A DNA stretch of 64,000 bases, taken from Roseateles sp. (GTDB lineage: Bacteria > Pseudomonadota > Gammaproteobacteria > Burkholderiales > Burkholderiaceae_C). The notes below the pieces were generated by a model, which saw only the letters and a program-made list of their open reading frames with translations, made no database searches and was not told the origin of the DNA. Numbering within the stretch: the stretch's first letter is position 1; each line of letters begins with the position of its first letter. Of this stretch, positions 1 through 64,000 are shown piece by piece. The DNA is taken from positions 2,665-66,664 of the forward strand of contig NZ_JBCNLU010000023.1 in NCBI RefSeq assembly GCF_039595295.1, given 5' to 3'. Made by a program: the position numbers and the translations under genes.

Positions 1-965
1 GCCATGAAGAGGTCGTGGATGTCCTGCCGTGCGACCACGACGCCCAGCGGCTGCACGCCGTTGGTGATCTGCTTGGCCGCCGTCAGGATGTCCGGCGTCA
101 CGCCGAAGGCCTCGGCGCCGGTCCACGCGCCGGTGCGGCCGAAGCCGGTGATGACCTCGTCGAAGATCAGCAGGATGTCGTGGGCGGTGCAGATCTCGCG
201 CAGCCGCTGCAGATAGCCCACCGGCGGGATGACCACGCCGGCTGAACCGGAGAAGGGCTCGACGATCACCGCGGCGATGTTGCTCGCGTCGTGCAGCGCG
301 ATCAGTTGCAGCAGTTCATCCGCCAACGACGCGCCGTGCGGGCCGTCGGCCGGCGGCATGCCCTTGTGGAAGCTGCCGTTGGGCGGCTGCGTGTGGGGCA
401 GGTGATCCGCCTCCACCGCCTGACCGAAGGTCTTGCGGTTGCCGACGATGCCGCCCACCGAGATCCCGCCGAAGTTGACCCCGTGATAGCCCTTCGCGCG
501 GCCGATGAGGCGGGTCTTGCTCGCCTGGCCGCGTGCGCGCCAGTAGGCCCGCGCCATCTTGAGCGCCGTGTCCGCCGACTCCGAGCCCGAGCCGGTGAAG
601 AACACGCGGTTGAGCCCGGCGGGCATCTTCTCGACCAGCCGGTTGGCCAGCGCGAAGGACAGCGGATGGCCGAACTGGAAGGCCGGCGAGTAGTCCAGCG
701 TCGCGACCTGTTTGCTGACCGCCTCGACGATCTCCTGGCGCGCATGGCCCAGGCCGCTGCACCACAGGCCGGACAGGCCGTCGAAGAGACGCTTGCCGTC
801 CTGCATCGTGTAGTAGCAGCCCTCGGCGGCGGTGATCAGGCGCGGATCGGCCTTGAACTGGCGGTTGCCGGTGAAGGGCATCCAGTGGGCGTCCATCCAG
901 CCCGCGCCGGTCTCGCGCGGCGAGTTGGACAGATGGGGATTCGGCGAGGTCGGGTTTTCCGTCAT
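1..965 (-). CDS. omega-amino acid:pyruvate (class III) aminotransferase, 3' end runs off the window
   Basis: Translated by hand on the minus strand from the ATG at 965 (absent from the ORF track because it has no stop in the window): MDAHWMPFTGNRQF...DGLSGLWC...FTGSGSESADTA...LLIFDEVITGFGR...DILTAAKQ. These are class III aminotransferase motifs including the PLP Lys. Confidence 0.9.
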   Translation of the reverse strand, partial: MTENPTSPNPHLSNSPRETGAGWMDAHWMPFTGNRQFKADPRLITAAEGCYYTMQDGKRLFDGLSGLWCSGLGHARQEIVEAVSKQVATLDYSPAFQFGHPLSFALANRLVEKMPAGLNRVFFTGSGSESADTALKMARAYWRARGQASKTRLIGRAKGYHGVNFGGISVGGIVGNRKTFGQAVEADHLPHTQPPNGSFHKGMPPADGPHGASLADELLQLIALHDASNIAAVIVEPFSGSAGVVIPPVGYLQRLREICTAHDILLIFDEVITGFGRTGAWTGAEAFGVTPDILTAAKQITNGVQPLGVVVARQDIHDLFM

Positions 966-1080
966 GGCGCGTCCTGATGAGAGAGGTCGAGAGCGGATCC
1001 GAGGATCGAAATCGACCGCCATCTTGCCAGCGCCGTCACTTGCGGCAGATGATCGCGAATCAATGTCCACTTGCCAGCGC

Positions 1081-2010
1081 ATGAAACCAAGCAATCCCCA
1101 TCTTCCTGGCCAGATCGCGGATGTCGACCTGCGGTTGCTGCGCGTCTTCAAGTCGGTCGTCGAGTGCGGCGGCATGGCGGCCGCCGAGCTGGAGCTCAAC
1201 GTCGGCATGCCCACCATCAGCCGGCAGATCAAGGATCTGGAGGAGCGCCTCGGGCTGGTGCTGTGCCGCCGGGGTCGCGCCGGCTTCGCGCTGACGGCCG
1301 AGGGCGGCGAGCTGTATGCGGCCGCGCTGCAATTGCTGTCGGCCACTACGGACTTCCGCTCGCGCGTGGAGGAGATCCACGATCGCATCGGCGGCGAGCT
1401 CCATCTGGCGGTCTTCGAGAAGACGGTCAGCAATCCCGCCAGCCGCATCAGCCAGGCGCTGGAGCGCTTCCATCGCGCGGCGCCGGCTGTGAGCCTGAAC
1501 ATCCACGTCAGCGGCATCGAGGCCATCGAGCAAGGCGTGCTCAGCGGCCAGTTCCAGCTGGGCATCGTGCCCGAGCACCGGCAGTCGGCCAGCCTCGCCT
1601 ATCAGCGCCTGTTCTCGGAGCCGATGCAGCTCTACGCGGCGCCGGGGCATCCTTGGTTCGCGTCGACCGAGCGCTGGAGCTGGGCCGACCTGCGCCGTCA
1701 GCCGCTGGCCGCGCTGGGCTACCAGTCGCCCAACATGCGGCTGGCGCATCGCAAGCAGCTGGTGCGCCAGGCCACGGCCTCGGACCAGGAAGGCGTGGCG
1801 ATGCTGATCCTCACCGGCTGCTTCGTCGGCTTCCTGCCCGGCCATTACGCGCAGCCCTTCGTCGACGAGGGGCGGTTGAGCGCGGTCTCGCCCGGCTTGC
1901 TCGGCTACCAGTGCGAGTTCGTGCGTCTGCATCGCAACGATCCGTCGCCGTCGCGCGCGGCGAGGATGCTGATCGAGATGCTCGACGAGGCGCATGCCCA
2001 GGAGAATTGA
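1081..2010 (+). CDS. LysR-family regulator divergent from the aminotransferase (BauR-like arrangement)
   Basis: HTH DLRLLRVFKSVVECGGMAAAELELNVGMPTISRQIKDLE followed by a substrate-binding domain. The start could be 1063 or 1081. Confidence 0.9.
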   Translation: MKPSNPHLPGQIADVDLRLLRVFKSVVECGGMAAAELELNVGMPTISRQIKDLEERLGLVLCRRGRAGFALTAEGGELYAAALQLLSATTDFRSRVEEIHDRIGGELHLAVFEKTVSNPASRISQALERFHRAAPAVSLNIHVSGIEAIEQGVLSGQFQLGIVPEHRQSASLAYQRLFSEPMQLYAAPGHPWFASTERWSWADLRRQPLAALGYQSPNMRLAHRKQLVRQATASDQEGVAMLILTGCFVGFLPGHYAQPFVDEGRLSAVSPGLLGYQCEFVRLHRNDPSPSRAARMLIEMLDEAHAQEN

Positions 2011-2034
2011 ATGACCCGCCCACAAGGATCGTCC

Positions 2035-2655
2035 ATGACCCTCCGACCTTTGCTGGCCTCGACGGCCTTGCCGACCTTGATCGCCCTCGCGTCGCTGACG
2101 GCGCTCACGGCGCTGGCGGCGCTGCCCTCACTCGCTCATGCCGAACCCGACATCCGCGTCGGCTTCTCGCCCGAGGGCTCGGCGCGGCAGCTGGTGCTGG
2201 TGACGATCGGGAGCGCCCAGCGCAGCATCCAGATCCTGGCCTATGCCTTCCAGGCGCCAGACATCATGCAGGCGCTGGTCGACGCGAAGCAGCGTGGGGT
2301 CGAGGTGCGCGTGGTCGTCGACAAGAAGCGCAACCAGAACAAGACCAGCCGCAAGGCGATGGACTTCGTGGCCCGACACGGTGTAGAGCTCCGCACCAAC
2401 GACCATTTCCACATCCACCACGACAAGACCGTCATCGTCGACGGGGAAACTGTCGAGACGGGCTCATTCAACTTCGCGCCGTCGGCGGAGACGCTCAATT
2501 CCGAGAACGTCGTCGTCATCCGCAACGCGCCCGAGGTCGCGCGCCAGTACCTCGCGCACTGGCAGTCGCGATGGAACCTCGGGCAGCCGTATGCTCCGGC
2601 CCCGACCGATTCGCCGAATCAGAAGCAAGACAGCAAGCCCAGGGAGAAGCCATGA
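2035..2655 (+). CDS. Secreted Nuc-type phospholipase D-family endonuclease (single HKD motif)
   Basis: Signal peptide ending AHA; VGFSPEG, AYAF, HIHHDKTVIVDG...GSFNF..NSENVV; AAGGA RBS upstream. Confidence 0.85.
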   Translation: MTLRPLLASTALPTLIALASLTALTALAALPSLAHAEPDIRVGFSPEGSARQLVLVTIGSAQRSIQILAYAFQAPDIMQALVDAKQRGVEVRVVVDKKRNQNKTSRKAMDFVARHGVELRTNDHFHIHHDKTVIVDGETVETGSFNFAPSAETLNSENVVVIRNAPEVARQYLAHWQSRWNLGQPYAPAPTDSPNQKQDSKPREKP

Positions 2656-2849
2656 ATCCTCGCCTCAAACGCGCCGCCACGGCCGCCCTCTTCGCCGCGA
2701 TGGCCGTCGCCGTCGGTCCGGCCTCCGCCGACTTCGATCCGAAGCGCTGCTATGAGAAGTGCATGGAGAAAGAGAAGGACCGCGAGAAGTGCGAATACGT
2801 CTGCGACTACAAGGGTTTGAGCCGGTGCGCCGACAGTCTCGCGCGCTGA
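2652..2849 (+). CDS. Small secreted cysteine-rich peptide (65 aa, CxxxC-x9-CxxxC)
   Basis: AGGGAG RBS; the ATG overlaps the nuclease TGA (ATGA); signal peptide MNPRLKRAATAALFAAMAVAVGPASA; mature DFDPKRCYEKCMEKEKDREKCEYVCDYK...; G/C-ending codons. Confidence 0.75.
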   Translation: MNPRLKRAATAALFAAMAVAVGPASADFDPKRCYEKCMEKEKDREKCEYVCDYKGLSRCADSLAR

Positions 2850-4282
2850 TCGCCGCGCTCGCGATCGCCGCGCTGAGCGGCTGCTCGACTTACCGACCCT
2901 GGCTGAATGCCGGCCTGCCGCCGAGCGCCGACGGCACGCCCCCTGCGGCGCCTGTCGCACCGCGCCGTCCCTCGGGGCCGGTCGTTGCGGCGGTGACCTT
3001 GTCGGGGGGCGGCGCGCGTGCCGCCGCCTTCGGCCTGGGCGTGCTGCGCGAGCTCAAGGCAACGACCTTCACCATCGACGGCCAGCCCACGACCTTGCTG
3101 GACCAGGTCAATCTGGTGAGCGGCGTGTCCGGCGGCAGCATCCTGGCGGCGCATTACGCGGCCTTCGGCGACGAGACGCTGACCCGCTTCGAGCCCGACT
3201 TCCTGATGCTGCCCTTCGAGGCCGGCCTGATCCGCCAGGCCTTCGCGCCGGCGCGGCTCTATCACCTGACCTCGCCCTGGTACGGCCGCAGCCACATCCT
3301 GGCGCAGCGGCTGGACGAGCTCTATCAGGGCCGCACCTTCGCCGACCTGCGCGCGCGTCCGAACGCGCCCGACCTGATGGTCACCGCGACCGACCTGACC
3401 ACCGGCACGCCCTTCGACTTCACGCCCGAGCAGTTCGGCCTGATCTGCTCGGACCTGGACCGAACGCCGCTGTCCTTCGCGGTCGCGGCCTCGTCGGCGG
3501 TGCCCATCCTGCTGTCGCCGATGACGCTGCAGAACCACGCCGGCGAATGCGCGCCCGGTCCGGCGCCGCGCCCCTCGCCCAGCACCGGCGACGACTACCG
3601 CACCCGATTGCTGGCGCTCAGCGCGCAGAGCTACCGCGACGCCAAGGAGCGTCCCTTCATCCATCTGGTCGACGGCGGCGTCTCCGACAACACCGGCGCG
3701 CGGCTGCTGCTGGACCGGCTGCTGGCGGGCGGATCGATCGCGACCTCCTTCAAGGACGCGCCGCCCGGATCGATCCGTCGCATGGTGCTGATCACGGTGA
3801 ACTCCGAGCGCGATCTGGCCGAGCGCATCGACGCGAGCGACAAGGTGCCCACCACCGGCCAGGTGATCGAGACGCTCATCTTCGGCGCGGGCGCGCGCGA
3901 GACCCAGGTCACGCTGGCGATGCTCAGCGACGACCAGCGCCGCTGGCAGGAAGAGCTGATGCGCACGCGCGGCACGCCGGGCAGTCCCTTCGCGGCCGAT
4001 GCGGAACTGCAGATCGTCAGCGTCAGCCTGCACGACGTGCCGGACGACAAGATCCGCCACAGCCTGCTGCGCGTGCCAACCGCGTTCACGATCGAAGCGC
4101 TGGACGTGCGCGAGCTGCAGAAGGCCGGCGCGGAGGCGCTGCGCTCGTCGGCGGCGTTCCGGAAGGTGAAGGAGGGGCTCGCCCGGTTGGGCGAGCCAAC
4201 GCTCACCCCACCTGCGGCTGATACCGCTCCAGCCAATGCGCATACGGCGCCGGCAGCACCCAGGTCGGGCGCTCCTTCTTGA
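2825..4282 (+). CDS. Patatin-like phospholipase, lipoprotein
   Basis: Lipobox LSGC; SGGGARAAAF, GVSGG nucleophile and DGG motifs; GTG start at 2825 inferred. Confidence 0.85.
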   Translation: MRRQSRALIAALAIAALSGCSTYRPWLNAGLPPSADGTPPAAPVAPRRPSGPVVAAVTLSGGGARAAAFGLGVLRELKATTFTIDGQPTTLLDQVNLVSGVSGGSILAAHYAAFGDETLTRFEPDFLMLPFEAGLIRQAFAPARLYHLTSPWYGRSHILAQRLDELYQGRTFADLRARPNAPDLMVTATDLTTGTPFDFTPEQFGLICSDLDRTPLSFAVAASSAVPILLSPMTLQNHAGECAPGPAPRPSPSTGDDYRTRLLALSAQSYRDAKERPFIHLVDGGVSDNTGARLLLDRLLAGGSIATSFKDAPPGSIRRMVLITVNSERDLAERIDASDKVPTTGQVIETLIFGAGARETQVTLAMLSDDQRRWQEELMRTRGTPGSPFAADAELQIVSVSLHDVPDDKIRHSLLRVPTAFTIEALDVRELQKAGAEALRSSAAFRKVKEGLARLGEPTLTPPAADTAPANAHTAPAAPRSGAPS

Positions 4283-5306
4283 GCTCCTGCGCGGCCTGAT
4301 ACGGCCAGTGCGGATTCGCGAGCAGCGCCCGGCCGATCATGACCAGATCCAGCTGACCGTCCGCGACTGCGCGCTCCGCCAACTGCGCCGTGTGGAAGCC
4401 CCACGCCGACGCGACCGGCAGGCCGGCTTCCTCGCGCACGCGCTTGGCGATCGGGCCCAGGAAGGCCGGGCCCCACGGCACCTTCGCGTCCGGCGTCGAG
4501 AAGCCCACGCTCACGCTCAGCAGGTCCAGACCTTCGGCCTTCATCGCGCGGGTCAGGCCGATGGCCTCGGCCAGTGTTTCTTCATCGCGGCCGTCGTACT
4601 CGATCACGCCGAAACGGGCCGTCAGCGGCAGATGCTCCGGCCAGACCTTGCGAACCGCGCGCAGCGTCTCCAGCAGGAAGCGGCCGCGGTTCTCTGCGTT
4701 GCCGCCGAATTCGTCGTCACGCTGATTGGCGTGGACCGAGAAGAAGCTCTGCGCCAGATAGCCGTGCGCGAAGTGCAGCTCCAGCCAGCGGAAGCCGGCA
4801 TCGCGCGCACGCTGAGCGGCGGCGACGAAGTCGGCTTGCACGCGGGCGATGTCGTCCTTGTCCATCGCCTTGGGCACTTGCGGCAGGCCCTTGCCGAAAG
4901 CGACCGCCGACGGCGACAGCGTCGCCCAGCCGCGCGGGTCGCCGGCGGCGATGTGGTCGTCGCCTTCCCAGGGCTTGTGGGCGCTGGCCTTGCGGCCGGC
5001 ATGCGCGATCTGGATGCCGGGCACTGCGCCATGCGCCGAGATCGCGGCCGCGATGCGCGCCAAGCCGGCGGCCTGCTCATCGTTCCACAAGCCCAGGCAG
5101 GCCGGCGTGATGCGGCCTTCCGGCGCGACGCCGGTGGCCTCGACGATCACCAGCCCCGCGCCGCCGCGCGCCAGCCCGGCGTAATGCGCCAGATGCCAGT
5201 CGTTGACCAGGCCGTCGGTGGCGCTGTACTGGCACATCGGCGGCACGGCGATGCGGTTGCGCAGCACCACATCCTTGAGGGAGAACGAAGAGAAGAGTTG
5301 GGACAT
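4203..5306 (-). CDS. NADH:flavin oxidoreductase / old yellow enzyme
   Basis: LRNRIAVPPMCQYSA, GIQIAHAGRKAS, ELHFAHGYL, N.R.DEFGG..ENRGRF. Confidence 0.92.
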   Translation of the reverse strand: MSQLFSSFSLKDVVLRNRIAVPPMCQYSATDGLVNDWHLAHYAGLARGGAGLVIVEATGVAPEGRITPACLGLWNDEQAAGLARIAAAISAHGAVPGIQIAHAGRKASAHKPWEGDDHIAAGDPRGWATLSPSAVAFGKGLPQVPKAMDKDDIARVQADFVAAAQRARDAGFRWLELHFAHGYLAQSFFSVHANQRDDEFGGNAENRGRFLLETLRAVRKVWPEHLPLTARFGVIEYDGRDEETLAEAIGLTRAMKAEGLDLLSVSVGFSTPDAKVPWGPAFLGPIAKRVREEAGLPVASAWGFHTAQLAERAVADGQLDLVMIGRALLANPHWPYQAAQELKKERPTWVLPAPYAHWLERYQPQVG

Positions 5307-5426
5307 CGAGGACTTTCGGAGAGGGGAGGCGGTCGCGCCGCACAGCGATCGGCGACCGCGCGCAGGCCGGAAAGACCTGCGGAAGCGGCAGTCTAAAAAC
5401 TCACGTCCATAATGAAAAGTCATGCG

Positions 5427-5447
5427 CTCTTATTGCGTCGATAAGAG
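5427..5447. promoter_or_regulatory. Putative LysR recognition site between the OYE and lysR genes
   Basis: Inverted repeat CTCTTAT-N7-ATAAGAG containing T-N11-A, in the divergent intergenic region. Confidence 0.6.
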
Positions 5448-5471
5448 TTGCTTATGTTTTCAGGACTCCCC

Positions 5472-6371
5472 ATGCTGAATCCCCAATGGCTCCGCAGCTT
5501 CGCGACGCTCGCCCGGCTGGGCAGCTTCACCCGTGCGGCCGAGGCGCTGGACCTGACGCAGGCGGCGGTCAGCCAGCATGTGCGCCATCTGGAGAGCACG
5601 CTGGGATCGCTGGTGATCCGGCGTCCGCGCGCGATCGAGCTCACACCTGCCGGCCAAGCCACGTTGGACTATTGGCGCGAGCTGGACGAGGCCGATCAAC
5701 GCTTGCGCGGCCGGCTCGCCGACGAGAACGCCTGCCAAGGCGAGGTCGGCATCATCACGCCGGGCGGCATCGGGCTGCTGATCTATCCGCAACTGCTGGA
5801 CTTGCAGGCGCAGCGGCCGGGCCTGGTGGTGCGGCATCGCTTCGCGCCGGATCCCGAGGTGCTGCAGGCGGTGCTGGACAACCGCTATGAGCTCGGCCTG
5901 GTGACGCTGCGCCCGGACGACGCGCGGCTCGCGAGCTGCGCGTTCCTGGAGGAACGGCTGGAGCTGGTGATGCCGGCGGGCGAGGAGGTCCGGACCTGGG
6001 AGGACCTGCGCCGCATCGGCTTCATCGACTATCCCGACGGCCAGTCCATGGCCAATCGCCTGCTGAGCCGGCACTTCCCGGGCTCGCCAGGCGTGAAGGA
6101 CCTGCCGGTGCGCGGCTTCAGCAACCAGATCGGCCTGATGCTGGAGCCGGTCGCGCGCGGGCTGGGCTTCACCGTGCTGACGCAGCATGCGCGGCGTGCG
6201 TTCCCTCGGCAGGACGAGATCCGCGTGCTCGATTGCGGCTCGCCGGTGGTGGACACGCTGTGGCTGATCCATCGCGCCGAATGGCCGCTGTCCGCGCGCG
6301 CTCAGCATGTGGTCGAGCATCTGCGCGGGACGGTGGGGGCGATGGCGCCGAGCTTGCCGCAGTTGCTCTAA
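5472..6371 (+). CDS. LysR-family transcriptional regulator
   Basis: MLNPQWLRSFATLARLGSFTRAAEALDLTQAAVSQHVRHLE; CAGGA RBS. Confidence 0.92.
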   Translation: MLNPQWLRSFATLARLGSFTRAAEALDLTQAAVSQHVRHLESTLGSLVIRRPRAIELTPAGQATLDYWRELDEADQRLRGRLADENACQGEVGIITPGGIGLLIYPQLLDLQAQRPGLVVRHRFAPDPEVLQAVLDNRYELGLVTLRPDDARLASCAFLEERLELVMPAGEEVRTWEDLRRIGFIDYPDGQSMANRLLSRHFPGSPGVKDLPVRGFSNQIGLMLEPVARGLGFTVLTQHARRAFPRQDEIRVLDCGSPVVDTLWLIHRAEWPLSARAQHVVEHLRGTVGAMAPSLPQLL

Positions 6372-6760
6372 TCCTCCGTCCTCCCCAAGCCCTCGCGATC
6401 GCGCTCATAGCGATGCGCGAGCGGGAAGGGCGGCAGCCAGGACTCGCGCCGTATCGTCCAGAGCTCGTAGGTCGGCGTGAATTGGTCCGGCGCATCGAGC
6501 GCGCCCAGCGAGACCTCCACCTCATCCCCGCTGCGCGAGAACACCGACGAGCCGCAACGCGGGCAGAAGTGCCGGCCGGCGTAGTGGTGCGTCTCACCGT
6601 CGATCCGGACCGCCTCTTGCGGATAAATCGCCGACGCATGAAAGAGCGCCCCATGATGCTTGCGGCAATCGAGGCAGTGGCAGAGGCCGACACGATAGGG
6701 ACGCCCCTTCGCGACGAGCCGCACCTCTCCGCAAAGACAGCCTGCGCTGATCCGGTCCAT
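6368..6760 (-). CDS. GFA (glutathione-dependent formaldehyde-activating / CENP-V) family protein
   Basis: GCLCGEVR, CHCLDCRK and HFCPRCGS zinc motifs. Confidence 0.9.
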   Translation of the reverse strand: MDRISAGCLCGEVRLVAKGRPYRVGLCHCLDCRKHHGALFHASAIYPQEAVRIDGETHHYAGRHFCPRCGSSVFSRSGDEVEVSLGALDAPDQFTPTYELWTIRRESWLPPFPLAHRYERDREGLGRTED

Positions 6761-6848
6761 GAGTCTCTCCTTGGGCCAAAGCGGCACCCGGCTCGCACGC
6801 TCGGCGAGCCGATGCCGAGTGGAAACTAGCGCGCGCAGCGGCGTAGCG

Positions 6849-7619
6849 TCAATCCACGCGGAACGACACACCCGTGATGAACAGCGTGTCGCCCTTCTTC
6901 AGGCCCGGTCCCGGATCGCTGTCGTAGCGATGCGAGACGGTGGCCGTCAGACTCAGCCGTTTGGTCATCGCCACCGACACGCCGCCGTCGAAGACGGCGC
7001 GGTACTCGCCGCTGTTGCGCAGATTCGGCAGCACCGACAGCTTCTGCTTCAGCGTCGTGCTGTCGCTGATCTTGTGCGTCGATTCCTCGGCGATCAGCAG
7101 TTCGGTGTTGTTGTAGCGGCTGCGAGAGACGCCGTCCTTGATCTCCGGTGCGAGGTAGCGCTCGGCCGTGTAGCCCAGACCGCCGGAGACGTCGAAGGTC
7201 AGGTCGTCGCGCTTGATGACGTGGTAGCCCAGACCGCCGCCGACCGAGTAGCGCGAGGACAGATTCGCCGGCTCGTCGCGCAACGCGTCGAACTGGCCGA
7301 AACCGAAGATGCGCTCGTTGAGGTCGCGTTGGTAATGCGCGCCCGCCGAGTAGCGCTGCTCGGATTCCGAGTCGTCGTTCTTGACGTACAGCGCCCGCGC
7401 GTTCATCGAGAGCTTGTCGGTCTCGCTGGCCTTCACCGTTTCGCCGCTGAGGTTGACCGTCGTCGAGTTGCTGTTGCCGGAGGAGAGGCTCGCGCCCGCC
7501 GTCAACAGCGAGCGCCATTGCCCATCCGGCTTGACCGTCACCTGCGCCTGGCTGGCGAGCGGCAGAAGGGAGATTGCGCAGAGGCAGGCGGAAGCGATGT
7601 GCTGACGCGTCGGCGGCAT
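6849..7619 (-). CDS. DUF481/YdiY-like outer-membrane beta-barrel protein
   Basis: Signal peptide ending SQA; SGNSNSTT; amphipathic strands; C-terminal LFITGVSFRVD. Confidence 0.8.
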   Translation of the reverse strand: MPPTRQHIASACLCAISLLPLASQAQVTVKPDGQWRSLLTAGASLSSGNSNSTTVNLSGETVKASETDKLSMNARALYVKNDDSESEQRYSAGAHYQRDLNERIFGFGQFDALRDEPANLSSRYSVGGGLGYHVIKRDDLTFDVSGGLGYTAERYLAPEIKDGVSRSRYNNTELLIAEESTHKISDSTTLKQKLSVLPNLRNSGEYRAVFDGGVSVAMTKRLSLTATVSHRYDSDPGPGLKKGDTLFITGVSFRVD

Positions 7620-8137
7620 GGCGGAAGTCCTTTGGGGGAGTTGAATGACGCCGGCCTGCGGCAAGTGCCGCTCCCACGCGGTAACGAGTCGTTGACGCCA
7701 GGTGTTGCGAGGCGCGCGGCGCCTGCAACTGCTGCGCGTGCGCGACCTCGATGCGTTGCAGCGCCGTCGCGGAGTCGAGCCGGCTGCGCCACCGCGACGG
7801 TGAGCCCCTCGCGTAGCACCTGCTGCTCTTCGGTACGTTGTCCGAGGTTGCGATGCGCAAGCGAGATGGAGGGGTAGATGTCAACCCAGGGCATGACCGC
7901 GTCCAGCACGGCCTCGATCTGCTCGGAGCGCCACAGCTCGCCGCACAGGTCGGTCAAGTGCCAGGCGAGCTCCACGCCGAAGTCGCCGGGCTCGCCGGCG
8001 ATGACCTGCTCGAACAGCGCCATCGTCGGCGCGAGCCGGTCCTGGGCGCTGCAGGGCTCGTCGGCGTAGGCGCGCGTCTCGGCGGCCAGCCAGGACCTGC
8101 AGGCAACGGCATCAAGGACGGGCGGTAAGGGCCTCAC
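7538..8137 (-). CDS. Hypothetical protein directly downstream of soxR; 3' end uncertain
   Basis: GGAGG 7 nt before the GTG at 8137; the first ~115 aa look helical and protein-like; the tail overlaps the DUF481 gene. Confidence 0.45.
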   Translation of the reverse strand: MRPLPPVLDAVACRSWLAAETRAYADEPCSAQDRLAPTMALFEQVIAGEPGDFGVELAWHLTDLCGELWRSEQIEAVLDAVMPWVDIYPSISLAHRNLGQRTEEQQVLREGLTVAVAQPARLRDGAATHRGRARAAVAGAARLATPGVNDSLPRGSGTCRRPASFNSPKGLPPCRRRVSTSLPPASAQSPFCRSPARRR

Positions 8138-8173
8138 GGTCACGCCTCCAACGACGGACCATCATGCGCAGCG

Positions 8174-8617
8174 TCATTCGAAGTGCGGCCCTGGGCCTTC
8201 CCCTGAGAGCCGGTCCCCGTCGTTGCGCAAGGGACAGGCTTTCAGCGACAGGCAACCGCAGCCGATGCAGCGGTCCATCTGGGTGCGCAGTCGGGTCAGG
8301 GTGCGGATGCGCTCGTCCAGCGATTCGGCCCAGGCCGAGGACAGGCGCTTCCAGTCCGCCTTCGTGGGCTCGCGTCCGTCGGGGAGAACGGCGAGCGCGT
8401 CGGCGATCTCGCCCAGGGCGATGCCCATGCGTTGCGCGACCTTGATGACGGCCAGGCGCCGCAGCACCGAGCGCGGATAGCGGCGCTGGTTGCCGGCGTT
8501 GCGCTCGCTGCGGATCAGGCCGCGTTGCTCGTAGAAATGCAGCGTGGAGACGGCCAGGCCGCTGCGGGAGGCGATCTCGCCGACGCCGAGGCGGTCGTCC
8601 TTGCGGGCCAGGTTCAT
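8174..8617 (-). CDS. soxR: Redox-sensitive transcriptional activator SoxR (MerR family)
   Basis: [18 protein letters not shown]...RNAGNQRRY; [2Fe-2S] motif [14 protein letters not shown]. Confidence 0.95.
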
Positions 8618-8634
8618 GGATCGAGGGTCATGTC

Positions 8635-8665
8635 TTGACCTCAAGTGAAGTTGAGGTTGGATAGT
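8635..8665 (+). promoter_or_regulatory. SoxR-activated sigma70 promoter with SoxR box
   Basis: -35 TTGACC, 19-bp spacer, -10-like GATAGT. CCTCAAGTGAAGTTGAGG (8639-8656) matches the known SoxR dyad CCTCAAGTTAACTTGAGG at 16 of 18 positions. Confidence 0.85.
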
Positions 8666-8686
8666 AGGCGGATTTTCAGCAACGAC

Positions 8687-9097
8687 ATGACCGCCATGCT
8701 CCGATTCACGAATCCCGCCGGGCTCTATGACCCGGCACCGAATGGCTACTCGCATGTGGCGACCGTCGACGGGCCGGCACGGCTGGTCTTCGTCGCCGGG
8801 CAAGGCGGGGAGGATGCCCAGGGGCGGCTGGCCGAGGACTTCGGCGCCCAGGTGGATCAGGCGCTGGAGAACCTGCAGATCGCGCTGGCGGCAGCGGGGG
8901 CGCGGGTGAGGGATGTCGTCAAGCTGACGGTGCTCGTCGTCGATCACTCGGAGGCCAGGCTGTTCCTGCTCGGCGAGGCGATCAAGGCGCTTTGGGGGGA
9001 ACATCCGACGCCGGCTTGCACCTTGATTCCGGTGCCGAGGCTGGCGCTGGATGGGATGCTGTTTGAGATTGAGGCGACGGCGGCAGTGGCTGCATAG
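8687..9097 (+). CDS. RidA/YjgF/YER057c/UK114-family protein
   Basis: [29 protein letters not shown]...DVVKLTV, P.CTLI.V.RLA...LFEIEA. Confidence 0.88.
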
Positions 9098-9141
9098 CGC
9101 GGAGCTCCGGTGCGCTCTGGGCTGCGACGGCCCTCACCCCA

Positions 9142-9173
9142 ACCGGCGGATCGACCGGCGGATCGACCGGCGG
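9142..9173. repeat. 12-bp tandem repeat ACCGGCGGATCG, 2.7 copies
   Basis: Read directly from the sequence. Confidence 0.7.
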
Positions 9174-9276
9174 CGCGCCTGCGACGTATCGGCGTGTAGC
9201 AAGGGCGTCGGGCAATCGCACGACCTGCGCGAGGCTCGCGCCAGTCCCGGTCCCGGCGCGACCGAAACGGTCGGAC

Positions 9277-9294
9277 TAACTCTTTCGAGGGATG
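9277..9294 (+). promoter_or_regulatory. 18-bp motif TAACTCTTTCGAGGGATG, identical to 27914-27931 on the minus strand
   Basis: Exact match between two intergenic regions; regulatory role inferred. Confidence 0.6.
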
Positions 9295-9346
9295 CCTCGG
9301 CGCTCCCGCGCCTTGCGCCGGCGAGGTGGCGGCTCCTATGATGGGT

Positions 9347-9371
9347 TTCATGTAGTGTTCCCTACATTGAA
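9347..9371. promoter_or_regulatory. Palindromic operator TTCATGTAG-N6-CTACAT(T)GAA, also present at 24436-24459
   Basis: Inverted repeat ending 6 nt before the ATG at 9378. Confidence 0.6.
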
Positions 9372-9377
9372 GTGCCC

Positions 9378-12300
9378 ATGAACGACCTCGCCCACCTGCC
9401 CTCCATCGAGCTGTCCCCCCACGGACCGCGTCTGCATCGCGTCAGCCCCGCGGCCGGGGCGGCGACGCTGGTGGCCGGCCGCGGCAGCGAGGCGCCGGCC
9501 ACCCTGGCCGTCCTGCAGCGCGAGTACGCCTTCCGCGCCGCCCTGCATCCCGACTGGGCCGCCATCCCCGAATCCATGCAGCCCGCCGGAGAGGGCGCCT
9601 TGCTGTTGCTGCGCGACCCCGGCGGTCGCTTGCTGCGCGAGCTCGTCGGCGCACCGCTGCCCGCCGAAGACTTTCTGCGCCTGGCCCTGGCGATCACGAC
9701 GGCGGTCGAGGGCATGCACGGCGCGGCCGTGATCCACCGCGCGCTCTCGCCCGATCGCATCTTCATCGACGGCCCCGCCGCCCGCGCCACGCTGACCGGT
9801 TTCGGCTTCGCGCTGCGTCTGGGCGCGCCCGGACCGCAGGCGGACGAGACGCTCGCCTGGGACGACAGCTGCTTCGACTACATGGCGCCCGAGCTGGGCG
9901 CCCGCATGAATGTCGATGTCGACGCGCGTGCCGATCTCTATGCGCTGGGCTGCATCTTTCATGAGCTGCTCACCGGCGCGCCGCCTTTCGAGGGCGCCGA
10001 CACCGCGGCGCGCGTCCACGCCCACGCGACTCGACGGCCCGCGCCGCCACACGAGTCCCGCCCCGATCTGCCGGCGCAACTGTCGAGGATCGTCATGCGA
10101 TTGCTGGAGAAGTCCCCCGATCAGCGCTACGCCGATGCCAACGGCCTGCTCGCCGACCTGCGCAGCTGCGACGAGCTGCTGCGCCGCCATGGCGAGATCC
10201 CCGATTTCGCGCTCGACGCCCGCGCCGCGATCGCCGCCGTGCGCGACGACGGACCGCTGGTTGGCCGCGATGACGAACTGGTCCAGCTGCGCCTGCTGCA
10301 TGAGCGCGTGCTGGCCGGCGACGGCGCGCAGACCGGCTGGGTTTGGGGCCCGCCCGGGATCGGCAAGTCCTCGCTGCTGCGCGAGGCCGTCGCCCGCATG
10401 GGCGCCGGGCCGGGCACTGCGGCGCCGCTTGTGGCCACGGGCAAGTGCACCGCCGCGCGCGGCGGCCTTCCCTTTGATTGCCTGTCCCGCGCGCTGGAGC
10501 CGCTGTTGCAGCGCGTGCTGGGAAGCTCGGACATCGAGTTCGACGTCTGGCGCGACCGCCTGCGTGTGGCAACCGAGCCGGTCGGCGCCACTGTCGCCGG
10601 ACTGGTGCCGGGCTTGCGTCAGATCCTGGGCCTGCCCGCCGACGCGCAGGCGCCGGCCATGGCCGACGCGGCGCTGATCTTCGAGCGCGAGATCGTGCTG
10701 CGCGCGATGGCCCGCCTCATCGCCTGCTTCGCGCGTCCGGAGCGCCCGCTGGTGCTGCTGATCGACGACCTGCAATGGGCCGACGTGGACACGCTCCAGG
10801 TCCTGGAGCGGCTGCTCATCGACCGTGCGCAGGCTCCGCTGCTGGTGCTGGGATCGGTGCGCTCGCAGGAATCGCCGGACGTGCAGGACGGGCATCCGCT
10901 GCGCGCGACGCCGCTGTTCCAGCGCCCCGACGCCCTGCATCTGCGCGTGAGCCCGCTGGAAGCCGGCGCCGCGCGCGAACTGGTCGCGCGTGCCCTGCAA
11001 CAAGACGCGGACCAGCTCGGCGAGCTGATCGCGCTGATCGAGTCCTGGACCGGCCGCAACCCCTTCTTCATCCGACGACTGCTGGCGCGTCTGGTCCACG
11101 AGCAGCTTCTGTCCTATGACGCCGAGTCCGCGCGCTGGACCTGGGCGATCGAGCGCATCGCCGCGCACCCCGCGATGCGCGACGTCGGCGAGCTGCTGGC
11201 CGACGAGCTGACCGCGCTGCCCGACGCCACGCGCGCGCTGCTGCACACGCTGGCCTGCCTGGGCGATCACGCCAAGGATTGCCTGCTCGCGTTCTCCGCC
11301 GGCATCGACGAGTCCATGCTGGCCGAGACCCTCGCGCCCGCGGTGGCGGCGGGCTTCGTCGCCGACGAGGGCGATCACTGGGCCTTCATCCACGACCACG
11401 TGCGCGAGGCGGTGCACGTCGCCCTGCCGACGGCGCAGCGCGCGGCGCTGCATCTGGACATCGCCCGGCGTCTGATGACGGTGGGCACCGGCGTCGTGCA
11501 GGCCGACGGCCGCACGGCGGCCAAGGCGGCGATGGCGGAACCGCCGGTGTTCTCGATCGCCGCGCAGGCCAACCTCGCCGCGCCCGCGGTGACGGATGCG
11601 GCGGAGCGGCGCCGCTTCGCGCTGATCAATCTGGAGGCCGGCAAGCGTGCGAAAGCCGCGACCGCGCATCACTCGGCCCTGGAGTTCCTGGGCTGGGCGC
11701 TGCACTGGTTCGGCGACGAGCAGACCAGCGCCGACGCGCTCGAGGCCAGCCTGCTCTGCGGCGAGGCCGAGTTCATGACCGGCGCGCTGGAGGCGGCCGA
11801 GGGCCGGCTGGCCGCGCTGCAGGGCATGGCCGGCGACGGACTCTTCGGCACGGACGTGGCGCGGCTGCGGGTCGCGCTCTACACGACGCTGGGCCGCTTC
11901 GATCTGGCGCTGGACGTGGGCTTCGCCTTCCTGGCGCGCGCGGGCATCGAGCTGCCGCGCCGGCCCACCGATGCGCAGGTCGACGAGGAGCATCAGCGTC
12001 TGCGCGGCTGGCTCGATGAGCGCGGCGTGGCCGGTCTGCGCCACATCGGCGCCGACACCGACCCGCTGCGCCGCGCGATCGTGGACATCTTTGCGGACCT
12101 GCTGCCGCCGGCGATGTACTCGGACCAGAACCTCGAGGACCTGATGCTGATGCGCATGGTCGGCCTGGCCGTCGCCAACGGTCACACCGACGCCTCGGTC
12201 AACGGCTACGTGTGCATGATCCGCGTGCTGGGCGAGCGCTACGGCGACTACGGGCGCTCGCGCGAGTTCGGCGAGCTGGCGCTGCATCTGATCGAGGACC

Positions 12301-14570
12301 GCGGCCTGCGCCGCTATCAGCAGCGCGTGCATCACACCTACGCGACCTTCGTCGTGCCCTGGACCGCGCCGGCCCGCGTCGCGCGTGAGCATCACCTGCG
12401 CGCCTTCGACATCGCGACCCGCGTCGGCGACCACACCTTCGCGCTGTACTGCGGGCGCAATCAGGCGACCGGGATGCTCTTCGCCGGCGACTTCCTGGAA
12501 GACGTGCGCCAGACCGTGGACCGCGCGCTGCAACGCGCGCGTGACGCCAACTTCAAGCTGGTTGTCGATGCCTTGCTGGCGCAGCGCTCGCTGCTGGCCG
12601 CGCTTCAAGACGGCGAACCCGGCCGCGACCACGCGGACCTGCAAGCCGCGCGCCCCGGCGATGCCGAGCGCATGGCCGAGCCGGTCGAGAGCGCGCCCGC
12701 CACGCTGGTCGACTTCGCCTATTGGGTCTATCGGTTGCAGGCGGGACTGCTCTTCGGCGATCTGCCGGAGGCGCTCGAGGCGCGTCGTCGCGCCGAGGCC
12801 TGCCAGCGCGCGGGCCGCTCGTTCGCCGAGTACGCGGACCTGCCGTTCTACGGCGCGCTCGCCTTGCTGCGTCTGCGCGAGCGCGACGACGCGCAGGAGG
12901 CCGCGCTGCGTCGTCATGTGGCGGCGCTGGACACCTGGGCCGCGGACTGCGCGGAGAACTTCGGCGCCCGTCGCGCGCTGGTGCTGGCCGAGCAGGCCCG
13001 CGCGCTCGGGCATGCGACCGAGGCCGCCGAGCTCTACGCCAGTGCCGTCGCGCAAGCGCGTCGCCACGGCTTCGCGCAGGTCGAGGCGCTGGCGGCGGAG
13101 CTCGCCGCCGGCTTCCACGCGGACCAGCATCGCGAGATCGAGAGCCGCGCCTATCTGCGCCATGCGCTGGCCGCCTGGCAGCGCTGGGGCGCGGTCGCGA
13201 AGGCGCGCGACCTGCTGCAGCGTCATCCCGAGCTCAATGACGCTGACCAGCCCGCTGCGCCGACCAGTCGACTGCATCAGCTGGACGTGCAGGCGGTGCT
13301 GCGCATCACGCATGCGCTGGCCAGCGACATCGTGCCCGAGCGCCTGGTCGAGACGACGATGCGCACCGCGCTGGAGTCCGCCGGCGCCGACTACGGCGCG
13401 CTCGCGCTGCTGCGCGACGGGCAATGGATCGTGCGGGCGCGCGCGCGGCTCAACGATGACGAGCTGGTCGTGACGCAGGAGCCGGCGCCGTTCTCGCCCG
13501 AGGTGCTACCGGTCTCGATCGCGCATGCGGTGGCGCGCACGCAGCATGCGGTGCAGCACGACGACGCGCGTGACGCGCCGGCTCTGGCGCAGGACGACTA
13601 CGTGATGCGCGCCAAGCCGCGCTCGCTGCTATGCGTGCCGATGATGCGCTACGCGCGTCTGATCGGCGTGCTCTACCTGGAGAACTCGCTGGCGCCGCGC
13701 GTCTTCACCACGGCCAAGGCCGAGCTGCTGGAGGTGATCGCGTCGCAGGCGGCCTTCTCGCTGGAGAACACGCGGCTCTATGAGGAGCTCGTCGATCAGA
13801 ACCGCCAGCGCGCCGAGGCCGAGGAGCGTCTGCGCAACGCGCTGCAGGAGCTCGCGCGTGCCAGCCGGTTGAAGGCGATGGGCGAGCTGGTCGCTTCCAT
13901 CGTTCACGAGATCGGTCAACCACTCAGCGCCATCGACACCTCGGCCAGCGCGGCCGGTCGCTGGCTGCGCCGGCCCGAGCCCGACATCGGCGAGGCGCTC
14001 ACCATGATTTCCCATGTGAGTCTGAGCGCCAAGCGCGCGAAAAGCATCATCCAGGGACTGCGCGCGATGGCACGCAAAGCCGAGCCGCAGTTTGCCGAGG
14101 TTGATCTGGGCGACGCGCTGCGCGAGTGCGCGACCCTGGTCGGCGGCTCGCTGGCGGAGCTCGGCGTCACGCTGTCGGTGACGGGACCCACGATGCCTTG
14201 CCCGGTGCGCGGCGACCGGGTGCAGCTGCAGCAGGTCGCGATCAATCTGCTGATGAACGGCGCCGAGGCCATGTCCGATCTGCCGACCGATCTGCGCCGT
14301 CTGTCCCTGCAGTGGGCGGTGACGCGTCCGGATCTGGTCGAGGTCGTCGTCGAGGACCGCGGCGTGGGCATCGCCGCCGACGCGGTCCGTCAGGTGCTGG
14401 AGCCCTTCTTCACGACCAAGTCGCACGGGATGGGCATGGGTCTGGCGATCTGCAAATCCATCGTCGATGCGCACGGCGGCGCGTTGAGTTTCGATCCGGG
14501 CGCCATTGGCGGCACGCGGGTCACGCTGAGCCTGCCCAGCTTTGGCGCCAGTCCTCAGCAGGAAGGATGA
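9378..14570 (+). CDS. Multidomain sensor: Ser/Thr kinase-like + AAA ATPase + helical repeats + GAF + histidine kinase
   Basis: IHRALSP..TGFG..YMAPE (degenerate kinase); Walker A GPPGIGKS; Walker B LLIDDLQWAD; GAF PRSLLCVPM..GVLYLEN; H-box SIVHEIGQPL; N/G1/F/G2 boxes NLLMNG, EDRGVGI, PFFTTK, GMGMGL. Confidence 0.9.
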   Translation: MNDLAHLPSIELSPHGPRLHRVSPAAGAATLVAGRGSEAPATLAVLQREYAFRAALHPDWAAIPESMQPAGEGALLLLRDPGGRLLRELVGAPLPAEDFLRLALAITTAVEGMHGAAVIHRALSPDRIFIDGPAARATLTGFGFALRLGAPGPQADETLAWDDSCFDYMAPELGARMNVDVDARADLYALGCIFHELLTGAPPFEGADTAARVHAHATRRPAPPHESRPDLPAQLSRIVMRLLEKSPDQRYADANGLLADLRSCDELLRRHGEIPDFALDARAAIAAVRDDGPLVGRDDELVQLRLLHERVLAGDGAQTGWVWGPPGIGKSSLLREAVARMGAGPGTAAPLVATGKCTAARGGLPFDCLSRALEPLLQRVLGSSDIEFDVWRDRLRVATEPVGATVAGLVPGLRQILGLPADAQAPAMADAALIFEREIVLRAMARLIACFARPERPLVLLIDDLQWADVDTLQVLERLLIDRAQAPLLVLGSVRSQESPDVQDGHPLRATPLFQRPDALHLRVSPLEAGAARELVARALQQDADQLGELIALIESWTGRNPFFIRRLLARLVHEQLLSYDAESARWTWAIERIAAHPAMRDVGELLADELTALPDATRALLHTLACLGDHAKDCLLAFSAGIDESMLAETLAPAVAAGFVADEGDHWAFIHDHVREAVHVALPTAQRAALHLDIARRLMTVGTGVVQADGRTAAKAAMAEPPVFSIAAQANLAAPAVTDAAERRRFALINLEAGKRAKAATAHHSALEFLGWALHWFGDEQTSADALEASLLCGEAEFMTGALEAAEGRLAALQGMAGDGLFGTDVARLRVALYTTLGRFDLALDVGFAFLARAGIELPRRPTDAQVDEEHQRLRGWLDERGVAGLRHIGADTDPLRRAIVDIFADLLPPAMYSDQNLEDLMLMRMVGLAVANGHTDASVNGYVCMIRVLGERYGDYGRSREFGELALHLIEDRGLRRYQQRVHHTYATFVVPWTAPARVAREHHLRAFDIATRVGDHTFALYCGRNQATGMLFAGDFLEDVRQTVDRALQRARDANFKLVVDALLAQRSLLAALQDGEPGRDHADLQAARPGDAERMAEPVESAPATLVDFAYWVYRLQAGLLFGDLPEALEARRRAEACQRAGRSFAEYADLPFYGALALLRLRERDDAQEAALRRHVAALDTWAADCAENFGARRALVLAEQARALGHATEAAELYASAVAQARRHGFAQVEALAAELAAGFHADQHREIESRAYLRHALAAWQRWGAVAKARDLLQRHPELNDADQPAAPTSRLHQLDVQAVLRITHALASDIVPERLVETTMRTALESAGADYGALALLRDGQWIVRARARLNDDELVVTQEPAPFSPEVLPVSIAHAVARTQHAVQHDDARDAPALAQDDYVMRAKPRSLLCVPMMRYARLIGVLYLENSLAPRVFTTAKAELLEVIASQAAFSLENTRLYEELVDQNRQRAEAEERLRNALQELARASRLKAMGELVASIVHEIGQPLSAIDTSASAAGRWLRRPEPDIGEALTMISHVSLSAKRAKSIIQGLRAMARKAEPQFAEVDLGDALRECATLVGGSLAELGVTLSVTGPTMPCPVRGDRVQLQQVAINLLMNGAEAMSDLPTDLRRLSLQWAVTRPDLVEVVVEDRGVGIAADAVRQVLEPFFTTKSHGMGMGLAICKSIVDAHGGALSFDPGAIGGTRVTLSLPSFGASPQQEG

Positions 14571-14811
14571 GGAGATCGCGCCTTGCGGACGGCGACGGGG
14601 CATACGGCGGTCATCTCGGTGGAAACCCTCGTATGAGAGGAGCCGCCGCTTGGTTGGATTGGTCGAGGAAAGGGGCTCTGGTCATATCGACGACATCGCG
14701 GACACGAGCTCGGATGGCCCGGACACCGCGATCCGCCGACCCGTCGGCAGCCGGTCGCGACCGAGTGCGCGACGCGCGCCGCCGGGCATCCCCTGACCCA
14801 AGGAGTTGACG

Positions 14812-15480
14812 ATGAACCACCATGAAATTCCCCTGTTCCCGCCGCGGCGCTTCCAGCCGCAGCGCCTGCTGCTCGCCGCGACGCTGGGCTGCGCGTTGAT
14901 GGCCGGCCTGATGTCGGTCGCGCTGGCCGAGCCGGCCGCCTCGGCCACGACGGGCCCCGTGACCCGCGACCAGGTCGTCGCCGATCTGAAGGCCTATCAG
15001 GACTCGGGCCTGGCCGCGCTGGAGTCGGACGAGTCGCAATCGAAGATCGGCACGGCCGAGTGGCGCGCGGCGCGTCTGCGCTATCTCGAGTTGCGCGGCA
15101 TCCCGGCCGACGGCGCGGTCAAGCCGGCGCTGTCGCGCCAGCAGGTGCTGACCGATCTGAAGTTCTACCGCGAGTCCGGTCTGGCCGACGTCGAGCGCCG
15201 TGATGGGGAGGAGTCCAATCAGTCCGCCGCCCTCGTCGCCGCGCAGGAGCGCTACGACCAGCTCACGATGATGGACATGATGGACCGCCCGCTGACGCGC
15301 GCCGAAGTCGTCGCCGATCTGCAGATTTATCGCGAGTCCGGCCTGGCCGCCTATGACCGCAGCGAGGGCGACGTGCAACGCAGCAGCGCCGGTTATCAGC
15401 AGGCGCTGGCCCGCTACAAGCAGCTCAAGCGCGACGGTCATTACCAGCATCTGGTGATGGCGCTCGGCAAGTCGAGCTGA
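14812..15480 (+). CDS. Exported DUF4148-like protein with three internal repeats
   Basis: AGGAG RBS; signal peptide; TRDQVVADLKAYQDSG / SRQQVLTDLKFYRESG / TRAEVVADLQIYRESG. Confidence 0.7.
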   Translation: MNHHEIPLFPPRRFQPQRLLLAATLGCALMAGLMSVALAEPAASATTGPVTRDQVVADLKAYQDSGLAALESDESQSKIGTAEWRAARLRYLELRGIPADGAVKPALSRQQVLTDLKFYRESGLADVERRDGEESNQSAALVAAQERYDQLTMMDMMDRPLTRAEVVADLQIYRESGLAAYDRSEGDVQRSSAGYQQALARYKQLKRDGHYQHLVMALGKSS

Positions 15481-15559
15481 ACGACGCCTTGTCGATATCG
15501 CCATGCCTGCCGCACGACCAAGCACTCGAACAACATCGGTCGCCCGACATGCCCGGCGT

Positions 15560-15601
15560 TTCCCCTCTCCCGCCAGCGAGAGAGGGGGAGGAGTGAGGGC
15601 C
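15560..15601. repeat. Degenerate copy of the REP-like element
   Basis: TTTCCCCTCTCCCGCCAGCGAGAGAGGGGGAGGAGTGAGGG resembles 57587-57629. Confidence 0.5.
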
Positions 15602-15672
15602 GGCGCCCCACTCCGACCTCCGTTCCTGCATTCTTTTCCCCCTCGACCCATCCGCAACCCGTGGAGCCCGCG

Positions 15673-16854
15673 ATGACGCTCTCCCTCCTCGCTCTCGGCG
15701 CCGTCGCGCTGACCCTCGCCCTGATCGCCGGTGCCGCGTTGGTCGACTGGCCGCGGCGCTCGTTCGCGCTGATCCTGCTGGCGATGTCCAGCGTCGGCGT
15801 GACCAGCCAGGCCGCCTCTCCGCCCGTGGAAGGCATGGCCCCCGCCTTCACCGGCGCCACCGGCTGGCTCAACTCCCCGCCCATCGACCTGAGCGCGCAG
15901 CGCGGCAAGGTCGTCGTGGTGAGCTTTTGGACCTACTCCTGCATCAACTGCCTGCGCGTGCTGCCCTACGTGCGCGCCTGGTCGCAGCGCTATGCGAAGC
16001 AAGGCTTGGTCGTCGTCGGCGTGCACTCGCCCGAGTTCGGCTTCGAGAAGGACCCCGCCAACGTCACCCGCGCGGTCAAGGACCTCAAGCTGACCTACCC
16101 GATCGCGCTGGACGACGGCTTCAAGGTCTGGCGTGCCTACGGCAACCGCTTCTGGCCGGCGCTCTACATCGTCGATGCCCAGGGGCGAATCCGCCATCAC
16201 CAGTTCGGCGAGGACGGGTCGCCCGAGACCGAGCAGATCATCCAGACCCTGCTGCGCGAGACCATGCCGCCCGCACCCACGACCTCGACCACCGTGGCGG
16301 CCAAGCCCGCCGCCGCGGCGGCGACGGCCACGCCGACCTCCCCATCGACGCCCGCGCCGATGGACACCGATCTCAGCGGCGTCGGCATGCCGGCGGACCT
16401 GGATCATCTGCGCTCGCCCGAGAGCTACATCGGCTACGCCCAGGCGACCAGCATGGCCGGAGCGAGCGCGCTGTCCCGCGACCGCTCGCGGCGCTACGTC
16501 GCGAGTCAGCTGGACCTCAATGAATGGACGCTCTCCGGCGCATGGACCGTCGGCGCCGAGTACGCCACCGCCGACGAGGCGAACGCATCCCTCGCCGTGC
16601 GTTTCCACGCGCGCGACGTGAACCTGGTGATGGGCCCGCCGAGCGACGGCGGTCCGGTGAAGATCCTCGTGACCATCGACGGCCAGCCGCCCGGCGAGGA
16701 CCACGGCGTCGACATCGACGCGCAAGGCAACGGCATGGTGGACGCCACGCGGCTCTACCAGCTGGTGCGCCAGCGCGCGGTGCAACGCGACCGGCGCGTG
16801 GAGATCCGCTTCCTCGGCACCGGCGCGCGGACCTACGCCTTCACCTTCGGTTAA
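15673..16854 (+). CDS. DipZ-like exported thioredoxin/redoxin protein
   Basis: WLNSPP..L..RGKVVVVSFWTYSCINC; VGVHSPEF; NRFWPA.Y; SPESYIGY; RTYAFTFG C-terminus. Confidence 0.85.
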   Translation: MTLSLLALGAVALTLALIAGAALVDWPRRSFALILLAMSSVGVTSQAASPPVEGMAPAFTGATGWLNSPPIDLSAQRGKVVVVSFWTYSCINCLRVLPYVRAWSQRYAKQGLVVVGVHSPEFGFEKDPANVTRAVKDLKLTYPIALDDGFKVWRAYGNRFWPALYIVDAQGRIRHHQFGEDGSPETEQIIQTLLRETMPPAPTTSTTVAAKPAAAAATATPTSPSTPAPMDTDLSGVGMPADLDHLRSPESYIGYAQATSMAGASALSRDRSRRYVASQLDLNEWTLSGAWTVGAEYATADEANASLAVRFHARDVNLVMGPPSDGGPVKILVTIDGQPPGEDHGVDIDAQGNGMVDATRLYQLVRQRAVQRDRRVEIRFLGTGARTYAFTFG

Positions 16855-16937
16855 CGAGCTCATCTCTTCGTATAGGGCGGCCGCCGCGGGGCCGCCCGCA
16901 GTGCTACCGTGCGCGCCAGCGCGATCAGGTGACCGTC

Positions 16938-17624
16938 ATGCAGCAAGTGTTTTCCCAGCCCGGCAAGCCGGCCCCCCACATCGCCGGCCAGGCGGACGCT
17001 GCGGTGCGCCGCACCGTGTTCATCGTCGACGACGAGGACCTGATCCGGACCTCGCTGGCCAGCTTGCTGCGCTCGATGGAACTAGAGGTGAAAGACTTCC
17101 CCTCGACCGCGGCCTTCCTCGCCGCGCCCAAGGTCAGCGGTCCGTCCTGTCTGGTGCTGGACGTGCGGCTGCGCGGTGAAAGCGGGCTGGCCTTCCAGCA
17201 GTCGCTGGCCGGCCGCGGCCTGGGCCACATGCCGGTGATCATCATGACCGGCCATGGGGATGTCTCCATGACCGTGCGGGCGATGAAGGCCGGCGCGCGC
17301 GACTTCCTCGAGAAGCCGTTCCGCGACCAGGACATGATCGACGCGGTCATCGCCGCGCTGGAGCTCGATGCGAAGCGGCTGGTCGTCGAGCGCTCGCTCG
17401 AGGAGCTGCGGGGCTGCTGGGCGTCGCTCACGCCGCGCGAGCGCGAGGTGCTGGAGCACGTCGCCTCCGGTCGTCTGAACAAGCAGATTGCCGGGGAGAT
17501 GGGCATCGCCGAGATCACCGCCAAGATCCACCGCGGCCAGGGCATGCGCAAGATGCGATCGCGCTCGGTGGCGGAGCTGGTGCGCAAGATGCAGGCGCTC
17601 GGCGTGATCCGCGAGACCGTCTGA
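16938..17624 (+). CDS. FixJ/TodT-type response regulator (REC + LuxR HTH)
   Basis: VFIVDDED, CLVLDVRL, MTGHGD, KAGARDFLEKP, LTPREREV...NKQIA. Confidence 0.92.
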   Translation: MQQVFSQPGKPAPHIAGQADAAVRRTVFIVDDEDLIRTSLASLLRSMELEVKDFPSTAAFLAAPKVSGPSCLVLDVRLRGESGLAFQQSLAGRGLGHMPVIIMTGHGDVSMTVRAMKAGARDFLEKPFRDQDMIDAVIAALELDAKRLVVERSLEELRGCWASLTPREREVLEHVASGRLNKQIAGEMGIAEITAKIHRGQGMRKMRSRSVAELVRKMQALGVIRETV

Positions 17625-17664
17625 GCCCCGGAGCCCGCGCGTGTCGATCAGCCCCTCCGCCGTG

Positions 17665-18111
17665 ATGGCCGACCCGGATGCCCCGGTCGCCTCGGCACTT
17701 CCGGCCGCTGCGGTCGCCGCCGCCACCACCATCGTCGCCGTCGTTGACGACGACCCCTTCGTGCGCGCGGCCACCGGCAGCCTGGTGCGGGCTTTCGGCT
17801 GGGAGGCTCACACCTTCTGCTCGGCCGAGGACTACTTGGCGTCGGGCCTCGCGGCGCGCACCGCCTGCCTGGTCTGCGACATCCAGATGGAGAGGCTCGA
17901 CGGCATCGGGCTGCTGGCGCGCTTGCAGAAGGACGGCGTCGCGCCGCCGACGCTGTTCATCACGGCCTTGACATCGGAGACGGTGCGGCGCCGCGCCTTG
18001 GGGCAGGGCGCGCTGCACGTCATCGACAAACCGATCGATGCGAATGAGCTGGAGGAGTGGGTGCAGCGGGCGCTGGCGTCGGGGCCGCGAGGCCGCGCGT
18101 CAGGCGGCTGA
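17665..18111 (+). CDS. Single-domain response regulator
   Basis: VAVVDDDPFVR, CLVCDIQM..LDG, LFITA, IDKP. Confidence 0.85.
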   Translation: MADPDAPVASALPAAAVAAATTIVAVVDDDPFVRAATGSLVRAFGWEAHTFCSAEDYLASGLAARTACLVCDIQMERLDGIGLLARLQKDGVAPPTLFITALTSETVRRRALGQGALHVIDKPIDANELEEWVQRALASGPRGRASGG

Positions 18112-19528
18112 CCAGCAGCAGCACGGTCGCGTTCAACGCGAGTCCGACGATGCCGATGTTGAGCTGATGCACCCAGGCCGGCGCGAAGGGCAGCAGCTCG
18201 CGCGTGCCGGCGCCGCTGACCACGGTCGCGGCCACGAAGCCGACGCCGACGACGATCCCGGCCATCACGCCGTAGCGGTTGGCATAGGGGCGGCCGATCA
18301 GCGCGCACAGCAGCGCCGGCGCCAGCTGCGTCACGACGCCGAAACCCATGAGCAGCAAGGCCACGATGCTGGAGCCGCCGCGCAGCGTCAGCGCGACCGC
18401 GATGAGCGTCAGCACCGGCGCACCCAGACGCGACACGAGCATCAGGCGCGCGTCGTCCGCGCCCGGATGCAGCGGCCGATAGAGGTTGCGCGCCAGCAGC
18501 GTCGAGGCCGAGATCAGCATGATCGATCCCGGCACCAGCGCGGTCAGCATGCCGGCCGCGCCGATGACGCCAACAAACCAGGGATCGAAGGTCTGCAGCG
18601 AGAGCTTGAGCAGCGCCAGATCGATCTGACCGCCGCTCAGGCCCGGCACCTTCAGCACCGCGGCATAGCCGGCGAACATCGCGAACAGCATCACCAGCGC
18701 GTAGAGCGGCATCACCACGGCGTTCTTGCGGAAGCTGCGCTCGGTGCGGGCGGTGAAGACCGCACTGAAGGCATGCGGCCACAGGTACATGCCCAGCGCC
18801 GAGAGCGCCACCGTCGACAGGAACCACACGCCGCCGCGGCCGGGTTCGGCCAGCGCGAGAAAGCCGGGCCGGGCGGCCTCGATGCTGTCGAACATCGGGC
18901 CCAGGCCGCCGTAATGGTGGAAGGGCAGGTACAGGCCAAGGAAGACGCAGACGACCAGCACCAGTACGTCCTTGACGACGGCCGTCATCGCCGAGCCATG
19001 GATGCCCGACAGCATCACGTAGACCGTCATCACGCTGGCGCCCAGCCACACGGCGGCGGCCGGCGACAGCGCGCCGTAGGAGGTGATCTCGACGATCAGG
19101 CCCAGGCCCTTCATCTGCACCACCAGATAAGGCACCAGCGCGAGCAGCGCGACGGCCGCGACCAGCAGGCCCAGCGCGGGGCTGTCGTAGACCTTGGCGA
19201 AGATCTCGGGCTGGGTCATCGCGCCGTGCCGCCGGGCCAGGCGCCAGATCGGCGGCAGCAGCCAGTAGGACATCACGAAGGCCAGGGAGGTGTAGACCAG
19301 GATGTAGAGCGCCGCGCCGCCGTGGCCGTAGGCGTAGCCGCTGGCACCGAGGAAGGTGAAAGTGGTGTAGAGCTCGCCGGCCATCAGCACGAAGACCAGC
19401 AGCGCGGAGAAGCCGCGGCCGCCCACGCTCCATTGCGCCAGGTCCATGGTCACGCCGCGCCGCGCGCGCAGCGCGATGGCGACGGACAACGCCAGCGGCA
19501 GCAGGATGACGACAGCGGCGAGGTTCAT
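18020..19528 (-). CDS. Sodium:solute symporter (SSS) family transporter
   Basis: QWSVGGRGF..LMAGELYTTFTFLGASG; many hydrophobic helices. Confidence 0.9.
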   Translation of the reverse strand: MNLAAVVILLPLALSVAIALRARRGVTMDLAQWSVGGRGFSALLVFVLMAGELYTTFTFLGASGYAYGHGGAALYILVYTSLAFVMSYWLLPPIWRLARRHGAMTQPEIFAKVYDSPALGLLVAAVALLALVPYLVVQMKGLGLIVEITSYGALSPAAAVWLGASVMTVYVMLSGIHGSAMTAVVKDVLVLVVCVFLGLYLPFHHYGGLGPMFDSIEAARPGFLALAEPGRGGVWFLSTVALSALGMYLWPHAFSAVFTARTERSFRKNAVVMPLYALVMLFAMFAGYAAVLKVPGLSGGQIDLALLKLSLQTFDPWFVGVIGAAGMLTALVPGSIMLISASTLLARNLYRPLHPGADDARLMLVSRLGAPVLTLIAVALTLRGGSSIVALLLMGFGVVTQLAPALLCALIGRPYANRYGVMAGIVVGVGFVAATVVSGAGTRELLPFAPAWVHQLNIGIVGLALNATVLLLVSRLTRGLAAPTPAPAAPTPPAHSHRSVCR

Positions 19529-19788
19529 GAGCGATGGCCGCGTGGCGCGTTGGTGGCGGGCAGCGGGGCCTCGCCGCCGTCGATGCCGGTCTCGGCCTCC
19601 TCACCGCGGTTCGCGGGATCGAGCCGGTAGACGATCGCCATCACGACGGCGCACAGCAGCGTGCCCGAGATGATCCAGGCCATGAAGAAGGGCAGGCCGG
19701 CGACAAAGGGCCGCACGCGGTCGGCGAAGACGACGCCCAGCACCGCATGCGCGACGGGTAGCAGTGCGAGCCAGTGACGCAGCTTCAT
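19525..19788 (-). CDS. DUF3311-type small membrane protein coupled to the symporter
   Basis: GGAGG RBS; RVRPFVAGLPFFMAW; two TM segments; stop/start overlap with the SSS gene. Confidence 0.8.
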   Translation of the reverse strand: MKLRHWLALLPVAHAVLGVVFADRVRPFVAGLPFFMAWIISGTLLCAVVMAIVYRLDPANRGEEAETGIDGGEAPLPATNAPRGHRS

Positions 19789-19801
19789 CCGGCCTCCGGG
19801 T

Positions 19802-22681
19802 TCATGATCGTGTCGATCGCGCATGCACGCCGCGACCGGTGGCGGCAAGCGCGCGCAGCACCACGTCCGGCGTCGCCGGCGCCTCGCGCACGCGGGCGCC
19901 GGTGGCGTGGTGGATCGCGTTGAGGATGGCGGCGGCGGTGGGCACCAGCGCCGGCTCGCCGATGCCCTTGGCGCCGTAGGGGCCGATGGCCGTCGGAGCC
20001 TCGACGAAGAGCGTCTCGACCTCGGGCACGTCGTGCACCGTCGGGATCAGGTAGTCGTGCAGGTTGTCGTTGCGGCCGGGCAGGTACTGCTCCATCAGCG
20101 CGAGTCCCACGCCTTGCGCGACCGCGCCTTCGATCTGGCCTTCGAGCAGGGTCGGGTTGACCATGCGGCCCACGTCGTGCGCCGCCACGACGCGGCGCAC
20201 CCGCACGCGGCCGGTCTCGATGTCGACCTCGACCTCGGCCATCTGCGCGCCGAAGGCGTAGGTCGCGTAGGGACGGCCCTGGCCGGCGGCGTTCAGCGCC
20301 ACGGTGGGCGGGTCGAAGCGCTCCTCGGCGGCGATGGCGTAGCCGTGGACGTCGACGGGCAGGTCGGCCAAGGACAAGCGTCGCGCGACGCCTGTCCCGT
20401 CCGCTTGCGTGTCTGACCCCGTCTCAGCGCCGGTGCCGTCATCGCTTCGGACGCCGACCCAGCCAGGACCGAACACGACTGGCGCATCGGCCGGCGCGTC
20501 CAGCAGCGAGCGCACGCGGCGCAGCAGCGCGGTGCCGGCGAGGAAGGTCGCTCGCCCGGTGACGAAGGTCTGGCGCGAGGCCGAGGTGCGGCCGCAGTCC
20601 GGCGTCAGATGCGTGTCCGCGCCGACGATGTGCAGGCGCGTGATGGGCACGCCCAGCGCGTCGGCGGCGATCTGCGGGATCACCGTGTTGGCGCCTTGTC
20701 CCGCGTCGACCGCGCCCTGATGCAGCACCAGCGTGCCGTCGGGCCGCAGCCCGATGCGGACCGTCGACGGATTGGGCGACGCGGTGTTGCCGCAGCCGTA
20801 GAAGAAGGCCGCCATGCCGACGCCGTAGCGAAGGTGAGGGCGCGCCGCCCCGTTTCGTTCGTGGGCACGCTCGCGCGCCGCGATCCAATGCGGCCGCAGC
20901 GCATCGAGGCACGCCACCATGCCGACGCTGTCATCGAGTACCTGCCCCGTGGGCAGCGAGTCGCCCGGCCTCAGCGCGTTGCGGGCGCGGAACTCCAGCG
21001 GATCCCAACCGCCGTGCAGCGCGAGCTCGTCGATCAACTGCTCCTGCGACATCGTCGTCTGCGGCACGCCGAAGCCGCGGAAGGCGCCGGCCGGCGTGAT
21101 GTGCGTGTGGACGGCGCGGGCGCGCGCGGCGTAATGCGGCACACGATAAGGGCCGCCCGCATGCACCGGTACGCGGTTGGCGACCGCCGTTCCCCACGAC
21201 GCATAGGCGCCGGTGTTGTAGTCGCCTTCGAATTCGACCGCCCGCAGCAGACCTTGCTCATCGGCGGCGAGCGTGGAGACGATGCGCGCCGGATGCCGTT
21301 TGGTCGAGGTCGCCATCGATTCCTCGCGCGTGAACACGATGCCCACGGGGCGATCCAGATGCCAAGCCGCGACTGCGAGCAACGGTTGCACCGTCATGTC
21401 CAGCTTGCCGCCGAAGCCGCCGCCCACGGCGGTCGGCACGACGCGGATGCGCTCCGGCGCGACGCCCATCACCCTCGCGAGGTCCTCGCGATGCGGATGC
21501 GGCGCCTGCGTCGGCGAGCGGACTTCGATCGTGTCGCCGACGCGCCGTGCCCAGCCGGCTTCGGGCTCCAGGTAGGCGTGCTCGACGAAGCTCGACGAGA
21601 AGCGGCCGCTGACGACGTGCGCCGCCTCGCGGATCGCGGCCGCCGCGTCGCCGCGCTTCACGCGGCCTTCGATCAACTGGTTGCCGACGCGGCTCGCGTG
21701 AAGCTGCGGGCTGTCGGGGTGGGCGGCGTCCTCGACGCTGAAGACGGCGGGCAGCGGCGTCCAGGTGACCGGGAAGTCGGCGAGGTCCAGCGCGGCGACG
21801 GCCTCGCGCTCACCGGCGATCAGCGCGACGGCTTCGAGGCGGTGACGGGTCTCGCTCTCGGCGAGGACCGGCTGGTCCGCATAGGCCGGCGCGATGCCGT
21901 GGAGGTTGCGGCCCGGCACGTCGGCGTGCGTGAACACGCGGACGATTCCGGGATGGGCTTGGACGAAGCCGTCGACGTCGCCGAGCGTGAAGCGTGCGCG
22001 GTGATGCGGGCTGCGGACCGCGCGCAGGAAGAGGGCGTCGGCGGGAATGCCGTCGGCGCCGAAGTGCTGGCTGCCGTCGACCTTGCAGGGGCCGTCCAGG
22101 CGGGTGAGCGGCTGGCCGACGTTGATGCCGGTCTCGGGCGGCGGCGTGAGCGGGCGCGAATCGGCGCCGGTGGCGACCTCGACGATCGCGTCGACGATCT
22201 TGCGATAGCCGGTGCAGCGACACAGCACGCCGTCGATCGCGGCGCAAGCGGTGGCGCGGTCCGTCACCCGGCCCGCATCGATCGCGGCCGCCGCGGCGGT
22301 GAGCATCGCCGGGATGCAGAAGCCGCATTGCACCGCCTGGTGCGCGAGGAAGGCGTGCTGCAGGCGCGCGCCGGTGCGACTGGATTCGGCCAGGCCCTCG
22401 ACGGTCAGAACGCGACAGCCGTCGAGCTGCGCGACCGGCGTGATGCAGGCGTAGCGGGGCTCGCCGTCGACGACGATGCTGCAGCTGCCGCAGTCGCCCT
22501 GGCCGCAACCGACCTTGGTGCCGGTCAGGCCCAGGTCCTCGCGCAGGAAGGCGACGACGGTGCGCGAGCGATCGGCAGGCAGCGTGCGGCGCTGGCCGTT
22601 GATCTCGGCCCAGGCGGTGTCGCCCGCATCGGCGCATGCGTCGGCGGAGGGCGGCGTCGTGACTTCATTTGGAGGCGACAT
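19802..22681 (-). CDS. Xanthine dehydrogenase-family Mo hydroxylase, fused 2x[2Fe-2S] + Moco-binding subunit
   Basis: CGQGDCGSC, QCGFC, LCRCTGY; GGGFGGK, AFRGFG, QIEG, KGIGE catalytic Glu. Confidence 0.9.
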   Translation of the reverse strand: MSPPNEVTTPPSADACADAGDTAWAEINGQRRTLPADRSRTVVAFLREDLGLTGTKVGCGQGDCGSCSIVVDGEPRYACITPVAQLDGCRVLTVEGLAESSRTGARLQHAFLAHQAVQCGFCIPAMLTAAAAAIDAGRVTDRATACAAIDGVLCRCTGYRKIVDAIVEVATGADSRPLTPPPETGINVGQPLTRLDGPCKVDGSQHFGADGIPADALFLRAVRSPHHRARFTLGDVDGFVQAHPGIVRVFTHADVPGRNLHGIAPAYADQPVLAESETRHRLEAVALIAGEREAVAALDLADFPVTWTPLPAVFSVEDAAHPDSPQLHASRVGNQLIEGRVKRGDAAAAIREAAHVVSGRFSSSFVEHAYLEPEAGWARRVGDTIEVRSPTQAPHPHREDLARVMGVAPERIRVVPTAVGGGFGGKLDMTVQPLLAVAAWHLDRPVGIVFTREESMATSTKRHPARIVSTLAADEQGLLRAVEFEGDYNTGAYASWGTAVANRVPVHAGGPYRVPHYAARARAVHTHITPAGAFRGFGVPQTTMSQEQLIDELALHGGWDPLEFRARNALRPGDSLPTGQVLDDSVGMVACLDALRPHWIAARERAHERNGAARPHLRYGVGMAAFFYGCGNTASPNPSTVRIGLRPDGTLVLHQGAVDAGQGANTVIPQIAADALGVPITRLHIVGADTHLTPDCGRTSASRQTFVTGRATFLAGTALLRRVRSLLDAPADAPVVFGPGWVGVRSDDGTGAETGSDTQADGTGVARRLSLADLPVDVHGYAIAAEERFDPPTVALNAAGQGRPYATYAFGAQMAEVEVDIETGRVRVRRVVAAHDVGRMVNPTLLEGQIEGAVAQGVGLALMEQYLPGRNDNLHDYLIPTVHDVPEVETLFVEAPTAIGPYGAKGIGEPALVPTAAAILNAIHHATGARVREAPATPDVVLRALAATGRGVHARSTRS

Positions 22682-23519
22682 GGTTCACCTCCATCTCGAT
22701 GCCGCAGTGCGCGGCGGCGCGCTCGATGGCGACGCGCACCAGATGGCGGCGCAGCGCGGCGCTGCCGCGGTGGTCGTCGATGGGCGAGAGCTCCGGCATC
22801 GGCGTGTCGCGGATGAGGTGCGTCAGGTCGACGGGGCGGGCGCCCTCGAGTCTCGCCTCGAGACCGCGCAGCCGCACCGGGACGTCCGAGGCGCCGCCAA
22901 TGGCGATCGCGGCGCGCGCGGCGACGCCGTTCTCGTTCCATCGCAGGCAGAGCGCCGCCGAGACCGTGGCCAATGCCGTCCCGTCGCGATTGGCGAGCTT
23001 GATGAAGGCGCCGCGCTCATGCGGAGCGGGCGTCGGGATGAGCACGGCGCTCAGCAACTCATCCGGCCTCAGCGCGGTGTGGCGCCGCCCGAGCAGGAAC
23101 TGATCGAGCCGCAATCGCCGGACACCGGCCAGGCTGGCGAGCTCGACCTGCGCCTCCAGCGCGAGCAGCGGCGGCACGCCGTCGGCGATCGGCGAGGCGT
23201 GGCAGAGGTTGCCTCCCAGCGTTCCCTGCACCCGGATCTGCCGGGAGCCGACCTGGCCCGCCGCCTCGCGCAGCACGCCCGGCGTGAGCGGCGATTGCTC
23301 GATCGCTTCCCAGGTCGCGGCGGCGCCGATGCGCAGATGGCCGTCCGTCAGCGCGATGGGCTTCAGCGACGCGACCCGGCCGATGTCCAGCCACGTCGAC
23401 CCGGCGACCGGGCGGGACGGATCGGCATAGACGTCGGTGCCGCCGCAGAGCACGCGCCGCGGATGGCGCGCGAGCTCGGCCAGCGCCTCGTCGAGGGTGT
23501 GGACGCGAAGATGGTTCAT
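22665..23519 (-). CDS. FAD-binding subunit of the Mo hydroxylase (CoxM-like)
   Basis: LCGGTD, LRIGAAAT, VGSRQIRVQGTLGGNLCHASPIAD. Confidence 0.9.
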   Translation of the reverse strand: MNHLRVHTLDEALAELARHPRRVLCGGTDVYADPSRPVAGSTWLDIGRVASLKPIALTDGHLRIGAAATWEAIEQSPLTPGVLREAAGQVGSRQIRVQGTLGGNLCHASPIADGVPPLLALEAQVELASLAGVRRLRLDQFLLGRRHTALRPDELLSAVLIPTPAPHERGAFIKLANRDGTALATVSAALCLRWNENGVAARAAIAIGGASDVPVRLRGLEARLEGARPVDLTHLIRDTPMPELSPIDDHRGSAALRRHLVRVAIERAAAHCGIEMEVNHVASK

Positions 23520-23654
23520 CGGGGCAAGCGGCCGGTCCCAGGCGCGGGGCGCTGGGGGGAAGAGTCGTTCTGCCGGGCCGTGCGGGCGATCCTACAAGTC
23601 GAGGATGGCGCACGGTGCGCCCCGCGACGCCGATGCCGCTTGAGACCAGGATCG

Positions 23655-23674
23655 GCTACCTCTTCGGAGGTAGC
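23655..23674. other. Perfect 8-bp hairpin GCTACCTC-TTCG-GAGGTAGC
   Basis: Read directly; lies between tetR and the FAD-subunit gene; no U-tract. Confidence 0.55.
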
Positions 23675-23693
23675 GCGGCGCTCCCCGGCAAAC

Positions 23694-24356
23694 TCAATCC
23701 GCTCGCACCACGCGCTGCAGGCTGTCGATGACGAAGCCTTCCCACTGCTCCGCGGCGACGCCGTTGTCGATGGAATCGCCCAGGAAGGCGGACATCGTGT
23801 AGCGGTTGGAGGTGAAGAAGTAGGACGCCGACACGATCAGCAGATAGACGTCGCGCGCGTTCAGCGCCGGTCGGAACAGTCCCCGCTCCGCGCCCGTCGT
23901 CAGGATGCGGTCGATCAGCCGCACCGCGTGCGAGGAGTACTCCGTCGCCTTGTCCGACTTCTGCACGTGCTTGCCCTTGAGCAGGTTCTCCGTGTTGAGC
24001 AGGTTCACGAACTCGGGATGCCGCCGGTAGTAGTCGATCTTAAAGCGGATCACCGTGTTCAAGGCCTCCACCGGATCGTCCGGGTCGGCGACGCACTTGG
24101 CCTCGGCCTCGTCCATGCGCTGGTAGATGCCTTCCAGCACCGCGATGAACAGCCCCTCCTTGCTGCCGAAGTAGTAATAGATCATCCGGTCGTGCGTCTT
24201 CGCGGAGCTCGAGATCTTCTCGATGCTGCCGCCGTCGTAGCCGTACCGGGCGAAGACCTTGGTCGCCGCCTTGAGGATGCTGTCGCGGGTCGCCTGGGCG
24301 GCGGCCTCGCGCATGCCGGTGCCGCGCACCGCCTTGGTCTGCTTGGTCTGGGCCAT
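23694..24356 (-). CDS. TetR-family regulator (RutR-like)
   Basis: TRDSILKAATKVFARYGYDG...MIYYYFGSKEGLF; LLNTENL. Confidence 0.9.
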   Translation of the reverse strand: MAQTKQTKAVRGTGMREAAAQATRDSILKAATKVFARYGYDGGSIEKISSSAKTHDRMIYYYFGSKEGLFIAVLEGIYQRMDEAEAKCVADPDDPVEALNTVIRFKIDYYRRHPEFVNLLNTENLLKGKHVQKSDKATEYSSHAVRLIDRILTTGAERGLFRPALNARDVYLLIVSASYFFTSNRYTMSAFLGDSIDNGVAAEQWEGFVIDSLQRVVRAD

Positions 24357-24435
24357 GAATGTTCCGGTGCCCGGAGCGCCGCCATCCTGGGCGGCGTCTC
24401 CGTCCCGACGCGGGATCGCCGCGCCGGATGTTGAT

Positions 24436-24459
24436 TTCATGTAGCAGGCACTACATGAA
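24436..24459. promoter_or_regulatory. Perfect palindrome TTCATGTAG-N6-CTACATGAA, candidate TetR operator
   Basis: 9-bp arms, about 80 bp upstream of the tetR start. Confidence 0.7.
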
Positions 24460-24733
24460 TGTGGCGATGATACGCAGCGTCATGACTTCCGGCAATCGGG
24501 GGATCGCGCGGGGCGCGCCCCGCCGTGCGAGCCGCGTCCGCGCGCGAGCAGCGCGCGGGATCTCGATCGCGGATCGATACCAAGGTATGAGCGCCGCAGG
24601 CCGCTCGTTCAATTCTCCGCGGCAAGTGCCGCTGCTCTGATGGCGGACATCGCGGGGCGCCGCTCGCGCGTCCCCGGATCAACCCGCCGAACGGCCCTGC
24701 GCCGACTCGGCAACCCGCCAATCAGAGGCCCAC

Positions 24734-25564
24734 ATGTCCAAACGCATTCTTCGCACGCTCACCCTGTCGGCGCTGGCCGCCTTCGCCGTCGCTCTGCCGG
24801 TCCTGGCCAAGGACGCCGCGTCCGCTTCGGCCGCTCCGACCGCCGCGTCGGCGACGACCAAGCCCACCATCGTGCTCGTTCACGGCGCCTTCGCCGACGC
24901 CTCCAGCTGGAACGGCGTCGCCGGCGAGCTGCGCGGCAAGGGCTATCCCGTCGTCGCCGTCGCCAATCCGCTGCGCAGCGTCTCGGGCGACGCCCGCTAT
25001 ACCGCGTCCATTCTGGACAAGATCCCCGGCCCGGTCGTGCTGGTCGGCCACTCCTACGGCGGCTCGGTGATCAGCAACGCGGCGGTCGGCCAGACGCGCG
25101 TGAAGGCGCTGGTCTTCGTGTCGGCCTTCGCGCCGGAAACCGGTGAATCCGTGGTCCAGCTCGCGGGCAAGTTCCCCGGCAGCACGCTGGGCGACGCGCT
25201 GGCCGCGCCGGTGCCGCTGCCCGAAGGCGGCGTGGACCTGTACATCGACCAGGACAAGTTCCGCAACCAGTTCGCCGCCGACGTGAAGCCGGACGCCGCG
25301 CGCCTGATGGCCGTGGGCCAGCGCCCGGTGGCCGAGGCCGCGCTGAAGGAAGCCAGCCAGGGCACGGCCTGGAAGACCCTGCCGAGCTATTACGTCTACG
25401 GCAGCGCCGACAAGAACATTCCGCCCGCCGCGATGGCCTGGATGGCCGAGCGCGCCCATGCGCGCAAGACACTCGTGATTCGCAACGCCTCGCATGTGGT
25501 GATGGTCAGCCATCCGCATGAAGTCGCCGCGCTGATCGAGACCGCCGCGCACGACGCCGAGTAA
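24734..25564 (+). CDS. Exported alpha/beta hydrolase
   Basis: Sec signal; VLVHGAFAD; GHSYGG nucleophile; ASHVVMVSHP His. Confidence 0.88.
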   Translation: MSKRILRTLTLSALAAFAVALPVLAKDAASASAAPTAASATTKPTIVLVHGAFADASSWNGVAGELRGKGYPVVAVANPLRSVSGDARYTASILDKIPGPVVLVGHSYGGSVISNAAVGQTRVKALVFVSAFAPETGESVVQLAGKFPGSTLGDALAAPVPLPEGGVDLYIDQDKFRNQFAADVKPDAARLMAVGQRPVAEAALKEASQGTAWKTLPSYYVYGSADKNIPPAAMAWMAERAHARKTLVIRNASHVVMVSHPHEVAALIETAAHDAE

Positions 25565-25652
25565 GCCCCCGCGCCCGCGGCGTCCGCCCCTTGCCTGGCC
25601 GCCGCGGGCCGTGCTTTCCCGCCACTCCCCCTGTCCCCCCAAGGAGATCCTC

Positions 25653-26678
25653 ATGACGAATGAATCTTCCCGCCGCGACTTCCTGTCGCTCGCCGCCGTC
25701 GGTGGCGCCGGTCTGGCGCTGTCCGGCATCACCGGTCTGACCGGTGGCGCGCTCGCCGCGACGGCCGCCACCGGCCGCGAAGCTTTCGGTCCGGTGCGCC
25801 AGATCAAGGCCGGCCTGCTCGACGTCGGCTACGTGGACCTCGGCCCGCGTGACGGCACGCCGGTGATGCTCTTCCACGGCTGGCCCTACGACATCCACAC
25901 CTACGAAGAAGTCGCGCCGCTGCTGGCCGCGCAAGGCTTCCGCGTGATCGTGCCGCACCTGCGCGGCTACGGCTCGACGCGCTTCCTGTCCGATGCGACG
26001 CTGCGTTCGGGCCAGCAGACCGCGCTGGCCGCCGACACCATCGCGCTGATGGACGCGCTGGGCATCCGCCGCGCGATCATGGCCGGCTGCGACTGGGGCG
26101 CGCGCAATGCCTGCGTGGTCTCGGCGCTGTGGCCCGAGCGCTGCCAGGCGCTGGTCTCCGTCAGCGGCTTCCTGGTGCTGAACCGCGCCACCGCGCTGAC
26201 GCCGCTGTCGCCGGCCGACGAGTTCTCGTGGTGGTACCAGTACTACTTCGCGACCGAGCGGGGCCGCATCGGCTACGAGAAGAATCTCAAGGAGTTCGCG
26301 CGCTTCATCTGGCGCCAGGCCTCGCCGAAGTGGAACTTCGACGACGCCACCTTCGATCGCGCGGCGGCCAGCCTGGTCAATCCGGATCAGGTCGCGGTGG
26401 CTGTACACAACTACCGCTGGCGCATCGCCGCGGCCGAGGGCGACCCGCAGTACGAGGCGCTCGAGACGCGTCTGGCGCAGGTGCAGTCGGTGTCGCTGCC
26501 GTCCATCACGATGGAAGGCGACGCCAACGGCGCGCCTCACCCGGCGCCCGCGGCCTATGCCTCGCGCTTCAAGGGCAAGTACGAGCACCGCAACCTGAGC
26601 GGCGGCATCGGCCACAACCTGCCCCAAGAGGCGCCGGCGGACTTCGCCAAGGCCATCATCGACCTGAGCAAGTGGTAA
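25653..26678 (+). CDS. Tat-exported alpha/beta hydrolase, epoxide hydrolase/haloalkane dehalogenase type
   Basis: SRRDFL twin-arginine signal; HGWP; GCDWG Asp nucleophile; GIGHNLPQE; AAGGAG RBS. Confidence 0.85.
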   Translation: MTNESSRRDFLSLAAVGGAGLALSGITGLTGGALAATAATGREAFGPVRQIKAGLLDVGYVDLGPRDGTPVMLFHGWPYDIHTYEEVAPLLAAQGFRVIVPHLRGYGSTRFLSDATLRSGQQTALAADTIALMDALGIRRAIMAGCDWGARNACVVSALWPERCQALVSVSGFLVLNRATALTPLSPADEFSWWYQYYFATERGRIGYEKNLKEFARFIWRQASPKWNFDDATFDRAAASLVNPDQVAVAVHNYRWRIAAAEGDPQYEALETRLAQVQSVSLPSITMEGDANGAPHPAPAAYASRFKGKYEHRNLSGGIGHNLPQEAPADFAKAIIDLSKW

Positions 26679-26707
26679 GCCACTCCCGACAAGAAAGAGA
26701 CATCCCC

Positions 26708-27130
26708 ATGACCCGCATCATCGAGAAACCCCTGTACACCGCCACCACGCTGACCACCGGCGGTCGCGAAGGCGCCGGTGTCTCCAGCGACGGCGCGCTG
26801 GACGTCAAGCTCAGCACGCCGGGCGGCGGCGGCAAGGGCACGAATCCGGAGCAGCTCTTCGCGGTCGGCTATTCGGCTTGCTTCATGGGCGCGATGCGCC
26901 GCGTGAAGACCGCCGACAACGTGCGCGTGCCCGACAACGCCTCCATCGAGGCCGAGGTCACGCTGGGCACCACCGCCGACGGCGGCTTCGCGCTGGCGGC
27001 CAAGCTGCATGTCAACCTGCCGGGCCTGACCGAGACGCAGAAGTGGGCCCTCGTCGACGGCGCGCATCAGCTGTGCCCGTACTCGCACGCCACGCGCGGC
27101 AACATCGAGGTCTCGTTCAGCGTCGCCTGA
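26708..27130 (+). CDS. ohr: Organic hydroperoxide resistance protein
   Basis: GGREG, TNPEQLFAVGYSACF, AHQLCPYS.ATRGN. Confidence 0.93.
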   Translation: MTRIIEKPLYTATTLTTGGREGAGVSSDGALDVKLSTPGGGGKGTNPEQLFAVGYSACFMGAMRRVKTADNVRVPDNASIEAEVTLGTTADGGFALAAKLHVNLPGLTETQKWALVDGAHQLCPYSHATRGNIEVSFSVA

Positions 27131-27171
27131 ACTCGGCGTGGCGAGCGCGGATCGCCGGCTCGGGCGCAGGC

Positions 27172-27813
27172 TCAGAGCTCGATGATCCCGCGCTTGAGCG
27201 CGATGGTGACCGCATGCGTGCGGTCCTTGGCCGAGAGCTTGCCCAGGATGGTCCGGATGTGGACCTTGACCGTCTCCTCGGTCAGCGAGAGGCTCTCGGC
27301 CACTTCACGATTCGCCTGACCCAGCGCGACCAGCCGCAGCACCTGGGTCTCGCGCAGCGACAGCGTGCGGCTGTGCGCGTGCTGGGCGATGGCGGCCTCG
27401 ATCTCCGCCGGCACCATCAGCCGACCCGCGTGCACGCCGCGGATGGTGTCCACCAGGTCGGTGCGCAGCAGGCCCTTGAGCAGATAGCCGGAGGCGCCCG
27501 CCTTCATCGCCCGCATGGCCTGGAAGTCGCCGGGGAAAGTGGTGAGGATGACGATGCGCGCCTCGGGGAACTCGCGACGGATCGCGGCCATCGCCTCGAT
27601 GCCGTCCATGTCTCGCATGCGCAGGTCCATCAGCGTGACATCGGGCAGGTGCTGGCGGAAGCGGGTGAGCGCATCCAGCCCGTTGCCCGCCTCGGCCACC
27701 AGGCGCATGTCCGGCTCGGCGTCCACGACGGTGGCGATGCCACTGCGCATCAGCGCATGGTCGTCGACGGCCATCACAGTGATGGGCCGGGGGCTCGGGG
27801 TGGTGTCGGTCAC
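27172..27813 (-). CDS. NarL/LuxR-family response regulator
   Basis: MAVDDHALMR, PDVTLMDLRM, ILTTF, GYLLK, LSLRETQVL...NREVA; start either 27813 (GTG) or 27858. Confidence 0.92.
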   Translation of the reverse strand: MTDTTPSPRPITVMAVDDHALMRSGIATVVDAEPDMRLVAEAGNGLDALTRFRQHLPDVTLMDLRMRDMDGIEAMAAIRREFPEARIVILTTFPGDFQAMRAMKAGASGYLLKGLLRTDLVDTIRGVHAGRLMVPAEIEAAIAQHAHSRTLSLRETQVLRLVALGQANREVAESLSLTEETVKVHIRTILGKLSAKDRTHAVTIALKRGIIEL

Positions 27814-27913
27814 AGGGGCGGCAAGAAGGACGCGATCGGCCGGATCGCGAAAGCCCAAGCGTAGCCGCTGTGCCGGCCGCCGGCTGACGTACCGTTGCCC
27901 CCGGTTGCGAAGT

Positions 27914-27931
27914 CATCCCTCGAAAGAGTTA
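27914..27931 (-). promoter_or_regulatory. Second copy of the 18-bp motif TAACTCTTTCGAGGGATG
   Basis: CATCCCTCGAAAGAGTTA on the + strand is the exact reverse complement of 9277-9294. Confidence 0.6.
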
Positions 27932-27991
27932 TTCCGCGACCTGGCCGGACCAAAGTTCTGATAGCGTCCGCGCGACCTCCCGCTCGAGTCG

Positions 27992-30900
27992 ATGACGTCC
28001 GATCCCCACCGTTCGCCGCTGCGCCAAGGCTTCTGCCAGCGCTTCTTGCAGCGTCTCCTGCAACGCTGTGCCCTGCGGTCGCTGCGGCGCCTTGCCGCGA
28101 CCGTGGTCGTCCTGTGGGCGTCCGTGGCGGGCCTCCCGGCGGCCTGGGCGCTGGATGCGGATCTGCGGCTGAGCCAGTTCCAGCATCGCGCCTGGACGGC
28201 CGCGGACGGCGCGCCGACCGAGACCTGGGCGATGACGCAGTCCACCGACGGCCTGATCTGGATGGGCGGACCCGGCGGGTTGCTGCGCTTCGACGGTCTG
28301 CGCTTCGAGCGCTTCCCGACTTCGAGGGCGACGCCGTTCCCGGCCGGCGCGGTGTTGCGGGTGATGGCCGCGTCCAACGGCGATCTGTGGGTGAGCTTCT
28401 TCCCCCGCGGGCTGGTGCGGATCCGGCAGGGCGAGGTCTGGCAGGTGCCGGAGTCCGAGCCGGTCGCCGCGCAGCGGGTGCGCTACCTGTCCGAGGATGC
28501 CGACGGGCGGATCTGGGTCGGCGGCGAATCCGCCTTCTTCCGCTTCGACGGCGAGCACTGGACGCGGGGCGACGAGATCCCGGGCTTCGGCGGCATGCCG
28601 CTGGGCGGGCTGGTGATCGACGGCCGCGGCACGGTGTGGGTGTGCGCGCGGGACCGGCTGGTGCAGGCGCTGCCGCGCGGCGCGACCAGTTTCAAGAGCG
28701 TGGGCGATTGCACCGACGCGCGCAGCATGCCGGTGACGGACGGCCGGGTCTGGATCGTCGACGCGAAGTCGGCGCGGCGCATGCCCGAGGTCTCCCAAGC
28801 CCCGCTGCTGCCCCGGCTGACCTGGGGCGCGAGACGCTCGTCGCCGACCTGGCTCGATCGCGAGAGCAACCTGTGGTCGCTGTACTGCCCCGCCGGGCTC
28901 TGTCGGCGAAAGCTGCCGATCTCCACCTCCGACGCCATCGACCTCCCCGAACCCCCCGAACGCATGGGCGTCGCCGAGGGCCTGAGCGGCGACTTCGGCA
29001 TGACGATGATGGAGGACGTCGAGGGCAATCTGTGGGTCGCGACCAAGACCGGTTTGGACCGGTTCCGGCGCGCGGCGCTGGTCCCGGCGGAGCTGCCGCG
29101 CGGGACCAGCAACTACGCGCTCGCGGCGGAGCCCGACGGCAGCGTGTGGACGGCGGCATCCGCGACGGGGACCTATTCGAAATGGCGCTTGAGCGGCGTC
29201 GGCGATGCGGCGTCCCTCCCGGCACCGAATGCGCAGGTCACCGCGGTCGGACGCGACGCGCAGGGGCGTCTGCTGATGGGCGGATCGAGCGGCCTGTGGC
29301 GCAGGGAGGGGGAGCGCTGGGTCGAGCTGCCACGGCCCGTCGGCGCGCAAGGCCGATGGGTGCTGGGCATCGCGGCGCAGGGCGGGAGCATGCTGGCCTC
29401 GTTCCAGAAGCTGGGCGTGCAGCGCTTCGACGACGGGGTCTGGCAGCCGCTGGCGGTGCCCGGCGAGCCGGGTCCGGTCGAGGCGGCCTTGGCGGTCGCG
29501 CCGGATGACGCGGTCTGGCTGGGGCTCAAGAACAACCGCGTGCTGCGCTTGAAGGACGGTGCGGTGCGCCGCTTCGGACCGGAGGAGGGCGTCGATGTCG
29601 GCGATCCCTTCCTGGTTTATGCAGGGCGCACGCGCGTGCTGGTGGCCGGCGGGCTGGGTGTGGACGTGTTGCACGGGGATCGTTTCGTGCCGCTGATGTC
29701 CGAGTCCACGGATGCGCTGATGGGCGTGTCGGGCATCGTGGAGACGGCCAACGGCGACCTCTGGCTCAACGGCCGCAAGGGCGCCGTGCAAGTGACCAAG
29801 GCCGATCTGGACGCCTTCCTCGCGGATCCTGGAAAGCCTTTGCGGCATGCGCTGATCGATGCGCTCGACGGCTATCCGGTCAGCGCGACCTCGTTCTGGC
29901 CGCAGCCCAGCGTCGTGGAGGCCGCGGATGGGCGGCTCTGGTTCGCGGGCATCACGGGCGTCGCCTGGCTGGATCCGCGCCGTCTGACGCGCAACCCGGT
30001 GGCGCCGGTCGCGCGCGTGACCGGCGTGCGCGCCGACGGCGTCGAGTACCCGCCCGGCGCGCCGCTGCGGCTGCCGATCAAGACCTCGATGCTGGAGCTG
30101 CGCTTCTCGGCGGCCAGCCTGTCCATTCCGGAGCGGGTGCGCTTCCGGTTCAAGCTGGAGGGCCAGGATCGCGGCTGGCGCGACAGGACTTCGCGGCGCG
30201 AGACCCTGTACACCAACCTCGCGCCGGGGCGCTACGTCTTCCACCTGCAGGCCTTCAACAACGACGGTGTGCCGACGGCGGGCGAGACCCTCCAGGTCAT
30301 CGAGATCCCCGCGGCCTTCTATCAGACGCTGTGGTTCCGCGCCGCCTGCGTGCTGGCGGCCATCGCGCTGATCTGGGCGCTGCACCGGTTGCGCATGCGG
30401 CAGGCGGCACGCGCCGCGCGCGAGAAGCTGCGCACCCGGCTGGCCGAGCGCGAGCGCATCGCGCGCGAGCTGCACGACACGCTGCTGCAGGGCGTGCAGG
30501 GACTGATCCTGCGCTTCGAGGCGAACGCGACGCGGCTGCCGATCGATCACCCCGCCCGCGCGGCCATGGAGCAAGACCTGGCCCTCGCGGATGAGGTGCT
30601 GGACGAAAGCCGCCGGCGGGTGATGGCGCTGCGCTCGACGCCGGCCGCGGCGGGAAGCCTGGCGCGAGCGCTGGAGGACGTGATCGCGCAACTGGCGCGG
30701 GACTACGACGGCGAATGCCGCGTGGAGATCGAGGGCCGTGAGCGTCCCTTGAAGCCTGAGGTCCGCGAGGAGCTGCGATTGATCTTCGGCGAGGCGTTGC
30801 TGAACGCCTTCCGGCATGCCGACGCGACGCGGATGACGCTGTGCCTGCGCTACGGCTGGCGGGGGCTGCGGGTCACGCTGAGCGACGATGGGCGGGGCAT

Positions 30901-31135
30901 TGCGCCGAAGCTGCTGGCGGACGGTCGGCCGGGTCACCTGGGGCTGGTCGCGATGCGCGAGCGCGCGAGGGCGATCGGGGCGCGTTTGTCCGTGGCCAGT
31001 CGCGTGGGGAAGGGGACCACCGTGGAGCTGCGGCTGCGCGCGTCGAAGGCGTATGCCGCCGGGCCGATCGAATCGGCCCATACAGCCGATTCAGCCGATG
31101 CGGTCGGTCCGGTGAAGGACAATCCCGCCCCATGA
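27992..31135 (+). CDS. Sensor histidine kinase: periplasmic beta-propeller + Y_Y_Y + HisKA_3 + HATPase
   Basis: Repeated D.DG.LW motifs; [14 protein letters not shown]...[10 protein letters not shown]; TM helix; [15 protein letters not shown]; DDGRG, GHLGL. Confidence 0.9.
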
Positions 31136-31392
31136 CCGAGAACGCCCCGCCGCCGCAAGCGCAGCCCCGCAACCCCCTGCACGGGATGACGCTGGAGGCC
31201 ATCGTGACCGCCCTGGTCGACGAGTACGGCTGGGAGGGCTTGGATGACCGCATCCCGCTGCGCTGCTTCGCCTTCGAGCCCAGCGTCAAGTCCAGCCTGA
31301 AGTTCCTGCGCAAGACGCCGTGGGCGCGGGAGAAGGTCGAAGGGCTCTATCTGTTCATGCTGCGCGAGCGGCGCAGGAACGAGCGGGGCTGA
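31132..31392 (+). CDS. VF530/DUF2132-family small protein
   Basis: [12 protein letters not shown]...GWEGL...[21 protein letters not shown]; ATGA overlap with the sensor gene. Confidence 0.88.
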
Positions 31393-31476
31393 GCGCCGGA
31401 TCAGAAGCTCCTCAGTAACCGGGCGCCATGTCATAGGCAATCTCGGCGCTGCGGTTGAAGTACCCCTCCGTTGCAG

Positions 31477-31492
31477 TATGATGATCATCATA
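31477..31492. promoter_or_regulatory. Perfect palindrome TATGATGATCATCATA, candidate TetR operator 1
   Basis: 14 nt before the tetR ATG; TATGA-N6-TCATA. Confidence 0.7.
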
Positions 31493-31506
31493 TTAGTATC
31501 CACCCC

Positions 31507-32172
31507 ATGGCACCGATCAACCCATCCCCCCGCAACGCGAAGACCGACCGCAAGGAGGCGTCGCGCGAGCGCATTCTGGAAGTGGCCTCGCGCGGCGTGA
31601 GGCGCGCCGGCTTCCACGGGATCGGCGTGGCCGACGTGATGAAGCAGGCCGGGCTGACGCATGGCGGTTTCTATGCTCATTTCGAGTCGCGCGATGAGCT
31701 GCTCGGCGCGGCTGCAGCGCGGGCGGGGCAGGACAGCCGGGCGCTCTTCGAGGACCTATTGAAGCGTCTCACCGCGGCCGGCGTGCCGCCGTTCCGGGCG
31801 ATGGTCGAGACCTATCTGCACGAGAGCGGCATCGGCAACTGCGAGAACGGCTGCCCCGTGGCTGCGTTGGTCTCGGAGATGCCGCGGCAATCCGAATCGG
31901 TGCAGCAAGTTTCGCGCGCGCTGATGACGCACCTGCATCGCATGGTGGGCGAGGCGCTCGGCGACCGCGCGCCGGCCGACGAGGCGTGGTCCATCGTCAG
32001 CAGTCTGGTCGGCGCGCTGCAGCTGGCCCGGGCTTTCGGCGACAACGATCAGGGGCGAGCGGTGCTCGACAGCACCAAGCAGGCGCTGCTGTCCCGCTAC
32101 GGCGAAGAGGCGAAAGCGAGCACCGTCAAGTCCAACAAGGAAACGAAGTCCGACGCCAAGCGTCGGCATTGA
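31507..32172 (+). CDS. TetR-family regulator
   Basis: SRERILEVAS...VADVMKQAGLTHGGFYAHFESRDEL; NGCP. Confidence 0.92.
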   Translation: MAPINPSPRNAKTDRKEASRERILEVASRGVRRAGFHGIGVADVMKQAGLTHGGFYAHFESRDELLGAAAARAGQDSRALFEDLLKRLTAAGVPPFRAMVETYLHESGIGNCENGCPVAALVSEMPRQSESVQQVSRALMTHLHRMVGEALGDRAPADEAWSIVSSLVGALQLARAFGDNDQGRAVLDSTKQALLSRYGEEAKASTVKSNKETKSDAKRRH

Positions 32173-32178
32173 TTCGAC

Positions 32179-32206
32179 ATGGCCTCCCTCGCGAGGCCAT
32201 TCGTTT
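32179..32206 (+). terminator. Putative intrinsic terminator after tetR
   Basis: ATGGCCTC-N6-GAGGCCAT followed by TCGTTT. Confidence 0.45.
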
Positions 32207-32214
32207 GTCTGTAA

Positions 32215-32232
32215 ATATGACGTGCGTCATAT
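32215..32232. promoter_or_regulatory. Candidate TetR operator 2, ATATGACGTGCGTCATAT
   Basis: Same TATGA-N6-TCATA core, upstream of the SDR gene. Confidence 0.65.
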
Positions 32233-32284
32233 GAAATCAACGGCCGCGAACGCGGTCATCGAAGCAAGCTGGAAAGGAACAGCC

Positions 32285-32989
32285 ATGAACATCGAAGGAT
32301 CCGTCGTCTTCATCACCGGTGCGAATCGGGGTTTGGGTCTGGAATTCGCCAAGCAGGCGCTGGCCCGCGGCGCGAAGAAGGTCTATGCCGCGGCGCGGCA
32401 GATCGAGTCGGTCACGCTGCCGGGTGTGATCCCGGTGAAGCTGGACGTGACCAAGCCGGAGGAGGTCGCCGCCGCCGTCGCCGCTTGCGGCGATGTCACG
32501 CTGCTGATCAACAACGCCGGCATCGGCCGCACCGGCGGCGCGCTGGCTGACGACGCCGAGGCGCTGTTGCGTGATCAGCTGGAGACCAACCTCTTCGGCG
32601 TGTGGCGCTTGAGCAGCGCCTTCGCCGCCACGCTGGGCCGCAACGGCGGCGGCGCGATCGTCAACATCCTGTCCATCCTGAGCTGGGTGAACACGCCGAC
32701 GCTGGGCGCTTACGGCGTCAGCAAGTCCGCGGCCTGGGCGCTGACCAACAGCCTGCGTCAGGAGCTGAGCGCGCAGGGCACGCAGGTGCTCGGCTTCCAT
32801 GGCGGCTTCATCGACACCGACATGATCAGCGCCTTCGACGTGCCCAAGTCGCGCCCGGAGGACGTGGTCCGTCAGACGCTGGACGCGGTGCAGGCGGGGC
32901 AGGTCGAGGTCTCCGTCGACGAATCGACGCGGCAGGTCAAGCAGGCGCTGTCGGCGGGCGTGTACCTGCAGGACGCGCTCGCGCATTGA
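32285..32989 (+). CDS. Short-chain dehydrogenase/reductase
   Basis: TGANRGLG, NNAG, YGVSK. Confidence 0.92.
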   Translation: MNIEGSVVFITGANRGLGLEFAKQALARGAKKVYAAARQIESVTLPGVIPVKLDVTKPEEVAAAVAACGDVTLLINNAGIGRTGGALADDAEALLRDQLETNLFGVWRLSSAFAATLGRNGGGAIVNILSILSWVNTPTLGAYGVSKSAAWALTNSLRQELSAQGTQVLGFHGGFIDTDMISAFDVPKSRPEDVVRQTLDAVQAGQVEVSVDESTRQVKQALSAGVYLQDALAH

Positions 32990-32997
32990 GCGCGGCG

Positions 32998-34170
32998 TCA
33001 GGCCTTGCCTGAGCGCTCCAGTCCACGCAGCCGCAGCAGGATGAGCATGCCGGCGGTCAGCACCGCGGCGGTGATCCACATCGCCGCCTGGTAGTTGCCG
33101 CTGGCCTGCGCCATGGCGCCGGCCAGCGCGGGCGCGGTCACCTGCGCCACGCCGTAGCTGAGCGTCAACCGCGCCATCGCCTTGCCGGGGTTGCCGGGCG
33201 AGCGCCGCCCCACGAGGGCGAGGGTCAGGCTCACCAGTCCGATGAAGGTCGCGCCGTAGAGCAGCGCGCCGCCCAGCGCGGCGGCGAGGCTGCCGGACAG
33301 GGCGGGCAGCACGACGGCGAGGATCTGCAGCGCGAAGGCGGTGAGCAGCGCGTTGATGTCGCCGATGCGGCGCGCGACGCGATCCCAGAGGAACACGGCC
33401 GGTGTCGCCGCGAGCCCGACCAGCAACCAGGCCCACGGGCCCTGGCCTTTGAGCAGGGGCTGGCGCTCGACGATGGCGACGGTGAAGGTGGCGCTGATGA
33501 CGAAGCCCCATCCGGCGCAGAAGTAGCTGGCGAGCATCCATCGCATCCAGGTGGCGCCGGGCGCGCCGGTGCCGAGGGCAACGGTCGTGGGCGGCGGCGC
33601 GGGCGGTCGCCACCACCAGGTGACGGCGAGCAGTGCGACGCCGACGACGACGAAGCCCCACCAGTGCCCGGCCCAATCGAGACCGAGGCGGTCCATCGCC
33701 ATCGCCCCGACGGCGGAGACCACGATGCCCAGGCCCAGTCCCATGAAGTGCACGCCGAGCTCGGGCCGCTTGCCGGCGCGCATCAGGAAGCCGAGAACGA
33801 GGCCGGAGCCGAGCAGCATGCCGGCGGCGCCGCTCAGGCCGCCGAGGTAGCGGGACAGCGCCCACAGCGCGAGGTTGGGCGCAAGCGGCATCATGGCCGT
33901 CGCCACGAGGCCCAGCAGCATGCCCCAGAGGTAGAGACGGGCGCGCCAGCGCGGATCGTCGATCCAGGCGGCGAGCAAGGCGCCGCTCATGTAGCCCGCA
34001 TAGTTGATCGCGGCGAGCGTGCCGCCCATGGCGTCGCCGAGGTCGGCCTGCTGCTGCATCAGCGGCAACAGCGGCGTGTAGGCGAAGCGCGCCAGACCGA
34101 TGCTGAGGATCAGGCCGGCGATGCCGCCGGTGGAGACTTGCCAGGGGTGGAGGTGGCGTTCGCTGCTCAT
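32998..34170 (-). CDS. MFS transporter, YbfB/YjiJ type
   Basis: GLARFAYTPLLP.M; LAAINYAGY..GAL; 12-TM-like pattern. Confidence 0.88.
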   Translation of the reverse strand: MSSERHLHPWQVSTGGIAGLILSIGLARFAYTPLLPLMQQQADLGDAMGGTLAAINYAGYMSGALLAAWIDDPRWRARLYLWGMLLGLVATAMMPLAPNLALWALSRYLGGLSGAAGMLLGSGLVLGFLMRAGKRPELGVHFMGLGLGIVVSAVGAMAMDRLGLDWAGHWWGFVVVGVALLAVTWWWRPPAPPPTTVALGTGAPGATWMRWMLASYFCAGWGFVISATFTVAIVERQPLLKGQGPWAWLLVGLAATPAVFLWDRVARRIGDINALLTAFALQILAVVLPALSGSLAAALGGALLYGATFIGLVSLTLALVGRRSPGNPGKAMARLTLSYGVAQVTAPALAGAMAQASGNYQAAMWITAAVLTAGMLILLRLRGLERSGKA

Positions 34171-34178
34171 GGGGCGCG

Positions 34179-34526
34179 TCAGGCCGCAAGGGCGTCGATT
34201 TCCTCGACCAACTGATCCCCGTGCGTCCGCAGGATGACCTCGATGTCGTACTGCGCCTGGAGGTTGAGCCAGAACCTCGGGTCGATCCCGAAGGCCAGGC
34301 CGAGCCGGATGGCGGTATCGGCCGTGATGGCGCGATCGCCGGCGCAGATCTCGTCGATGCGGCGCTGCTGAACGCCGATCGCCTTGGCCACGCGATAGCG
34401 CGTCAGGCCCATGGGCTCGATGAACTCGGTCAGCAGGATCTTCCCGGGATGCACGGCATCCAGGCGCCGGCCCGTCGTGATGTTGCTGAAGTCCAGTTGA
34501 TTGAGCTGGCTGCGCGGGATGCTCAT
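34179..34526 (-). CDS. higA: HigA-family antitoxin (Xre HTH)
   Basis: VHPGKILLTEFIEPMGLT.Y.VAK...RAITADTAIRLG..FG...FWLNLQ..YD. Confidence 0.92.
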   Translation of the reverse strand: MSIPRSQLNQLDFSNITTGRRLDAVHPGKILLTEFIEPMGLTRYRVAKAIGVQQRRIDEICAGDRAITADTAIRLGLAFGIDPRFWLNLQAQYDIEVILRTHGDQLVEEIDALAA

Positions 34527-34554
34527 GGGGTCGCTCCGATCTCAGAAAGCCGGG

Positions 34555-34836
34555 TCAGTGATAGTCCGCCACCTCGACATCGAGTGCCGCGCCGGCTTTC
34601 CAGCGGAAGCAGATGCGCCATTGGCGGTTCACGCGGATGCTCCACTGTCCCTTGCGGTCACCCTTCAGGAGCTCCAGCCGATTGCCCGGCGGCACCCGAA
34701 GCGTCTCGATGGACGGGGCGCCGTCGATCATCTTCAGCTTTCCACGGATGGCGTTCTGGAGCGCGCGAGGCATCTCGCGAATCTCCCGGCCATCGAAGAT
34801 CGCCGCTGTACGGCGGTCGGCGAAGCTCTCGATCAT
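34555..34836 (-). CDS. higB: HigB/RelE-family toxin
   Basis: MIESF.D...LRVPPGNRLELLKGDRKGQWSIRVNRQWRICF.W...DVEVADYH; toxin upstream of antitoxin. Confidence 0.92.
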   Translation of the reverse strand: MIESFADRRTAAIFDGREIREMPRALQNAIRGKLKMIDGAPSIETLRVPPGNRLELLKGDRKGQWSIRVNRQWRICFRWKAGAALDVEVADYH

Positions 34837-34844
34837 GATTAGTA

Positions 34845-34870
34845 TTGACGCGCAATAGTAGATGCGTCAA
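34845..34870. promoter_or_regulatory. Candidate higBA operator
   Basis: TTGACGC-N12-GCGTCAA, 8 nt upstream of the higB ATG. Confidence 0.6.
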
Positions 34871-35003
34871 GCCTAGCGATCGCGCGGGCGTGCGACCTTG
34901 CGCGATCGCATGGTCCGGTTGCGTCCCCATTTGGCGGGGATGCGGGGACGCGACAAGTCAGGCGCTTGTCAGCGACGAGGCGCGTATCGGCGAGCCCAAG
35001 GCC

Positions 35004-36182
35004 TCACACAAACTGCGCCGCCGCATGCCCCGACGCCCAGGCCCATTGGAAGTTGAAGCCGCCCAGATGGCCGGTCACGTCCAGCACCTCGCCGATGAAG
35101 TACAGCCCCGGTGACTTCAGCGACTCCATGGTCTTGGACGACACCTCCTTGGTGTCGACCCCGCCCAGCGTGACCTCCGCCGTCCGATAGCCCTCGGTCC
35201 CCGCGGGCACGAGCTGCCACGCGGACAGCTGCTCCGCGATGCGCTCCAGCTCCGCATGCGTGTATTGCTTGATCGGCTTGGACACGAACCACTGCTCCGC
35301 GATCAGCGTCGCCATCTTCTTGGTGAAGACCTCGCCCAGCAGCGTCTTCAGCTCCGCATTGGGCCGGTCGTTGCGCTGCTGCGCCAGCCACTGCGCGGCG
35401 TCCACGTCGGGCAGCAGGTTGATCTCCACCGCCTGGCCGGGCAGCCAGTACGACGAGATCTGCAGGATCGCCGGGCCGCTCAGCCCGCGGTGCGTGAACA
35501 GGATGTTCTCGCGGAAGCTCTTGCCGTTGCAGCTCACCAGGCAATCGACAGAGGTGCCGCTGAGCTCGTTGCACAGGTCCTTGAGCTGATCGGTGATGGT
35601 GAAGGGCACCAGCCCCGCGCGCGTCGGCAGCAAGGTGTGCCCGAACTGCTTGGCGACCTGATAGCCGAAGCCCGTCGCGCCCATGGTCGGGATCGACAGG
35701 CCGCCGGTCGCGATCACCAGCGACTGGCATGTCATCGGACCCGCCGAGGTCTGCAGCGCGTAGCCGCCCTCGACCTTCTCGATCGACTCGACCGAGGTCT
35801 CCAGCATCACCTGCGCGTCGACCGCGGCGCACTCGGCGAGCAGCATGCGCAGGATGTCGATGGACTTGTTGTCGCAGAAGAGCTGGCCCAGCTTCTTCTC
35901 GTGGTGGGGCACCTGATGCTTGTTGACCAGGGCGATGAAGTCCCACTGCGTGTAGCGCGCCAGCGCCGACTTGCAGAAGTGCGGGTTCTGCGAAAGGAAG
36001 TTGGCCGGCTCGGTGTACAGGTTGGTGAAGTTGCAGTTGCCGCCGCCGGACATGAGGATCTTCTTGCCCGCCTTGTTGGCATGGTCGACGACCAGCACGC
36101 GCCGTCCGCGGGCGCCCGCGTGCGCCGCGCACATCAGGCCCGCGGCGCCCGCGCCAATGATCACGACATCGATGTCCAACAC
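35004..36182 (-). CDS. HI0933/YhiN-family FAD-dependent oxidoreductase
   Basis: IIGAGAAG, GKKILMSGGGNCNFTN, ATGGLSIP, AEVTLGGV, GEVLDVTGHLGGFNFQWAWASG. Confidence 0.93.
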   Translation of the reverse strand: MLDIDVVIIGAGAAGLMCAAHAGARGRRVLVVDHANKAGKKILMSGGGNCNFTNLYTEPANFLSQNPHFCKSALARYTQWDFIALVNKHQVPHHEKKLGQLFCDNKSIDILRMLLAECAAVDAQVMLETSVESIEKVEGGYALQTSAGPMTCQSLVIATGGLSIPTMGATGFGYQVAKQFGHTLLPTRAGLVPFTITDQLKDLCNELSGTSVDCLVSCNGKSFRENILFTHRGLSGPAILQISSYWLPGQAVEINLLPDVDAAQWLAQQRNDRPNAELKTLLGEVFTKKMATLIAEQWFVSKPIKQYTHAELERIAEQLSAWQLVPAGTEGYRTAEVTLGGVDTKEVSSKTMESLKSPGLYFIGEVLDVTGHLGGFNFQWAWASGHAAAQFV

Positions 36183-36303
36183 GACTGCTTCCCTTCGACT
36201 TTCAAACCGGGCCCGACCGCTGCGGCGGGCGCGGGAGCTTAACGCATGCGGTCCGGCGCGAACTCTGCCGCGCCGGGCCGATCGGTGCGCCGTCCAATTG
36301 TGT

Positions 36304-36328
36304 GGGGCAGGGGAGAGGGTCTTCGGGA
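36304..36328. repeat. Partial REP-like copy
   Basis: GGGGCAGGGGAGAGGGTCTTCGGG matches the right half of the 57587 copy. Confidence 0.55.
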
Positions 36329-36433
36329 TATGCCCAATCCGAATAGCAGCTAGTCCCCGCCATAACTAGGACGACGAGGCCGGGCTCTCCACAATCCGCC
36401 GCAACGCCTCATCGCCTGTCGCGCAAGACCCCC

Positions 36434-37462
36434 ATGATCATCGACGTCCACGGCCACTACACCACCGCTCCCGCCGCGCTCGGCGCCTGGCGAGACCTGC
36501 AGATCGCCGCGCTCCAGGACCCGTCGCGCACACCGCGCGCCTCCGACCTGCGCATCAGCGACGACGAGCTGCGCGAGTCCATCGAGACCAATCAACTCGC
36601 CAAGATGCGCGAGCGCGGCTCCGACCTCACCATCTTCAGCCCGCGCGCCAGCTTCATGGCGCATCACATCGGCGACTTCCAGACCTCGTCCACCTGGGCC
36701 GCGATCTGCAACGAGCTCTGCCACCGCGTGGCCGAGATGTTCCCCGATCACTTCGTCGGCGCGGCCATGCTGCCGCAGAGTCCCGGCGTCGATCCGGCCA
36801 GCTGCATCCCCGAGCTGGAGCGCTGCGTGCGCGAGTACGGCTTCGTCGGCATCAACCTGAATCCCGATCCGTCCGGCGGCCACTGGACCAGCCCGCCGCT
36901 GACCGACCGCCACTGGTACCCGCTCTACGAGAAGATGGTCGAGCTGGACATCCCCGCGATGATCCACGTCAGCACCAGCTGCAACGCCTGCTTCCACACC
37001 ACCGGCGCGCATTACCTGAACGCCGACACCACGGCCTTCATGCAATGCCTCACCGGCGACCTGTTCAAGGACTTCCCGACGCTGCGTTTCCTGATCCCGC
37101 ACGGGGGCGGCGCGGTCCCGTATCACTGGGGCCGCTTCCGCGGCCTGGCGCAGGAACTCAAGAAGCCGCTGCTGGACGAGCATCTGCTCAACAACATCTT
37201 CTTCGACACCTGCGTCTATCACCAGCCGGGCATCGACCTGCTGACGAAGGTGATCCCGGTGAAGAACGTGCTCTTCGCCTCCGAGATGATCGGCGCCGTG
37301 CGCGGCATCGACCCGCTCAGCGGCCACCATTACGACGACACCAAGCGCTACATCGCCGCCACGCCGCACCTGAGCGACGAGGAACGCCACCTGGTCTACG
37401 AAGGCAACGCCCGCCGCGTGTTCCCCCGGCTTGACGCGCGGCTGAAGGCGCGCGGACGATAG
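36434..37462 (+). CDS. ligJ: 4-oxalomesaconate hydratase (amidohydrolase superfamily)
   Basis: MIIDVHGHYTTAP, SPRASFMAHHIGD, LNPDPSGG, HYLNADTTAFMQ, PHGGGAVPYHWGRFRG, FASEMIGAV. Confidence 0.85.
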   Translation: MIIDVHGHYTTAPAALGAWRDLQIAALQDPSRTPRASDLRISDDELRESIETNQLAKMRERGSDLTIFSPRASFMAHHIGDFQTSSTWAAICNELCHRVAEMFPDHFVGAAMLPQSPGVDPASCIPELERCVREYGFVGINLNPDPSGGHWTSPPLTDRHWYPLYEKMVELDIPAMIHVSTSCNACFHTTGAHYLNADTTAFMQCLTGDLFKDFPTLRFLIPHGGGAVPYHWGRFRGLAQELKKPLLDEHLLNNIFFDTCVYHQPGIDLLTKVIPVKNVLFASEMIGAVRGIDPLSGHHYDDTKRYIAATPHLSDEERHLVYEGNARRVFPRLDARLKARGR

Positions 37463-37538
37463 GGAGGCTTCATCGGGGACGCCGATTGCGGGACAATGCG
37501 CGCCCCTCGCGGGCACGCAATCTGCTTAGCTTTCCTTC

Positions 37539-38237
37539 ATGAGCGACCCCCAGCCAATCCCTTCCCACGCCGAGCGTTCCAACGAGCTCTCGGCCGGACC
37601 CTCGCCCGAGCCGTCCGCCGTCGAGCCGCTCGCCGACCTGGCCATCCGCTCGCACACGACCTTCGAGGACGCGCAGGCCATCTTCACCGGCACCATCTTC
37701 GTGTCGCTGGCGCTGATCCTCTTCGCGCAGGTCGGGCTGCTGACGGGCGGCACGGCCGGCGCGGCCTTCGTACTGCATTACGCCACCGGCATCAGCCTGG
37801 GCAAGCTGTTCTTCCTGATCAACCTGCCGTTCTACTGGTTCGCCTGGACCCGCATGGGCCGGGAGTTCACGCTCAAGACTTTCGTCTCGATCGCGCTGCT
37901 GTCGGTGATGACCGAGTTCTCGCCCAAGCTCTTCGCCATCGACCGCATCCATCCGGCCTACGCGGCCGTGCTGGGCGGGCTGCTGCTGGGCTCGGGCTGC
38001 CTGTTCCTGGCGCGGCATCGCGCCAGCCTGGGCGGCGCGACCATCGTCTCGCTCTACCTGCAGAAGGCCAAGGGCTGGCGCGCGGGCAAGGTGCAGATGG
38101 GCATGGACTGCGCCATCGTGCTGCTGGCGCTCACCGTCGTCGATGTGGAGCGGGTCGCGTACTCCGTGCTCGCGGCCGTGGTGATGAACCTCTTCATCGC
38201 GGTCAACCACAAGCCCGGACGCTACGCGGTGTTGTGA
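37539..38237 (+). CDS. YitT-family membrane protein
   Basis: LLTGGTAG, INLPFY, ASLGG, GKVQMGMD. Confidence 0.85.
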   Translation: MSDPQPIPSHAERSNELSAGPSPEPSAVEPLADLAIRSHTTFEDAQAIFTGTIFVSLALILFAQVGLLTGGTAGAAFVLHYATGISLGKLFFLINLPFYWFAWTRMGREFTLKTFVSIALLSVMTEFSPKLFAIDRIHPAYAAVLGGLLLGSGCLFLARHRASLGGATIVSLYLQKAKGWRAGKVQMGMDCAIVLLALTVVDVERVAYSVLAAVVMNLFIAVNHKPGRYAVL

Positions 38238-38262
38238 GCGCGGCCCGCTCGGGCCGCGAGAC

Positions 38263-38529
38263 TCATGCCGAGCTTTCCGATGGATCCCGCTGCTCGGGCC
38301 GTTCCTGGGCCTGTCGCCGCCGGAACTCCGGCGTCGGTAGCCCGCCCACGCCCCAATTCTCCAGCTCGATCTCGTCGATCACGACGAAGGTCATGTGATG
38401 CGGCTTGCCCAGCACCTGGAACAGCAGATCGCTGACGCCCTGGATCAAGGCCGCTTTCTGCTCGGGCGTGGTGGCGCCGGCGCCGGGGGTGGTGCCCTCG
38501 CGGGTCACCTGGATGTTGACGTAGGGCAT
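38263..38529 (-). CDS. 4-oxalocrotonate tautomerase-family protein
   Basis: N-terminal Pro (MPYVNI), TPEQKAALI.GV, TFVVIDE...NWGVGG; GGAG RBS. Confidence 0.88.
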   Translation of the reverse strand: MPYVNIQVTREGTTPGAGATTPEQKAALIQGVSDLLFQVLGKPHHMTFVVIDEIELENWGVGGLPTPEFRRRQAQERPEQRDPSESSA

Positions 38530-38560
38530 GCGAGCTCCTTGGCTTGAGACCGACGGCGGC

Positions 38561-39292
38561 TCACCAGCGGCCGGCGTGCTGGCCGCCGTCCACGTGCAGC
38601 GTCTCGCCGGTGACGAAGCCGGCCTGTTCGAGATAGCCCACCGCCTGAACGATGTCGGCGATGTCGCCCATATGGCCCATCGGATGCAGGGCGTCGAGGA
38701 ACTCATGCGTCTGCGGCGCATGCATCGGCGTCCGGATGATGCCGGGCGAGACCGCGTTCACGCGGATGCCCTCCTTCGCGAGCTCGATGGCCAGGCCGCG
38801 AGTCACGGCGTCGAGGCCCCCCTTGGTCAGACTGGCCAGGCCGGCGGGAACGCCGGCGATGGGCTGCTCGACCAGCGTGGTCGTGATCTGCACGATGTGG
38901 CCCGCGCGTTGCCGTTGCATCTGGGGAATCACGAGCTGCGTGATGTGGAAGAAGCCGCCGAGGTTGACGTCGACGACGTCGCGGAAGTCCTGCTCGGTGT
39001 ATTCGGAGAAGGGCTTGGCGACGAAGATGCCGGCGTTGTTGATCAAGGTGTCGACGCGGCCGAAGCGGTCCAGCGCGGTCTGCACGACGCGCTGGGCGAC
39101 GGCGCGATCGCCGATGTGGCCGGGCACCGCGACGACGTCGGCGTCCTCGCCCTGCCGGATGGCGCGGGAGTTGGCGATGACGGCGTAGCCGAGCGCGCGG
39201 TAGGCGGCGACGAGGCCGGCGCCGATGCCCTGCGAGGCGCCGGTGACGATGGCGACGCGGCGATCGTTCGCGGTCTGGATGGAAGTGCTCAT
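38561..39292 (-). CDS. Short-chain dehydrogenase/reductase
   Basis: TGASQGIG, NNAG, LTKGG, RVNAVSPG, VTGETLHVDGG. Confidence 0.92.
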   Translation of the reverse strand: MSTSIQTANDRRVAIVTGASQGIGAGLVAAYRALGYAVIANSRAIRQGEDADVVAVPGHIGDRAVAQRVVQTALDRFGRVDTLINNAGIFVAKPFSEYTEQDFRDVVDVNLGGFFHITQLVIPQMQRQRAGHIVQITTTLVEQPIAGVPAGLASLTKGGLDAVTRGLAIELAKEGIRVNAVSPGIIRTPMHAPQTHEFLDALHPMGHMGDIADIVQAVGYLEQAGFVTGETLHVDGGQHAGRW

Positions 39293-39389
39293 GGGACGGT
39301 CCTTTCTTTCTGAGGGGCGCCGGAGGCTTCCGGCGTTGTCGAAAGAGTAGGGACGAGGTCCCGCGAGGGGGAGCCGCTATCCTCGCTCA

Positions 39390-40319
39390 ATGGCTGATCA
39401 GAAACGCACAGGGGCGACGCCCGATTGGGAGGACCTGCGCGTGTTTCTCGCGTTGGGGAGGCACGGCAGTCTGTCGGCCGCGGCGCGGGCGCTGTCGGTG
39501 AACCACGCGACGATCTCGCGCCGCATCCAGGCGTTGGAAGACAGCCTGGGCCGCAAGCTGGTGGATCGTCGCCCCGAGGGTTACGCCCTGACACCGGAGG
39601 GCCGCCGCGTGCTGACTGCGGCGGGCGAGATGGAGGCCGCGGCGCAGACCCTCAGCCGGGCCGGCGACGACGACGCGCCGCGCGGTCTGGTCCGTGTGAA
39701 CGCACCGCCCGCACTGGCTCAGGCCTTTGTGATCGGTCGCCTCGCGACCTTGCCGGCGCTGCATCCGGGACTGGATGTGGACCTCGCGACCGACCTGCGG
39801 TCAGTGAGCTTGGACCGGCACAAGGCGGACATCGCGATCCGGCTGGGGCGACCCGCCGATGGCGACTTCATCGCGAAGCTGCTGGGCGTGATGGGCTTCG
39901 GTTTCTACGGCACGGCGCCACTCTGCGAGCGGCATGGCCGCGCGGATGCCGATGAACAGGCACGTGCGGGGCGGGCAGCCGAGTCGCCCGTGTTCATCGG
40001 CTTCGACGAGGCCAACGCCGACATGCCCGAAGCGGCCTGGCTTGCGCGCCGATTCCCTCGCGCGCGGGTGGCTTTCCGCGCCGACAACCAGATGGCGCAG
40101 GCGACGGCGGCACGCACCGGCGCGGGCCTGGCCTTGCTGCCGCATTACATCGGGCGGCAGGTACCGGATCTCTTCCCGTGCGATCTCGGCCCCGTGCCCG
40201 AGCCGCGCGAGATCTGGCTGCTGATCCGGGGCCGGGACCGGCGCGATCTGCCGATCCGCACGGTGGCGGAGTACCTGATCCGCGTCTTCGAGGAGGAGCG
40301 GGCGCTCTTCGCGGTCTAG
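39390..40319 (+). CDS. LysR-family regulator divergent from the SDR-tautomerase genes
   Basis: WEDLRVFLALGRHGSLSAAARALSVNHATISRRI. Confidence 0.92.
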   Translation: MADQKRTGATPDWEDLRVFLALGRHGSLSAAARALSVNHATISRRIQALEDSLGRKLVDRRPEGYALTPEGRRVLTAAGEMEAAAQTLSRAGDDDAPRGLVRVNAPPALAQAFVIGRLATLPALHPGLDVDLATDLRSVSLDRHKADIAIRLGRPADGDFIAKLLGVMGFGFYGTAPLCERHGRADADEQARAGRAAESPVFIGFDEANADMPEAAWLARRFPRARVAFRADNQMAQATAARTGAGLALLPHYIGRQVPDLFPCDLGPVPEPREIWLLIRGRDRRDLPIRTVAEYLIRVFEEERALFAV

Positions 40320-40390
40320 GTCGACGAGGTGGGCGGAGCGGCGTCCGCCGCGGCCAGCAGCGTGCCTGGCGGACGCGCGTTACACGGCCA

Positions 40391-41050
40391 TCACTTCGGC
40401 TGCTTGACGATGCGCAGGTAGGGCTTCGGCGCCTTCCAGCCTTCCGGGTAGATCGTCTTGGCTTCGTCGTCGGAAACCGATCCGGCGATGATGACGTCGT
40501 CGCCCTGCTTCCAGTTCACCGGCGTGGCGACGCGGTGCTTGGCGGTCAGCTGCATCGAGTCCAGCACGCGCAGGATTTCGTCGAAGTTGCGACCCGTGGT
40601 CATCGGGTAGGTCAGCATCAGCTTGATCTTCTTGTCCGGACCGACGATGAAAACCGAGCGCACCGTGGCGTTGGTCGCCGCGGTGCGGCCCTCGGACGTG
40701 CCGCCCTCATCGGCCGGCAGCATGTTGTAGAGCTTGGCCACGGCCAGATCGGTGTCGCCGATCATCGGGTACTTGACCGACGCGCCCTGCGTTTCCTCGA
40801 TGTCGGCGACCCACTTGGCGTGGTTGTCCACCGGGTCGATGGACAGGCCGATCAGCTTGGCGTTGCGCTTGGTGAATTCGGGCTCGATGCGGGCCATGTA
40901 GCCCAGCTCGGTCGTGCACACCGGGGTGAAGTCCTTGGGGTGCGAGAACAGGATGGCCCAGCTGTCGCCGATCCAGTCGTGGAAGGTCAGTTCGCCGTGC
41001 GTGGTCTTCGCGGTGAAGTTCGGGGCGATGTCGTTGATGCGCAGGGACAT
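40391..41050 (-). CDS. 1-Cys peroxiredoxin (Prx6 type)
   Basis: FSHPKDFTPVCTTE, LTYPMTTGRNFDEILRVLDS.Q, ATPVNW. Confidence 0.93.
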   Translation of the reverse strand: MSLRINDIAPNFTAKTTHGELTFHDWIGDSWAILFSHPKDFTPVCTTELGYMARIEPEFTKRNAKLIGLSIDPVDNHAKWVADIEETQGASVKYPMIGDTDLAVAKLYNMLPADEGGTSEGRTAATNATVRSVFIVGPDKKIKLMLTYPMTTGRNFDEILRVLDSMQLTAKHRVATPVNWKQGDDVIIAGSVSDDEAKTIYPEGWKAPKPYLRIVKQPK

Positions 41051-41188
41051 GGTGGGCTCCGGTGTCGTCAGGTCGGTCGAATGGATAGGATCGCAATTCT
41101 CATCCCTGCGATGGAGGATGACGACCCCCCGCCCAATGCCCTCATCCGGTTCGCGTCTATGCATGCGCGGCGCGCGCATGAGCGCCGC

Positions 41189-41875
41189 TCAAAAAGGTCG
41201 CCCGAAATCCCAGTTCAAGCCCAGCGACCACCAGTCCTCGCGCGGCGTCGTGCCGGTGGCGCGCGCCCGCGCCCGGCTGAGGTCGAGGGAAAGCTTCTCG
41301 CCGAGGAAGCGCCGCAGTCCCACGCGCGCCAGCGGGCGCTGACCGTCGTGGAAGACTTCGGCCAATCCTTGCCACTCGGGCACGGGCTGCCATTCGACGG
41401 CGACGCCGCGTTGCCAGCGGTCCGGCGATCCCGCGCGCAGCGCGCGGCCGACGTTCAGGTGGACGGCCAGATCGTGGCGAGGCGCCCAGCTGACCGGGAT
41501 CACCAGCAGCGCTTGCCGCTTGGGGGCCAGGCTTTGCCAGCCGACGGCGGCGGCCGCGCCGATGCTCCATGTCGGCGACAGCGCCTTCGCCCATTTCACT
41601 TGAGCCGCATGCGGATGCAGCGTGGGCGAATCGGTGGCGGTGCCGCGGTCCAGGCTCACGCCGAGCTCGACGGCCGCGATCCGACAGGCGCCTCCGGCAT
41701 GCTGCAGACGGCGGCGCTGCTGATGGGCGTGCTCGACCCACAGCTCCAGGGTGCATTGATCGGGATCGAGGATGGCCGCGTCGTCCACCGCGTGGTGGCC
41801 GCCGGCCGCATGGCAATGGCTGGACAGCAACAGGCCGGCGAGCAGCGCGACCAAGACCGTCGGGATGGCGAGCAT
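41189..41875 (-). CDS. Exported hypothetical protein, probable outer-membrane beta-barrel
   Basis: AGGAG RBS; signal peptide ending CHA; GGHHAVDDAAILD; alternating beta-strands; C-terminal LGLNWDF. Confidence 0.65.
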   Translation of the reverse strand: MLAIPTVLVALLAGLLLSSHCHAAGGHHAVDDAAILDPDQCTLELWVEHAHQQRRRLQHAGGACRIAAVELGVSLDRGTATDSPTLHPHAAQVKWAKALSPTWSIGAAAAVGWQSLAPKRQALLVIPVSWAPRHDLAVHLNVGRALRAGSPDRWQRGVAVEWQPVPEWQGLAEVFHDGQRPLARVGLRRFLGEKLSLDLSRARARATGTTPREDWWSLGLNWDFGRPF

Positions 41876-42032
41876 GAGGATCTCCTGGGGCGAGTGTCGC
41901 GCGTGCCGTGGACGCGGTGATGACAGCACCGTTCCGGCTATCGGGTCGATTGAGTGCTTCACTTGCCGTTGCCTGAACGGCGGTCCTAGACTCGGCCGGC
42001 CATCGTAGCCAGCGGACAGTCTCGGCGCCTGA

Positions 42033-44270
<2,238 letters not shown>

Positions 44271-44296
44271 GCCTTGGGGGCGGGGCGAGCCTGAGG

Positions 44297-44376
44297 TGTA
44301 GGCAAATTGGCTACGGTGTAGGCGGATTGCCTACGCTGTAGCCCGATTGCCTACAATGTAGGCAGATTGCCTACGC
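44297..44376. repeat. Four tandem 20-bp units, each an inverted repeat (consensus TGTAGGC-N2-ATTGCCTAC-N2)
   Basis: TGTAGGCAAATTGGCTACGG / TGTAGGCGGATTGCCTACGC / TGTAGCCCGATTGCCTACAA / TGTAGGCAGATTGCCTACGC; ends 16 nt before the ATG at 44393. Confidence 0.9.
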
Positions 44377-44392
44377 CTTCAGCAAGCCCGCC

Positions 44393-44998
44393 ATGAATGA
44401 ATCCCAACTGACCGAAGTCTTCGGCAGCATCGGCCGCTTCCGTGTGCTGCGAGCGCTCTTCGCCGAGCCGGCTCGTGGTTTCGGTCAGCGCGAGTTGGCG
44501 GCGGAGGCGGGGACCGACGTGGGCAGCGTGGCCCGTTGGTTGCGGCGGTGGGTCGCGGCAGGGTTGGTCTCGCGGCGGCAGCAGGATGGATTGCCTCGCT
44601 ATCAAGCGAGTCCCGATCCATCGCTCGCGCCGCTGGTGGCGCTGATGCAGCAGGACAGCCGGCTCGTTGAGACATTGAAGGAGGCGCTGCAGCCCTTGAA
44701 GGGGGTACAGGTCGCTTTCGTTTTCGGCTCGGTCGCGCGCGGTGAAGCGGGTGCCGACAGTGACATCGACGTCCTCGTGCTGGGAAGTTTGTCGGAACTC
44801 AAGGTGAACGTTGCTTTGAAGCCCGCGGCTCGCGCGCTCGGCCGCGAGGTGCATGCGACGGCCTCTACGATTTCCGCCTTTCAGGAACAGCTTCGTGGCG
44901 GGGAGAGCTTCGCGCAAGACATCGCGCGAGGGCCGCGAATACCCTTGATGGGGGATTTCGATGCCGAAGTCATTTCAGGAGCTGGCGGCCCGGCCTGA
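44393..44998 (+). CDS. Winged-HTH + minimal nucleotidyltransferase (MNT) fusion, putative antitoxin/repressor
   Basis: N-terminal wHTH (RVLRALF...QRELAAEAG...VARWLRRW..AGLV); FGSVARG...DSDIDVLV. Confidence 0.85.
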   Translation: MNESQLTEVFGSIGRFRVLRALFAEPARGFGQRELAAEAGTDVGSVARWLRRWVAAGLVSRRQQDGLPRYQASPDPSLAPLVALMQQDSRLVETLKEALQPLKGVQVAFVFGSVARGEAGADSDIDVLVLGSLSELKVNVALKPAARALGREVHATASTISAFQEQLRGGESFAQDIARGPRIPLMGDFDAEVISGAGGPA

Positions 44999-45428
44999 GG
45001 CGCCTCTGAAGCCGCTGGCGGTCAATGCGCGAGACGTGGTGCAGTGGCTCAACCAGGCGCAAGCCAAGTTGCAGGACGCGCGCCACCCGGCGATCTCCAA
45101 TGGCACGCGCATGGACGCGGCATGGGATGCGGTGCTGCTGTCCTGCATGGCCGTCGCGTGCGCCGAGGGGTGGCGCATCACGAGTGATCGAGGTCACCAC
45201 GCGGTGGCGTTGGAAGGCGCGGCGCACGAGCTGGCGATCGGCGAGCGCCGCTTCGATGAACTGGACATTCTTCGCGACTGGCGCAACCGGAAGTACCGGC
45301 CCGGCTACATGGTCGAAGGCGATGAACTGAGCGAGGCGCTGGAGTGGGTCGCGCCCTTTCTTGCGGACGTCGCGACCTGGTTTGATCGGAAGCATCGCGC
45401 GCTCATCCAACGTGGGCTGGCGCGCTGA
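44961..45428 (+). CDS. HEPN-like protein, putative toxin partner
   Basis: All-helical; RMDAAWDA, GHH, LRDWRNRKY; overlaps the MNT gene by 38 nt. Confidence 0.7.
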   Translation: MPKSFQELAARPEAPLKPLAVNARDVVQWLNQAQAKLQDARHPAISNGTRMDAAWDAVLLSCMAVACAEGWRITSDRGHHAVALEGAAHELAIGERRFDELDILRDWRNRKYRPGYMVEGDELSEALEWVAPFLADVATWFDRKHRALIQRGLAR

Positions 45429-45496
45429 GCCGGGGTCACTTGGGCGATATACGTTTCGTTCCATCTCCCCTGCCCCTTCATTCCTAAGATGCCGGA

Positions 45497-46132
45497 ATGA
45501 ACCGATTCCCCAAGCCGTCGAGCGCGCCTCGCCTGCCGCTCGATGCCGTGATGTTGCTGGTGCTGGTCCTGGCCGCCTGTGGCGGCGGGGGCGGAGACGC
45601 GCCTCCCGTGGCAACGACGCCCACGACACCGACCACCCCGACCACTCCCACGACCCCGACCAATCCGACCACGCCGCCTGCCGTCGTCGGCACTTGCGAC
45701 CTGCCCAACTTCCAGCAGGACCTGCTGACTCGTATCAATGCGTTGCGGGCAGCGGGCGCAAGCTGTGGGAGTTCCGGGACCTTCCCTCCCACCACGGCGC
45801 TGAGCTGGAACATCAATCTGACCAACGCCGCCGATGCGCACGCGCTGGACATGGCGACGAAGAATTACTTCAGCCATGACAGCCAGGACGGGCGCTCGTT
45901 TGCCGATCGCATCACCGCCGCCGGCTACAGCTGGAGCGCGGCCGGCGAGAACATCGCCGCCGGGCAACCCACCGTCGAATCGGTGATGAGCGCGTGGATC
46001 AACAGCCCCGGGCATTGCGCGAATCTGATGTCGGCGAGCTATGTCCATGTGGGTGTCGCGTGCCGACCGGCTGCGTCGACGTCGAACTCGTACTCTAGGT
46101 ATTGGGTCATGGACCTCGCGAAGCCGCGCTGA
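45497..46132 (+). CDS. CAP/SCP-domain lipoprotein with (TTP)n linker
   Basis: Lipobox LAAC; INALRAAG..C, AADAHA.DMA..NYFSH, GENIA, WINSPGHCANLM. Confidence 0.9.
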   Translation: MNRFPKPSSAPRLPLDAVMLLVLVLAACGGGGGDAPPVATTPTTPTTPTTPTTPTNPTTPPAVVGTCDLPNFQQDLLTRINALRAAGASCGSSGTFPPTTALSWNINLTNAADAHALDMATKNYFSHDSQDGRSFADRITAAGYSWSAAGENIAAGQPTVESVMSAWINSPGHCANLMSASYVHVGVACRPAASTSNSYSRYWVMDLAKPR

Positions 46133-46211
46133 GGCTGACATGCGTCGCTGCTCAGCCCCTTGCAGCGAAGCCGCGCTGAGGCTGCCATGCGTCGTTGCTC
46201 AGCCCCTTGCA
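46118..46211 (+). repeat. 47-bp direct tandem duplication (2 copies, 2 mismatches) covering the CAP stop codon
   Basis: GCGAAGCCGCGCTGAGGCTG(A/C)CATGCGTCG(C/T)TGCTCAGCCCCTTGCA at 46118 and 46165. Confidence 0.85.
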
Positions 46212-46225
46212 TAGCGCTGCTATGC
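46209..46225. terminator. Hairpin GCATAGC-GCT-GCTATGC between convergent genes
   Basis: Perfect 7-bp stem; terminator role inferred from position. Confidence 0.4.
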
Positions 46226-46274
46226 GGCGGGACCTCGCGCCTAGCCTGGCAACCTCAGCGCGACTTCGCGGCGA

Positions 46275-47039
46275 TTAGGCCGCCTGCTTTGGGCGCCGCA
46301 CGGCGCGCAATTTCCCCGTCTGTCCCCCGCCGCAGTAGAACAAGCCCGCGCCATCCGACTCCAAACCGCTGACACCCATGTGGGCGGGCATGCTCAGCCG
46401 CTCCAGCACCGCGCCATCCTTCGGGTCGACGCGACGCAACTCGCTCTCGTCGCCCTCCCAGGTGGCGTGCCAGAGCTGCCCGTCCACCCAGGTCACGCCC
46501 GTGACGAAACGGTTGGACTCGATGGTGCGGCGCACGTCGCCGGTCTCCGGATCGATCTGGACGATCTTGCGGTCGCGGTACTGCCCGACCCACAGACTGC
46601 CCTCGGCCCAGGTCAGCCCCGAGCTTCCATGTCCGGAGTCCGACGGCGCGGGAATCGAGCCGATCACCCGACCCGTCGCCGGATCGATCTTGTTGATGCG
46701 CGACTCCGCGATCTGATAGAGATGCCGGCCATCGAAAGCCGTGCCCGCATCCGCCACGCAAGGCAGCGTGCGCACGACCTCGCCGGTCGGCGGATCGATG
46801 GCCAACAGCCCCAACGCCGTCGCCGCCCAGATGCGATCGCCGTCGTGGCTCACGCCATGCACCGCCGGCGCGCCGGGGTAGGGTCCGTACTCCCGCACCA
46901 CCTCGGCCGCGCGCGAGGCAGGCAGTCCCATGGAAGGCGTCAGCTCCGCGCCTTGATGCGGATCGCAGGCGGCGCTCTGCGAGGTCGATTGCGAAGGCGA
47001 TCCGGAGGTCGATCCCGAAGTCGATTGAGAAGTGCTCAT
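46275..47039 (-). CDS. Beta-propeller protein (glutaminyl cyclase/PQQ-like repeats)
   Basis: Repeats AGTAFDG..LYQ, SGLTWAEGSLW, TGVTWVDGQLW, SGLESDG; AAGGAG RBS. Confidence 0.75.
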   Translation of the reverse strand: MSTSQSTSGSTSGSPSQSTSQSAACDPHQGAELTPSMGLPASRAAEVVREYGPYPGAPAVHGVSHDGDRIWAATALGLLAIDPPTGEVVRTLPCVADAGTAFDGRHLYQIAESRINKIDPATGRVIGSIPAPSDSGHGSSGLTWAEGSLWVGQYRDRKIVQIDPETGDVRRTIESNRFVTGVTWVDGQLWHATWEGDESELRRVDPKDGAVLERLSMPAHMGVSGLESDGAGLFYCGGGQTGKLRAVRRPKQAA

Positions 47040-47103
47040 CGTGGTCTCCTTGCGGCGGGGATGGTGGATGAAGAAGGAAGAAACCCGTCGCATGAGGGGC
47101 AAT

Positions 47104-48336
47104 CTATCCAGCCGGCGCCGAAGCCGGGAGTAACAAGATCGTCGTGATTCCCGACAGCCCGCCCGTCATCGGCGGCGCCAGCCAGCGCTTCGCCCGCGCC
47201 TGGCCGATCGCGCGCACGAGTCCGTCCGCTTCCAGCTCTGCCAAGGCCCGTTGAACAGTCCTCTGGCTCGCGCCCATCGCGAGCGCCAGCGCCGAGGTCG
47301 ACCACGCCGCGCCGTCCGCGAGCAGCGCTTGCAGCGCCGCCTGCTCGCCGTTGATGGGCGGCGCGAGCATGGTGACCGTCCGCCCCTCGTCGACACGCAG
47401 CGCGAAGCCGCGCGAGGTCGCATCGATGCTGGCGACCGGCTCGATCAGCGCGCGCAGCCGCCCGAGCTCGACCCGCAAGCGCGCGCGATGGGTCTCGTCG
47501 GGATGGCGGGTGCGGAAGGCTCGAAGGATCAGCGTCGCGCGATCGACGTCGCCCGGCCATGCCTCCGCCAGCGCCCGCGCGAGCACGAACAGCACCGGCC
47601 GCCGCGCGAGTCCCACCTCCAGCCCTTCGCCGCGAATCGCGCGACGGCAGGCATCAATGACCAGCGTCGGCGAGGCGAGCAGGTCCTCGACCTCGCCCAG
47701 GCGCAGCGGCTGCTCGACGCCGGCGTCGATGCGCCGCGCCGCGGGACGGTCGAGCAGCGCGTGCAGCTGCTCGGTCTCCGCGATCAGCGCCGCGACGCCG
47801 GTGTGGCGCGCCGCCGCCAGCGCCTGGATCAGCGCGAGTCGCGCCTCGCGGATGCGCAGCGCGCGCAGCGCCAGCTCCGCTTCCGCGAGGCTCGCCAGCG
47901 CCGCAGGCAAGGGCGGGCCGGCCGACGGATCCACCATCGGCAGCGCCCGTGACGCCTCGTCCAGGCGCCCCAGCAGAACCAGCCGCCGCACCGCGATGAG
48001 CCGCGCCTGCAGCGCGTTGATGCGGTCGTCGTGGGCGTCCAGCACCTCGGCCGCCTGGCGCAAGGCGCGCGGCGGATCGGCGAAGTCACGCATCGCCAGC
48101 GCCACCTCGGCCTCGGCGACCACGCAGCGCGCCCGTGACACGGCCTCACTCGGCCCGAAGGCCTTGACCGCCTTGCGCAGCAACTCGCGGGCGCGGGCGT
48201 GCTCGCCCAGCTGCGCCATGGCGATGCCTCGCAAGGCCAGCGCGGGCGGGTCCTCGCGCAGCGCCACGCGCTGCAAGGCGCCGAGCGCGTCGCCGGCGGC
48301 GAGAAACCGCGCGGCGGCGGTGATCAGGGCGTCCAC
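47104..48336 (-). CDS. TPR-like + HTH-domain putative regulator
   Basis: GTG start; MDALITAAARFLAAGDALGALQRVALREDPPALALRGIAMAQLG; C-terminal HTH WSTSALALAMGASQRTVQRALAEL. Confidence 0.75.
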   Translation of the reverse strand: MDALITAAARFLAAGDALGALQRVALREDPPALALRGIAMAQLGEHARARELLRKAVKAFGPSEAVSRARCVVAEAEVALAMRDFADPPRALRQAAEVLDAHDDRINALQARLIAVRRLVLLGRLDEASRALPMVDPSAGPPLPAALASLAEAELALRALRIREARLALIQALAAARHTGVAALIAETEQLHALLDRPAARRIDAGVEQPLRLGEVEDLLASPTLVIDACRRAIRGEGLEVGLARRPVLFVLARALAEAWPGDVDRATLILRAFRTRHPDETHRARLRVELGRLRALIEPVASIDATSRGFALRVDEGRTVTMLAPPINGEQAALQALLADGAAWSTSALALAMGASQRTVQRALAELEADGLVRAIGQARAKRWLAPPMTGGLSGITTILLLPASAPAG

Positions 48337-48351
48337 ATTAAACTCCCGGCC

Positions 48352-48594
48352 ATGGAACTCAAGATCGTCGTCTACTCCAAGTCCGCCTGCCCGCAATGCG
48401 ACACGGCGAAGATGCTGCTCAAGTCGCGCGGCATGCCCTTCCAGGAGATCCTGATCGACGACGAGGCCGAGCGCCTCGCCTTCTACGAAAAGTGCGGCCC
48501 GGCCGTGCGCCAGATGCCGCAGGTCTTCATCAACGACCAGCGCGTCGGCGGCGTTACCGGCCTGCAAGCCGCGCTCAAGCAGCTCGGCCGCTGA
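48352..48594 (+). CDS. Glutaredoxin
   Basis: VYSKSACPQC; QMPQVFIND..VGG. Confidence 0.9.
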   Translation: MELKIVVYSKSACPQCDTAKMLLKSRGMPFQEILIDDEAERLAFYEKCGPAVRQMPQVFINDQRVGGVTGLQAALKQLGR

Positions 48595-48617
48595 ACCCCG
48601 CTGAGCGCTCACTAGCC

Positions 48618-49001
48618 TCAGCGCTCGTACAGCTCCAGCGGCAAACCGTCCGGATCGGCGAAGAACACGAAGCGCTTGCCGGTGAGCTCGTCCACCCGGA
48701 CTGGCTCCACCCCGATGCCCTGCGCCTCCAGCGCCGACTTGCATGCGGCCACGTCGTCCACGACGAAGGCCAGATGCCGCAGCCCGCGCGCCTCCGGATA
48801 CGAGGGCCGCGCCGGCGGATCCGGGAAGCTGAACAGCTCGATCTGCGTACCGTCGGGCAGCGCCAGGTCCAGCTTGTGGGAGCGCCGCGCCTCGCGGTAG
48901 GTCTCCGCGATCACGCGCAGCCCCAGCACCTCGACGTAGAAGCGCCGCGAGCGCCCATAGTCCGCGCAGATGATCGCCGCATGGTGCATGCCCCGCAGCA
49001 T
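48618..49001 (-). CDS. VOC/glyoxalase-family protein (YaeR-like)
   Basis: HHAAIIC.DY..S..FY, IELFSFP.PP.RPS.PEA.GLRHLAF, FFADPDGLPLELYE; start may be 49016. Confidence 0.9.
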   Translation of the reverse strand: MLRGMHHAAIICADYGRSRRFYVEVLGLRVIAETYREARRSHKLDLALPDGTQIELFSFPDPPARPSYPEARGLRHLAFVVDDVAACKSALEAQGIGVEPVRVDELTGKRFVFFADPDGLPLELYER

Positions 49002-49087
49002 CGTTCCGGTCTCCATTCGATGGCTCTCCCACTGCCTGCCGCCGGGCCTCGACGCCTCCGGCCATGACTCCACTGCCTCGCGCCTGA

Positions 49088-51589
49088 TCAGCGCCCTGCA
49101 CGCAGCGTCTGCCGCAACGCCTCCACGTCGACCGGCTTGACCATGTGCTCGTCGAAGCCGGCCGCGCGCGTCTTCTCCCGGTCCTGTTCCTGGCCCCAGC
49201 CCGTCAGCGCGATCAGGCGCGGATGGCCGATCTCCGGCGCCATGTCGCGCAGGCGCCGCGCGACCTCATGCCCGTCCATGTCCGGCATGCCGATGTCCAG
49301 CAGCACCGCGTCCGGACGCAACACCCGCACCGTCGTCAGCGCCGTCGCCCCGTCGTAGGCCACCTCGACCTCCGCGCCCATCAGCCGCAGCAGCTCCGCC
49401 GTCGTGTCGGCCGCATCGCGGTTGTCGTCGACCAGCAGCAGCCGCGCGGACAGCGGCGCGTCGTCCAGCGCGGTCTCGCGTTCGACCACCTCGGGCGCCG
49501 CGATCTCCGGCAGACGCAGCTGGAATCGGCTGCCCAGCCCCAGCCCCTCGCTCGCCGCGCTGAGCTGGCCGCCATGCAGCCGCGCCAGCGTCTGCGCCAG
49601 GCTCAGCCCGATGCCCAGCCCGCCCTGCGAGCGGCTGTGCGAGCGGTCCAGCTGCGAGAACAGCTCGAACAGCCGAGGCAATTGCTCCGCCGCGATGCCG
49701 ATGCCGTTGTCGGTGACGGTGAGCACGGCTTCGCCGCCCTCGCGCGACAGGCTGACGTCAATCAGCCCGCCCGCGTCGGTGTAGCGCGCCGCGTTGTTGA
49801 GCAGATTCACCAGCAGCTGCGTCAGCCGCACCGGATCGCCGCGCACCCAGGGCGCCGGACCGTCGAAGCGCAGCGTCAGCCGATGGCGCTCGCGATCGAT
49901 CAGCGGGCGGCTGCTCTCGACCGCCGCATCGACGATGTCGCGCAGGCTGACCGCCTCGTGCCGCAGCGTGATCAGGCCGCGGCTGATGCGCGAAACCTCG
50001 ATCAGGTCGTCGACCAGTCGCACCATGTGGTTGACTTGGCGCTCCATCAGCTCGCGGATGTCAGCGAAGCGCCCCTCCCGATCGGCTGCGCCGAGCAGGT
50101 GCACCGCGTTGCGGATGGGGGCCAGCGGATTGCGCAGCTCATGCGCCAGCGTGGCCAGGAACTCGTCCTTGCGGCGGTCCGAGCGCAGCAGCCGCTCTTC
50201 GCGGTCCTGCAGCGCGCGTTCGCCGCGGGCGCGCTCCACCGCCACTCGCGTGCGATGCGCCACCTCGCGGATCAGGCCGATGTCATCGGCGCTCCAGGCG
50301 CGCGGGTGATCGTCGTGCACGAACAGCAGCGCCACCAGCCGGCCCTGCTCCACCACCGGGACGTTGACCAGCGTTCGCACGCTCACCTCGTCGAAGCGCT
50401 CGCGGTGATCGCGGGTGAGCGGATCTTCGTGGACATCGGCGATCGCGACCACCTCGTCGCGCTTGAGCACGTCCACGAAGTCGCCGTAGTCGCGCAGCCG
50501 GTGCTCGCCGGACACGCTCGCGCCGGCGCCGCGCACCCAGTCGCGGTCGATGCGCACGACCTCGGCCTCGTGATCGACGCTGCAGTAGCCGGCGCGGCTG
50601 GCGCCCAGCATCATTCCCAGCATCTGGGCCGACGCATGACCGATCGCGCCGGGATCGCGGACCTCGCGCAGCCGCTCGCTCAGGCCGGCCATCGCGGCGC
50701 GGCGCTGCTCGCCGCGCACCCGCGCGGTCACGTCCACGCCCTCGACGAAGATGTGCGTCACCGCGCCGCTGTCGTCGCGGATCGGCTGATAGACGAAATC
50801 CAGGAAATGCTCTTCCGGCTGCCCGCCGGTATCGGCCGAGAACAGCGCCGATTGCGCCGTGTAGGCGCGGCCCGTCTCGTAGACCGAATCGAGCAGCTTC
50901 ACGTAGCCCTGTGCGGCAGCGTCGGGCAGGGCCTCCGATACGGTGCGGCCCAGCAGGTCGCGCCCGCCGACCAGGCGCTGATACGCCGGGTTGAGGCTCT
51001 CGAAGCGGTGCTCGGGGCCGGCCAGCACGGCCATGAAGCTGGGGGCCTGCTCGAAGAGCTGCATCAGCCGCTCCCGCTCGCCGCGCACGCGGCGCTCGGC
51101 GGCGACCTTGGCGGTGGTCTCCACCACGATGGCCATCACGCCCGCCGGATGCCCCTGGTCATCGAGCATCGGGGAGTAATCGAGGTTCAGCCAGGCCGAT
51201 TCGGCGCGGCCGTGGCGATCCAACACCAGTTCCTGATCCTCGTAATGCAGCGTGCCGCCGGCCAGCCCGACTTTCATGACATGGGCGTTGAAGTCGGCCA
51301 CCTCGGGCCACCCCTCAAGGACGTTGCTGCCCAGCAGCCGCGGATGCCGCGTGCCGGCGAAGACGCCGTAGGCGTCGTTGTAGATCATGACGCCGCTGGG
51401 GCCCCAGAGCATCACGATCGGCACCTGCGAGCGCAGCATCAGCGCGGTGGCGTGGCGGATGTGCTCCGGCCAGCCGGCCAGCGGGCCCAGCGGCGTGCGG
51501 CTCCAGTCCAGCGCGGCGATCAGGCGGGCCATCTCGCCGCCGCCGGAGAGGAAGGCAGGCTGGGCGCTTGCGTCGGAAGAGTCGGCCAC
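49088..51589 (-). CDS. Hybrid sensor kinase PAS-PAS-GAF-HisKA-HATPase-REC
   Basis: DWSRTPLG; PAS motifs; KDEFLATLAHELRNPLAP; NLLNNAARYT, DNGIG, GLGIGL; LLVDDN, LLDIGMP. Confidence 0.92.
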   Translation of the reverse strand: MADSSDASAQPAFLSGGGEMARLIAALDWSRTPLGPLAGWPEHIRHATALMLRSQVPIVMLWGPSGVMIYNDAYGVFAGTRHPRLLGSNVLEGWPEVADFNAHVMKVGLAGGTLHYEDQELVLDRHGRAESAWLNLDYSPMLDDQGHPAGVMAIVVETTAKVAAERRVRGERERLMQLFEQAPSFMAVLAGPEHRFESLNPAYQRLVGGRDLLGRTVSEALPDAAAQGYVKLLDSVYETGRAYTAQSALFSADTGGQPEEHFLDFVYQPIRDDSGAVTHIFVEGVDVTARVRGEQRRAAMAGLSERLREVRDPGAIGHASAQMLGMMLGASRAGYCSVDHEAEVVRIDRDWVRGAGASVSGEHRLRDYGDFVDVLKRDEVVAIADVHEDPLTRDHRERFDEVSVRTLVNVPVVEQGRLVALLFVHDDHPRAWSADDIGLIREVAHRTRVAVERARGERALQDREERLLRSDRRKDEFLATLAHELRNPLAPIRNAVHLLGAADREGRFADIRELMERQVNHMVRLVDDLIEVSRISRGLITLRHEAVSLRDIVDAAVESSRPLIDRERHRLTLRFDGPAPWVRGDPVRLTQLLVNLLNNAARYTDAGGLIDVSLSREGGEAVLTVTDNGIGIAAEQLPRLFELFSQLDRSHSRSQGGLGIGLSLAQTLARLHGGQLSAASEGLGLGSRFQLRLPEIAAPEVVERETALDDAPLSARLLLVDDNRDAADTTAELLRLMGAEVEVAYDGATALTTVRVLRPDAVLLDIGMPDMDGHEVARRLRDMAPEIGHPRLIALTGWGQEQDREKTRAAGFDEHMVKPVDVEALRQTLRAGR

Positions 51590-51651
51590 GGAGGCTCCGC
51601 GAATCGAGGATCCGCGAGTATCCGTCCTGGCGCGGGTCCGGCCCGCCGGTG

Positions 51652-52176
51652 TCAATCCGCGGCGGAGGCGGTCGGGGCCGAGTCGATGTCGCCGAGACCG
51701 CCGACGTAGCGATAGGCGGGGTAGCCGGATGTCGCGCCGGCTTCCAGGTCCAGCTGATACGCGTGGACGTGGACCGCCTCGCCGCCGTCTTCGAACTGGC
51801 AATGGCCGCCGACGGTCGCGCCCGCGGCGTTGCGGCGCTCGATGTCCTCGGCGTCGTCGTGCATGTCGGCGTTGACCCAGACGTACTCCAGCCCTTCGCC
51901 ACCACGCGCGGCGGCTGTCGAGCGCACCGCATGGCCGCGCAGCATCGGCGTCATCAGCGCGACACAGCGGTCCATCTGCGCGGTCTCCTCAGGCGACAGC
52001 TGGGGGCCGCGATAGGCGACGCCCACATCGGGCGCGACGGACATGCCGCCCAGGCTCAGCTCCGGCGCTTCGGAGCAGCCGCCCAGCAGACCGGCACCCG
52101 CGCCGGCCAGCAGCGCCGCTCCGGCGAAGCGGACGACAGAGGCGAGCGGGCGGTGGTGCGGATGGCGTTGGGACAT
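51652..52176 (-). CDS. Hypothetical lipoprotein
   Basis: CAGGA RBS; lipobox LGGC; coding-like codon usage. Confidence 0.6.
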   Translation of the reverse strand: MSQRHPHHRPLASVVRFAGAALLAGAGAGLLGGCSEAPELSLGGMSVAPDVGVAYRGPQLSPEETAQMDRCVALMTPMLRGHAVRSTAAARGGEGLEYVWVNADMHDDAEDIERRNAAGATVGGHCQFEDGGEAVHVHAYQLDLEAGATSGYPAYRYVGGLGDIDSAPTASAAD

Positions 52177-52289
52177 GGGGACTTCCTGAATCAAGGCGTG
52201 ACCGTACCGGACGGGGCGACATCGCGCTGGCTCGGGGTTGTTGGGCGCAAGGCGCACGCGTTGAGTGCGCGTGTCGGAGTGCGTCAGCT

Positions 52290-52319
52290 TTGACAACGCA
52301 ATTTACGGGAGGGTAAGAA
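52290..52319 (+). promoter_or_regulatory. Possible sigma70 promoter of the efflux operon
   Basis: TTGACA at 52290, TAAGAA 18 bp downstream. Confidence 0.3.
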
Positions 52320-52351
52320 GCGCTGCCTGCGCCTCATGCATCATTCGCACA

Positions 52352-53908
52352 ATGACTCCTGCATCTTTACCGGGCCGTGCCGCGCGCGCTCCGGCGCTCA
52401 CCGCGCTGCTGCTGAGCCTGGCGCTTGCCGGTTGCGTGAACCTCGCCCCTGACTACACCCGACCCGCGCCCGCCGTGCCGCGGGCCGACGCCTCGACAAC
52501 GAACATCGCGACCGATCCGGCAAGGCCTGGCACCTCGGCGCTCAGTGCGTCCGATGCCGCTCAGGTGCTGCCGGACTGGCGTGCCGTGTTCCTTGACGAG
52601 CGCCTGCGCGGTACGGTCGAGCTCGCGCTGCGGGAGAACCGCGATCTGCGCATCGCGGCCCTGCAGATCGAACAGGCCCGCGCCGTCTTCCGCCAGACCG
52701 ACGCCCAGCGCCTGCCCGCGCTGAACGCCTCGGCCGGCGCGAGCCGCTCGGGCACCGCTGGCGCGGTGACGCAGCAAGTCTCGCTGCAGCTCGCGCTGTC
52801 CAGTTACGAGCTCGACTTCTTCGGTCGCGTGCGCAATCTGAGCGACTCGGCCGCGCAGGCGCTGTTCTCGCGCGAGGAGTCGCGGCGCAGCACGCAGATC
52901 AGCCTGGTCTCCGAGACCGCCGCCGCCTGGCTCACCTGGGCCGCCGACCTGGAGCGCCAGCGGCTCGCGCAGGAGACCCTCGCCAGCCGTGAACGCAGCC
53001 TCGCGCTGACGCGCCGCCGGCATGAGCTGGGCGCTATCTCGGGCCTGGTGCTCTCGCAGGCCGAGACCGCCGTCGAGAGCGCTCGCGCCGAGACCGTCGT
53101 CTGGCCGACCACGCTGGCGCAGGATCGCCACGCGCTGGAGCTGCTGCTCGGCGCCGCGTTGCCGGCATCGCTGGAGCCGCGCGCGGCGGACGCCTCGGGC
53201 ACGCTGAGCCAGCTCGTGGAATTGCCCGCCGGCGTGCCGTCCTCGGTGCTGCAGCGCCGTCCCGACGTGCTGGCCGCCGAGCACGCGCTGATCGCATCCC
53301 ACGCCGACATCGGCGCCGCGCGCGCCGCCCGCTTCCCGAGCATCAGCCTGACGGCTTCGGCCGGCACGGGCAGCCGCGCGCTGTCGGGATTGTTTGATGC
53401 GGGCTCGGGGAGCTGGAGCTTCGGCCCGTCGGTGTCGCTGCCGATCTTCGACGGCGGATCGCGTGCCGCGGCGGTGCGGCAAGCCGAGGCCAGCCGTGAC
53501 ATCGCGCTCGCGACCTACGACAAGACCATCCAGACAGCGTTCCGCGAGGTCGCCGATGCCTTGGCCGAGCGCGCCACGCTGGCGGACCGGCTGGCGGCGC
53601 AGCGCGCGCTGCTGGCCGCGACCGAACGTCAGCTGCGGCTGGCCGAGGCGCAGTACCGCGTCGGCAGCACGACGCAGCTGGACTTGCTGGATGCGCAGCG
53701 CTCGCTGCTGAGCGCGCAGCAGTCGCTGATCGCGTTGCGGCTGAGCGAGCTGCTCAACCGGGTGACGCTCTACAAGGTGCTGGGCGGCGGCTGGCAGGAC
53801 ATCGCGACCGCCGTGGCCGCTGCGCCGACGACCGCCGCGACGACGACCGCGCCGAACGCCGCGACCACCGTCGCGCCGAAGGCGGCGACGAACGCGGCGA
53901 CGAACTGA
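52352..53908 (+). CDS. Outer-membrane efflux factor (TolC/NodT/OprM-type lipoprotein)
   Basis: Lipobox LAGC; NRDLRIA, SYELDFFGRV, RRPDVLAAE, LPIFDGG, LYKVLGGGW. Confidence 0.93.
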   Translation: MTPASLPGRAARAPALTALLLSLALAGCVNLAPDYTRPAPAVPRADASTTNIATDPARPGTSALSASDAAQVLPDWRAVFLDERLRGTVELALRENRDLRIAALQIEQARAVFRQTDAQRLPALNASAGASRSGTAGAVTQQVSLQLALSSYELDFFGRVRNLSDSAAQALFSREESRRSTQISLVSETAAAWLTWAADLERQRLAQETLASRERSLALTRRRHELGAISGLVLSQAETAVESARAETVVWPTTLAQDRHALELLLGAALPASLEPRAADASGTLSQLVELPAGVPSSVLQRRPDVLAAEHALIASHADIGAARAARFPSISLTASAGTGSRALSGLFDAGSGSWSFGPSVSLPIFDGGSRAAAVRQAEASRDIALATYDKTIQTAFREVADALAERATLADRLAAQRALLAATERQLRLAEAQYRVGSTTQLDLLDAQRSLLSAQQSLIALRLSELLNRVTLYKVLGGGWQDIATAVAAAPTTAATTTAPNAATTVAPKAATNAATN

Positions 53909-53927
53909 ACGATTCGAGGGAGATCCG

Positions 53928-55130
53928 ATGAAGAAGTGGTTGAAGCCCGGCCGGCTGGCGCTGGTCGCGGTGATCGTCATCGCCGCGGTGATCGCCGCGC
54001 GGGCGATCTGGTTCCGTCCGCCGCCCCCGCCGCAGGTCACGACCGCGGCCGTCGAGCGCGGCGACATCGAAGATTCGGTGCTGGCCACCGGCACGATCAA
54101 CGCCTACAAGCTGGTGAGCGTCGGCGCCCGCGCCACCGGCGAGGTGAAGCGCTTGGCCGTGGCGCTCGGCGACAAGGTCAAGGAAGGCCAGCTGATTGCC
54201 GAGATCGACGCCCTCACTCAGCAGAACGCCTTGCGCGACGCGCAGGCCTCGCTGCGCAGCGCCGAGGCGCTGCTCGCGTCGCGCAAGGCGACGCTGGCGC
54301 AGGCCGAGCTCAGCGCCAAGCGCCAGCGCGCGCTGGAAGCCGCCGACGCCGGCGCCCGCGCCGATCTGGAGACCGCCGAGGCGGCGCTCAACACCGCGCG
54401 CGCCGATGTCGACTCGCAGGCCGCGATGGTCGCGCAGTCCCGCATCAACGTGGACACGGCGCAGGTGAACCTGGGTTACGCCCGCGTGGTCGCGCCGATG
54501 GACGGCACGGTCGTGGCCATCGTGACCGAGCAGGGGCAGACGGTGAACGCGGCGCAGACGGCGCCGACCATCATCAAGCTGGCGCGCCTGGACACGATGA
54601 CCATCAAGGCCAAGATCTCCGAGGCCGACGTGCCGCGAGTGAAACCCGGCATGCCGGTGTACTTCGCGCTGCTGGGCTCGCCGGACCGCCGCATCGAGGC
54701 CTCGCTGCGCGCGGTCGAGCCGGGCGACACGACGCTGGCGGACACCAGCGCCACCAGCACTACCAGCGCCTCGACCAGCAGCACCAGCGCGATCTACTAC
54801 AACGGCATCTTCGACGTGCCCAATCCCGACGGCACGCTGCGCATCAACATGACCGCGCAGACGACCATCGTGTTGGCGCGCGCCAAGGGCGTGCTGACGC
54901 TGCCCTCGACCGCGCTGGGCAAGAAGGACCCCAAGGGCCAGTACGCGGTGCGCGTGCTCGCCGCCGACGGCCGCATCGAGGACCGGCTGGTCCGCGTCGG
55001 CATGAACAACCGCGTGCGCGCCGAGGTGCTGGACGGTCTGCGTGAGGGCGAGCGCGTCGTCACCAGCCAGGCCACGGCCGGCGCCGCCAACGCGCAGATG
55101 GGCCAGCGCCGCGGCCCGCCTCCGGGCTGA
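53928..55130 (+). CDS. macA: MacA-type periplasmic adaptor
   Basis: N-terminal TM; RGDIEDSVLATG, VVAPMDGTV..GQTVNAAQTAPTI, ISEADV, GMTAQ-like NMTAQ. Confidence 0.88.
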   Translation: MKKWLKPGRLALVAVIVIAAVIAARAIWFRPPPPPQVTTAAVERGDIEDSVLATGTINAYKLVSVGARATGEVKRLAVALGDKVKEGQLIAEIDALTQQNALRDAQASLRSAEALLASRKATLAQAELSAKRQRALEAADAGARADLETAEAALNTARADVDSQAAMVAQSRINVDTAQVNLGYARVVAPMDGTVVAIVTEQGQTVNAAQTAPTIIKLARLDTMTIKAKISEADVPRVKPGMPVYFALLGSPDRRIEASLRAVEPGDTTLADTSATSTTSASTSSTSAIYYNGIFDVPNPDGTLRINMTAQTTIVLARAKGVLTLPSTALGKKDPKGQYAVRVLAADGRIEDRLVRVGMNNRVRAEVLDGLREGERVVTSQATAGAANAQMGQRRGPPPG

Positions 55131-55133
55131 GCG

Positions 55134-57101
55134 ATGGCGGCACTGCTTGAACTGCGCGGCCTGGTCCGCGAATTCCCTGCCGGTGAAGGCGTGGTCGCCG
55201 TGCTGCGCGACGTCGACCTGACGATCGAGGCCGGCGAGATGGTCGCCATCATCGGCCCGTCGGGTTCCGGCAAGTCGACGCTGATGAACATCCTGGGCTG
55301 CCTGGACCGGCCCACGCGCGGCAGCTACCGCGTCGCCGGCCAGGAGACCGGCGCGATGGGGCCCGACGAACTCGCCCGCCTGCGGCGCGAGCACTTCGGA
55401 TTCATCTTCCAGCGCTACCAGCTGCTCGGCGACCTCGACGCTATCGGCAACGTGGAGATCCCGGCGATCTACGCGGGCTCGGCGGCGGAGCGCCGTCATG
55501 AGCGCGCGCGTCAGCTGCTGGGCCGGTTGGGCCTGGACGAGCGTCTGCATCACCGGCCGGGTCAGCTGTCCGGCGGTCAGCAGCAGCGCGTGTCGATCGC
55601 GCGGGCGCTGATGAACGGCGGCGACGTGATCCTGGCCGACGAGCCGACCGGCGCGCTCGATCAGGCCAGCGGGCGCGAGGTGATGAAGATCCTCGAGGAG
55701 CTGCATGCCGACGGGCACACCATCATCCTCGTGACCCACGACGCGCAGGTCGCGGCGCACGCGCAGCGCGTGATCGAGATCAGCGACGGGCGCATCGTCG
55801 CGGACCGTCGGCGGCCCGACGCGACGCCGCCGGCCACGCTGGCCAAGCCGGAAACGGCGGCCGCGGGCACCGGCCTGATCGCGGGCTGGGCGGCGGTGCT
55901 GGGGCGGGTGGGCGAGGCCACGCGCATGGCGCTGCGCGCGATGGCGGCGCACCGGCTGCGCACGCTCCTGACGATGCTGGGCATCATCATCGGCATCGCC
56001 TCGGTGGTGTCGGTGGTGGGACTGGGGCAAGGCACGCGCGAGAAGGTGCTGGCCGACATCAGCGCCATGGGCACCAACACCATCGACATCATGCCGGGCG
56101 AGGGCTTCGGCGACCGACGCGCGGCGGCGGTGCGCACCTTGCGCGCGGCAGATGCGACCGCGCTGTCGCAGCTGGAGTACGTGGACAGCGTGACGCCGTC
56201 GGTGAGCGTCAGCGCGGGGCTGCGCTATCGCAACGTGGACGTCAGCGCCTCCATCACCGGCGTGGGCGAGCAGTTCTTCCGCGTGCGCGGCTACGAGTTC
56301 GCGCAGGGCCAGGCCTTCAATGCGGAATCGGTGCGGCTGCAGGAGCAGGTCGCGGTGATCGACGACAACGCGCGCAAGACGCTGTTCCCCAACGGGGAGG
56401 CGGCGCTGGGCGAGGTGATCCTGCTGGGCACGGTGCCGGTGCGCATCGTCGGCGTGACCGCGAAGAAGGAGAGCGCCTTCGGCAATGACGAGTCCAACAG
56501 CATCTGGCTGCCCTACACGACGGCGATGAGCCGGCTCACCGGCCAGGACTATCTGGCGCGGGTGACGGTGCGGGTCAGCGACGCGGTGCCCAACGCGGCG
56601 GCGGAGGAGGGGGTGCGCGCCTTGCTGACGCACCGGCATGGGAAGACCGACTTCTTCATGATGAACACCGACAGCATCCGCAAGACGGTGGAGCAGACGA
56701 CGGGGACGATCACGCTGCTGATCTCGTCGATCGCGCTGATTTCGCTGGTCGTGGGCGGGATCGGGGTGATGAACATCATGCTGGTGTCGGTGACCGAGCG
56801 CACCGGCGAGATCGGCGTGCGCATGGCCGTGGGCGCGCGCCAGGGCGACATCCTGCGGCAGTTCCTGATCGAGGCCGTGCTGGTCTGCCTGATCGGCGGC
56901 GGGCTGGGCGTGGCGCTGGCGGTCGGCGCGAGCCTGCTGGTCGACCACTTCGCGGCGGGGACGGGCTTCCGCATGGTCATCTCGACGACGGCGATCGCGG
57001 GCGCGTTCTGCGTGTCGTCGCTGATCGGCGTGGTCTTCGGGTTCCTGCCAGCGCGCAATGCGGCAAGGCTGGATCCGGTGGAGGCCTTGGCCAGGCCTTG
57101 A
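55134..57101 (+). CDS. macB: MacB-type ABC transporter (ATPase + permease)
   Basis: [29 protein letters not shown]; [12 protein letters not shown]; [26 protein letters not shown]. Confidence 0.93.
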
Positions 57102-57135
57102 GGTCGGGTGGCACGGAGCGGGCGTCGGACCTGGC

Positions 57136-57174
57136 GCCCGAACCCGGTGCCCGAACTCTGTGCCCGAACCCGGT
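57136..57174. repeat. 13-bp tandem repeat GCCCGAACCCGGT, 3 copies (middle copy variant)
   Basis: Read directly. Confidence 0.7.
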
Positions 57175-57354
57175 GCCGTGCGGGGCCAGGTCTTGCTGGG
57201 GCGGACGGTGATCGGGTTGGCGAATCGGTTCCCCGGGCTGTCGGGCGGCCAAGCAGTTCGTCATCGTGCGGATGCAATTCGTCGGAGGCGGGGAGCGAGG
57301 GGGTGTGGCGCCTCTAGACTCCGCTCCCATCTGAAACCAACGAGGGAGTCCCCC

Positions 57355-57552
57355 ATGATCATCCGTACTGCTGCCGTGATGCTGGCTGTCGCTGCCACCG
57401 CCCTGACCACGGGTTGCGTGATCGCGCCGAATTCGAGCGAGACCAACGCGCAGCGCGCCGAGGATGTCCGCAAGATGAGCGAGCAGGCCACCACGACCTG
57501 CGGCGCCGGCTTCGTCAAGGAAGTGAACGCGAAGAGCTTCACCTGCAAGTGA
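57355..57552 (+). CDS. Small lipoprotein (65 aa)
   Basis: GAGGGAG RBS; lipobox LTTGC; two further Cys (TTTCG, SFTCK). Confidence 0.75.
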   Translation: MIIRTAAVMLAVAATALTTGCVIAPNSSETNAQRAEDVRKMSEQATTTCGAGFVKEVNAKSFTCK

Positions 57553-57586
57553 GGGGCGGCTTCCAGCTCGCCTGAACGCTCGGTCC

Positions 57587-57701
57587 ACCCCCTCGCCCGC
57601 TTGCGGGAGAGGGCAGGGGAGAGGGTCTTCGGGCTCTTGGTCGCGTGGCCTTCGAAGAGAAGACCCTCTCCCCCACCCTCTCCCGCAAGCGGGAGAGGGG
57701 G
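57587..57701. repeat. Inverted pair of REP-like palindromic elements
   Basis: 57587-57629 and 57660-57701 are near-perfect reverse complements around a 30-bp spacer; core CCC(T/G)C(T/G)CCCGC-TT-GCGGGAGAGGG; a third partial copy lies near 57715-57740. Confidence 0.85.
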
Positions 57702-57870
57702 CAAGACGGCGGCACCGCAGGCGGGAGAGGGAGCAAGAGGGCGAGGGAGCAATCCGGCCACGGTCAAGGGGCATCTGTCCAGCACTCGCCCTCCGAAATG
57801 GCGCAGGGCTGACGAGGCGATACCGACTGCGCGATCATCGCGACTCGTCCACCGAGTCAGGATTCGCGCC

Positions 57871-58923
57871 ATGTCGACCGCCGCTCCCTTCGCCCCCTTC
57901 TTCCTCGGTACTCGCCTGCCGCTGATCCAGGCGCCCATGGCCGGCGTCCAAGGCGCTCGACTCGCCGTCGCCGTGAGCGAAGCCGGCGGCCTCGGCTCGC
58001 TTCCCGCGGCCATGCTCTCTCCGGACCAGCTCCGCACCGAGCTCCAAGCCCTGCGCGACGACACGACCAAGCCCTTCAACGTCAACTTCTTCGCCCACAC
58101 GCCCCCGGTGCCCGACGACGCCCGCGAGGCCCGTTGGCGTGACCGCCTCGGCCCCTACTACGCCGAGTTCGGCATCGACCCCACGCAGATCAAGCCGGGG
58201 CCCGGCCGCGCGCCGTTCTCCCCCGAAATCGCCGATCTGGTCGAGCCCTTCGCCCCTCCCGTGGTCAGCTTCCACTTCGGCCTGCCGCCCGCGGACCTGA
58301 TCGCCCGCGTCAAGGGCTGGGGCAGCAAGGTGCTGGGCAATGCGACCACGGTCGACGAGGCCCTCTGGCTGGAACAGCACGGCGCGGACGCGATCATCGC
58401 CCAGGGCTGGGAGGCGGGCGGTCATCGCGGCCACTTCCTCAGCCACGACCTGACGCGTCAGCCGGGCACCTTCGCGCTGCTGCCGCAGATCGTGCGTGCC
58501 GTGAAGGTGCCGGTGATCGCGGCCGGCGGCATCGCCGATGTCTGCGGCATTCGCGCGGCGCTCGCGCTCGGCGCGTCGGCGGTGCAACTGGGCACCGCCT
58601 TCCTGTTGGCGGAGGAGGCCACCACCAGCGCTCATCATCGTGCGGCGTTGCGCGAACCGGCCGGTCGGCACACGGCGGTGACCAACCTTTTCACCGGTCG
58701 TCCGGCGCGCGGCATTGTCAACCGCCTCATGCGCGAGATCGGTCCGCTGAGCGAGGACGCGCCCGAGTTTCCGCTGGCGACGGCCGGTCTTGCGCCGTTG
58801 CGCGCGAAGGTCGAATCGCAGGGCAGCGGCGAGTTCTCGTCGATGTGGGCCGGCCAGAACTTCTCCGCCGTGCGCGAAGCGCCGGCCGCGACCATCGTCG
58901 CGGAGCTGTCCGTGGCGTTCTGA
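57871..58923 (+). CDS. Nitronate monooxygenase family (2-nitropropane dioxygenase-like)
   Basis: PLIQAPMAG, GGLGSL, FNVNFF, SFHFG, QGWEAGGH, IAAGGI, VQLGTAF, FTGRPARG. Confidence 0.92.
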   Translation: MSTAAPFAPFFLGTRLPLIQAPMAGVQGARLAVAVSEAGGLGSLPAAMLSPDQLRTELQALRDDTTKPFNVNFFAHTPPVPDDAREARWRDRLGPYYAEFGIDPTQIKPGPGRAPFSPEIADLVEPFAPPVVSFHFGLPPADLIARVKGWGSKVLGNATTVDEALWLEQHGADAIIAQGWEAGGHRGHFLSHDLTRQPGTFALLPQIVRAVKVPVIAAGGIADVCGIRAALALGASAVQLGTAFLLAEEATTSAHHRAALREPAGRHTAVTNLFTGRPARGIVNRLMREIGPLSEDAPEFPLATAGLAPLRAKVESQGSGEFSSMWAGQNFSAVREAPAATIVAELSVAF

Positions 58924-58953
58924 AGCGCGCGCGCTATCCCGTGCCGGAGCCCG

Positions 58954-59931
58954 TCAGGGCAGGGCGGCGCCGCGCGCCGCTTCGTAGAGCGCGTACCACT
59001 CCGGCCGGCTGAGCGTCACCCGCAGCGCATCGCCGCAGGCGCGAATGCGCGCCGGATTGGCGCTGCCGATGACCGGCTGAATGCGCGCCGGATGCTTCAT
59101 CAACCAGGCCAGCAAGATGCCCTCCGTGCTCACCCCGTGCTTCTGCGCGAGCTGATGCACCAGCGCGCGTCCCGCCTCATCGGCCGGGTCCTGCGCGGTG
59201 TCCCCGCTGAAGCGGCCACGCGCAAGCGCGGCCCAGGCCTGCAGCTGGATGCCGTGCTGCTGGCAATGCTCCAGCGTACCGGCCCAGGCGAGCGCCCCCG
59301 GACGTGCACCGGCCTGGCGGTCGTTGAAGCAGGTGCCGGCGTCGATCGGTTCCAGGTGGCCGAGACCCAACTCCAACTGATTCACCACCAGCGGCTGATC
59401 CAGCGCGCGGCCCAGCCAGGCCATCTGACCGGCGTTCATGTTGGACACGCCCAGATGCGAGACCTTGCCCGCGGCGCGCAGGCGCTGGAAGGCCTCGGCG
59501 ATCTCGTCGGGCTGCATCAGCGGATCGGGGCGGTGCAGCAACAGGATGTCCAGCTTCTCGGTGCCCAGACGGCGCAGGCTGGCCTCGACCGCTTGCACGA
59601 TGTAGCCGCCGGACAGGTCGTAGCGTTTGCCGCCCTCGTCGTCGGCGAAGCGGATGCCGCATTTGCTCTGCAGCACGATGCGATCGCGCAGCGAGGGCAT
59701 GCGGCGGAAGAGCGCGCCGAAGACCGACTCGGCCTTGCCGAAGGTGTAGATGTCGGCGTGATCGAAGAGCGTGACGCCGATCTCGAGCGCGGCTTCCGTG
59801 GCGGCCTGCGCGTGGTCGACGTCGGCCTCGGTCCACGGGTTGTGGTCCCAGTGACCGCCCAGGCCCATGCAGCCGTAAGCGAGCGGGCTGGCGGTCGGGA
59901 CGTGCTGCTGCAAGGGGAGGGCGTGGCGCAT
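58954..59931 (-). CDS. Aldo/keto reductase (YdhF/YcsN-like)
   Basis: YGCMG, FDHADIY, LQSKCGI, LLLHRPDPL, LGVSN. Confidence 0.92.
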   Translation of the reverse strand: MRHALPLQQHVPTASPLAYGCMGLGGHWDHNPWTEADVDHAQAATEAALEIGVTLFDHADIYTFGKAESVFGALFRRMPSLRDRIVLQSKCGIRFADDEGGKRYDLSGGYIVQAVEASLRRLGTEKLDILLLHRPDPLMQPDEIAEAFQRLRAAGKVSHLGVSNMNAGQMAWLGRALDQPLVVNQLELGLGHLEPIDAGTCFNDRQAGARPGALAWAGTLEHCQQHGIQLQAWAALARGRFSGDTAQDPADEAGRALVHQLAQKHGVSTEGILLAWLMKHPARIQPVIGSANPARIRACGDALRVTLSRPEWYALYEAARGAALP

Positions 59932-60136
59932 GGCGGGACCTGGGGCGAGCTTGTAATGGACGAACGCGCCAATGAAGGCGCGAGGGAAAGGGCATCGCGG
60001 GAGCGCGAGGAGCGGCATTGTGACGCGGCGGGAGGGCTCCGCGTTTCAAGCGGGTTTCATTCGCCAGCGACCGCAGTCAGGCGGCGCCGGGCCGCACGGT
60101 TACGCGCCAGGCGCGCTGAAGTCAGCCAGCCTTCTT

Positions 60137-60179
60137 ACCCCCTCGCCCGCTTGCGGGAGAGGGCAGGGGAGAGGGTCTT
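60137..60179. repeat. REP-like element, 43 bp identical to 57587-57629
   Basis: ACCCCCTCGCCCGCTTGCGGGAGAGGGCAGGGGAGAGGGTCTT. Confidence 0.88.
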
Positions 60180-60283
60180 TCGCACGAGCTGCGCACCCCT
60201 TCACGCCCGTCGCCCTCGTGCCCCGTACGGCAGAGCCGCCCGCTCTGTGCGCCGGGCCACAATCGCGGGCAGCCACGCCGTCC

Positions 60284-63200
60284 ATGAAATCCGCCCGATC
60301 TCCGCATTCCCCCGTGCTCCGTCCCGTCGCCCTGGCGCTTGCGCTGGCGACCGCCCTGTCGTCGGTGGAGCTCGCGGTGGCGGTGACGAGTCCGCTGACC
60401 GCCGCCGCGTCCGGCAAGCCGGCGCCCGCATCCAGCGCCTCCAGCGCGTTCAGCGCTTCCGCCGCCACGGCGACGTCCGCATCGGCCCCCCCTGCCGCCC
60501 GCGCCGCTTCCGACGCCTTCGCCGATCTGCGCGACCCGGTCCGCGCGGTCAGCCAGTACAAGATCGATCTCTGGCAGACCGAGCAGGGGCTGCCGCTCAA
60601 CACGGTCCAGGCCTTGCTGCAGACGCGCGACGGCGGGCTGTGGGTCGGCACCGCCGGCGGACTGGCGCGATTCGACGGCCGCCGCTTCATCGGCTTCGAC
60701 ACCGCGCAGACGCCCGAGGTCGCCTCGCAGCCGGTCTTCGGCCTGATGGAGGACCGCGCCGGCCGGCTCTGGATCGGCCATCCCGCCGGCGCCGTCGTCT
60801 ATGAGAACGGTCGTTTCAAGCCGGCGATCACCAAGGAACAGTCCGGAGGACGTCGCATCTGGTCCTTCGCGCAGGATGCGGACGGCAGTGTCTGGGCGGC
60901 CGGCGAGGCCGGGCTGTTCCACATCCGCGACGGCCAGGTCCGGGTTCTGCGCGAGGCCGACGGCCTGCCCAGCGTCAAGCTGCGCGCGCTGACCTTCGAC
61001 AAGGCGGGCACGCTCTGGATTGCCACCACCGGCGCGGGCCTCGTGGCCATGCCGCCCGGCGGCGGCTTCAAGGTCTTCAATCCGTCCAACGGCTTCCCGC
61101 ATCTGCAGGTGCGGCAGGTGCTGGCCGATCCGGCCGGCGGCATCTGGGCCGCCACCGCCGGCGGCGGCCTGGTCCGCATGCAGGGCGTGGATCATCCGGA
61201 GCCGCGCGTCTACACCACCGCCGACGGCCTGCCCACCGACCACCTCACCGCGCTGGCCCGCGATGCCCGTGGCGATCTCTGGATCGGCAGCTGGGGCGGC
61301 GGCGTCAGCCGCTTGCGCGACGGCCGCTTCAGCACGGTCTCCACCGGCAGCGGACTGGCGGGCAGTCAGATCTGGACGATGGCCGCCGATCGTGAGGGCA
61401 GCGTCTGGGTCGGCACCTGGGTCGACGGCCTGAACCGGCTGCGCAATCGCGCCTTCACCGTACTGGGCACGCCCGAGGGCCTGAGCCACGACAATGTGCG
61501 CTCGGTGCTGATGGCGCGTGACGGCGGCGTCTGGGTCGCCACCTCCGGCGGCGGGCTGGACCGGCTCAAGGATGGCCGCATCACCGTGCTGGGCAAGACC
61601 GACGGCCTGCCCACCGAAGAGATTTCCACCCTGCACGAGACCCGCGACGGCACGCTCTGGATCGGCACCTACACCGCCGGCGTCGCGCGCCTGGGCCGCG
61701 ACGGCCGCATCGAGGTCTTCGGCGCTGACGCCGGCCTGCCCGGCAACGAGGTGCGCGCGATCCGCGAGGACCGCGACGGCACGCTCTGGGTCGGCACCCG
61801 GACCGGCCTGGCGCGCTTCGACGGTCAGCGTTTCGAAGCCGTGAAGGCGCCCGGCCTGCCCGCCGAGGGCGTGGCCGCCATCCTGCAGGATCGCAGCGGC
61901 ACGCTGTGGTTCGGCACCACCGGACAGGGCCTGGTGCGCTGGCGCGACGGCGCCGCGACCACCTTCACCACCGCCGACGGCCTGGTGTCCAACTGGATCA
62001 TGACGCTGAGCGAGGACGCCCGCGGCGCGCTCTGGATCGGCACGAACGGCGAGGGCATCAACCGCCTCAAGGACGGCCGCATCGGCGCGGTGCGTCCGCG
62101 CGACGGGCTGTGGGACGGGCTGTCGCAGGTGCTGATCGAGGATCAGGCCGGCCAGTTCTGGATCACCTGCAACCGCGGCTTCTATCGCGTCTCGCGAGCC
62201 GACCTCGAGGCGTTCCTGGACGGCAAGCTCGAGCGCGTGCGCTCCGTCGGCTTCGGTCCCGGCGACGCGCTGCGCGCCACCAGCTTCGCCGGCGGCCTGC
62301 AATCGGCCGGCGCCATCGACGCGCAGGGCCGGGTGTGGCTGCCGTCCTCGGGCGGCCTGGTCATCGTGGATCCGGCGCGTCTGCCCGGCGGCGGCGATCC
62401 GCCCGTCCCGCGCATCGAGCAGCTCAAGGTCGACGGCGAACTCCACGCCCTGGACGGCCAGGCGCTCGCGCTGCCGCCCGGTCCGGTCGCGCTGACGCTG
62501 ACGCTCGCGGCCTCCACGCTGCGCGAGGCTGACCGTGTCCGCTTCCGCTTCCAGATGGAAGGCCTGACCCGCGGCTGGACTGAGGTCGGCGCCGATCGCG
62601 AGCTCACCTTCCCCGCGCTGCAGCACGGCCATTACCGGCTGCGGCTGGAGGCCTCGCTGGACGGCGTGCGCTGGCGCGAGGCGGGCACGCCGCTCGAGCT
62701 CAGCGTGCAGCCGCGTTTCCACCAGACCGGCTGGTTCCAGCTGCTGGCCGCGGCGCTGGCCATCGGCCTCTTCGCCGGTCTGGTGAGCTGGCGCACCCGC
62801 CTGATGCGACGTCGTCAGGCCGAGATGGAGCAGCTGGTGGCCCAGCGCACCGAGGAGCTGCGCTTGGCCAACGAGCATTTGCGCCAGCTGTCCTTCCTGG
62901 ACGCCGTGACCGGGCTGGCCAACCGGCGCCGCTTCAACGAGGCGGCCGCCGAGGAGTGGCGCCGCGCGCGCCGCAGCGGCGCCTCCCTGGGTCTGGTGCT
63001 GGCCGACGTCGACGCCTTCAAGCGCTACAACGACCAGATGGGCCATCTGAAGGGCGACGAGGCGTTGGCCGCCGTGGGCGCCGTGTTCGCCGCCTCCGTC
63101 GGCCGGGCCGGCGACCTGGCCGCGCGTTACGGCGGCGAGGAATTCGTCGTCCTGCTGCCCGGCGCCGACCGTGCCGCCGCGGCCGATGTCGCCGAGCACA

Positions 63201-63385
63201 TCCGCGCCGGCATCGAGGCCCTGGGCCTTCCGCATCCGTCCTCGCCGGCCGCGCCGGTGCTGACGATCAGCCTGGGCGTGGCCGCCTGTGTGCCCTCGGA
63301 CGAGCGCACGCTGGAGAGCCTCATCGCCCAGGCGGACGATGCGCTGTACGCCGCCAAGCGCGAGGGCCGCAACCGGGTCCGCTGA
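60284..63385 (+). CDS. Diguanylate cyclase with periplasmic beta-propeller + Y_Y_Y sensor
   Basis: Signal peptide; many DRDG.LW repeats; Y_Y_Y region; TM helix; DAVTGLANRR, DVDAFKRYND, RAGD I-site, RYGGEEF. Confidence 0.92.
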   Translation: MKSARSPHSPVLRPVALALALATALSSVELAVAVTSPLTAAASGKPAPASSASSAFSASAATATSASAPPAARAASDAFADLRDPVRAVSQYKIDLWQTEQGLPLNTVQALLQTRDGGLWVGTAGGLARFDGRRFIGFDTAQTPEVASQPVFGLMEDRAGRLWIGHPAGAVVYENGRFKPAITKEQSGGRRIWSFAQDADGSVWAAGEAGLFHIRDGQVRVLREADGLPSVKLRALTFDKAGTLWIATTGAGLVAMPPGGGFKVFNPSNGFPHLQVRQVLADPAGGIWAATAGGGLVRMQGVDHPEPRVYTTADGLPTDHLTALARDARGDLWIGSWGGGVSRLRDGRFSTVSTGSGLAGSQIWTMAADREGSVWVGTWVDGLNRLRNRAFTVLGTPEGLSHDNVRSVLMARDGGVWVATSGGGLDRLKDGRITVLGKTDGLPTEEISTLHETRDGTLWIGTYTAGVARLGRDGRIEVFGADAGLPGNEVRAIREDRDGTLWVGTRTGLARFDGQRFEAVKAPGLPAEGVAAILQDRSGTLWFGTTGQGLVRWRDGAATTFTTADGLVSNWIMTLSEDARGALWIGTNGEGINRLKDGRIGAVRPRDGLWDGLSQVLIEDQAGQFWITCNRGFYRVSRADLEAFLDGKLERVRSVGFGPGDALRATSFAGGLQSAGAIDAQGRVWLPSSGGLVIVDPARLPGGGDPPVPRIEQLKVDGELHALDGQALALPPGPVALTLTLAASTLREADRVRFRFQMEGLTRGWTEVGADRELTFPALQHGHYRLRLEASLDGVRWREAGTPLELSVQPRFHQTGWFQLLAAALAIGLFAGLVSWRTRLMRRRQAEMEQLVAQRTEELRLANEHLRQLSFLDAVTGLANRRRFNEAAAEEWRRARRSGASLGLVLADVDAFKRYNDQMGHLKGDEALAAVGAVFAASVGRAGDLAARYGGEEFVVLLPGADRAAAADVAEHIRAGIEALGLPHPSSPAAPVLTISLGVAACVPSDERTLESLIAQADDALYAAKREGRNRVR

Positions 63386-63513
63386 CGCTGGTGATGCGCC
63401 GGCGCGGCCGGTCGCCACACTCGGGCGCAGGGAAATTCATTCCCGCGACACCGCCGCCGGTGTACAACCGCGAACACCGCCTTGCCCCGTGTTCATCGAG
63501 TCTGTCACCGACC

Positions 63514-63744
63514 ATGCAGATCCTTCGTCACCACCTGGGCCGCACCTACGTCGTCGACGCCGCCGGCCCGAGCACCGGGCCCTGGCATGGGCGCTTCGTC
63601 GTCAAGGGAGAGGAGGACGGCAACCACCCGGGCGCGACCTCCTGGCACGATCTCTCCGACGATTTCGCGTCCGCGGACGAGGCGACGGCCCATGCCGACG
63701 CGGTGGCACGGCAGTACATCGCCACATTTGCAGAACAAGCGTGA
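63514..63744 (+). CDS. Small hypothetical protein (76 aa)
   Basis: MQILRHHLGRTYVV...FASADEATAHADAVARQYI; coding-like composition. Confidence 0.55.
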   Translation: MQILRHHLGRTYVVDAAGPSTGPWHGRFVVKGEEDGNHPGATSWHDLSDDFASADEATAHADAVARQYIATFAEQA

Positions 63745-63929
63745 GAAGAACGCGGCGTTCGCGGCTCTCGCGACGACCGCTTCCCGCTGAAGGAGGAGGG
63801 AGCGGCGCTTGCCCGCCCGACTCCGCCCGCGTCGAATCATGTCGGCCCCTGGCCGGACCGCCTCTTGCCCGCCTCCGCTGTCGTGATTCTGGTGATCCGT
63901 GTGATCCGTGAGCATTCAGGGAGAACAAC

Positions 63930-64000
63930 ATGTCGTCGCTGTCCAATTTCAGGATAGGCACGCGGCTGGCCGCCGCATTCGCCGTCGTCATCGCGTTGTT
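63930..64000 (+). CDS. Start of a probable methyl-accepting chemotaxis protein (truncated by the window end)
   Basis: AGGGAG RBS; MSSLSNFRIGTRLAAAFAVVIAL is a typical MCP N-terminus. Confidence 0.6.
   Translation, partial: MSSLSNFRIGTRLAAAFAVVIAL

Follow-up and report, generated by a model that had tools for sequence, protein, structure and literature searches.

A predicted exported twin-CX3C micro-protein family of Burkholderiales linked to TonB-dependent receptor operons, with an apparently displaced copy in Mitsuaria

Several groups of small proteins with paired cysteine motifs have been described. The plant alpha-hairpinins are characterised by the motif C1X3C2X4-20C3X3C4 (PMC11591084). 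CutF and CruR, which belong to DUF2946, are exported Cys-motif copper sensors of Pseudomonadota (PMC9973294, PMC9426467). In Csp1 and Csp3, cysteines in CXXXC-type arrangements are carried on alpha-helices, face the inside of a helical bundle and bind Cu(I) (PMC5171941). No described bacterial twin-CX3C system, nor any system pairing a TonB-dependent receptor (TBDR) with a glutaredoxin-like (Grx) protein, was found in the literature. Very small proteins, of about 27-40 residues when mature, routinely receive no label beyond ‘hypothetical’.

Here we describe a micro-gene in the window, which is the whole 64-kb stretch of DNA that was analysed. At a probability that we put at roughly 55%, its product is a genuine exported hairpin from a family of TBDR operons, acting as a thiol/disulfide accessory of TonB-dependent uptake, with the copy in the window displaced from that home.

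The micro-gene and its product

The micro-gene occupies positions 2652..2849 on the + strand (65 codons and a stop), and its translation, MNPRLKRAATAALFAAMAVAVGPASADFDPKRCYEKCMEKEKDREKCEYVCDYKGLSRCADSLAR, bears out a sequence-only reading in which a signal peptide followed by a CxxxC-x9-CxxxC micro-protein had been recognised here. A Shine-Dalgarno sequence, GGGAG, can be read at 2642..2646 (+), 5 nt ahead of the ATG at 2652, and the homologue at locus L001 is likewise preceded by AGGGAGA with a 5-nt spacing. GC content at codon positions 1, 2 and 3 is 0.59, 0.50 and 0.83 respectively, a pattern that resembles that of the flanking genes and is absent in the other reading frames of the micro-gene. 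Translated in six frames, the window contains the exact Cys motif two times, where shuffles lead one to expect 0.05. Because the GC pattern is that of coding DNA, the motif exceeds its shuffled expectation and the motif is conserved in homologues, the micro-ORF is beyond what chance would give. Comparison with P0002, a homologue with 74% identity, gave a dN/dS of 0.16 (binomial P = 3.8e-5), with pN/pS of about 0.06/0.55 across codons 27-54, and a strain variant from run X29 differs by five synonymous changes and one change in the signal peptide. The micro-gene is thus a genuine gene under purifying selection.

The exact protein is already present in NCBI, UniRef, ENA and Logan, and JGI names a variant differing by 1-2 residues ‘hypothetical protein’, so that the earlier expectation that standard annotation would miss the gene was wrong. 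In the mechanical ORF list this frame does, as had been said, appear as nothing but the tail of a spurious ORF, a 592-aa TTG ORF at 1071-2849. Low-depth contigs covering the micro-gene were found in three runs that we guess are probably RNA, and these contigs start near 2624-2653.

The precursor begins with a Sec (SPase I) signal peptide at residues 1-26 (2652..2729, +), in which n, h and c regions can be distinguished: a basic n-region (R4, K6, R7), a hydrophobic core and a canonical SPase I site, ASA followed by D. There is no lipobox in this signal peptide. Export and cleavage after ASA26 are therefore predicted, and the earlier reading of a real exported micro-protein is supported. The predicted mature peptide of 39 aa, DFDPKRCYEKCMEKEKDREKCEYVCDYKGLSRCADSLAR (2730..2846, +), has 10 acidic and 10 basic residues and a net charge of 0. 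Its core, C33-x3-C37-x9-C47-x3-C51 (2748..2804, +), reads CYEKC-x9-CEYVC and was modelled by AF2 as two antiparallel helices, residues 30-40 and 44-54, that bear the four cysteines (pLDDT about 80-87). This predicted helix-loop-helix would be expected to form the disulfides C33-C51 and C37-C47 when oxidised. The lineage-specific C-terminal tail GLSRCADSLAR (2811..2849, +), which overlaps the ribosome-binding site and start of the following patatin gene, contains a fifth, unpaired cysteine, C59 (nt 2826-2828). The fifth cysteine is absent from the other members among 33 aligned family sequences; as to its homology between P0001 and P0002, the two can be aligned as DNA in two alternative ways that are about equally good.

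A family at home in a TonB-dependent receptor operon

Used directly as a query against GTDB representative genomes the 65-aa protein gave no match, and a word-index protein search with it returned one homologue only. The family was reached only through an exhaustive profile scan: a HMMER scan of this kind yielded 13 distant relatives and a profile search 29 clusters, and profile search and context look-ups together give about 35 related clusters in Burkholderiales. When the resulting family HMM was run on the window, the micro-protein scored E 7.7e-20 and was the sole copy there. Common to all of the related clusters is the signature (F)DPKxCYxxCMxxxxDxxxCxx[IV]C. No variation is seen across 33 sequences in C33, C37, M38, C47, C51 or the 9-residue spacer, and hardly any in Y34 and D43; an N-terminal signal-like segment is present in every one (33/33). 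The finding of homologues with invariant cysteines removes the ground on which the sequence-only reading might have been dismissed. The window protein bears every invariant or near-invariant residue (D29, K31, C33, Y34, C37, M38, D43, C47, V50 and C51), with Glu at the otherwise hydrophobic position 41. A structural explanation is available for every conserved residue other than cysteine: D29 and D43 would cap the helices at their N-termini, while Y34, M38 and I50 would make up a mini-core. No ligand site is evident. Members mostly end 2-6 residues past C51 with short tails rich in K, D and E (DKK or KDD, for example), and a few carry unrelated extensions. Mature sizes are 27-39 aa, net charge is about 0 to +3 and about 55% of residues are charged.

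Pfam and NCBIfam returned only sub-threshold matches for the family, and none was accepted. T4_Spackle was rejected since the match falls on the signal peptide, DUF3551 (PF12071) since it reached 14.5 bits (E 0.039) against a gathering threshold of 26.5 and appeared for P0001 only among the 33, and Toxin_25, as a family assignment, with a best E of 0.0038 in 5 of 33 members, the window protein not among them. By sequence, then, the micro-protein belongs to a previously unnamed twin-CX3C family of Burkholderiales.

Outside the Mitsuaria lineage of the window the family has a consistent neighbour. The loci number 17 when redundancy is removed; one lies on a contig too short to judge, and in all 16 of the informative loci an orthologous TBDR directly adjoins the micro-gene. 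These TBDRs show pairwise identities of 36-65%. A membrane-anchored glutaredoxin-like CxxC protein (CPHC, CQYC or CAAC) is also present in 11 loci and a second exported Cys-rich micro-protein in seven, and at L112 (Rugamonas) the membrane anchor of the Grx is fused to the mature domain of the micro-protein. The positive-inside rule gives no clear topology for the anchored Grx-like protein. This linkage of the family to TBDR and Grx has been shown to hold. The TBDR-linked form is kept in relatives of the window organism, namely Roseateles chitinivorans (L122), Pelomonas sp. CA6 (L123) and Roseateles sp. BYS180W (L124). The core at L123 is 76% identical to that of the window protein; in Pelomonas sp. 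CA6 the micro-gene is uncalled and a spurious opposite-strand ORF has been called in its place. In the 64-kb window itself there is no TBDR of the family-linked type and no anchored Grx.

The receptor gave only generic sub-cutoff matches in NCBIfam, and its closest match in the PDB was the Cir plug (E 5e-6), with no characterised close relative. A GTDB scan with the TBDR of L111 gave no match, its search patterns being too specific. One C-x5-C pair and two His are conserved across the TBDRs and are uninformative for substrate. No riboswitch was found, and the best matches to a Fur/Zur box (12-14 of 19-23 positions, in AT-rich DNA) are not convincing. Upstream of the operon at L123, and at no other locus, there is a fragment of a CsoR/RcnR-like gene, a hint that has not been used as evidence.

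The native home of the micro-gene, a TBDR operon usually with a Grx-like protein and often with a second Cys-rich micro-protein, is the reason for proposing that the product is most likely a periplasmic disulfide- or thiol-based accessory of a TonB-dependent uptake system. On this proposal the precursor would be exported by Sec and cleaved after ASA26, and the mature peptide would adopt a very small helix-loop-helix fold in the periplasm, with C33 and C37 of helix 1 facing C47 and C51 of helix 2. The oxidised state would pair C33 with C51 and C37 with C47, the Grx-like partner would set the redox state of the hairpin, and the hairpin would serve for redox shuttling, carry a thiophilic metal or bind to the receptor. 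An interaction with the Grx-like protein and the TBDR is suggested by the operon, and the function could plausibly involve a thiophilic metal or redox chemistry. More tentatively, the TBDR, the anchored Grx-like protein and the two Cys-rich micro-proteins could form an undescribed four-part module. The hairpin in such a module could be a minimal thiolate carrier that chaperones a thiophilic metal, for example Cu(I), in a ‘mini-Csp/Cox17-like’ manner, or it could relay disulfides for a redox-active substrate that is taken up. The Mitsuaria lineage would then have taken over a free-standing copy, one with an additional unpaired cysteine, for use in a new role beside the patatin. What is new is a conserved family that has no name in Pfam or NCBIfam and is closely tied to one TBDR subfamily and to a dedicated, putatively periplasm-facing Grx-like protein. 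Should the module turn out to handle a metal or a redox-active nutrient, TonB-dependent uptake would gain a new kind of periplasmic accessory, and the disulfide-pinned hairpins known from the intermembrane space of mitochondria would have a bacterial counterpart.

Gene order also bears on whether the micro-gene could be a sensor or leader of the CutF/CruR type, in which export and metal binding by the nascent product would control the downstream gene, be it the patatin in the window or the TBDR at L111 and L122. CutF combines a Sec signal with a Cu-binding CxxxC motif and has to stand immediately upstream of its target (PMC9973294), CruR stands at the head of a TBDR operon (PMC9426467), and the micro-genes of the window, L111 and L122 are immediately upstream of, or overlap, the next gene (the TBDR at the latter two). 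Only these three are so placed, however; in most loci the micro-gene is the last of its operon, 3' of the TBDR and Grx. None of the 33 members has a DUF2946 match at E <= 1, and the proline-rich or RAPP C-terminus is absent, the window protein ending instead in its GLSRCADSLAR tail. No stable stem-loop was predicted at the patatin ribosome-binding site (2770-2880; z = +1.57, with 191 of 200 shuffles folding at least equally well), and the strong purifying selection across the helical core suggests a folded product. We regard such a leader as quite unlikely.

The same neighbours weigh on a role as a secreted antimicrobial peptide or bacteriocin, a structural analogue of the alpha-hairpinins or kappa-hefutoxins, which would suit the shared C-x3-C-x9-C-x3-C framework, the predicted helical hairpin and a small size that disulfides would stabilise. 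The consistent partners are nevertheless a TBDR and a Grx-like protein; dedicated exporter, immunity and maturation genes are absent from every locus, and a Sec signal by itself reaches the periplasm only. The mature peptides, moreover, are zwitterionic in the range given above, neither amphipathic nor strongly cationic. The bacteriocin-like role raised from the sequence alone is accordingly very unlikely, and a periplasmic accessory of uptake remains the preferred reading.

A copy beside a nuclease and a patatin

In the window the micro-gene has other neighbours. A LysR-type regulator (1081..2010, +) has a stop codon that abuts the start of a gene for a secreted Nuc-type endonuclease (2011..2655, +) of the PLD family, with a single HKD motif and its own signal peptide (PLDc_2, E 3e-28; the Salmonella Nuc endonuclease 1BYR, E 2e-54). 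The TGA of nuc overlaps the ATG of the micro-gene (ATGA, 2652-2655). At its 3' end the micro-gene overlaps by 25 nt the start of a gene for a patatin-like phospholipase lipoprotein (2825..4282, +; Pfam Patatin, E 3e-20) with lipobox LSGC, for which GTG 2825 (MRRQSRALIAALAIAALSGC, with the lipobox) is the most likely start and the one on which public gene callers agree. Both overlaps had been noted from the sequence and both are present; neither is supported as an ancestral feature.

Comparison with related loci shows how they arose. At L001, the locus of the closest homologue, the order is LysR, micro-gene, patatin, with no Nuc and with a spacer of 115 nt between micro-gene and patatin, and at L043 of M. 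chitosanitabida LysR is followed by 148 nt and then the patatin. L001 and L043 have in common the context of the LysR stop and a leader of about 110 nt upstream of the patatin; alignment with both indicates that this leader has been deleted in the window. The LysR stop context of the window departs from that shared by L001 and L043, which fits a later insertion of nuc. The last 20 or so codons of nuc traverse the leader of the micro-gene, the match to Nuc homologues from other loci ends near residue 194-198, and CGTATGCTCCG with the Shine-Dalgarno sequence is common to the 3' end of nuc and the Nuc-less leader at L001. By these alignments the ATGA and 25-nt overlaps are shown to be derived rather than ancestral, through insertion of nuc and deletion of the spacer. 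No copy of the micro-gene was present at any of 47 loci with a patatin orthologue or 41 with a Nuc homologue, for which reason a conserved linkage with either is rejected, and no Nuc or patatin is found in the TBDR-linked loci of the family. To judge from its distribution the window copy is displaced, lying between LysR and patatin in one Mitsuaria sub-lineage only, and its position beside nuclease and patatin is a recent accident. The micro-gene would thus have left a TBDR operon before the nuc insertion and the loss of the pre-patatin spacer produced the overlaps. An OYE gene was considered as a syntenic link from the window to the Pelomonas TBDR locus and rejected, the two genes being non-orthologous at only 27% identity.

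These relationships bear on a periplasmic partnership with the adjacent Nuc or patatin, be it as the inhibitor or immunity factor proposed from the sequence alone or as an activator. All three products are predicted to be exported, the micro-gene is joined to its neighbours by the ATGA and 25-nt overlaps, and it lies directly upstream of the patatin in both of the Mitsuaria lineages that carry it. The overlaps, however, were created by insertion and deletion, L001 lacks Nuc and has the longer spacer before the patatin, the wider Nuc and patatin loci lack the micro-gene, and neither enzyme is near any TBDR-linked member. If its origin is displaced and its overlaps derived, as they appear to be, the micro-protein is therefore no dedicated inhibitor or immunity factor for Nuc or patatin, and we consider such a partnership unlikely. 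More generally, translational overlaps of this kind can be recent by-products of indels and alone are no evidence of functional partnership. Since the micro-gene has kept its place beside the patatin in the two Mitsuaria lineages that carry it, it may have acquired a new role there.

Displacement also raises the possibility that the Mitsuaria copy, a relic of its former TBDR operon, is now without function and decaying, in keeping with the lack of its usual partners alongside, the Glu at hydrophobic position 41 and a tail reshaped by deletion. Against this, dN/dS is low overall and about 0.06 in the core across two lineages separated by a dS of about 1, the Shine-Dalgarno sequence, start, signal peptide and all of the invariant residues are intact, and the covering contigs come from three runs that are probably RNA. 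A relic is highly improbable.

Comparison with known hairpin and cysteine-motif proteins

The earlier comparison with alpha-hairpinins stands for the cysteine framework, would extend to the fold as far as the two predicted helices go, and fails for homology. The motif of the window protein fits that of plant alpha-hairpinins such as EcAMP1 and MBP-1 with n = 9, and both are small; a helix-loop-helix is predicted for the window protein too, and two inter-helix disulfides would be expected. No alpha-hairpinin was among the PDB sequence matches at E <= 10, and there was no Pfam match. The plant peptides are released from vicilin-type or multi-module precursors whereas the bacterial precursor is a single-module Sec protein, and they are typically cationic whereas the micro-protein is zwitterionic and its family resides in a TBDR operon. 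The best, non-significant match was to the scorpion kappa-KTx/hefutoxins (OmTx1/2, Toxin_25), CYEVCLQQHGNVKECEEAC against CYEKCMEKEKDREKCEYVC, which have an identical C-x3-C-x9/10-C-x3-C spacing. With E 0.7 for OmTx1 in the PDB and the best Toxin_25 value of 0.0038, these matches are far weaker than curated cut-offs normally demand. Blocking of K+ channels is irrelevant in the bacterial periplasm. The resemblance to alpha-hairpinins and to the scorpion toxins lies in the predicted fold and does not reflect homology; in the case of the toxins it is convergence on a minimal fold.

A parallel in setting is offered by the mitochondrial small Tims (twin-CX3C) and the twin-CX9C proteins Cox17 and Cox19, helical hairpins in which two disulfides link paired CXnC motifs in the layout predicted here. 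They occupy an oxidising compartment equivalent to the periplasm, some of them handle copper, and they depend on a dedicated oxidoreductase, Mia40, the place of which might be taken here by the Grx-like protein. The micro-protein family has no match to Tim10/DDP or CHCH in Pfam. The spacer of the small Tims is 11-16 residues long whereas it is 9 here, in mature proteins of merely 27-39 aa, and Tim-like chaperone hexamers are unlikely.

CutF and CruR resemble the family in being small, in having a Sec signal and a CxxxC or CXXC motif and in belonging to metal-homeostasis or TBDR operons; the micro-protein differs in having no DUF2946 homology and no arrest motif and in a gene that is usually at the 3' end of its operon. 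With Csp1 and Csp3 the comparison is purely an analogy of architecture: two hairpins, if they dimerised, would pack as four helices, with 8 Cys and 2 Met lining the bundle.

A probably exported cysteine-rich micro-protein and its family

The 65-codon ORF at 2652-2849 (+) translates as MNPRLKRAATAALFAAMAVAVGPASADFDPKRCYEKCMEKEKDREKCEYVCDYKGLSRCADSLAR followed by a stop codon. To judge from its sequence, the product opens with a classic Sec/SPase I signal (basic n-region, hydrophobic core, ASA/D), and the mature part carries the pattern C33-x3-C37-x9-C47-x3-C51 with a fifth cysteine at position 59. A Shine-Dalgarno sequence, GGGAG, lies 5 nt upstream of the ATG, which overlaps the TGA of the preceding nuc gene (ATGA). 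GC content by codon position (0.59/0.50/0.83) resembles that of the adjacent genes and this pattern is absent from every other frame. Translation of the window in all six frames yields the exact cysteine motif twice, where shuffles lead one to expect 0.05 occurrences, and an HMM of the family finds a single copy within the 64 kb, the micro-gene itself. On these grounds the CxxxC-x9-CxxxC micro-protein with a predicted export signal, proposed in the sequence-only reading, is real. That reading also correctly described the frame as the end of a larger ORF, since the mechanical ORF list shows it only as the tail of a 592-aa ORF (1071-2849). Its expectation that standard annotation would probably miss the gene did not hold, as the exact protein is already recorded by NCBI, UniRef, ENA and Logan; JGI calls a near-identical variant 'hypothetical protein'.

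A word-index search returned a single, metagenome-derived homologue, P0002 (67 aa, 74% identical). The 54 codons that can be aligned give a dN/dS of 0.16, with 18.3 of 37 changes non-synonymous against 29 expected (P = 3.8e-5); for codons 27-54, the mature core, the values are pN 0.06 and pS 0.55 (P = 2e-4). A strain variant in sequencing run X29 shows six differences inside the ORF, five of them synonymous and the other A11V in the signal peptide. The micro-gene is real and under selection. Its transcription is weakly indicated by low-depth contigs spanning 2624-3093 in three runs that are probably RNA, because the run type was guessed and DNA carry-over is possible.

A two-sequence profile run exhaustively with HMMER against 1.84 billion representative proteins added 13 proteins of 48-112 aa, and a profile search of a 5.8-billion set gave 29 clusters, every one 'hypothetical' and none with a Pfam domain. 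The named carriers (Undibacterium, Rugamonas, Massilia, Rhodoferax, Roseateles and Pelomonas) are all Burkholderiales. Across family alignments of 15 and 33 sequences C33, C37, M38, C47 and C51 are invariant, Y34 and D43 near-invariant, and D29, K31 and I/V50 strongly conserved, and every one of the 33 sequences has a spacer of exactly nine residues; an 81-aa variant at locus L124, which is not in the larger alignment, has an expanded loop and two extra cysteines. This conservation, with the fixed spacer, gives the family signature, a signal peptide plus (F)DPKxCYxxCMxxxxDxxxCxx[IV]C. The mature forms measure 27-55 aa; some 55% of their residues are charged, for a net charge between 0 and +3, and a longer tail with a fifth cysteine is found only in the two Mitsuaria forms. 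AlphaFold2, using either alignment, predicts helices at 30-40 and 44-54 (pLDDT 77-87). The conserved residues other than cysteine may be accounted for by structure, with D29 and D43 as possible helix N-caps and a mini-core built from Y34, M38, position 41 and I50.

The nuclease and patatin genes as non-conserved neighbours

The upstream gene, nuc (2011-2655, +), encodes a secreted Nuc-type, single-HKD endonuclease of the PLD family (Pfam PLDc_2, E 3e-28; Salmonella Nuc 1BYR, E 2e-54). The downstream gene encodes a patatin (Pfam Patatin, E 3e-20). Its most plausible start is GTG 2825, which lies 25 nt within the micro-ORF and is also the one chosen in public gene calls; translation from it reads MRRQSRALIAALAIAALSGC and includes a lipobox. 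The sequence-only reading had suggested a possible tie of the micro-protein to this nuclease or lipase. At L001, the locus of P0002, an aminotransferase gene (-) is followed by LysR, the micro-gene, a 115-nt spacer and patatin, and Nuc is absent. By motif scan and tblastn the micro-ORF is absent from all 47 patatin-orthologue loci compared (Roseateles, Mitsuaria, Pelomonas and others), and likewise from 41 Nuc-homologue loci. The two enzyme genes are no conserved partners, and the proposed tie is unsupported.

The history of the locus can be read from DNA alignments (A4 and A5) with L001 and with a Mitsuaria chitosanitabida locus, L043. The latter shares synteny with the window (88-89% nucleotide identity on either side) and has the order LysR, 148 nt, patatin. 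L001 and L043 have in common the LysR stop context CACGGnTGAGG and a patatin leader of ~110 nt. In the window nuc separates LysR from the micro-gene, and the final ~20 nuc codons run across the micro-gene leader, CGTATGCTCCG and the Shine-Dalgarno sequence being present also in the Nuc-less L001, and the matching of Nuc homologues elsewhere ends at residue ~194-198. The spacer between micro-gene and patatin is deleted in the window, so that the ancestral patatin GTG, preceded by TTGAGCCG, now lies within the micro-ORF. The ATGA coupling and the 25-nt overlap thus arose recently, as side effects of an insertion and a deletion. Since the micro-gene is absent from all other species, its gain in an ancestor of the window and L001 lineages is more parsimonious than its loss from L043.

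The patatin ORF (stop 4282) itself overlaps by 80 nt (4203-4282) the 3' end of a convergent ORF for an Old-Yellow-Enzyme-type FMN oxidoreductase (stop 4203). In L001, L095-L098 and L101 a shorter patatin (467-473 aa) is followed by a 146-aa SocA_Panacea-domain gene, and for this reason the window lineage appears to have lost that gene and lengthened the patatin. Separately, the 9.4-kb patatin loci L024-L036, from 13 assemblies, have identical match statistics and the same six-frame motif match under labels of unrelated genera (Pantoea, Buttiauxella, Pseudocitrobacter, Stenotrophomonas, Pseudomonas monteilii, Massilia, Pseudochrobactrum, Pseudolabrys, Paracidovorax and others), as if these public assemblies shared a contaminant, or else an element that spread very recently.

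The native setting beside a TonB-dependent receptor

Seventeen non-redundant loci were assembled by look-ups and scans, leaving out the Mitsuaria patatin locus. In 16 the micro-gene directly adjoins one orthologous TonB-dependent receptor (TBDR; pairwise identity 36-65%), the 17th contig (1.4 kb) being too short to tell. At 11 loci a gene of ~120-141 codons between or beside the two encodes a glutaredoxin-like (Grx-like) domain with CPHC, CQYC or CAAC, preceded by a membrane anchor at the N-terminus. In Rugamonas aquatica a 104-aa protein, P0036 (L112/L113, 5001-5315), fuses the Grx-like anchor and first part of the domain, up to C-A-D-C, to the mature domain of the micro-protein. Either a deletion generated this fusion or the two genes are functionally linked in the 'Rosetta-stone' sense, and the joining of anchor to mature domain suggests that the Grx-like domain faces the periplasm. 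Seven loci have, just upstream of the TBDR, a second exported Cys-rich micro-protein, C-x3-C-x3-C-G-x8-9-C-x3-C (L103 2110-2280; L106 2042-2224; L108 765-932; L116 2040-2204; L117 2062-2223; L121 2276-2419; L123 3640-3777), of 45-60 aa, with a signal peptide M[FL]RRL..., an optional terminal (-x-C) after the last C-x3-C and no Pfam match. TBDR, anchored Grx-like protein, second micro-protein and twin-CX3C family form a four-gene module; the remaining flanks vary (CorA, ATP synthase, toxin-antitoxin genes, MsrPQ and others). At L105, a single MAG, an IS605-family OrfB/TnpB gene (3835-4881) occupies the Grx-like slot between TBDR and micro-gene.

Close relatives of the window organism retain the arrangement: Roseateles chitinivorans P47 (L122; micro-gene, TBDR), Pelomonas sp. 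CA6 (L123; Grx, micro-gene, second micro-protein, TBDR) and Roseateles sp. BYS180W (L124; Grx, the 81-aa expanded-loop variant, TBDR). The L123 core, AEFDPKECYRKCMEHVKDREKCEYICYGKK, is 76% identical to that of the window. Its micro-gene is uncalled in the public record, where a 91-aa opposite-strand ORF, 3441-3716 (-), takes the place of the family member MDSRIRKKTAALLFLWLATAFGLAYAEFDPKECYRKCMEHVKDREKCEYICYGKK at 3465-3602. At this one locus a 54-aa CsoR/RcnR-type (PF02583) gene fragment ~330 nt upstream of the operon is a mere hint.

The 64-kb window contains neither a TBDR of the family type nor an anchored Grx, its only glutaredoxin being an ordinary cytoplasmic one (~48340-48594). The family is tied to a TBDR, and usually also to a Grx-like CxxC protein, and the window micro-gene is a displaced copy. 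It is not a partner of nuclease or lipase but has strayed from a family, as yet without a name and narrow in distribution, of periplasmic twin-CX3C micro-proteins that are linked to TBDRs. It is this family that gives the gene an interest beyond that of an isolated oddity, on other grounds than those first offered.

Elsewhere in the window, two overlapping ORFs at 44393-45428 resemble a toxin-antitoxin pair; a 201-aa protein with a nucleotidyltransferase-like GSxxRGE...DxD motif and a 155-aa protein suggest the MNT/HEPN type. At 45497-46132 a 211-aa predicted lipoprotein (LAAC lipobox, (TTP)n linker) has a candidate CAP/SCP/PR-1-like C-terminal domain by sequence pattern.

Possible function and comparison with known systems

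The micro-protein would be exported by Sec and cleaved after residue 26. If it resembles CS-alpha/alpha peptides and twin-CX3C proteins, it may then fold as a helical hairpin in which C33 lines up with C51 and C37 with C47. Its redox state might be handled by the Grx-like partner, or in Mitsuaria by the general Dsb system, and it could serve as an accessory of TonB-dependent uptake. We give a probability of roughly 0.55 to a thiol- or disulfide-based periplasmic accessory, whether redox shuttle, thiophilic-metal carrier or receptor-binding partner; metal handling specifically is less likely. No characterised close relative of the family TBDR was found, and for the TBDR operon there was no riboswitch and no convincing Fur or Zur box.

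The likeness to plant alpha-hairpinins seen in the sequence-only reading stands in part. The cysteine framework fits the published motif C1X3C2X4-20C3X3C4 (PMC11591084) and a helix-loop-helix is predicted. Homology is absent, however, and the two groups differ in precursor type, host and charge; the relation is a resemblance of fold and not membership. By sequence the best matches are scorpion toxins of the kappa-KTx type, with E 0.7 for OmTx1 and, in 5 of 33 members, E 0.0038 at best for Toxin_25. Neither is significant, convergence on a minimal fold being the natural reading. The closest bacterial functional precedent is provided by CutF and CruR, exported Cys-motif copper sensors (PMC9973294, PMC9426467). 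Membership of that group was rejected, there being no DUF2946 homology, no proline-rich/RAPP arrest motif, no consistent upstream position and no RBS-masking stem-loop. With the Csp copper storage proteins, and with the twin-CX3C and twin-CX9C proteins found in the mitochondrial intermembrane space, there is no more than a useful analogy. In structure the micro-protein would be a variant of something known, the disulfide-pinned alpha-hairpin, while its biological setting is new.

Follow-up and report, generated by a model that had tools for sequence, protein, structure and literature searches.

Candidate operator sites of TetR-, NarL- and FixJ-type regulators around a giant sensor kinase gene in a Roseateles/Mitsuaria-type gene cluster

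Introduction

Autoregulated repressors of the TetR/QacR type have palindromic operators that cover the promoter or start site, in the classic placement just past the -10 box. The gene cluster described here is of the Roseateles/Mitsuaria type and lies in a stretch of DNA of 64 kb, the whole of which was analysed and is called the window hereafter. Its TetR protein has the TetR_N helix-turn-helix and a ligand-domain fold, and resembles this type in that a perfect palindrome lies past the -10 box of its own promoter and is repeated at the promoter of another target, and in that tetR heads a catabolic/transport operon; the second target, however, is a sensor-kinase operon and not a catabolic gene. 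Among named proteins RutR is the closest in sequence, but the similarity is partial (53 bits to the PDB RutR, and 71 bits to TIGR03613 with a cut-off of 368), and the palindrome appears to differ in sequence from the RutR operator.

Kinases with a HisKA_3 domain partner NarL-type regulators. As in Escherichia coli NarX/NarL, a REC-GerE regulator with the helix TVKVH is encoded in the cluster beside a HisKA_3 kinase, and a 16-bp site made of inverted heptamers with a 2-bp gap resembles the published NarL-type 7-2-7 site TACCCCTAAAGGGGTA (PMC4549865). Unlike NarX, the cluster kinase senses by a periplasmic beta-propeller/Y_Y_Y region and not by a nitrate sensor, and the site, with heptamers matching at 6/7 and 5/7 positions, has only two known targets.

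The TodS/TodT and StyS/StyR systems are comparable in having a REC-GerE regulator, that of the cluster being a probable FixJ-subfamily member, a kinase H-box of the form HE(I/L)xQP and a palindrome, in the cluster a candidate box only, of the form xAWAC-N4-GTWTx near -41 of the targets, the TodT/StyR box being ATAAAC-N4-GTTTAT (PMC5874301). The cluster differs from them in that the likely partner is a kinase-like/AAA_16/GAF kinase and not of the double-sensor TodS/StyS type, the half-site is CATAC/AAAC...GTATG and not ATAAAC, and the putative targets are redox/envelope genes and not aromatic-catabolic operons.

The fungal group X hybrid kinases (Candida albicans Chk1p, Schizosaccharomyces pombe Mak2 and Mak3), members of which have been linked to peroxide sensing, share with the giant kinase of the cluster the order S_TKc-like, AAA_16, GAF, HisKA and HATPase (PMC9069115), and the giant-kinase module is accompanied by genes for Ohr, for a thiol-disulfide protein and, in one related locus (L081), for a catalase. 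Unlike the fungal enzymes, the giant kinase is without a fused C-terminal receiver, a single-REC gene (17641-18111) being separate, and its kinase-like domain, as judged from its residues, is a pseudokinase, which also sets it apart from the bacterial trifunctional family discussed below.

The gene cluster

Domains were called by Pfam and subfamily scores were obtained by NCBIfam; both agree with the gene content given in the preliminary description of this DNA. All the parts are of standard kinds, and no new kind of molecular mechanism is revealed by the cluster. The genes are as follows.

9378-14570, + strand: giant kinase gene (ATG 9378, 1730 aa), kinase-like/AAA_16/GAF/HisKA/HATPase_c by Pfam
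14812-15480, + strand: DUF4148 protein gene, exported product with three DUF4148 repeats
15661-16854, + strand: DipZ-like gene, membrane-anchored Redoxin + Thioredoxin_10, resembling the C-terminal part of DipZ
16938-17624, + strand: FixJ-type response regulator gene (probable FixJ subfamily), REC + GerE
17641-18111, + strand: single-domain receiver (REC) gene, 3' end overlapping the convergent symporter gene
18020-19528, - strand: SSF symporter gene, MctP-like
19525 to ~19790, - strand: DUF3311 small partner of the SSF symporter
19802-22681, - strand: Mo hydroxylase fused 2Fe-2S/MoCo subunit gene
22665-23519, - strand: Mo hydroxylase FAD subunit gene
23694-24356, - strand: tetR (ATG 24356), TetR_N + TetR_C_29, heading the tetR-FAD-Mo-DUF3311-SSF operon
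24734-25564, + strand: hyd1, alpha/beta hydrolase
25611-26678, + strand: hyd2, alpha/beta hydrolase with a TAT signal
26708-27130, + strand: ohr, Ohr
27172-27813, - strand: narL-type regulator gene (GTG 27813), REC + GerE, recognition helix TVKVH
27992-31135, + strand: periplasmic propeller kinase gene, Reg_prop/Y_Y_Y + HisKA_3 histidine kinase

The DUF4148, DipZ-like, fixJ-type and REC genes are downstream of the giant kinase gene on the same (+) strand.

The giant kinase

The giant kinase has the domain order Pkinase-AAA_16-GAF-HisKA-HATPase_c in about 1700 aa, which places it in the family named by NCBI [quoted passage not shown], as its orthologues in Variovorax, Paraburkholderia and Burkholderia (55-57% identical) are annotated. 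In its kinase-like domain HRD is replaced by HRA, with loss of the catalytic Asp, and DFG by GFG, and both the VAIK lysine and the Gly loop are missing, so that a catalytically competent Ser/Thr kinase domain is ruled out. The H-box is HEIGQP, which we take to be of the FixL/DctB/TodS class, and no REC domain was found by Pfam in the 1730 aa. The adjacency of the giant kinase and a REC-GerE gene is held in four more genera, that is, Variovorax, Burkholderia, Paraburkholderia and Cupriavidus, and a single REC gene is beside them in three of these four (not in Cupriavidus). The FixJ-type regulator is thus, on gene order, likely to be the partner of the giant kinase. No bacterial member of the family with a described function or regulon was found in the literature searched.

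Motif B and the NarL-type system

The promoters of the giant kinase and narL-type genes have one element in common, motif B.

9313-9342, + strand: core of the giant-kinase promoter as predicted from the sequence, -35 TTGCGC (9313-9318), 18-nt spacer, -10 TATGAT (9337-9342)
9277-9292, + strand: motif B site 1, TAACTCT-TT-CGAGGGA, inverted heptamers 7-2-7, 3' end 44 nt upstream of the giant-kinase -10, centre about -64
27858-27931, - strand: narL promoter, -10 TACGCT and motif B site 2
27916-27931, - strand: motif B site 2, 52 nt upstream of the narL -10 TACGCT (27858-27863)
27959-27967, + strand: TGATAGCGT, extended -10 promoter of the propeller kinase gene

Motif B, a 16-18-mer TAACTCTTTCGAGGGA(TG), occurs in the window only at 9277-9294 (+) and 27914-27931 (-). 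Searched as TAACTCTTTCGAGGGATG it gives two window sites even at 3 mismatches, with a chance expectation of 0.00, and the match between the two sites extends to 26 nt at 92%. The earlier claim that two different motifs of the giant-kinase promoter recur elsewhere in the cluster is therefore sustained, with two exact window sites each, beyond chance. That promoter had been described as about 140 bp, but the intergenic region is about 280 bp (9098-9377), motifs A and B being in its last 100 bp; moreover, positions 24436 and 27914 are those of motifs and not gene starts, the tetR ATG being at 24356 (not 24440) and the narL GTG at 27813. The motif has the same orientation at both promoters with 40-44 nt from its end to the -10 box (40-42 nt in narL orthologues; 52 nt at the narL promoter of the window, one helical turn longer), and its centre is about -61 to -72.

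When orthologous promoters were compared, both motifs A and B were kept in related Roseateles, Mitsuaria and Pelomonas genomes and in metagenome contigs while the flanks drift. Motif B is exact at the narL promoter in the window and in L002, L003, L004, L006 and L088, and its site at the giant-kinase promoter is kept in L001, L002, L004, L006 and L087 and in the metagenome loci L094, L099, L112 and L114. Metagenome contigs with a GC content of 70% or more gave 7 exact matches, each of them at the narL or the giant-kinase promoter. Motif B was not found in L005, L081, L082, L083, L084, L085 or L086, all of which retain the FixJ-type regulator. In L088 it stays with the narL-propeller-kinase pair and the giant-kinase island is missing from the neighbourhood; in L005, where tetR abuts the FAD subunit gene, the pair is demonstrably missing beside ohr. 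The co-variation of motif B and narL rests mainly on these two loci.

The NarL-type regulator contains PF00072 and PF00196, and its divergent neighbour kinase contains PF07730 (HisKA_3). It is not an E. coli NarL orthologue, since its score with NF007935, the equivalog model for NarL, is 148.8 bits (cut-off 250) and its sensor is the propeller kinase and not NarX. Compared with TACYYMT, which we take to be the NarL consensus heptamer, the two halves of motif B agree at the 6/7 and 5/7 positions given above, with 7-2-7 spacing, so that by sequence resemblance motif B looks like a NarL-type binding site.

The co-variation described above connects motif B with the promoter of narL and not with the NarL protein, so a regulator encoded elsewhere might bind motif B and co-control both genes without any binding by NarL. 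We consider this unlikely, because exact motif B is at just these two promoters in the high-GC metagenome contigs, unlike the sites of a global regulator, because the 7-2-7 geometry is found together with a NarL-like recognition helix, and because response-regulator genes are very commonly autoregulated.

At the giant-kinase promoter, motif B is limited to a single clade (giant kinases of about 70% identity or more), and therefore the link would be a lineage-specific rewiring that does not belong to the module as such; outgroups carry a motif C-like box upstream of the giant kinase in place of the NarL box. The proposal of two-input control of the giant kinase thus has cis-element and comparative evidence for both pairs, TetR with motif A and the NarL-type regulator with motif B, but its motif B input holds in one clade only.

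Motif C and the FixJ-type regulator

A third element, missed in the preliminary description, appears to form an output tier that links the giant-kinase module with the DUF4148-DipZ and hydrolase-Ohr operons. Motif C, AWACS-N3-GTAKG, also written (C/G)AWAC-N4-GTATG, has its exact pattern at two window sites, each upstream of an operon.

14623-14682, + strand: putative FixJ-type-dependent promoter of DUF4148-DipZ; motif C site 1 AAACCCTCGTATG (14623-14635), 19 nt, -10-like TGGATT (14655-14660), 16 nt, CTCTGGT box
24577-24641, + strand: putative promoter of hyd1-hyd2-ohr; motif C site 2 ATACCAAGGTATG (24577-24589), 19 nt, TCAATT (24609-24614), 21 nt, CTCTGAT box

The -10 assignments (TGGATT and TCAATT) are weak. 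The pattern, which was defined post hoc, has 26 matches spread over 12 out of 14 sequences with a giant kinase (the window and 13 loci), those compared with the gene coordinates being intergenic, versus 1 match in a total of 1.06 Mb of high-GC control loci; no site is present in L085 or L086, and palindromes of a relaxed form are no more frequent in the window than by chance. Motif C also adjoins the giant-kinase module of Variovorax, Burkholderia and Paraburkholderia, and in the independent loci L081-L084 and L087 it is 5' of genes for DUF4148, hyd1, catalase, an OmpR-type regulator, the single REC and a small kinase.

The best NCBIfam model for the FixJ-type regulator is FixJ NF006900 (174.8 bits, under the cut-off of 255). 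Its orthologues in L005, L081, L082 and L083 are 69-81% identical, and REC-GerE genes follow the giant kinase in L084-L086. Motif C, with the N4 spacing of the TodT/StyR box and a related half-site, is a candidate output site of this regulator.

The hierarchy could also run in reverse, the FixJ-type regulator, and not NarL, binding motif B, so that the giant kinase autoregulates and switches on narL. Both regulators have a GerE-type helix-turn-helix and either could recognise motif B, which moreover is in the promoter of the operon encoding the FixJ-type regulator. This is, however, hard to reconcile with the seven loci that have a FixJ-type or REC-GerE gene without motif B (L005, L081-L086), with the exact motif B at narL in L088 and L093 where no giant-kinase island is nearby, and with the finding that motif C, not B, tracks the giant-kinase module between genera; motif B also fits the heptamers and the recognition helix of a NarL-type regulator. 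We regard the reversed order as quite improbable.

Motif A and the TetR repressor

9347-9367: motif A site 1, TTC-ATGTAG-TGTTCC-CTACAT, starting 7 nt 3' of the giant-kinase -10, about +1 to +18
24436-24495, - strand: tetR promoter, -35 TTGCCG (24490-24495), 17-nt spacer, -10 TATCAT (24467-24472)
24436-24459: motif A site 2, perfect 24-bp palindrome TTCATGTAG-N6-CTACATGAA, 7 nt after the tetR -10 TATCAT

Motif A (ATGTAGNNNNNNCTACAT) is a perfect palindrome ATGTAG-N6-CTACAT with just two sites in the 64 kb, at 9350-9367 and 24439-24456, even when up to 2 mismatches are allowed; the chance expectation is 0.14, and at least two sites were obtained in 0/100 shuffles. The tetR promoter is the sole match of a strict sigma-70 consensus search of 9000-28500 (19.5 kb), and the boxes of the giant-kinase promoter read CTTGCG/CTTGCA ... 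TATGAT/TATCAT in 9 genomes. The arms of motif A are 100% identical at the giant-kinase promoter (9 genomes) and 99% identical at the tetR promoter (8 genomes), whereas the flanking DNA is 57-61% identical, and the motif is constantly 7-10 nt 3' of TATSAT. Furthermore, the giant-kinase promoter carries motif A in 9/9 loci where its operon abuts SSF-Mo-FAD-tetR, and it is without motif A in 4/4 loci where the two operons do not abut. In Burkholderia, the promoter region of the gene for the TetR orthologue (67% identical) contains half-sites TTCATGTAG. The TetR protein exceeds the cut-offs of PF00440 (50.7 bits) and PF17938 TetR_C_29 (121.9 bits), and its best PDB match is 3npi, a TetR-family protein (1.2e-25). 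Both sites of motif A look like operators of this repressor.

Since both copies are at about +1 to +18, they would be transcribed, and a common 6-bp 5' stem-loop might stabilise the mRNA or bind an RNA-binding factor with no TetR operator involved; the conserved arms and the loop, variable at the tetR promoter, fit such a role. On the other hand, the loop is invariant at the giant-kinase promoter, 0 compensatory stem changes are seen over 17 sites, the sequence itself being fixed, the flanks TTC...GAA lengthen the DNA palindrome, and the Burkholderia sites retain one half-site and lose complementarity. Both where it lies and how it is built, motif A agrees with an autoregulatory operator of the TetR family, at the promoter of the operon's only TetR gene, and a function as RNA has little probability. 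That the shared motifs are chance or functionless remnants of duplicated promoter DNA, as the TATSAT -10 beside motif A at both promoters could suggest by common descent, is scarcely credible with motifs conserved at 99-100% when flanks are at 57-61% and the giant kinases of those genomes are only 57-72% identical, with expectations of at most 0.14 (motif A) and 0.00 (motif B) and with fixed distances to the -10 boxes.

Proposed regulatory circuit

The motifs are observed to be present at these positions, non-random, conserved and co-varying, and the protein domains are likewise observed; which regulator binds each motif, whether it represses or activates, where transcription starts, the phosphotransfer partners and the signals we infer, and the three-site transcriptional circuit as a whole (TetR with motif A, NarL with motif B, FixJ-type with motif C) is given a probability of about 0.6. 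Without ligand, TetR bound at motif A (about +1 to +20) would shut both the tetR and giant-kinase promoters, and the ligand would free TetR so that the tetR-FAD-Mo-DUF3311-SSF and giant-kinase operons both open. The propeller kinase would phosphorylate the NarL-type regulator, which, bound to motif B in a class-I position, would activate the giant-kinase operon and, through motif B at its own promoter, autoregulate narL. The -35 box of the giant-kinase promoter (TTGCGC, 18-nt spacer) is only fair, so activation may be modest, and motif B could act there negatively. The giant-kinase promoter would merge a cytoplasmic metabolite input (derepression) with an envelope/periplasmic input (activation). 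The giant kinase would then signal to the adjacent FixJ-type regulator and single-domain receiver, and the former would bind motif C, centred at about -41, giving positive feedback upstream of DUF4148-DipZ(-fixJ-REC) and a second output upstream of hyd1-hyd2-ohr.

If this wiring holds, three proteins and six DNA sites frame cheap tests of a large sensor-kinase family annotated across Burkholderiales. In addition, the cluster would be a natural sensor-kinase operon gated by a small-molecule repressor and by another two-component system, and it would make a regulatory rewiring visible, the NarL box of the kinase promoter being confined to the clade with the block beside narL.

A wider reading, which must be called tentative, takes the cluster as the first regulatory circuit defined for the bacterial pseudokinase/AAA/GAF/histidine-kinase family. 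The family is widespread and has the same architecture as the fungal peroxide sensors Mak2/Mak3/Chk1. In this reading TetR would be freed by a Mo-hydroxylase pathway metabolite, the TetR and NarL two-input gate would decide whether a third-tier redox sensor is made, this sensor would drive a small Ohr/thiol-disulfide/hydrolase/catalase regulon via a TodT-like box, and the NarL input would have been recently acquired in the lineage with the 18-kb block beside narL.

Mo hydroxylase, symporter and Ohr

The heterocyclic substrate proposed in the preliminary description was a guess, as the Mo enzyme reaches none of the NCBIfam equivalog cut-offs and the symporter is MctP-like at most. The Mo hydroxylase is by its modules a xanthine-dehydrogenase-family enzyme (PF01799, PF00111, PF02738, PF20256, PF00941 and PF03450, with 2Fe-2S, MoCo-binding and FAD parts present), and its scores are all far under the NCBIfam equivalog cut-offs, the best being Se-dependent XDH (560.8 versus 830), by which its assignment as an enzyme of established substrate is rejected. 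The suggested coupling of catabolism to peroxide/envelope defence is drawn from gene names and would follow from them only as an interpretation. The ohr product scores 162.1 bits against TIGR03561 (cut-off 88.85) and by this score is an Ohr subfamily organic hydroperoxide reductase.

Two shared promoter motifs and the genes around them

The promoter of the giant kinase gene (P_giantHK), which encodes a kinase-like/AAA/GAF/His kinase protein, carries two motifs that the preliminary description had also noticed upstream of tetR and narL, and both are real. The palindrome ATGTAG-N6-CTACAT (motif A) occurs in the window only at 9350-9367 and 24439-24456, allowing up to 2 mismatches (0.14 expected), and TAACTCTTTCGAGGGATG (motif B) occurs only at 9277-9294 (+) and 27914-27931 (-), allowing up to 3 mismatches (0.00 expected), the match between the two motif B sites extending to 26 nt at 92%. 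Both are also conserved in orthologous promoters, the point on which the preliminary description had made its proposal depend. The intergenic region upstream of the giant kinase is about 280 bp long and not about 140 bp as first given. Since the true starts of tetR (ATG 24356) and narL (GTG 27813) both lie downstream of the motifs, these are promoter or 5'-UTR elements that do not overlap the start codons. A two-input reading, in which TetR and NarL would each act on the giant kinase, is the best-supported explanation.

The GC content of the window is about 70%, and its protein identities and synteny place it in a Roseateles/Mitsuaria-type betaproteobacterium. Real genes were told from the many spurious high-GC ORFs by codon-position GC and annotated with Pfam and NCBIfam, and the gene inventory given earlier proved correct.

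Genes of the island (window coordinates, strand, product)
8645-9097, +, RidA-like gene
9378-14570, +, giant kinase-like/AAA_16/GAF/HisKA/HATPase protein
14812-15480, +, DUF4148
15661-16854, +, Redoxin+Thioredoxin_10 "DipZ-like"
16938-17624, +, FixJ-subfamily REC-GerE regulator
17641-18111, +, single REC
18020 to ~19790, -, SSF symporter + DUF3311
19802-22681, -, 2Fe2S-MoCo subunit
22665-23519, -, FAD subunit
23694-24356, -, TetR
24734-27130, +, two alpha/beta hydrolases (hyd1, hyd2) + Ohr
27172-27813, -, NarL-type regulator
27992-31135, +, Reg_prop/Y_Y_Y/HisKA_3 kinase (periplasmic beta-propeller kinase, propHK)

The Mo enzyme scores under all NCBIfam equivalog cut-offs and the symporter is no more than MctP-like. 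The convergent genes for the single REC (+) and the symporter (-) share about 90 nt (18020-18111) with no terminator between them, an overlap also kept in comparison loci L001 and L081, so that the two putatively TetR-controlled operons would be transcribed into one another. The DUF4148 protein is made up of three internal repeats (14957-15371), whose DNA repeats are 82 nt each, 61-71% identical and 162-171 nt apart. Among public sequencing runs, the window sequence was found in DNA or metagenome runs only, plus one metatranscriptome with 5% of its words.

Related loci

The closest locus is that of Mitsuaria chitosanitabida (symporter 88% and giant kinase 91% identical). A genome scan with the symporter gave six related species with the same layout, in the order NarL, Hyd2, Hyd1, TetR, FAD, Mo subunit, SSF, REC, FixJ, (DipZ), DUF4148 and giant kinase, and look-ups of giant-kinase homologues found it also in L081 (62% identical), L086 (60%) and L087 (72%). 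The Variovorax, Burkholderia, Paraburkholderia and Cupriavidus loci have in common only a core module of the giant kinase and the REC-GerE regulator, and in all of these except Cupriavidus there is a single REC gene followed by a small histidine kinase. In the Paraburkholderia locus, two pairs of DUF4148 and alpha/beta hydrolase genes lie upstream of the module (L084, 867-2910 and 7952-9150); thus its tie to these effector types recurs outside Roseateles.

Motif A, a candidate TetR operator

Promoters were aligned on the palindrome from nine genomes for P_giantHK and from eight for P_tetR. The former reads CTTGCG/A, 17-18 nt, TATGAT/TATCAT, 4-5 nt and TTCATGTAG(T/C)(G/A)TTCCCTACAT in all nine, and the latter, in most of the eight, TTGCCG, 17 nt, TATSAT, 7 nt and TTCATGTAG-N6-CTACATGAA, the exceptions being a different -35 box in L005 and L081 and one arm mismatch in L081. 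The arms of the palindrome are 100% (P_giantHK) and 99% (P_tetR) identical, against 57-61% in the flanking DNA. Over 19.5 kb, only P_tetR matches the strict sigma-70 consensus, and motif A is a perfect dyad beginning just past the -10 box of tetR's own operon, with the same position at P_giantHK; a dyad just after the -10 box of its own operon is the usual operator of an autoregulatory repressor. Moreover, motif A is present at P_giantHK in 9/9 loci with the giant-kinase operon directly next to the tetR-hydroxylase-symporter operon and in 0/4 loci in which the two are not adjacent. A purely RNA-hairpin role for the palindrome fits poorly with zero compensatory changes over 17 sites and with the loss of complementarity at the Burkholderia sites. 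Motif A is therefore most likely, as judged from sequence, the TetR operator, and TetR very probably binds it. In the window, the tetR leader (24357-24438) has about 60 nt between operator and start codon that are missing in L003, L004 and L006.

The Burkholderia cepacia locus (L083) has an orthologous tetR-FAD-Mo cluster 6 kb from the giant kinase. At 3989-4322, where the cluster and a small GAF-HisKA-HATPase kinase gene diverge, TTCATGTAG half-sites stand at either end of the intergenic region, which would make a TetR-to-sensor-kinase link with a different kinase. The giant kinase of this locus, unlike the tetR promoter and the small kinase, has no such half-sites upstream, and its upstream region has no common k-mer of at least 9 nt with that of tetR, so the TetR-to-giant-kinase link does not reach Burkholderia. 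From one genus to another the operator would thus stay with TetR, whereas the second target changes.

Motif B, a candidate NarL site

Motif B can be read as TAACTCT-TT-CGAGGGA, that is, a 7-2-7 inverted heptamer pair, and by our reading its heptamers match the E. coli NarL consensus, TACYYMT, at 6/7 and 5/7 positions. The TVKVH recognition helix is kept in the NarL of the window. For comparison, an engineered NarL site is TACCCCTAAAGGGGTA (PMC4549865). The orientation of the motif relative to the downstream gene is the same at both promoters, and its 3' end lies 43-44 nt from the -10 box at P_giantHK and 40-42 nt at P_narL (52 nt, one helical turn more, at P_narL of the window), so that its centre falls at roughly -61 to -72, where a class-I activator would sit. 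By contrast, there is no fixed spacing between motif B and the promoter of the propeller kinase (extended -10 TGATAGCGT), so motif B would serve narL.

In a Rubrivivax-labelled MAG (L088), narL-propHK lies in a different genomic setting that lacks a giant-kinase island within 10 kb, and keeps an exact motif B at the same spacing. An exact-match metagenome scan gave 26 matches; all 7 in contigs with a GC content of 70% or more stood at P_narL or P_giantHK, the others being unrelated low-GC DNA. In addition, motif B is missing from L005 and L081-L086, seven loci in which the FixJ-type regulator is retained, and L005 has no narL-propHK beside ohr. These loci and the metagenome matches point to NarL, and not the FixJ-type regulator, as the protein that would act at motif B. 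Motif B is probably a NarL-type site tied to narL and bound by NarL. Propeller-kinase homologues in L089 and L090 (37-41% identical) have no motif B-like site and, being paralogues, are uninformative either way.

The propeller-kinase orthologues are confined to this clade (at least 58% identical; next best 41%), so the NarL input would be a lineage-specific addition. An AsmA-GlnE-rhomboid-EamA flank precedes the giant-kinase block in L087 and narL-propHK in L088 (1-10000 of each); the block of about 18 kb, from the giant kinase to ohr, thus behaves as an insertion/deletion beside narL, and, relative to L088, it adjoins narL in the clade with motif B at P_giantHK. Where motif B would stand, L005 has a box like motif C (the output element described below) upstream of the giant-kinase promoter (CAAACCTTGGTAGG, 18883-18895); a similar box lies further upstream in L081 (CAACCAAGGTATGG, ~9860), and in the Variovorax locus the divergent region preceding the giant kinase contains an exact motif C. 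This suggests an ancestral self-activated giant-kinase promoter that was later rewired to NarL.

Motif C and a proposed output tier

The giantHK-DUF4148 and tetR-hyd1 intergenic regions hold conserved blocks of common architecture: AWACS-N3-GTAKG (motif C; palindrome CATAC-N4-GTATG), 19 nt, a -10-like hexamer (TCAATT, TGGATT or TTTGAT), 13-21 nt and CTCTGRT. The distance to the hexamer puts the centre of motif C near -41. The exact pattern occurs twice in the window (14623-14635 and 24577-24589), once in each of these regions. With motif C assigned, as below, to the FixJ-type regulator, the output tier proposed earlier (DUF4148-DipZ and hydrolases-Ohr) gains cis-element support. Motif C was defined post hoc, and a relaxed palindrome search of the window (CATAC-N4-GTATG, 2 mismatches) found 5 sites against 5.6 expected, not above chance, so that the case rests on the exact pattern, its recurrence across genomes and the control loci. 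It has 26 matches in 12/14 giant-kinase sequences (the window and 13 loci), intergenic where checked against gene coordinates, and 1 match in 1.06 Mb of high-GC control loci; L085 and L086 have no site. For a composite GCTCTGRT...ATCGCGG pattern the count only just exceeds chance. Sigma-54 and ECF (GAACTT-N16-TCTGA) readings of these promoters were rejected by eye because the spacings are unfit.

Motif C is also present in loci outside its definition set (L081, L082, L083 and L084). In L081 it stands upstream of DUF4148, hyd1 and a catalase gene, the last site (6729-6741) about 105 nt from the gene, so the putative regulon reaches peroxide detoxification. In Variovorax (L082) it lies in the region between the divergent giant-kinase and OmpR-regulator genes and before the small kinase; in Burkholderia and Paraburkholderia it lies before the small kinase, to which a PWM scan adds the single-REC gene, and in Burkholderia also before a BON-domain gene.

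Within the conserved core module no protein other than the FixJ-subfamily regulator binds DNA, and the H-box of the giant kinase, HEIGQP, is typical of FixL/DctB/TodS-class kinases; on these two grounds motif C is assigned to this regulator. Its binding there has about an even chance of being correct, and would suggest positive feedback on fixJ-REC; it is the weakest of the three assignments, given the post hoc definition, the relaxed search and the two loci with no site. The geometry of motif C is like that of the TodT/StyR box, ATAAAC-N4-GTTTAT (PMC5874301).

The giant kinase

The giant kinase belongs to a large family named by NCBI [quoted passage not shown]. Its kinase-like domain (9378-10200), however, has HRA for HRD and GFG for DFG and lacks the VAIK lysine and the glycine loop; lacking these catalytic signatures, it is a pseudokinase, and "trifunctional" would over-state its likely activity. 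Fungal Chk1p, Mak2 and Mak3 have the same S_TKc/AAA_16/GAF/kinase architecture, and Mak2/Mak3 are described as peroxide sensors (PMC9069115). Literature searches gave nothing relevant on a bacterial system with this kinase architecture or on TetR control of such a kinase. Since Ohr, the thiol-disulfide protein and a catalase are among the putative motif C targets, the signal may be guessed, though no more than guessed, to be redox or peroxide. All components are of standard families, and what is new is an instance of known regulatory logic on an uncharacterised kinase family.

Leaders of DUF4148 and hyd1

Rfam gave 0 matches, both for the whole window at the gathering threshold and for 9000-32000 at E up to 1. 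Strong conservation across 8 genomes is seen in the 5' leader of DUF4148 (14660-14815), which likewise has no Rfam match and shows almost no covariation. This leader contains a CUCUGGUC box able to base-pair with the Shine-Dalgarno stretch GACC..AAGGAG, and the hyd1 leader has a corresponding pair, CTCTGAT/ATCAGAG; these pairings may serve anti-SD translational control.

Follow-up and report, generated by a model that had tools for sequence, protein, structure and literature searches.

A conserved 16-bp inverted repeat as candidate operator of a NarL-family regulator at three promoters in Roseateles

The locus

The window, i. e. the whole 64-kb stretch of DNA that was analysed here, has a G+C content of about 70%, and its nearest relatives among public genomes are Roseateles/Mitsuaria (Burkholderiales). 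A reading of the sequence alone (the sequence-only reading) had called a giant kinase, a NarL-family regulator and a divergent sensor gene in it, and the domain content confirmed these three calls. The features referred to below are the following:

9277..9292, + strand: site K, an exact match to the 16-bp core TAACTCTTTCGAGGGA; the 18-mer runs to 9294
9313..9342, + strand: putative kinase promoter with -35-like TTGCGC (9313-9318), an 18-nt spacer and -10-like TATGAT (9337-9342)
9378..14570, + strand: giant protein (1,730 aa) with Ser/Thr-kinase, AAA_16, GAF, HisKA and HATPase domains; proposed target
19802..23519, - strand: xanthine-dehydrogenase-like operon with FAD subunit (22665-23519) and fused 2Fe-2S/Mo subunit (19802-22681); proposed third target
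23589..23594, - strand: -10-like TAGGAT (ATCCTA on the + strand), 62 nt from site X, of a putative promoter of the dehydrogenase operon
23657..23672, no strand assigned: site X, the related dyad TACCTCTTCGGAGGTA, in the gap that separates the TetR stop codon from the xanthine-dehydrogenase-like operon
27172..27813, - strand: NarL/LiaR/VraR-family response regulator with receiver and GerE domains; proposed binder
27857..27866, - strand: block GGCTACGCTT, containing the -10-like TACGCT (27863-27858) of a putative regulator promoter
27916..27931, - strand: site R, an exact match to the 16-bp core in the divergent regulator/sensor gap; the 18-mer spans 27914-27931
27959..27967, + strand: extended -10-like TGATAGCGT of a putative sensor-kinase promoter
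27992..31135, + strand: cognate sensor histidine kinase, divergent, with Reg_prop beta-propellers, Y_Y_Y, HisKA_3 and HATPase domains

Among solved structures the regulator matched VraR, LiaR and NarL best. The sensor homologues retrieved belong for the most part to soil Betaproteobacteria and Acidobacteriota. Downstream of the giant kinase and of DUF4148 and thioredoxin-like genes, a FixJ-like LuxR-type response regulator (~16980-17624) and a stand-alone receiver (17641-18111) are encoded, which are probably the giant kinase's own partners.

The shared sequence is a 16-bp dyad

It had been claimed that the region upstream of the giant kinase and the regulator/sensor gap share an exact 18-mer. 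This was borne out: TAACTCTTTCGAGGGATG occurs exactly at 9277-9294 on the + strand and at 27914-27931 on the - strand, no further copy with up to three mismatches was found within the 64 kb, and no match arose in 100 dinucleotide-preserving shuffles. The distances given for the two copies were likewise correct by the coordinates, the + copy ending 83 nt before the kinase ATG (9378) and the - copy 100 nt before the regulator GTG (27813). The sharing in this genome thus stands, but not the extent of 18 bp, since other genomes keep only 16. The conserved unit is the 16-bp core TAACTCTTTCGAGGGA, i. e. the first 16 bases of the 18-mer; the last two bases (TG) are common to the two copies of this genome only, and in M. 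chitosanitabida the bases after the 16-mer are TG and GG at the two copies.

The core is an imperfect inverted repeat of the 7-2-7 type, in which the heptamer TAACTCT and the weaker heptamer TCCCTCG are separated by 2 bp. Its dyad skeleton reads T..CTC....GAG..A, and the conserved block coincides in length with this architecture (two inverted 7-bp half-sites and a 2-bp gap, 16 bp in all). Perfect palindromic versions of the dyad exist as TAACTCGATCGAGTTA in R. agri and as TACCTCGTTCGAGGTA at site X of M. chitosanitabida. When the window was searched for the generalised dyad TAMCTCK-NN-MGAGKTA with at most two mismatches, three matches were obtained (9277, 23657 and 27916) against 0.15 expected. 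In 258 kb of Roseateles loci, the dyad was found at the three orthologous positions, at a paralogous operator in R. agri and at a copy in Caldimonas. Both copies had also been described as pointing into the cluster. Their orientation is as described, but it carries little weight because the core is near-palindromic.

Conservation at orthologous positions

The regulator/sensor gap was aligned for seven genomes whose sensors are 58-84% identical, and the comparison was then made with 14 regulator-upstream regions. All 16 positions of TAACTCTTTCGAGGGA were invariant in the 14 aligned regulator-upstream sequences, while the flanks had diverged. A 15th genome, R. chitinivorans P36, carries the core in the same arrangement, which brings to 15 the Roseateles/Mitsuaria genomes that have it unchanged upstream of the orthologous response-regulator gene. 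Three conserved islands stand out amid the diverged gap DNA: the core, GGCTACGCTT on the regulator strand and AAGTTCTGnTAGCGT on the sensor strand. A site at which none of 16 positions varies is more strictly conserved than regulator sites usually are, which counts against reading the core as an operator.

Upstream of the kinase gene the 16-mer is kept in six genomes, with kinases 65-88% identical. Two of these six loci (So40a and MAG120) have the exchange C10->A, giving TAACTCTTTAGAGGGA, which makes the dyad more symmetric. In So40a, PDC51 and MAG120, a distance of 15-18 kb separates the kinase orthologue from the regulator/sensor pair.

As a check, the sequence-only reading had proposed a genome-wide search for the 18-mer. 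When 596 Gb of species-representative genomes were scanned for exact matches to the 18-mer and the 16-mer, no generic repeat was revealed. The 18-mer gave five matches: the kinase locus of M. chitosanitabida, Caldimonas mangrovi and three in unrelated phyla. The 16-mer gave 97, of which 17 were in Roseateles/Mitsuaria or a related Burkholderiales MAG. Roseateles/Mitsuaria genomes contain the exact 16-mer once or twice, invariably at the same loci, and five complete Roseateles chromosomes have a single copy each. A dispersed intergenic repeat of the REP or MITE-like type was rejected on these grounds, i. e. at most two copies per genome and no unrelated contexts.

These data also bear on the view that the two copies are a chance match or the neutral remnant of a dispersed or mobile repeat. 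The three or so 18-mer matches in unrelated phyla correspond to chance frequency, and the final TG is not kept in other genomes, both of which would suit this view. It is however already contradicted by the conservation data: the core is kept at orthologous positions in 15 (regulator) and six (kinase) genomes with diverging flanks, never exceeds two copies per genome, has neither terminal repeats nor flanking homology, and was not matched in the shuffles mentioned above. We regard a chance or repeat origin as extremely improbable.

In Caldimonas mangrovi, the exact 18-mer (L005 3938-3955) lies between two winged-helix (Trans_reg_C) genes, and no sensor orthologue was retrieved from this species. 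The match may be due to chance or represent a related site; by a rough estimate about 0.2 matches are expected across the Burkholderiales. A variant site also precedes a Trans_reg_C gene in the loci L028 and L040.

Putative promoters downstream of the sites

In none of the three regions did a promoter scan call a sigma-70 promoter; the kinase candidate matched at 8 of 12 positions. The promoter positions used here are therefore those of the conserved hexamers alone. At the regulator gene, GCTACGCT is invariant in all 14 aligned upstream sequences. Of the 15 genomes, 12 have 42 nt between site R and TACGCT, So40a and MAG120 have 40 nt, and the window, where the regulator promoter carries a 10-bp insertion in this spacer, has 52 nt. 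On the opposite strand, the island AAGTTCTGnTAGCGT around the sensor -10-like element is kept in seven genomes, with the hexamer pattern TGnTAGCGT. The distance between site R and the sensor hexamer differs among genomes, so site R appears to be positioned for the promoter of the regulator. At the kinase gene, hexamers and spacing are kept in the six genomes as TTGCG(C/G), 17 or 18 nt and TAT(G/C)AT, and site K is 43 or 44 nt away from the -10-like hexamer.

When the hexamer is set at -12 to -7, the centres of the sites come to lie at about -61.5, -71.5 and -81.5, with -62.5/-63.5 for the kinase. Besides spacers of 42, 52 and 62 nt there are others of 40, 43 and 44 nt, and the spacings of 40, 42, 43 and 44 nt do not share one helical phase. 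7-2-7 sites from which NarL activates, through the C-terminal domain of the polymerase alpha subunit, are known at -44.5, -67.5 and -77.5 (PMC7419079). The near-fixed spacing to the conserved -10-like hexamers fits the positions expected of an upstream activator.

Other DNA-level explanations were considered as well. The core itself as a promoter for an alternative sigma factor (ECF or sigma-54) was rejected on inspection: only 16 bp are conserved, the GG/GC spacing is absent, and nothing at a fixed 16-17 nt downstream is conserved between the two classes of site. Likewise, inspection of the core for the IHF consensus yielded no match.

Alternatively, the motif could act at the RNA level, as a small hairpin (CUCU-UUCG-AGGG) in the 5' leaders of both mRNAs. 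Both copies have the same sense as the gene that follows, a hairpin of 3-4 bp with UUCG as its loop is possible within the core, and one contig of a presumed-RNA run spans copy 1. This contig could derive from read-through or DNA, and the coverage of public RNA-like runs is too low for locating transcription starts. Against an RNA element speak the conserved -35/-10-like elements downstream of the motif, the invariance of unpaired positions, and site X, which is palindromic with four variable central nucleotides. The two copies moreover fold differently and no better than shuffles (z-scores 0.48 and -0.59). Applied to 14 sequences, RNAalifold returned nothing beyond the small hairpin formed by the dyad; the covariation term was positive (0.3), and no more than one flanking pair co-varied. 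Rfam gave no match. With neither a covarying structure nor a known family, a cis-regulatory RNA element was dismissed, and we consider an RNA-level function very unlikely.

Two further inverted repeats were noticed in the DNA upstream of the regulator. The putative regulator 5' leader contains a terminator-like hairpin, CGCGATC-CGGCC-GATCGCG with a T-rich tail (27831-27849, - strand), which is partly conserved in M. chitosanitabida only and folds no better than shuffles (z = -0.88). Between site R and TACGCT, a palindrome is present in the R. noduli/chitinivorans clade (L075 6449-6466, L130, L101 and L123). It reads ATCATCCC-ca-GGGATGAT in one form and ATCGCCC-gca-GGGGCGAT in the other, the changes being apparently compensatory. 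This palindrome may represent a second operator, or it may have a structural role.

Site X and the dehydrogenase operon

Site X is kept in seven genomes as TACC[TC]CG-TT-CGAGGTA. It is palindromic with nearly invariant arms, and its central 4 nt vary. In M. chitosanitabida it has the form TACCTCGTTCGAGGTA and agrees with the 16-mer at 13 of 16 positions. It lies 138 nt upstream of the ATG of the FAD subunit (23519), and the block CGACTTGTAGGAT was kept together with the 62-nt spacer from site X to the hexamer in all four genomes compared. The complete genome of MS654, which yielded no kinase orthologue, keeps both site R and site X. Site X could nevertheless belong to a different protein. The TetR encoded next to it, at 23694-24440, is an unlikely candidate, as a different conserved palindrome lies upstream of the TetR gene.

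This second palindrome, CATGTAG-N6-CTACAT(G/T), is present twice in the window (9349-9368 and 24438-24457), and both copies are kept in orthologues. The copy about 80 nt upstream of the TetR gene has a variable central 6 nt. In the copy at the kinase gene, which lies just 3' of the -10-like hexamer at about +1 to +20, the central 6 nt are invariant. CATGTAG-N6-CTACATG is probably the TetR operator; if so, this would imply that TetR represses the giant kinase.

The regulator and its relatives

The base-contacting residues of NarL are K188, V189 and K192 (PMC10853779). In an alignment with E. coli NarL, the recognition helix of the window regulator reads TVKVHIR, that of NarL TVKVHVK, and the three NarL residues correspond to K, V and R (K-V-x-x-R). 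A GerE helix-turn-helix regulator with a NarL-like recognition helix is hence encoded close to the site. Fourteen of the 15 genomes encode the helix EETVKVH[I/M]RTILGKL downstream of site R; the CC2 locus ends before it.

Related dyads accompany homologous systems elsewhere. R. agri has a paralogous AraC/regulator/sensor operon with the perfect palindrome TAACTCGATCGAGTTA 98 nt upstream. In Sphingomonas, TTACTCTTTCGAGTGG is found about 100 nt upstream of the homologous sensor/regulator operon. Two uncultured betaproteobacteria (TCACTCTTTCGAGGCT) and an acidobacterium (variant TCACTCTTTAGAGTTT) carry a dyad 41-64 nt after the regulator stop and before the next gene. Of 57 sensor-homologue loci, 9 contained the exact 11-mer ACTCTTTCGAG, and not one of 20 shuffles did; the 11-mer adjoins homologous sensor/regulator pairs in Sphingomonas and uncultured betaproteobacteria. 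Generalised-dyad matches in L012 (inside dnaB) and L059 (in a coding region) were discarded as chance, the background expectation being about two.

These comparisons also help to weigh whether the core is the operator of some other transcription factor, such as the FixJ-like LuxR-type regulator (~16980-17624) or an unlinked regulator. A second GerE-type regulator is encoded near the giant kinase, the exact 18-mer is present in Caldimonas without a retrieved orthologous sensor, and it is by sequence comparison that the site is assigned to the adjacent regulator. On the other hand, the motif accompanies the pair of Reg_prop/Y_Y_Y sensor and NarL-type regulator in lineages without a retrieved kinase orthologue. 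The FixJ-like protein differs in its recognition helix (ITAKIHRGQ), and the TetR of the cluster has a distinct palindrome of its own, CATGTAG-N6-CTACATG. A different binding protein therefore seems improbable to us.

Discussion

The 18-mer had been interpreted as a site for the NarL-type regulator, with autoregulation and control of the kinase. The comparative evidence speaks for this interpretation, namely the conserved footprint at both loci, the 7-2-7 dyad, the co-conservation of the recognition helix, the related dyads in distant lineages and the finding that the sequence is not a generic repeat. We put the probability that the adjacent regulator binds the predicted site at roughly 0.7. 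Most likely, the conserved near-palindromic core reflects ordinary autoregulation wiring of a two-component system, which is conceptually standard.

In the proposed mechanism, a dimer of the phosphorylated NarL/LiaR-family regulator (27172-27813) would bind the 16-bp 7-2-7 operator. This operator would lie upstream of three promoters with weak -35 elements in a syntenic neighbourhood of about 20 kb, i. e. those of the regulator, the giant kinase and the dehydrogenase operon, the last carrying it as the variant TACCTC..GAGGTA. Activation of the class-I type from about -61.5, -71.5 and -81.5 would then result in positive autoregulation, and the beta-propeller sensor kinase would control a second signaling protein, the giant kinase, as well as a catabolic operon. 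We infer class-I-type activation for the regulator gene itself and the kinase, and probably for the dehydrogenase operon, from the fact that NarL is known to activate from comparable upstream positions. The binding protein, the transcription starts and the sign of regulation are all inferred from sequence, and activation rather than repression is proposed with less confidence than the binding itself.

A larger module can be drawn from this, in which the sensor and regulator would stand above the giant kinase in a cascade and above the Mo-hydroxylase operon, with the TetR repressor cross-wiring the kinase promoter through the second palindrome, at 9349 and 24438. We consider this module tentative and somewhat doubtful as a whole. 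If it were true, the kinase promoter would integrate two signals, and the 10-bp insertion in the regulator promoter of this genome would preserve the helical phase of activation.

The regulator had been labelled NarL. This holds at the level of the family but not for a nitrate system, as the sensor is not NarX-like and there is no link to nitrate. The E. coli NarL/NarP 7-2-7 operators (yeaR TAACCAATAAATGGTA; ogt sites I and II) have the same 16 bp with two inverted heptamers and a 2-bp gap. The NarL heptamer in E. coli is TACYYMT (PMC4886647); the heptamers TAACTCT and TACCTCT found here are related to it, whereas the arms TAACTC/TCCCTC differ. Compared with TACYYMT, sites K and R match at 6/7 and 5/7 positions, i. 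e. 11/14, which is at chance level, as seven window matches with at most three mismatches were found against 4.8 expected. Hence the likeness of these sites to NarL sites rests on the architecture and the protein, not on the consensus. Site X matches the E. coli NarL 7-2-7 consensus at 13/14 positions, with one mismatch. Further similarities are the GerE-type helix-turn-helix with K-V-x-x-K/R in the recognition helix (PMC10853779) and sites upstream of weak promoters at positions comparable with those of NarL activation sites (PMC7419079). In contrast to NarXL, the sensor is a periplasmic beta-propeller/Y_Y_Y kinase and not NarX or NarQ, and the apparent set of three local promoters differs from the global regulon of NarL. 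A strict NarXL nitrate/nitrite system was therefore rejected, given the Reg_prop/Y_Y_Y/HisKA_3 sensor and the proposed hybrid-kinase and dehydrogenase targets.

The closest solved relatives of the DNA-binding domain are LiaR and VraR, cell-envelope stress regulators of Firmicutes. LiaR and VraR autoregulate their own operons via an inverted repeat upstream of the promoter. The system described here differs from them in its Gram-negative betaproteobacterial host, the sensor architecture, the lack of a LiaF-like partner and the operator sequence. In two-component autoregulation of the PhoPQ type, an operator lies in the promoter region of the regulator itself, with further copies at target promoters. 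The candidate operator described here has the same distribution. Unlike in PhoPQ, the regulator and sensor genes are divergent instead of forming an operon, and one proposed target is a large hybrid Ser/Thr-kinase/histidine-kinase protein.

What is gained is a candidate operator and a putative three-promoter regulon for a family of beta-propeller/Y_Y_Y sensors and NarL-type regulators that is uncharacterised, together with a hint at how the gene of a very large hybrid Ser/Thr-kinase/histidine-kinase is controlled. The value lies in the annotation of this sensor family rather than in any surprise.

Several minor observations concern the DNA upstream of site K. Directly 5' of it, at 9265-9276, the block AAAC(G/C)(G/C)TCG(G/A)AC is kept in all six kinase loci and absent at site R; it could be the site of a second factor or an UP-like element. 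Further upstream, the 12-mer CCGGCGGATCGA forms a tandem duplicate at 9143-9166 and is present as a single copy in one public run (12 nt missing at 9142). Several contigs from public runs, otherwise unrelated, match the stretch 9111-9144, which suggests a small dispersed element.

The candidate operator and its distant variants could also provide a handle on the recognition-helix residues that set half-site specificity in GerE-type regulators. In a comparison of five lineages, the amino acid at the position of NarL V189 varied together with the second half-site base: V goes with TAAC, A with TTAC, and G or S with TCAC. On these five data points, the residue at this position may be a specificity determinant.

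Follow-up and report, generated by a model that had tools for sequence, protein, structure and literature searches.

The window analysed here, the whole 64-kb stretch of Roseateles DNA, carries two closely matching palindromes, one on the predicted promoter of a tetR operon that includes a molybdenum-hydroxylase cassette and the other on the putative promoter of an operon headed by a giant hybrid kinase. From a comparison with about 100 related loci it is considered quite probable that the TetR protein encoded at 23694-24356 binds both dyads, represses both the tetR operon and the kinase operon, and is released by a ligand. A metabolite-sensing TetR would in that case probably switch the kinase operon as well as its own, because the palindrome shared by the two promoters is indicated as the operator of that TetR.

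Two matching palindromes in the window

Site A, the predicted operator on the promoter of the tetR operon, is found at 24436-24459 (core 24439-24456) and reads TTCATGTAG-CAGGCA-CTACATGAA. Its arms are perfect over 9 bp, as the first-pass annotation had recorded for a dyad upstream of tetR. That annotation also described a near-identical dyad 15 kb away, and this corresponds to site B, the predicted operator on the promoter and 5' leader of the kinase operon (9347-9371, core 9350-9367; TTCATGTAG-TGTTCC-CTACATTGAA), at a distance of 15.07 kb from site A. The 18-bp core ATGTAG-N6-CTACAT is perfect at both sites. As described, the spacer is 6 bp in each, and 6 nt separate the end of site B from the kinase ATG (9378); the outer right arm of site B, however, contains one inserted T, the only difference from the arms of site A, so that no more than the 18-bp core is common to the two.

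Even when two mismatches are tolerated, sites A and B are the only occurrences of the 18-bp pattern in the 64-kb window, against an expected 0.14, and none of 100 shuffles reached two. A weight matrix derived from 66 unique sites, all from other genomes, gives 37.6 bits to site A and 34.9 bits to site B, with 2.4 bits at the next best position in the 64 kb and 11.1 as the best of 20 shuffles. Short palindromes do arise by chance, but with these expectations, a score so far above the shuffle maximum and the conservation of the site in orthologues described below, the probability that site B is a chance match is practically negligible. A third exact copy of TTCATGTAG, at 43238-43246, falls within a coding sequence and lacks a partner half-site, and was put down to chance.

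Both palindromes contain the triplet CAT (9349-9351 and 24438-24440), and two mechanically called reading frames on the minus strand (8944-9351 and 23694-24440) begin inside them; conservation supports neither of these extensions. The longer tetR frame, from an ATG at 24440 within the palindrome, was rejected because relatives conserve the N-terminus MAQTKQTK, which starts at 24356. Third-codon-position G+C was used to pick out real genes.

The spacer of the kinase site (9356-9361) is almost invariant across kinase loci, being TGTTCC, or CGTTCC in L086, whereas those of the tetR operators vary without restriction. CGTTCC is also the spacer of the site next to tetR in Cupriavidus and in Duganella. 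The near-invariance at the kinase site may be due to overlap with the transcription start or to a spacer preferred by the repressor.

Predicted promoters

A sigma-70 promoter of tetR is predicted at 24467-24495 on the minus strand, with a -35 box TTGCCG (24495-24490), a 17-nt spacer and a -10 box TATCAT (24472-24467). It gave 9 of 12 matches in a consensus scan, against 0.0 expected, and is the sole promoter found in the intergenic region between tetR and the divergent hydrolase genes. Operator A starts 7 nt downstream of its -10 box, and in an alignment of nine relatives TTGC, TAT(C/G)AT and the operator are kept at this promoter, the remainder having diverged.

Upstream of the kinase the same scan found no match above threshold, and the promoter at 9313-9342 (plus strand) is therefore inferred, from conserved boxes alone: a -35-like TTGCGC (9313-9318) and, after an 18-nt spacer, a -10-like TATGAT (9337-9342). 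Aligning the upstream regions of six orthologues reveals three conserved islands ahead of the ATG, namely CTTGC (9312-9316), CCTATGAT (containing the -10-like box, 9337-9342) and the operator, and CTTGC and TATGAT/TATCAT show little or no variation, in these six as in metagenome copies. The distance from the -10-like box to the start of operator B is 4 nt. Given the predicted tetR promoter and the inferred kinase promoter, both operators would cover the transcription start, the usual position of a repressor. A search for RNA-seq runs from this organism, or containing this sequence, found none.

The tetR operon and its molybdenum-hydroxylase cassette

The tetR gene (23694-24356, minus strand) encodes 220 aa. 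In the Pfam assignment a helix-turn-helix (TetR_N, PF00440, E 1.2e-13, residues 27-73) is followed by TetR_C_29, an all-helical domain of the ligand and dimerisation type (PF17938, E 1.6e-35, residues 95-211). The protein is 96% identical to its relative in Mitsuaria (Roseateles) chitosanitabida NBRC 102408 and 72-80% identical to those of other Roseateles/Mitsuaria. In the window and in M. chitosanitabida (L001) a GC-rich insertion of about 60 bp lies between operator A and the tetR ATG (24357-24435); other relatives are without it, and there the operator ends some 20-45 nt before the tetR ATG.

On the same strand follow the FAD-binding subunit of a molybdenum hydroxylase (22665-23519; FAD_binding_5 and CO_deh_flav_C), a fused 2Fe-2S and molybdopterin-binding subunit of 959 aa from the xanthine dehydrogenase family (19802-22681; Pfam) and, at the end of the operon, a small DUF3311 membrane protein with an SSF/MctP-like monocarboxylate permease (18020-19848; Pfam DUF3311 and SSF), whose match to MctP in NCBIfam, 210 bits, is below the cut-off. 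In the window the stretch between tetR and the FAD gene yielded neither a promoter nor a terminator, and in relatives it measures only 9-70 bp; the cassette is therefore presumably co-transcribed with tetR.

Comparisons with NCBIfam and PDB tie the hydroxylase to no particular substrate. Every NCBIfam match falls under its own cut-off, and the best PDB match is a Desulfovibrio aldehyde oxidoreductase with 404 bits, ahead of xanthine dehydrogenase (268), 4-hydroxybenzoyl-CoA reductase (256) and nicotinate dehydrogenase (233). An identification as nicotinate dehydrogenase is not supported, the E. barkeri enzyme (NDH, 3hrd, 233 bits) being outranked by three other enzymes.

Two alpha/beta hydrolase genes (24734-26678) are divergent from tetR. 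Further along, the window encodes a second two-component pair, consisting of a NarL-type regulator (27172-27858) and a Reg_prop/Y_Y_Y/HisKA_3 kinase (27992-31135), and beyond the hydrolases an unrelated second TetR of the TetR_C_13 type (31471-32172); neither the pair nor this TetR has an operator in the window. The G+C content of the window is about 70%, with no compositional break at the cassette. A plasmid database yielded only distant matches to the tetR region and none to the kinase region, which excludes a known plasmid as the source of the window.

The kinase operon

The giant kinase (9378-14570, plus strand) comprises 1730 aa and unites a Ser/Thr kinase, an AAA_16 ATPase, a GAF, a HisKA and a HATPase_c domain (Pfam) in one polypeptide, the full set of five that characterises the proteins named by NCBI, for its homologues, 'trifunctional serine/threonine-protein kinase/ATP-binding protein/sensor histidine kinase'. 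Full-length homologues with 55-91% identity occur in many Burkholderiales and in other Proteobacteria. On the same strand it is followed by genes, assigned with Pfam, for a DUF4148 protein (14806-15480), a thioredoxin-like redoxin (15661-16854), a response regulator with receiver and GerE domains (16938-17624) and a single-domain receiver (17641-18111), and this order of kinase, DUF4148, redoxin and two response regulators is the same in relatives. A MerR gene (8174-~8600) and a RidA-like gene are situated upstream of the kinase.

Co-occurrence of the motif with the TetR orthogroup

Relatives of the TetR with 51-96% identity were collected from 80 loci, one genome per species, plus one plasmid locus. 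A site with at most one mismatch lies within 1.3 kb upstream of tetR in 60 of the 80, across the Burkholderiales, and in most of the others a contig end intervenes or the site is slightly farther off. The density of sites is 0.665 per kb in the 1.3-kb upstream zone and 0.0145 per kb elsewhere, a difference of about 46-fold, so that a palindromic operator near its own gene and co-conserved with its regulator, the pattern typical of the TetR family, is what the comparison yields. Altogether the dyad accompanies tetR orthologues in about 70 loci across this order, and the orthologous position of operator A is conserved in L001-L009, L083-85, L090 and L092. TetR is the only regulator common to the motif-bearing tetR loci, and its recognition helix, HDRMIYYYFG(S/N)KEGLF, is invariant among orthologues of 51-96% identity. 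In comparative genomics, such joint conservation of a regulator and a motif is the usual mark of a cognate operator. Because the motif follows the orthogroup and the recognition helix is invariant, the dyad is very probably the operator of this TetR; the initial proposal that it serves for autorepression of tetR gains from the approximately 70 loci in which it occurs with the gene as well as from its overlap with the predicted tetR promoter.

Most of the distant loci share a gene cluster in which fpr, tetR and an amidohydrolase gene lie on one side and a 6-hydroxynicotinate-reductase-like gene, a UPF0280 gene, two DUF1185 genes and an ABC binding protein gene are divergent from them. The sites are located in the divergent intergenic region, often in two or three copies 22 bp apart. 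Such tandem arrays, spaced exactly 22 bp from start to start, were seen in L012-L073 (for example at 4798/4820/4842 in L036 and 8655/8677/8699 in L063), and the spacing, which equals two helical turns, suggests several dimers bound along the same face of the helix. In general the orthogroup looks tied to the catabolism of N-heterocycles, because the reductase cluster has been described as a conserved nicotinate-catabolism cluster, proceeding via tetrahydro-6-oxonicotinate, in a Bradyrhizobiaceae strain (PMC3511419). On the chromosome of Burkholderiaceae bacterium RE-10 (L043, ~10250) the tetR orthologue has an in-frame stop near residue 85, and may be a pseudogene or contain a sequencing error.

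The same invariance raises the question of which member of the orthogroup acts at the kinase site. As the recognition helix is identical across the orthogroup, any paralogue would recognise the same DNA, and a paralogous TetR encoded elsewhere, for instance in a cluster of the fpr/6-hydroxynicotinate-reductase type, might control or share that site. This is distinctly unlikely: in the 80 best loci each Mitsuaria, Roseateles, C. pampae or Duganella genome is represented no more than once, although fpr-type members of 51-58% identity fill the list, and operator B was found only where the cassette TetR is adjacent.

Conservation of the kinase site

Eleven kinase homologues of 50-91% identity were looked up, and a cassette was taken as present when tetR, FAD and MoCo genes lay within 10 kb. 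Where the kinase is accompanied by a cassette, operator B occurs in all eight loci (the window, L082, L083, L084, L085, L086, L090 and L092) some 5-35 nt ahead of the kinase start and never with more than one mismatch, the proteins being 59-100% identical. In contrast, none of the three kinase loci without the cassette, from Variovorax (L087), Paraburkholderia (L088) and Cupriavidus (L089), has the operator, even at three mismatches, although these kinases are 50-57% identical to that of the window and belong to the same operon type, including the GerE regulator. At L091, where the contig ends after the kinase, no operator was found before the kinase.

The sequence of operator B is invariant in L082-L086, L092 and L093-L102 and has one mismatch in L090, where it is present despite a rearranged gene order. 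The genes upstream of operator-bearing kinases differ (MerR/RidA, a gene of unknown function, an epoxide hydrolase or an aldehyde dehydrogenase), and the flanks of the more distant loci cannot be aligned. In metagenome contigs the exact sequence TTCATGTAGYGTTCCCTACAT gave ten matches, of which nine lie directly before kinase orthologues in the same promoter layout; the tenth, in AT-rich non-coding DNA, was dismissed as chance. An element that stays invariant down to 59% protein identity while flanks and upstream genes change behaves as a conserved one, and to this extent the earlier reading of the kinase site as functional is borne out. Because all kinase sites come from one clade, they represent a single evolutionary origin maintained by selection, and not repeated origins.

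Conservation also bears on whether the element could act in the RNA, or be a relic, without function, of promoter duplication. Only 6 nt separate the dyad from the ATG, and transcription from the inferred promoter, if that is correctly placed, would include it; with the site so close to the start codon the leader would be short and the ribosome-binding site weak, so some effect at the mRNA level, on translation or stability, retains a little probability. A hairpin in the 5' leader is nevertheless poorly compatible with arms of invariant sequence whose variants in the family (ATGTTG, CTAAAT, CTACAA) are one-sided, breaking the pairing and not compensating for it, and with the occurrence of the same sequence in both orientations and in divergent promoter regions that are not transcribed. 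A relic would not be expected to persist over orthologues of 59-91% identity with diverged flanks. Both versions of this explanation are taken together as very improbable.

Another factor might instead bind both dyads, the candidates being the GerE/NarL-type regulator of the kinase operon, the NarL-type regulator at 27172-27858 and the MerR encoded upstream. Two GerE-type regulators are encoded nearby and regulators of this type bind inverted repeats, and the MerR gene (8174-~8600) lies upstream of the kinase. The motif, however, stands beside tetR in about 70 loci that have neither the kinase nor the GerE regulator, kinase operons with the GerE regulator but no TetR cassette have no motif, and L084-L086, L090 and L092 keep site B although no MerR gene precedes their kinase. 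Binding by one of these factors is thus highly improbable, and the TetR of the cassette is retained as the probable regulator at both sites.

The kinase operon, the cassette, the two hydrolase genes and the next two-component pair follow one another in the same way in nine or more related genomes and MAGs, and synteny of the kinase operon and the cassette extends throughout the Roseateles/Mitsuaria clade. As judged from gene order, the arrangement is ancestral to the clade and not a recent insertion. The suggestion that the cassette is no passenger therefore agrees with both the clade-wide synteny and the lack of a G+C anomaly. In the rearranged locus L090, tetR is divergent from a 450-aa GAF-HisKA-HATPase_c kinase (19512-21150), and the redoxin and both response-regulator genes lie beyond this kinase, adjoining OsmC and DsbD-like genes, which is another association of the TetR with signalling and redox genes.

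Independent associations with two-component genes

Two independent cases connect the same regulator to two-component genes in other ways. In Cupriavidus pampae (L006) the tetR-FAD-MoCo genes are divergent from a gene for a 318-aa HisKA-HATPase_c kinase, whose match, at 47-49% identity, is with the C-terminal output module of the multi-kinases rather than with the short kinases found alongside them; the start of this kinase gene and its ribosome-binding site are preceded, at about 15 nt, by a copy of the operator, and another is found before tetR. In Duganella (L009) the tetR cassette is divergent from a receiver-GerE regulator gene, the product of which is 47% identical to that of 27172-27858 in the window, and a separate copy of the operator stands some 30 nt ahead of the start of this gene. 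Because of these cases the hydroxylase-linked TetR subclade is, as far as predicted operators indicate, repeatedly wired to two-component signalling genes.

A second dyad

A second dyad, CATAC-N4-GTATG (GATACCAAGGTATG in the window), is located at 24576-24589 in the intergenic region between tetR and the hydrolases, and occurs at the same place in L002-L005, L007, L008, L084, L085 and L092. Degenerate copies are scattered over the kinase operon (14601-14614, 14624-14636 and ~16858-16871), and similar dyads were seen in the kinase-DUF4148 gap of L090, ahead of the kinase genes of L087 (Variovorax) and L091, and, in L087 and L088, between the genes of the two response regulators. There are 19 matches in 444 kb, compared with 6 in 1021 kb of control loci, and the dyad also precedes kinase operons in genera that are without the TetR. 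It may be the site of the GerE regulator of the kinase operon.

A closed two-way circuit can be imagined on this basis, in which TetR would gate the multi-kinase operon through operator B and the GerE regulator would in turn control, through CATAC-N4-GTATG, the alpha/beta-hydrolase genes beside tetR; this is put forward tentatively, as a possibility that is on balance doubtful. If true, the expression of a hybrid eukaryote-like/two-component kinase of about 1700 residues would depend on a specific small molecule, and that molecule would offer an experimental handle on a large signalling family without a known input.

Proposed mechanism

In the mechanism that accounts best for these observations, the ligand-free TetR dimer would bind the 18-bp core ATGTAG-N6-CTACAT at the two promoters. 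At operator A it would shut its own operon (tetR, the FAD subunit, the 2Fe-2S/MoCo subunit, DUF3311 and the MctP-like permease), and at operator B the kinase operon (kinase, DUF4148, redoxin and two response regulators). Binding of a ligand to the TetR_C_29 domain would release TetR and turn both operons on together. This ligand is probably a substrate or product of the hydroxylase, whether heteroaromatic or another monocarboxylate. Repression rather than activation, as well as co-transcription of the operons, we infer from the sequences compared here. The mechanism so predicted, a ligand-released TetR repressor at the transcription start with two predicted operators, is an ordinary one. The novelty lies in the TetR motif and in its link to a giant hybrid kinase operon, neither of which was found described in the literature searches.

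Comparison with known systems

Literature searches found no description of a TetR operator of the ATGTAG/CTACAT type and no characterised regulator of the 6-hydroxynicotinate-reductase cluster, nor any account of what signal feeds into the trifunctional Ser/Thr-kinase/ATPase/GAF/histidine-kinase proteins or of their regulon. With a TetR operator on its promoter, one such kinase operon would offer a concrete and cheap entry point, as the ligand of the TetR would give the condition under which the kinase is produced. The motif ATGTAG-N6-CTACAT is at the same time defined for a large TetR_C_29 orthogroup that was not found characterised, and should be useful for regulon annotation, since this orthogroup appears to control a conserved Burkholderiales cluster resembling a nicotinate-type catabolic cluster.

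The window TetR is like TetR/tetO and QacR/IR1 in having a TetR_N helix-turn-helix, a C-terminal ligand domain and a palindromic operator that overlaps the predicted promoter of its own operon, and for TetR-family repressors ligand-induced release is expected. It differs from these systems in its 18-bp 6-N6-6 palindrome, which matches no described operator found, and in a second predicted operator whose target, 15 kb away, would be a signalling operon instead of an efflux pump or adjacent catabolic genes. The closest solved structure by sequence is PDB 3npi, an uncharacterised TetR-family protein from structural genomics (E 1.3e-25, residues 20-212); the relationship is distant, and the entry gives no function, ligand or operator.

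Among named families the best NCBIfam match is RutR of E. coli (71.4 bits; PDB match 3.8e-13), a catabolic TetR of pyrimidine utilisation which also has targets outside its own operon. An assignment as a RutR equivalog was rejected at 71.4 bits against a TIGR03613 cut-off of 368. The C-terminal domain family of the window TetR (TetR_C_29) is different from that of RutR, and the RutR box, TTGACCAnnTGGTCAA, is unrelated to ATGTAG-N6-CTACAT.

A related catabolic system is the THON-type nicotinate cluster of Burkholderiales, with its arrangement of fpr-tetR-amidohydrolase divergent from the 6-hydroxynicotinate-reductase-like genes, whose TetR is of the same orthogroup (51-58% identity) and has the same helix and operators. 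The subclade of the window TetR (60-96% identity) is, in contrast, attached to the FAD/2Fe-2S/MoCo hydroxylase and the MctP-like permease and not to fpr and the reductase, and only this hydroxylase-attached subclade, not the THON-type cluster, is linked to kinase and response-regulator genes. The window kinase itself shares its full architecture with the trifunctional kinases of Variovorax, Paraburkholderia and Burkholderia at 55-57% identity, but among all trifunctional kinases compared only the members from the Roseateles/Mitsuaria clade, beside a TetR cassette, carry the operator.
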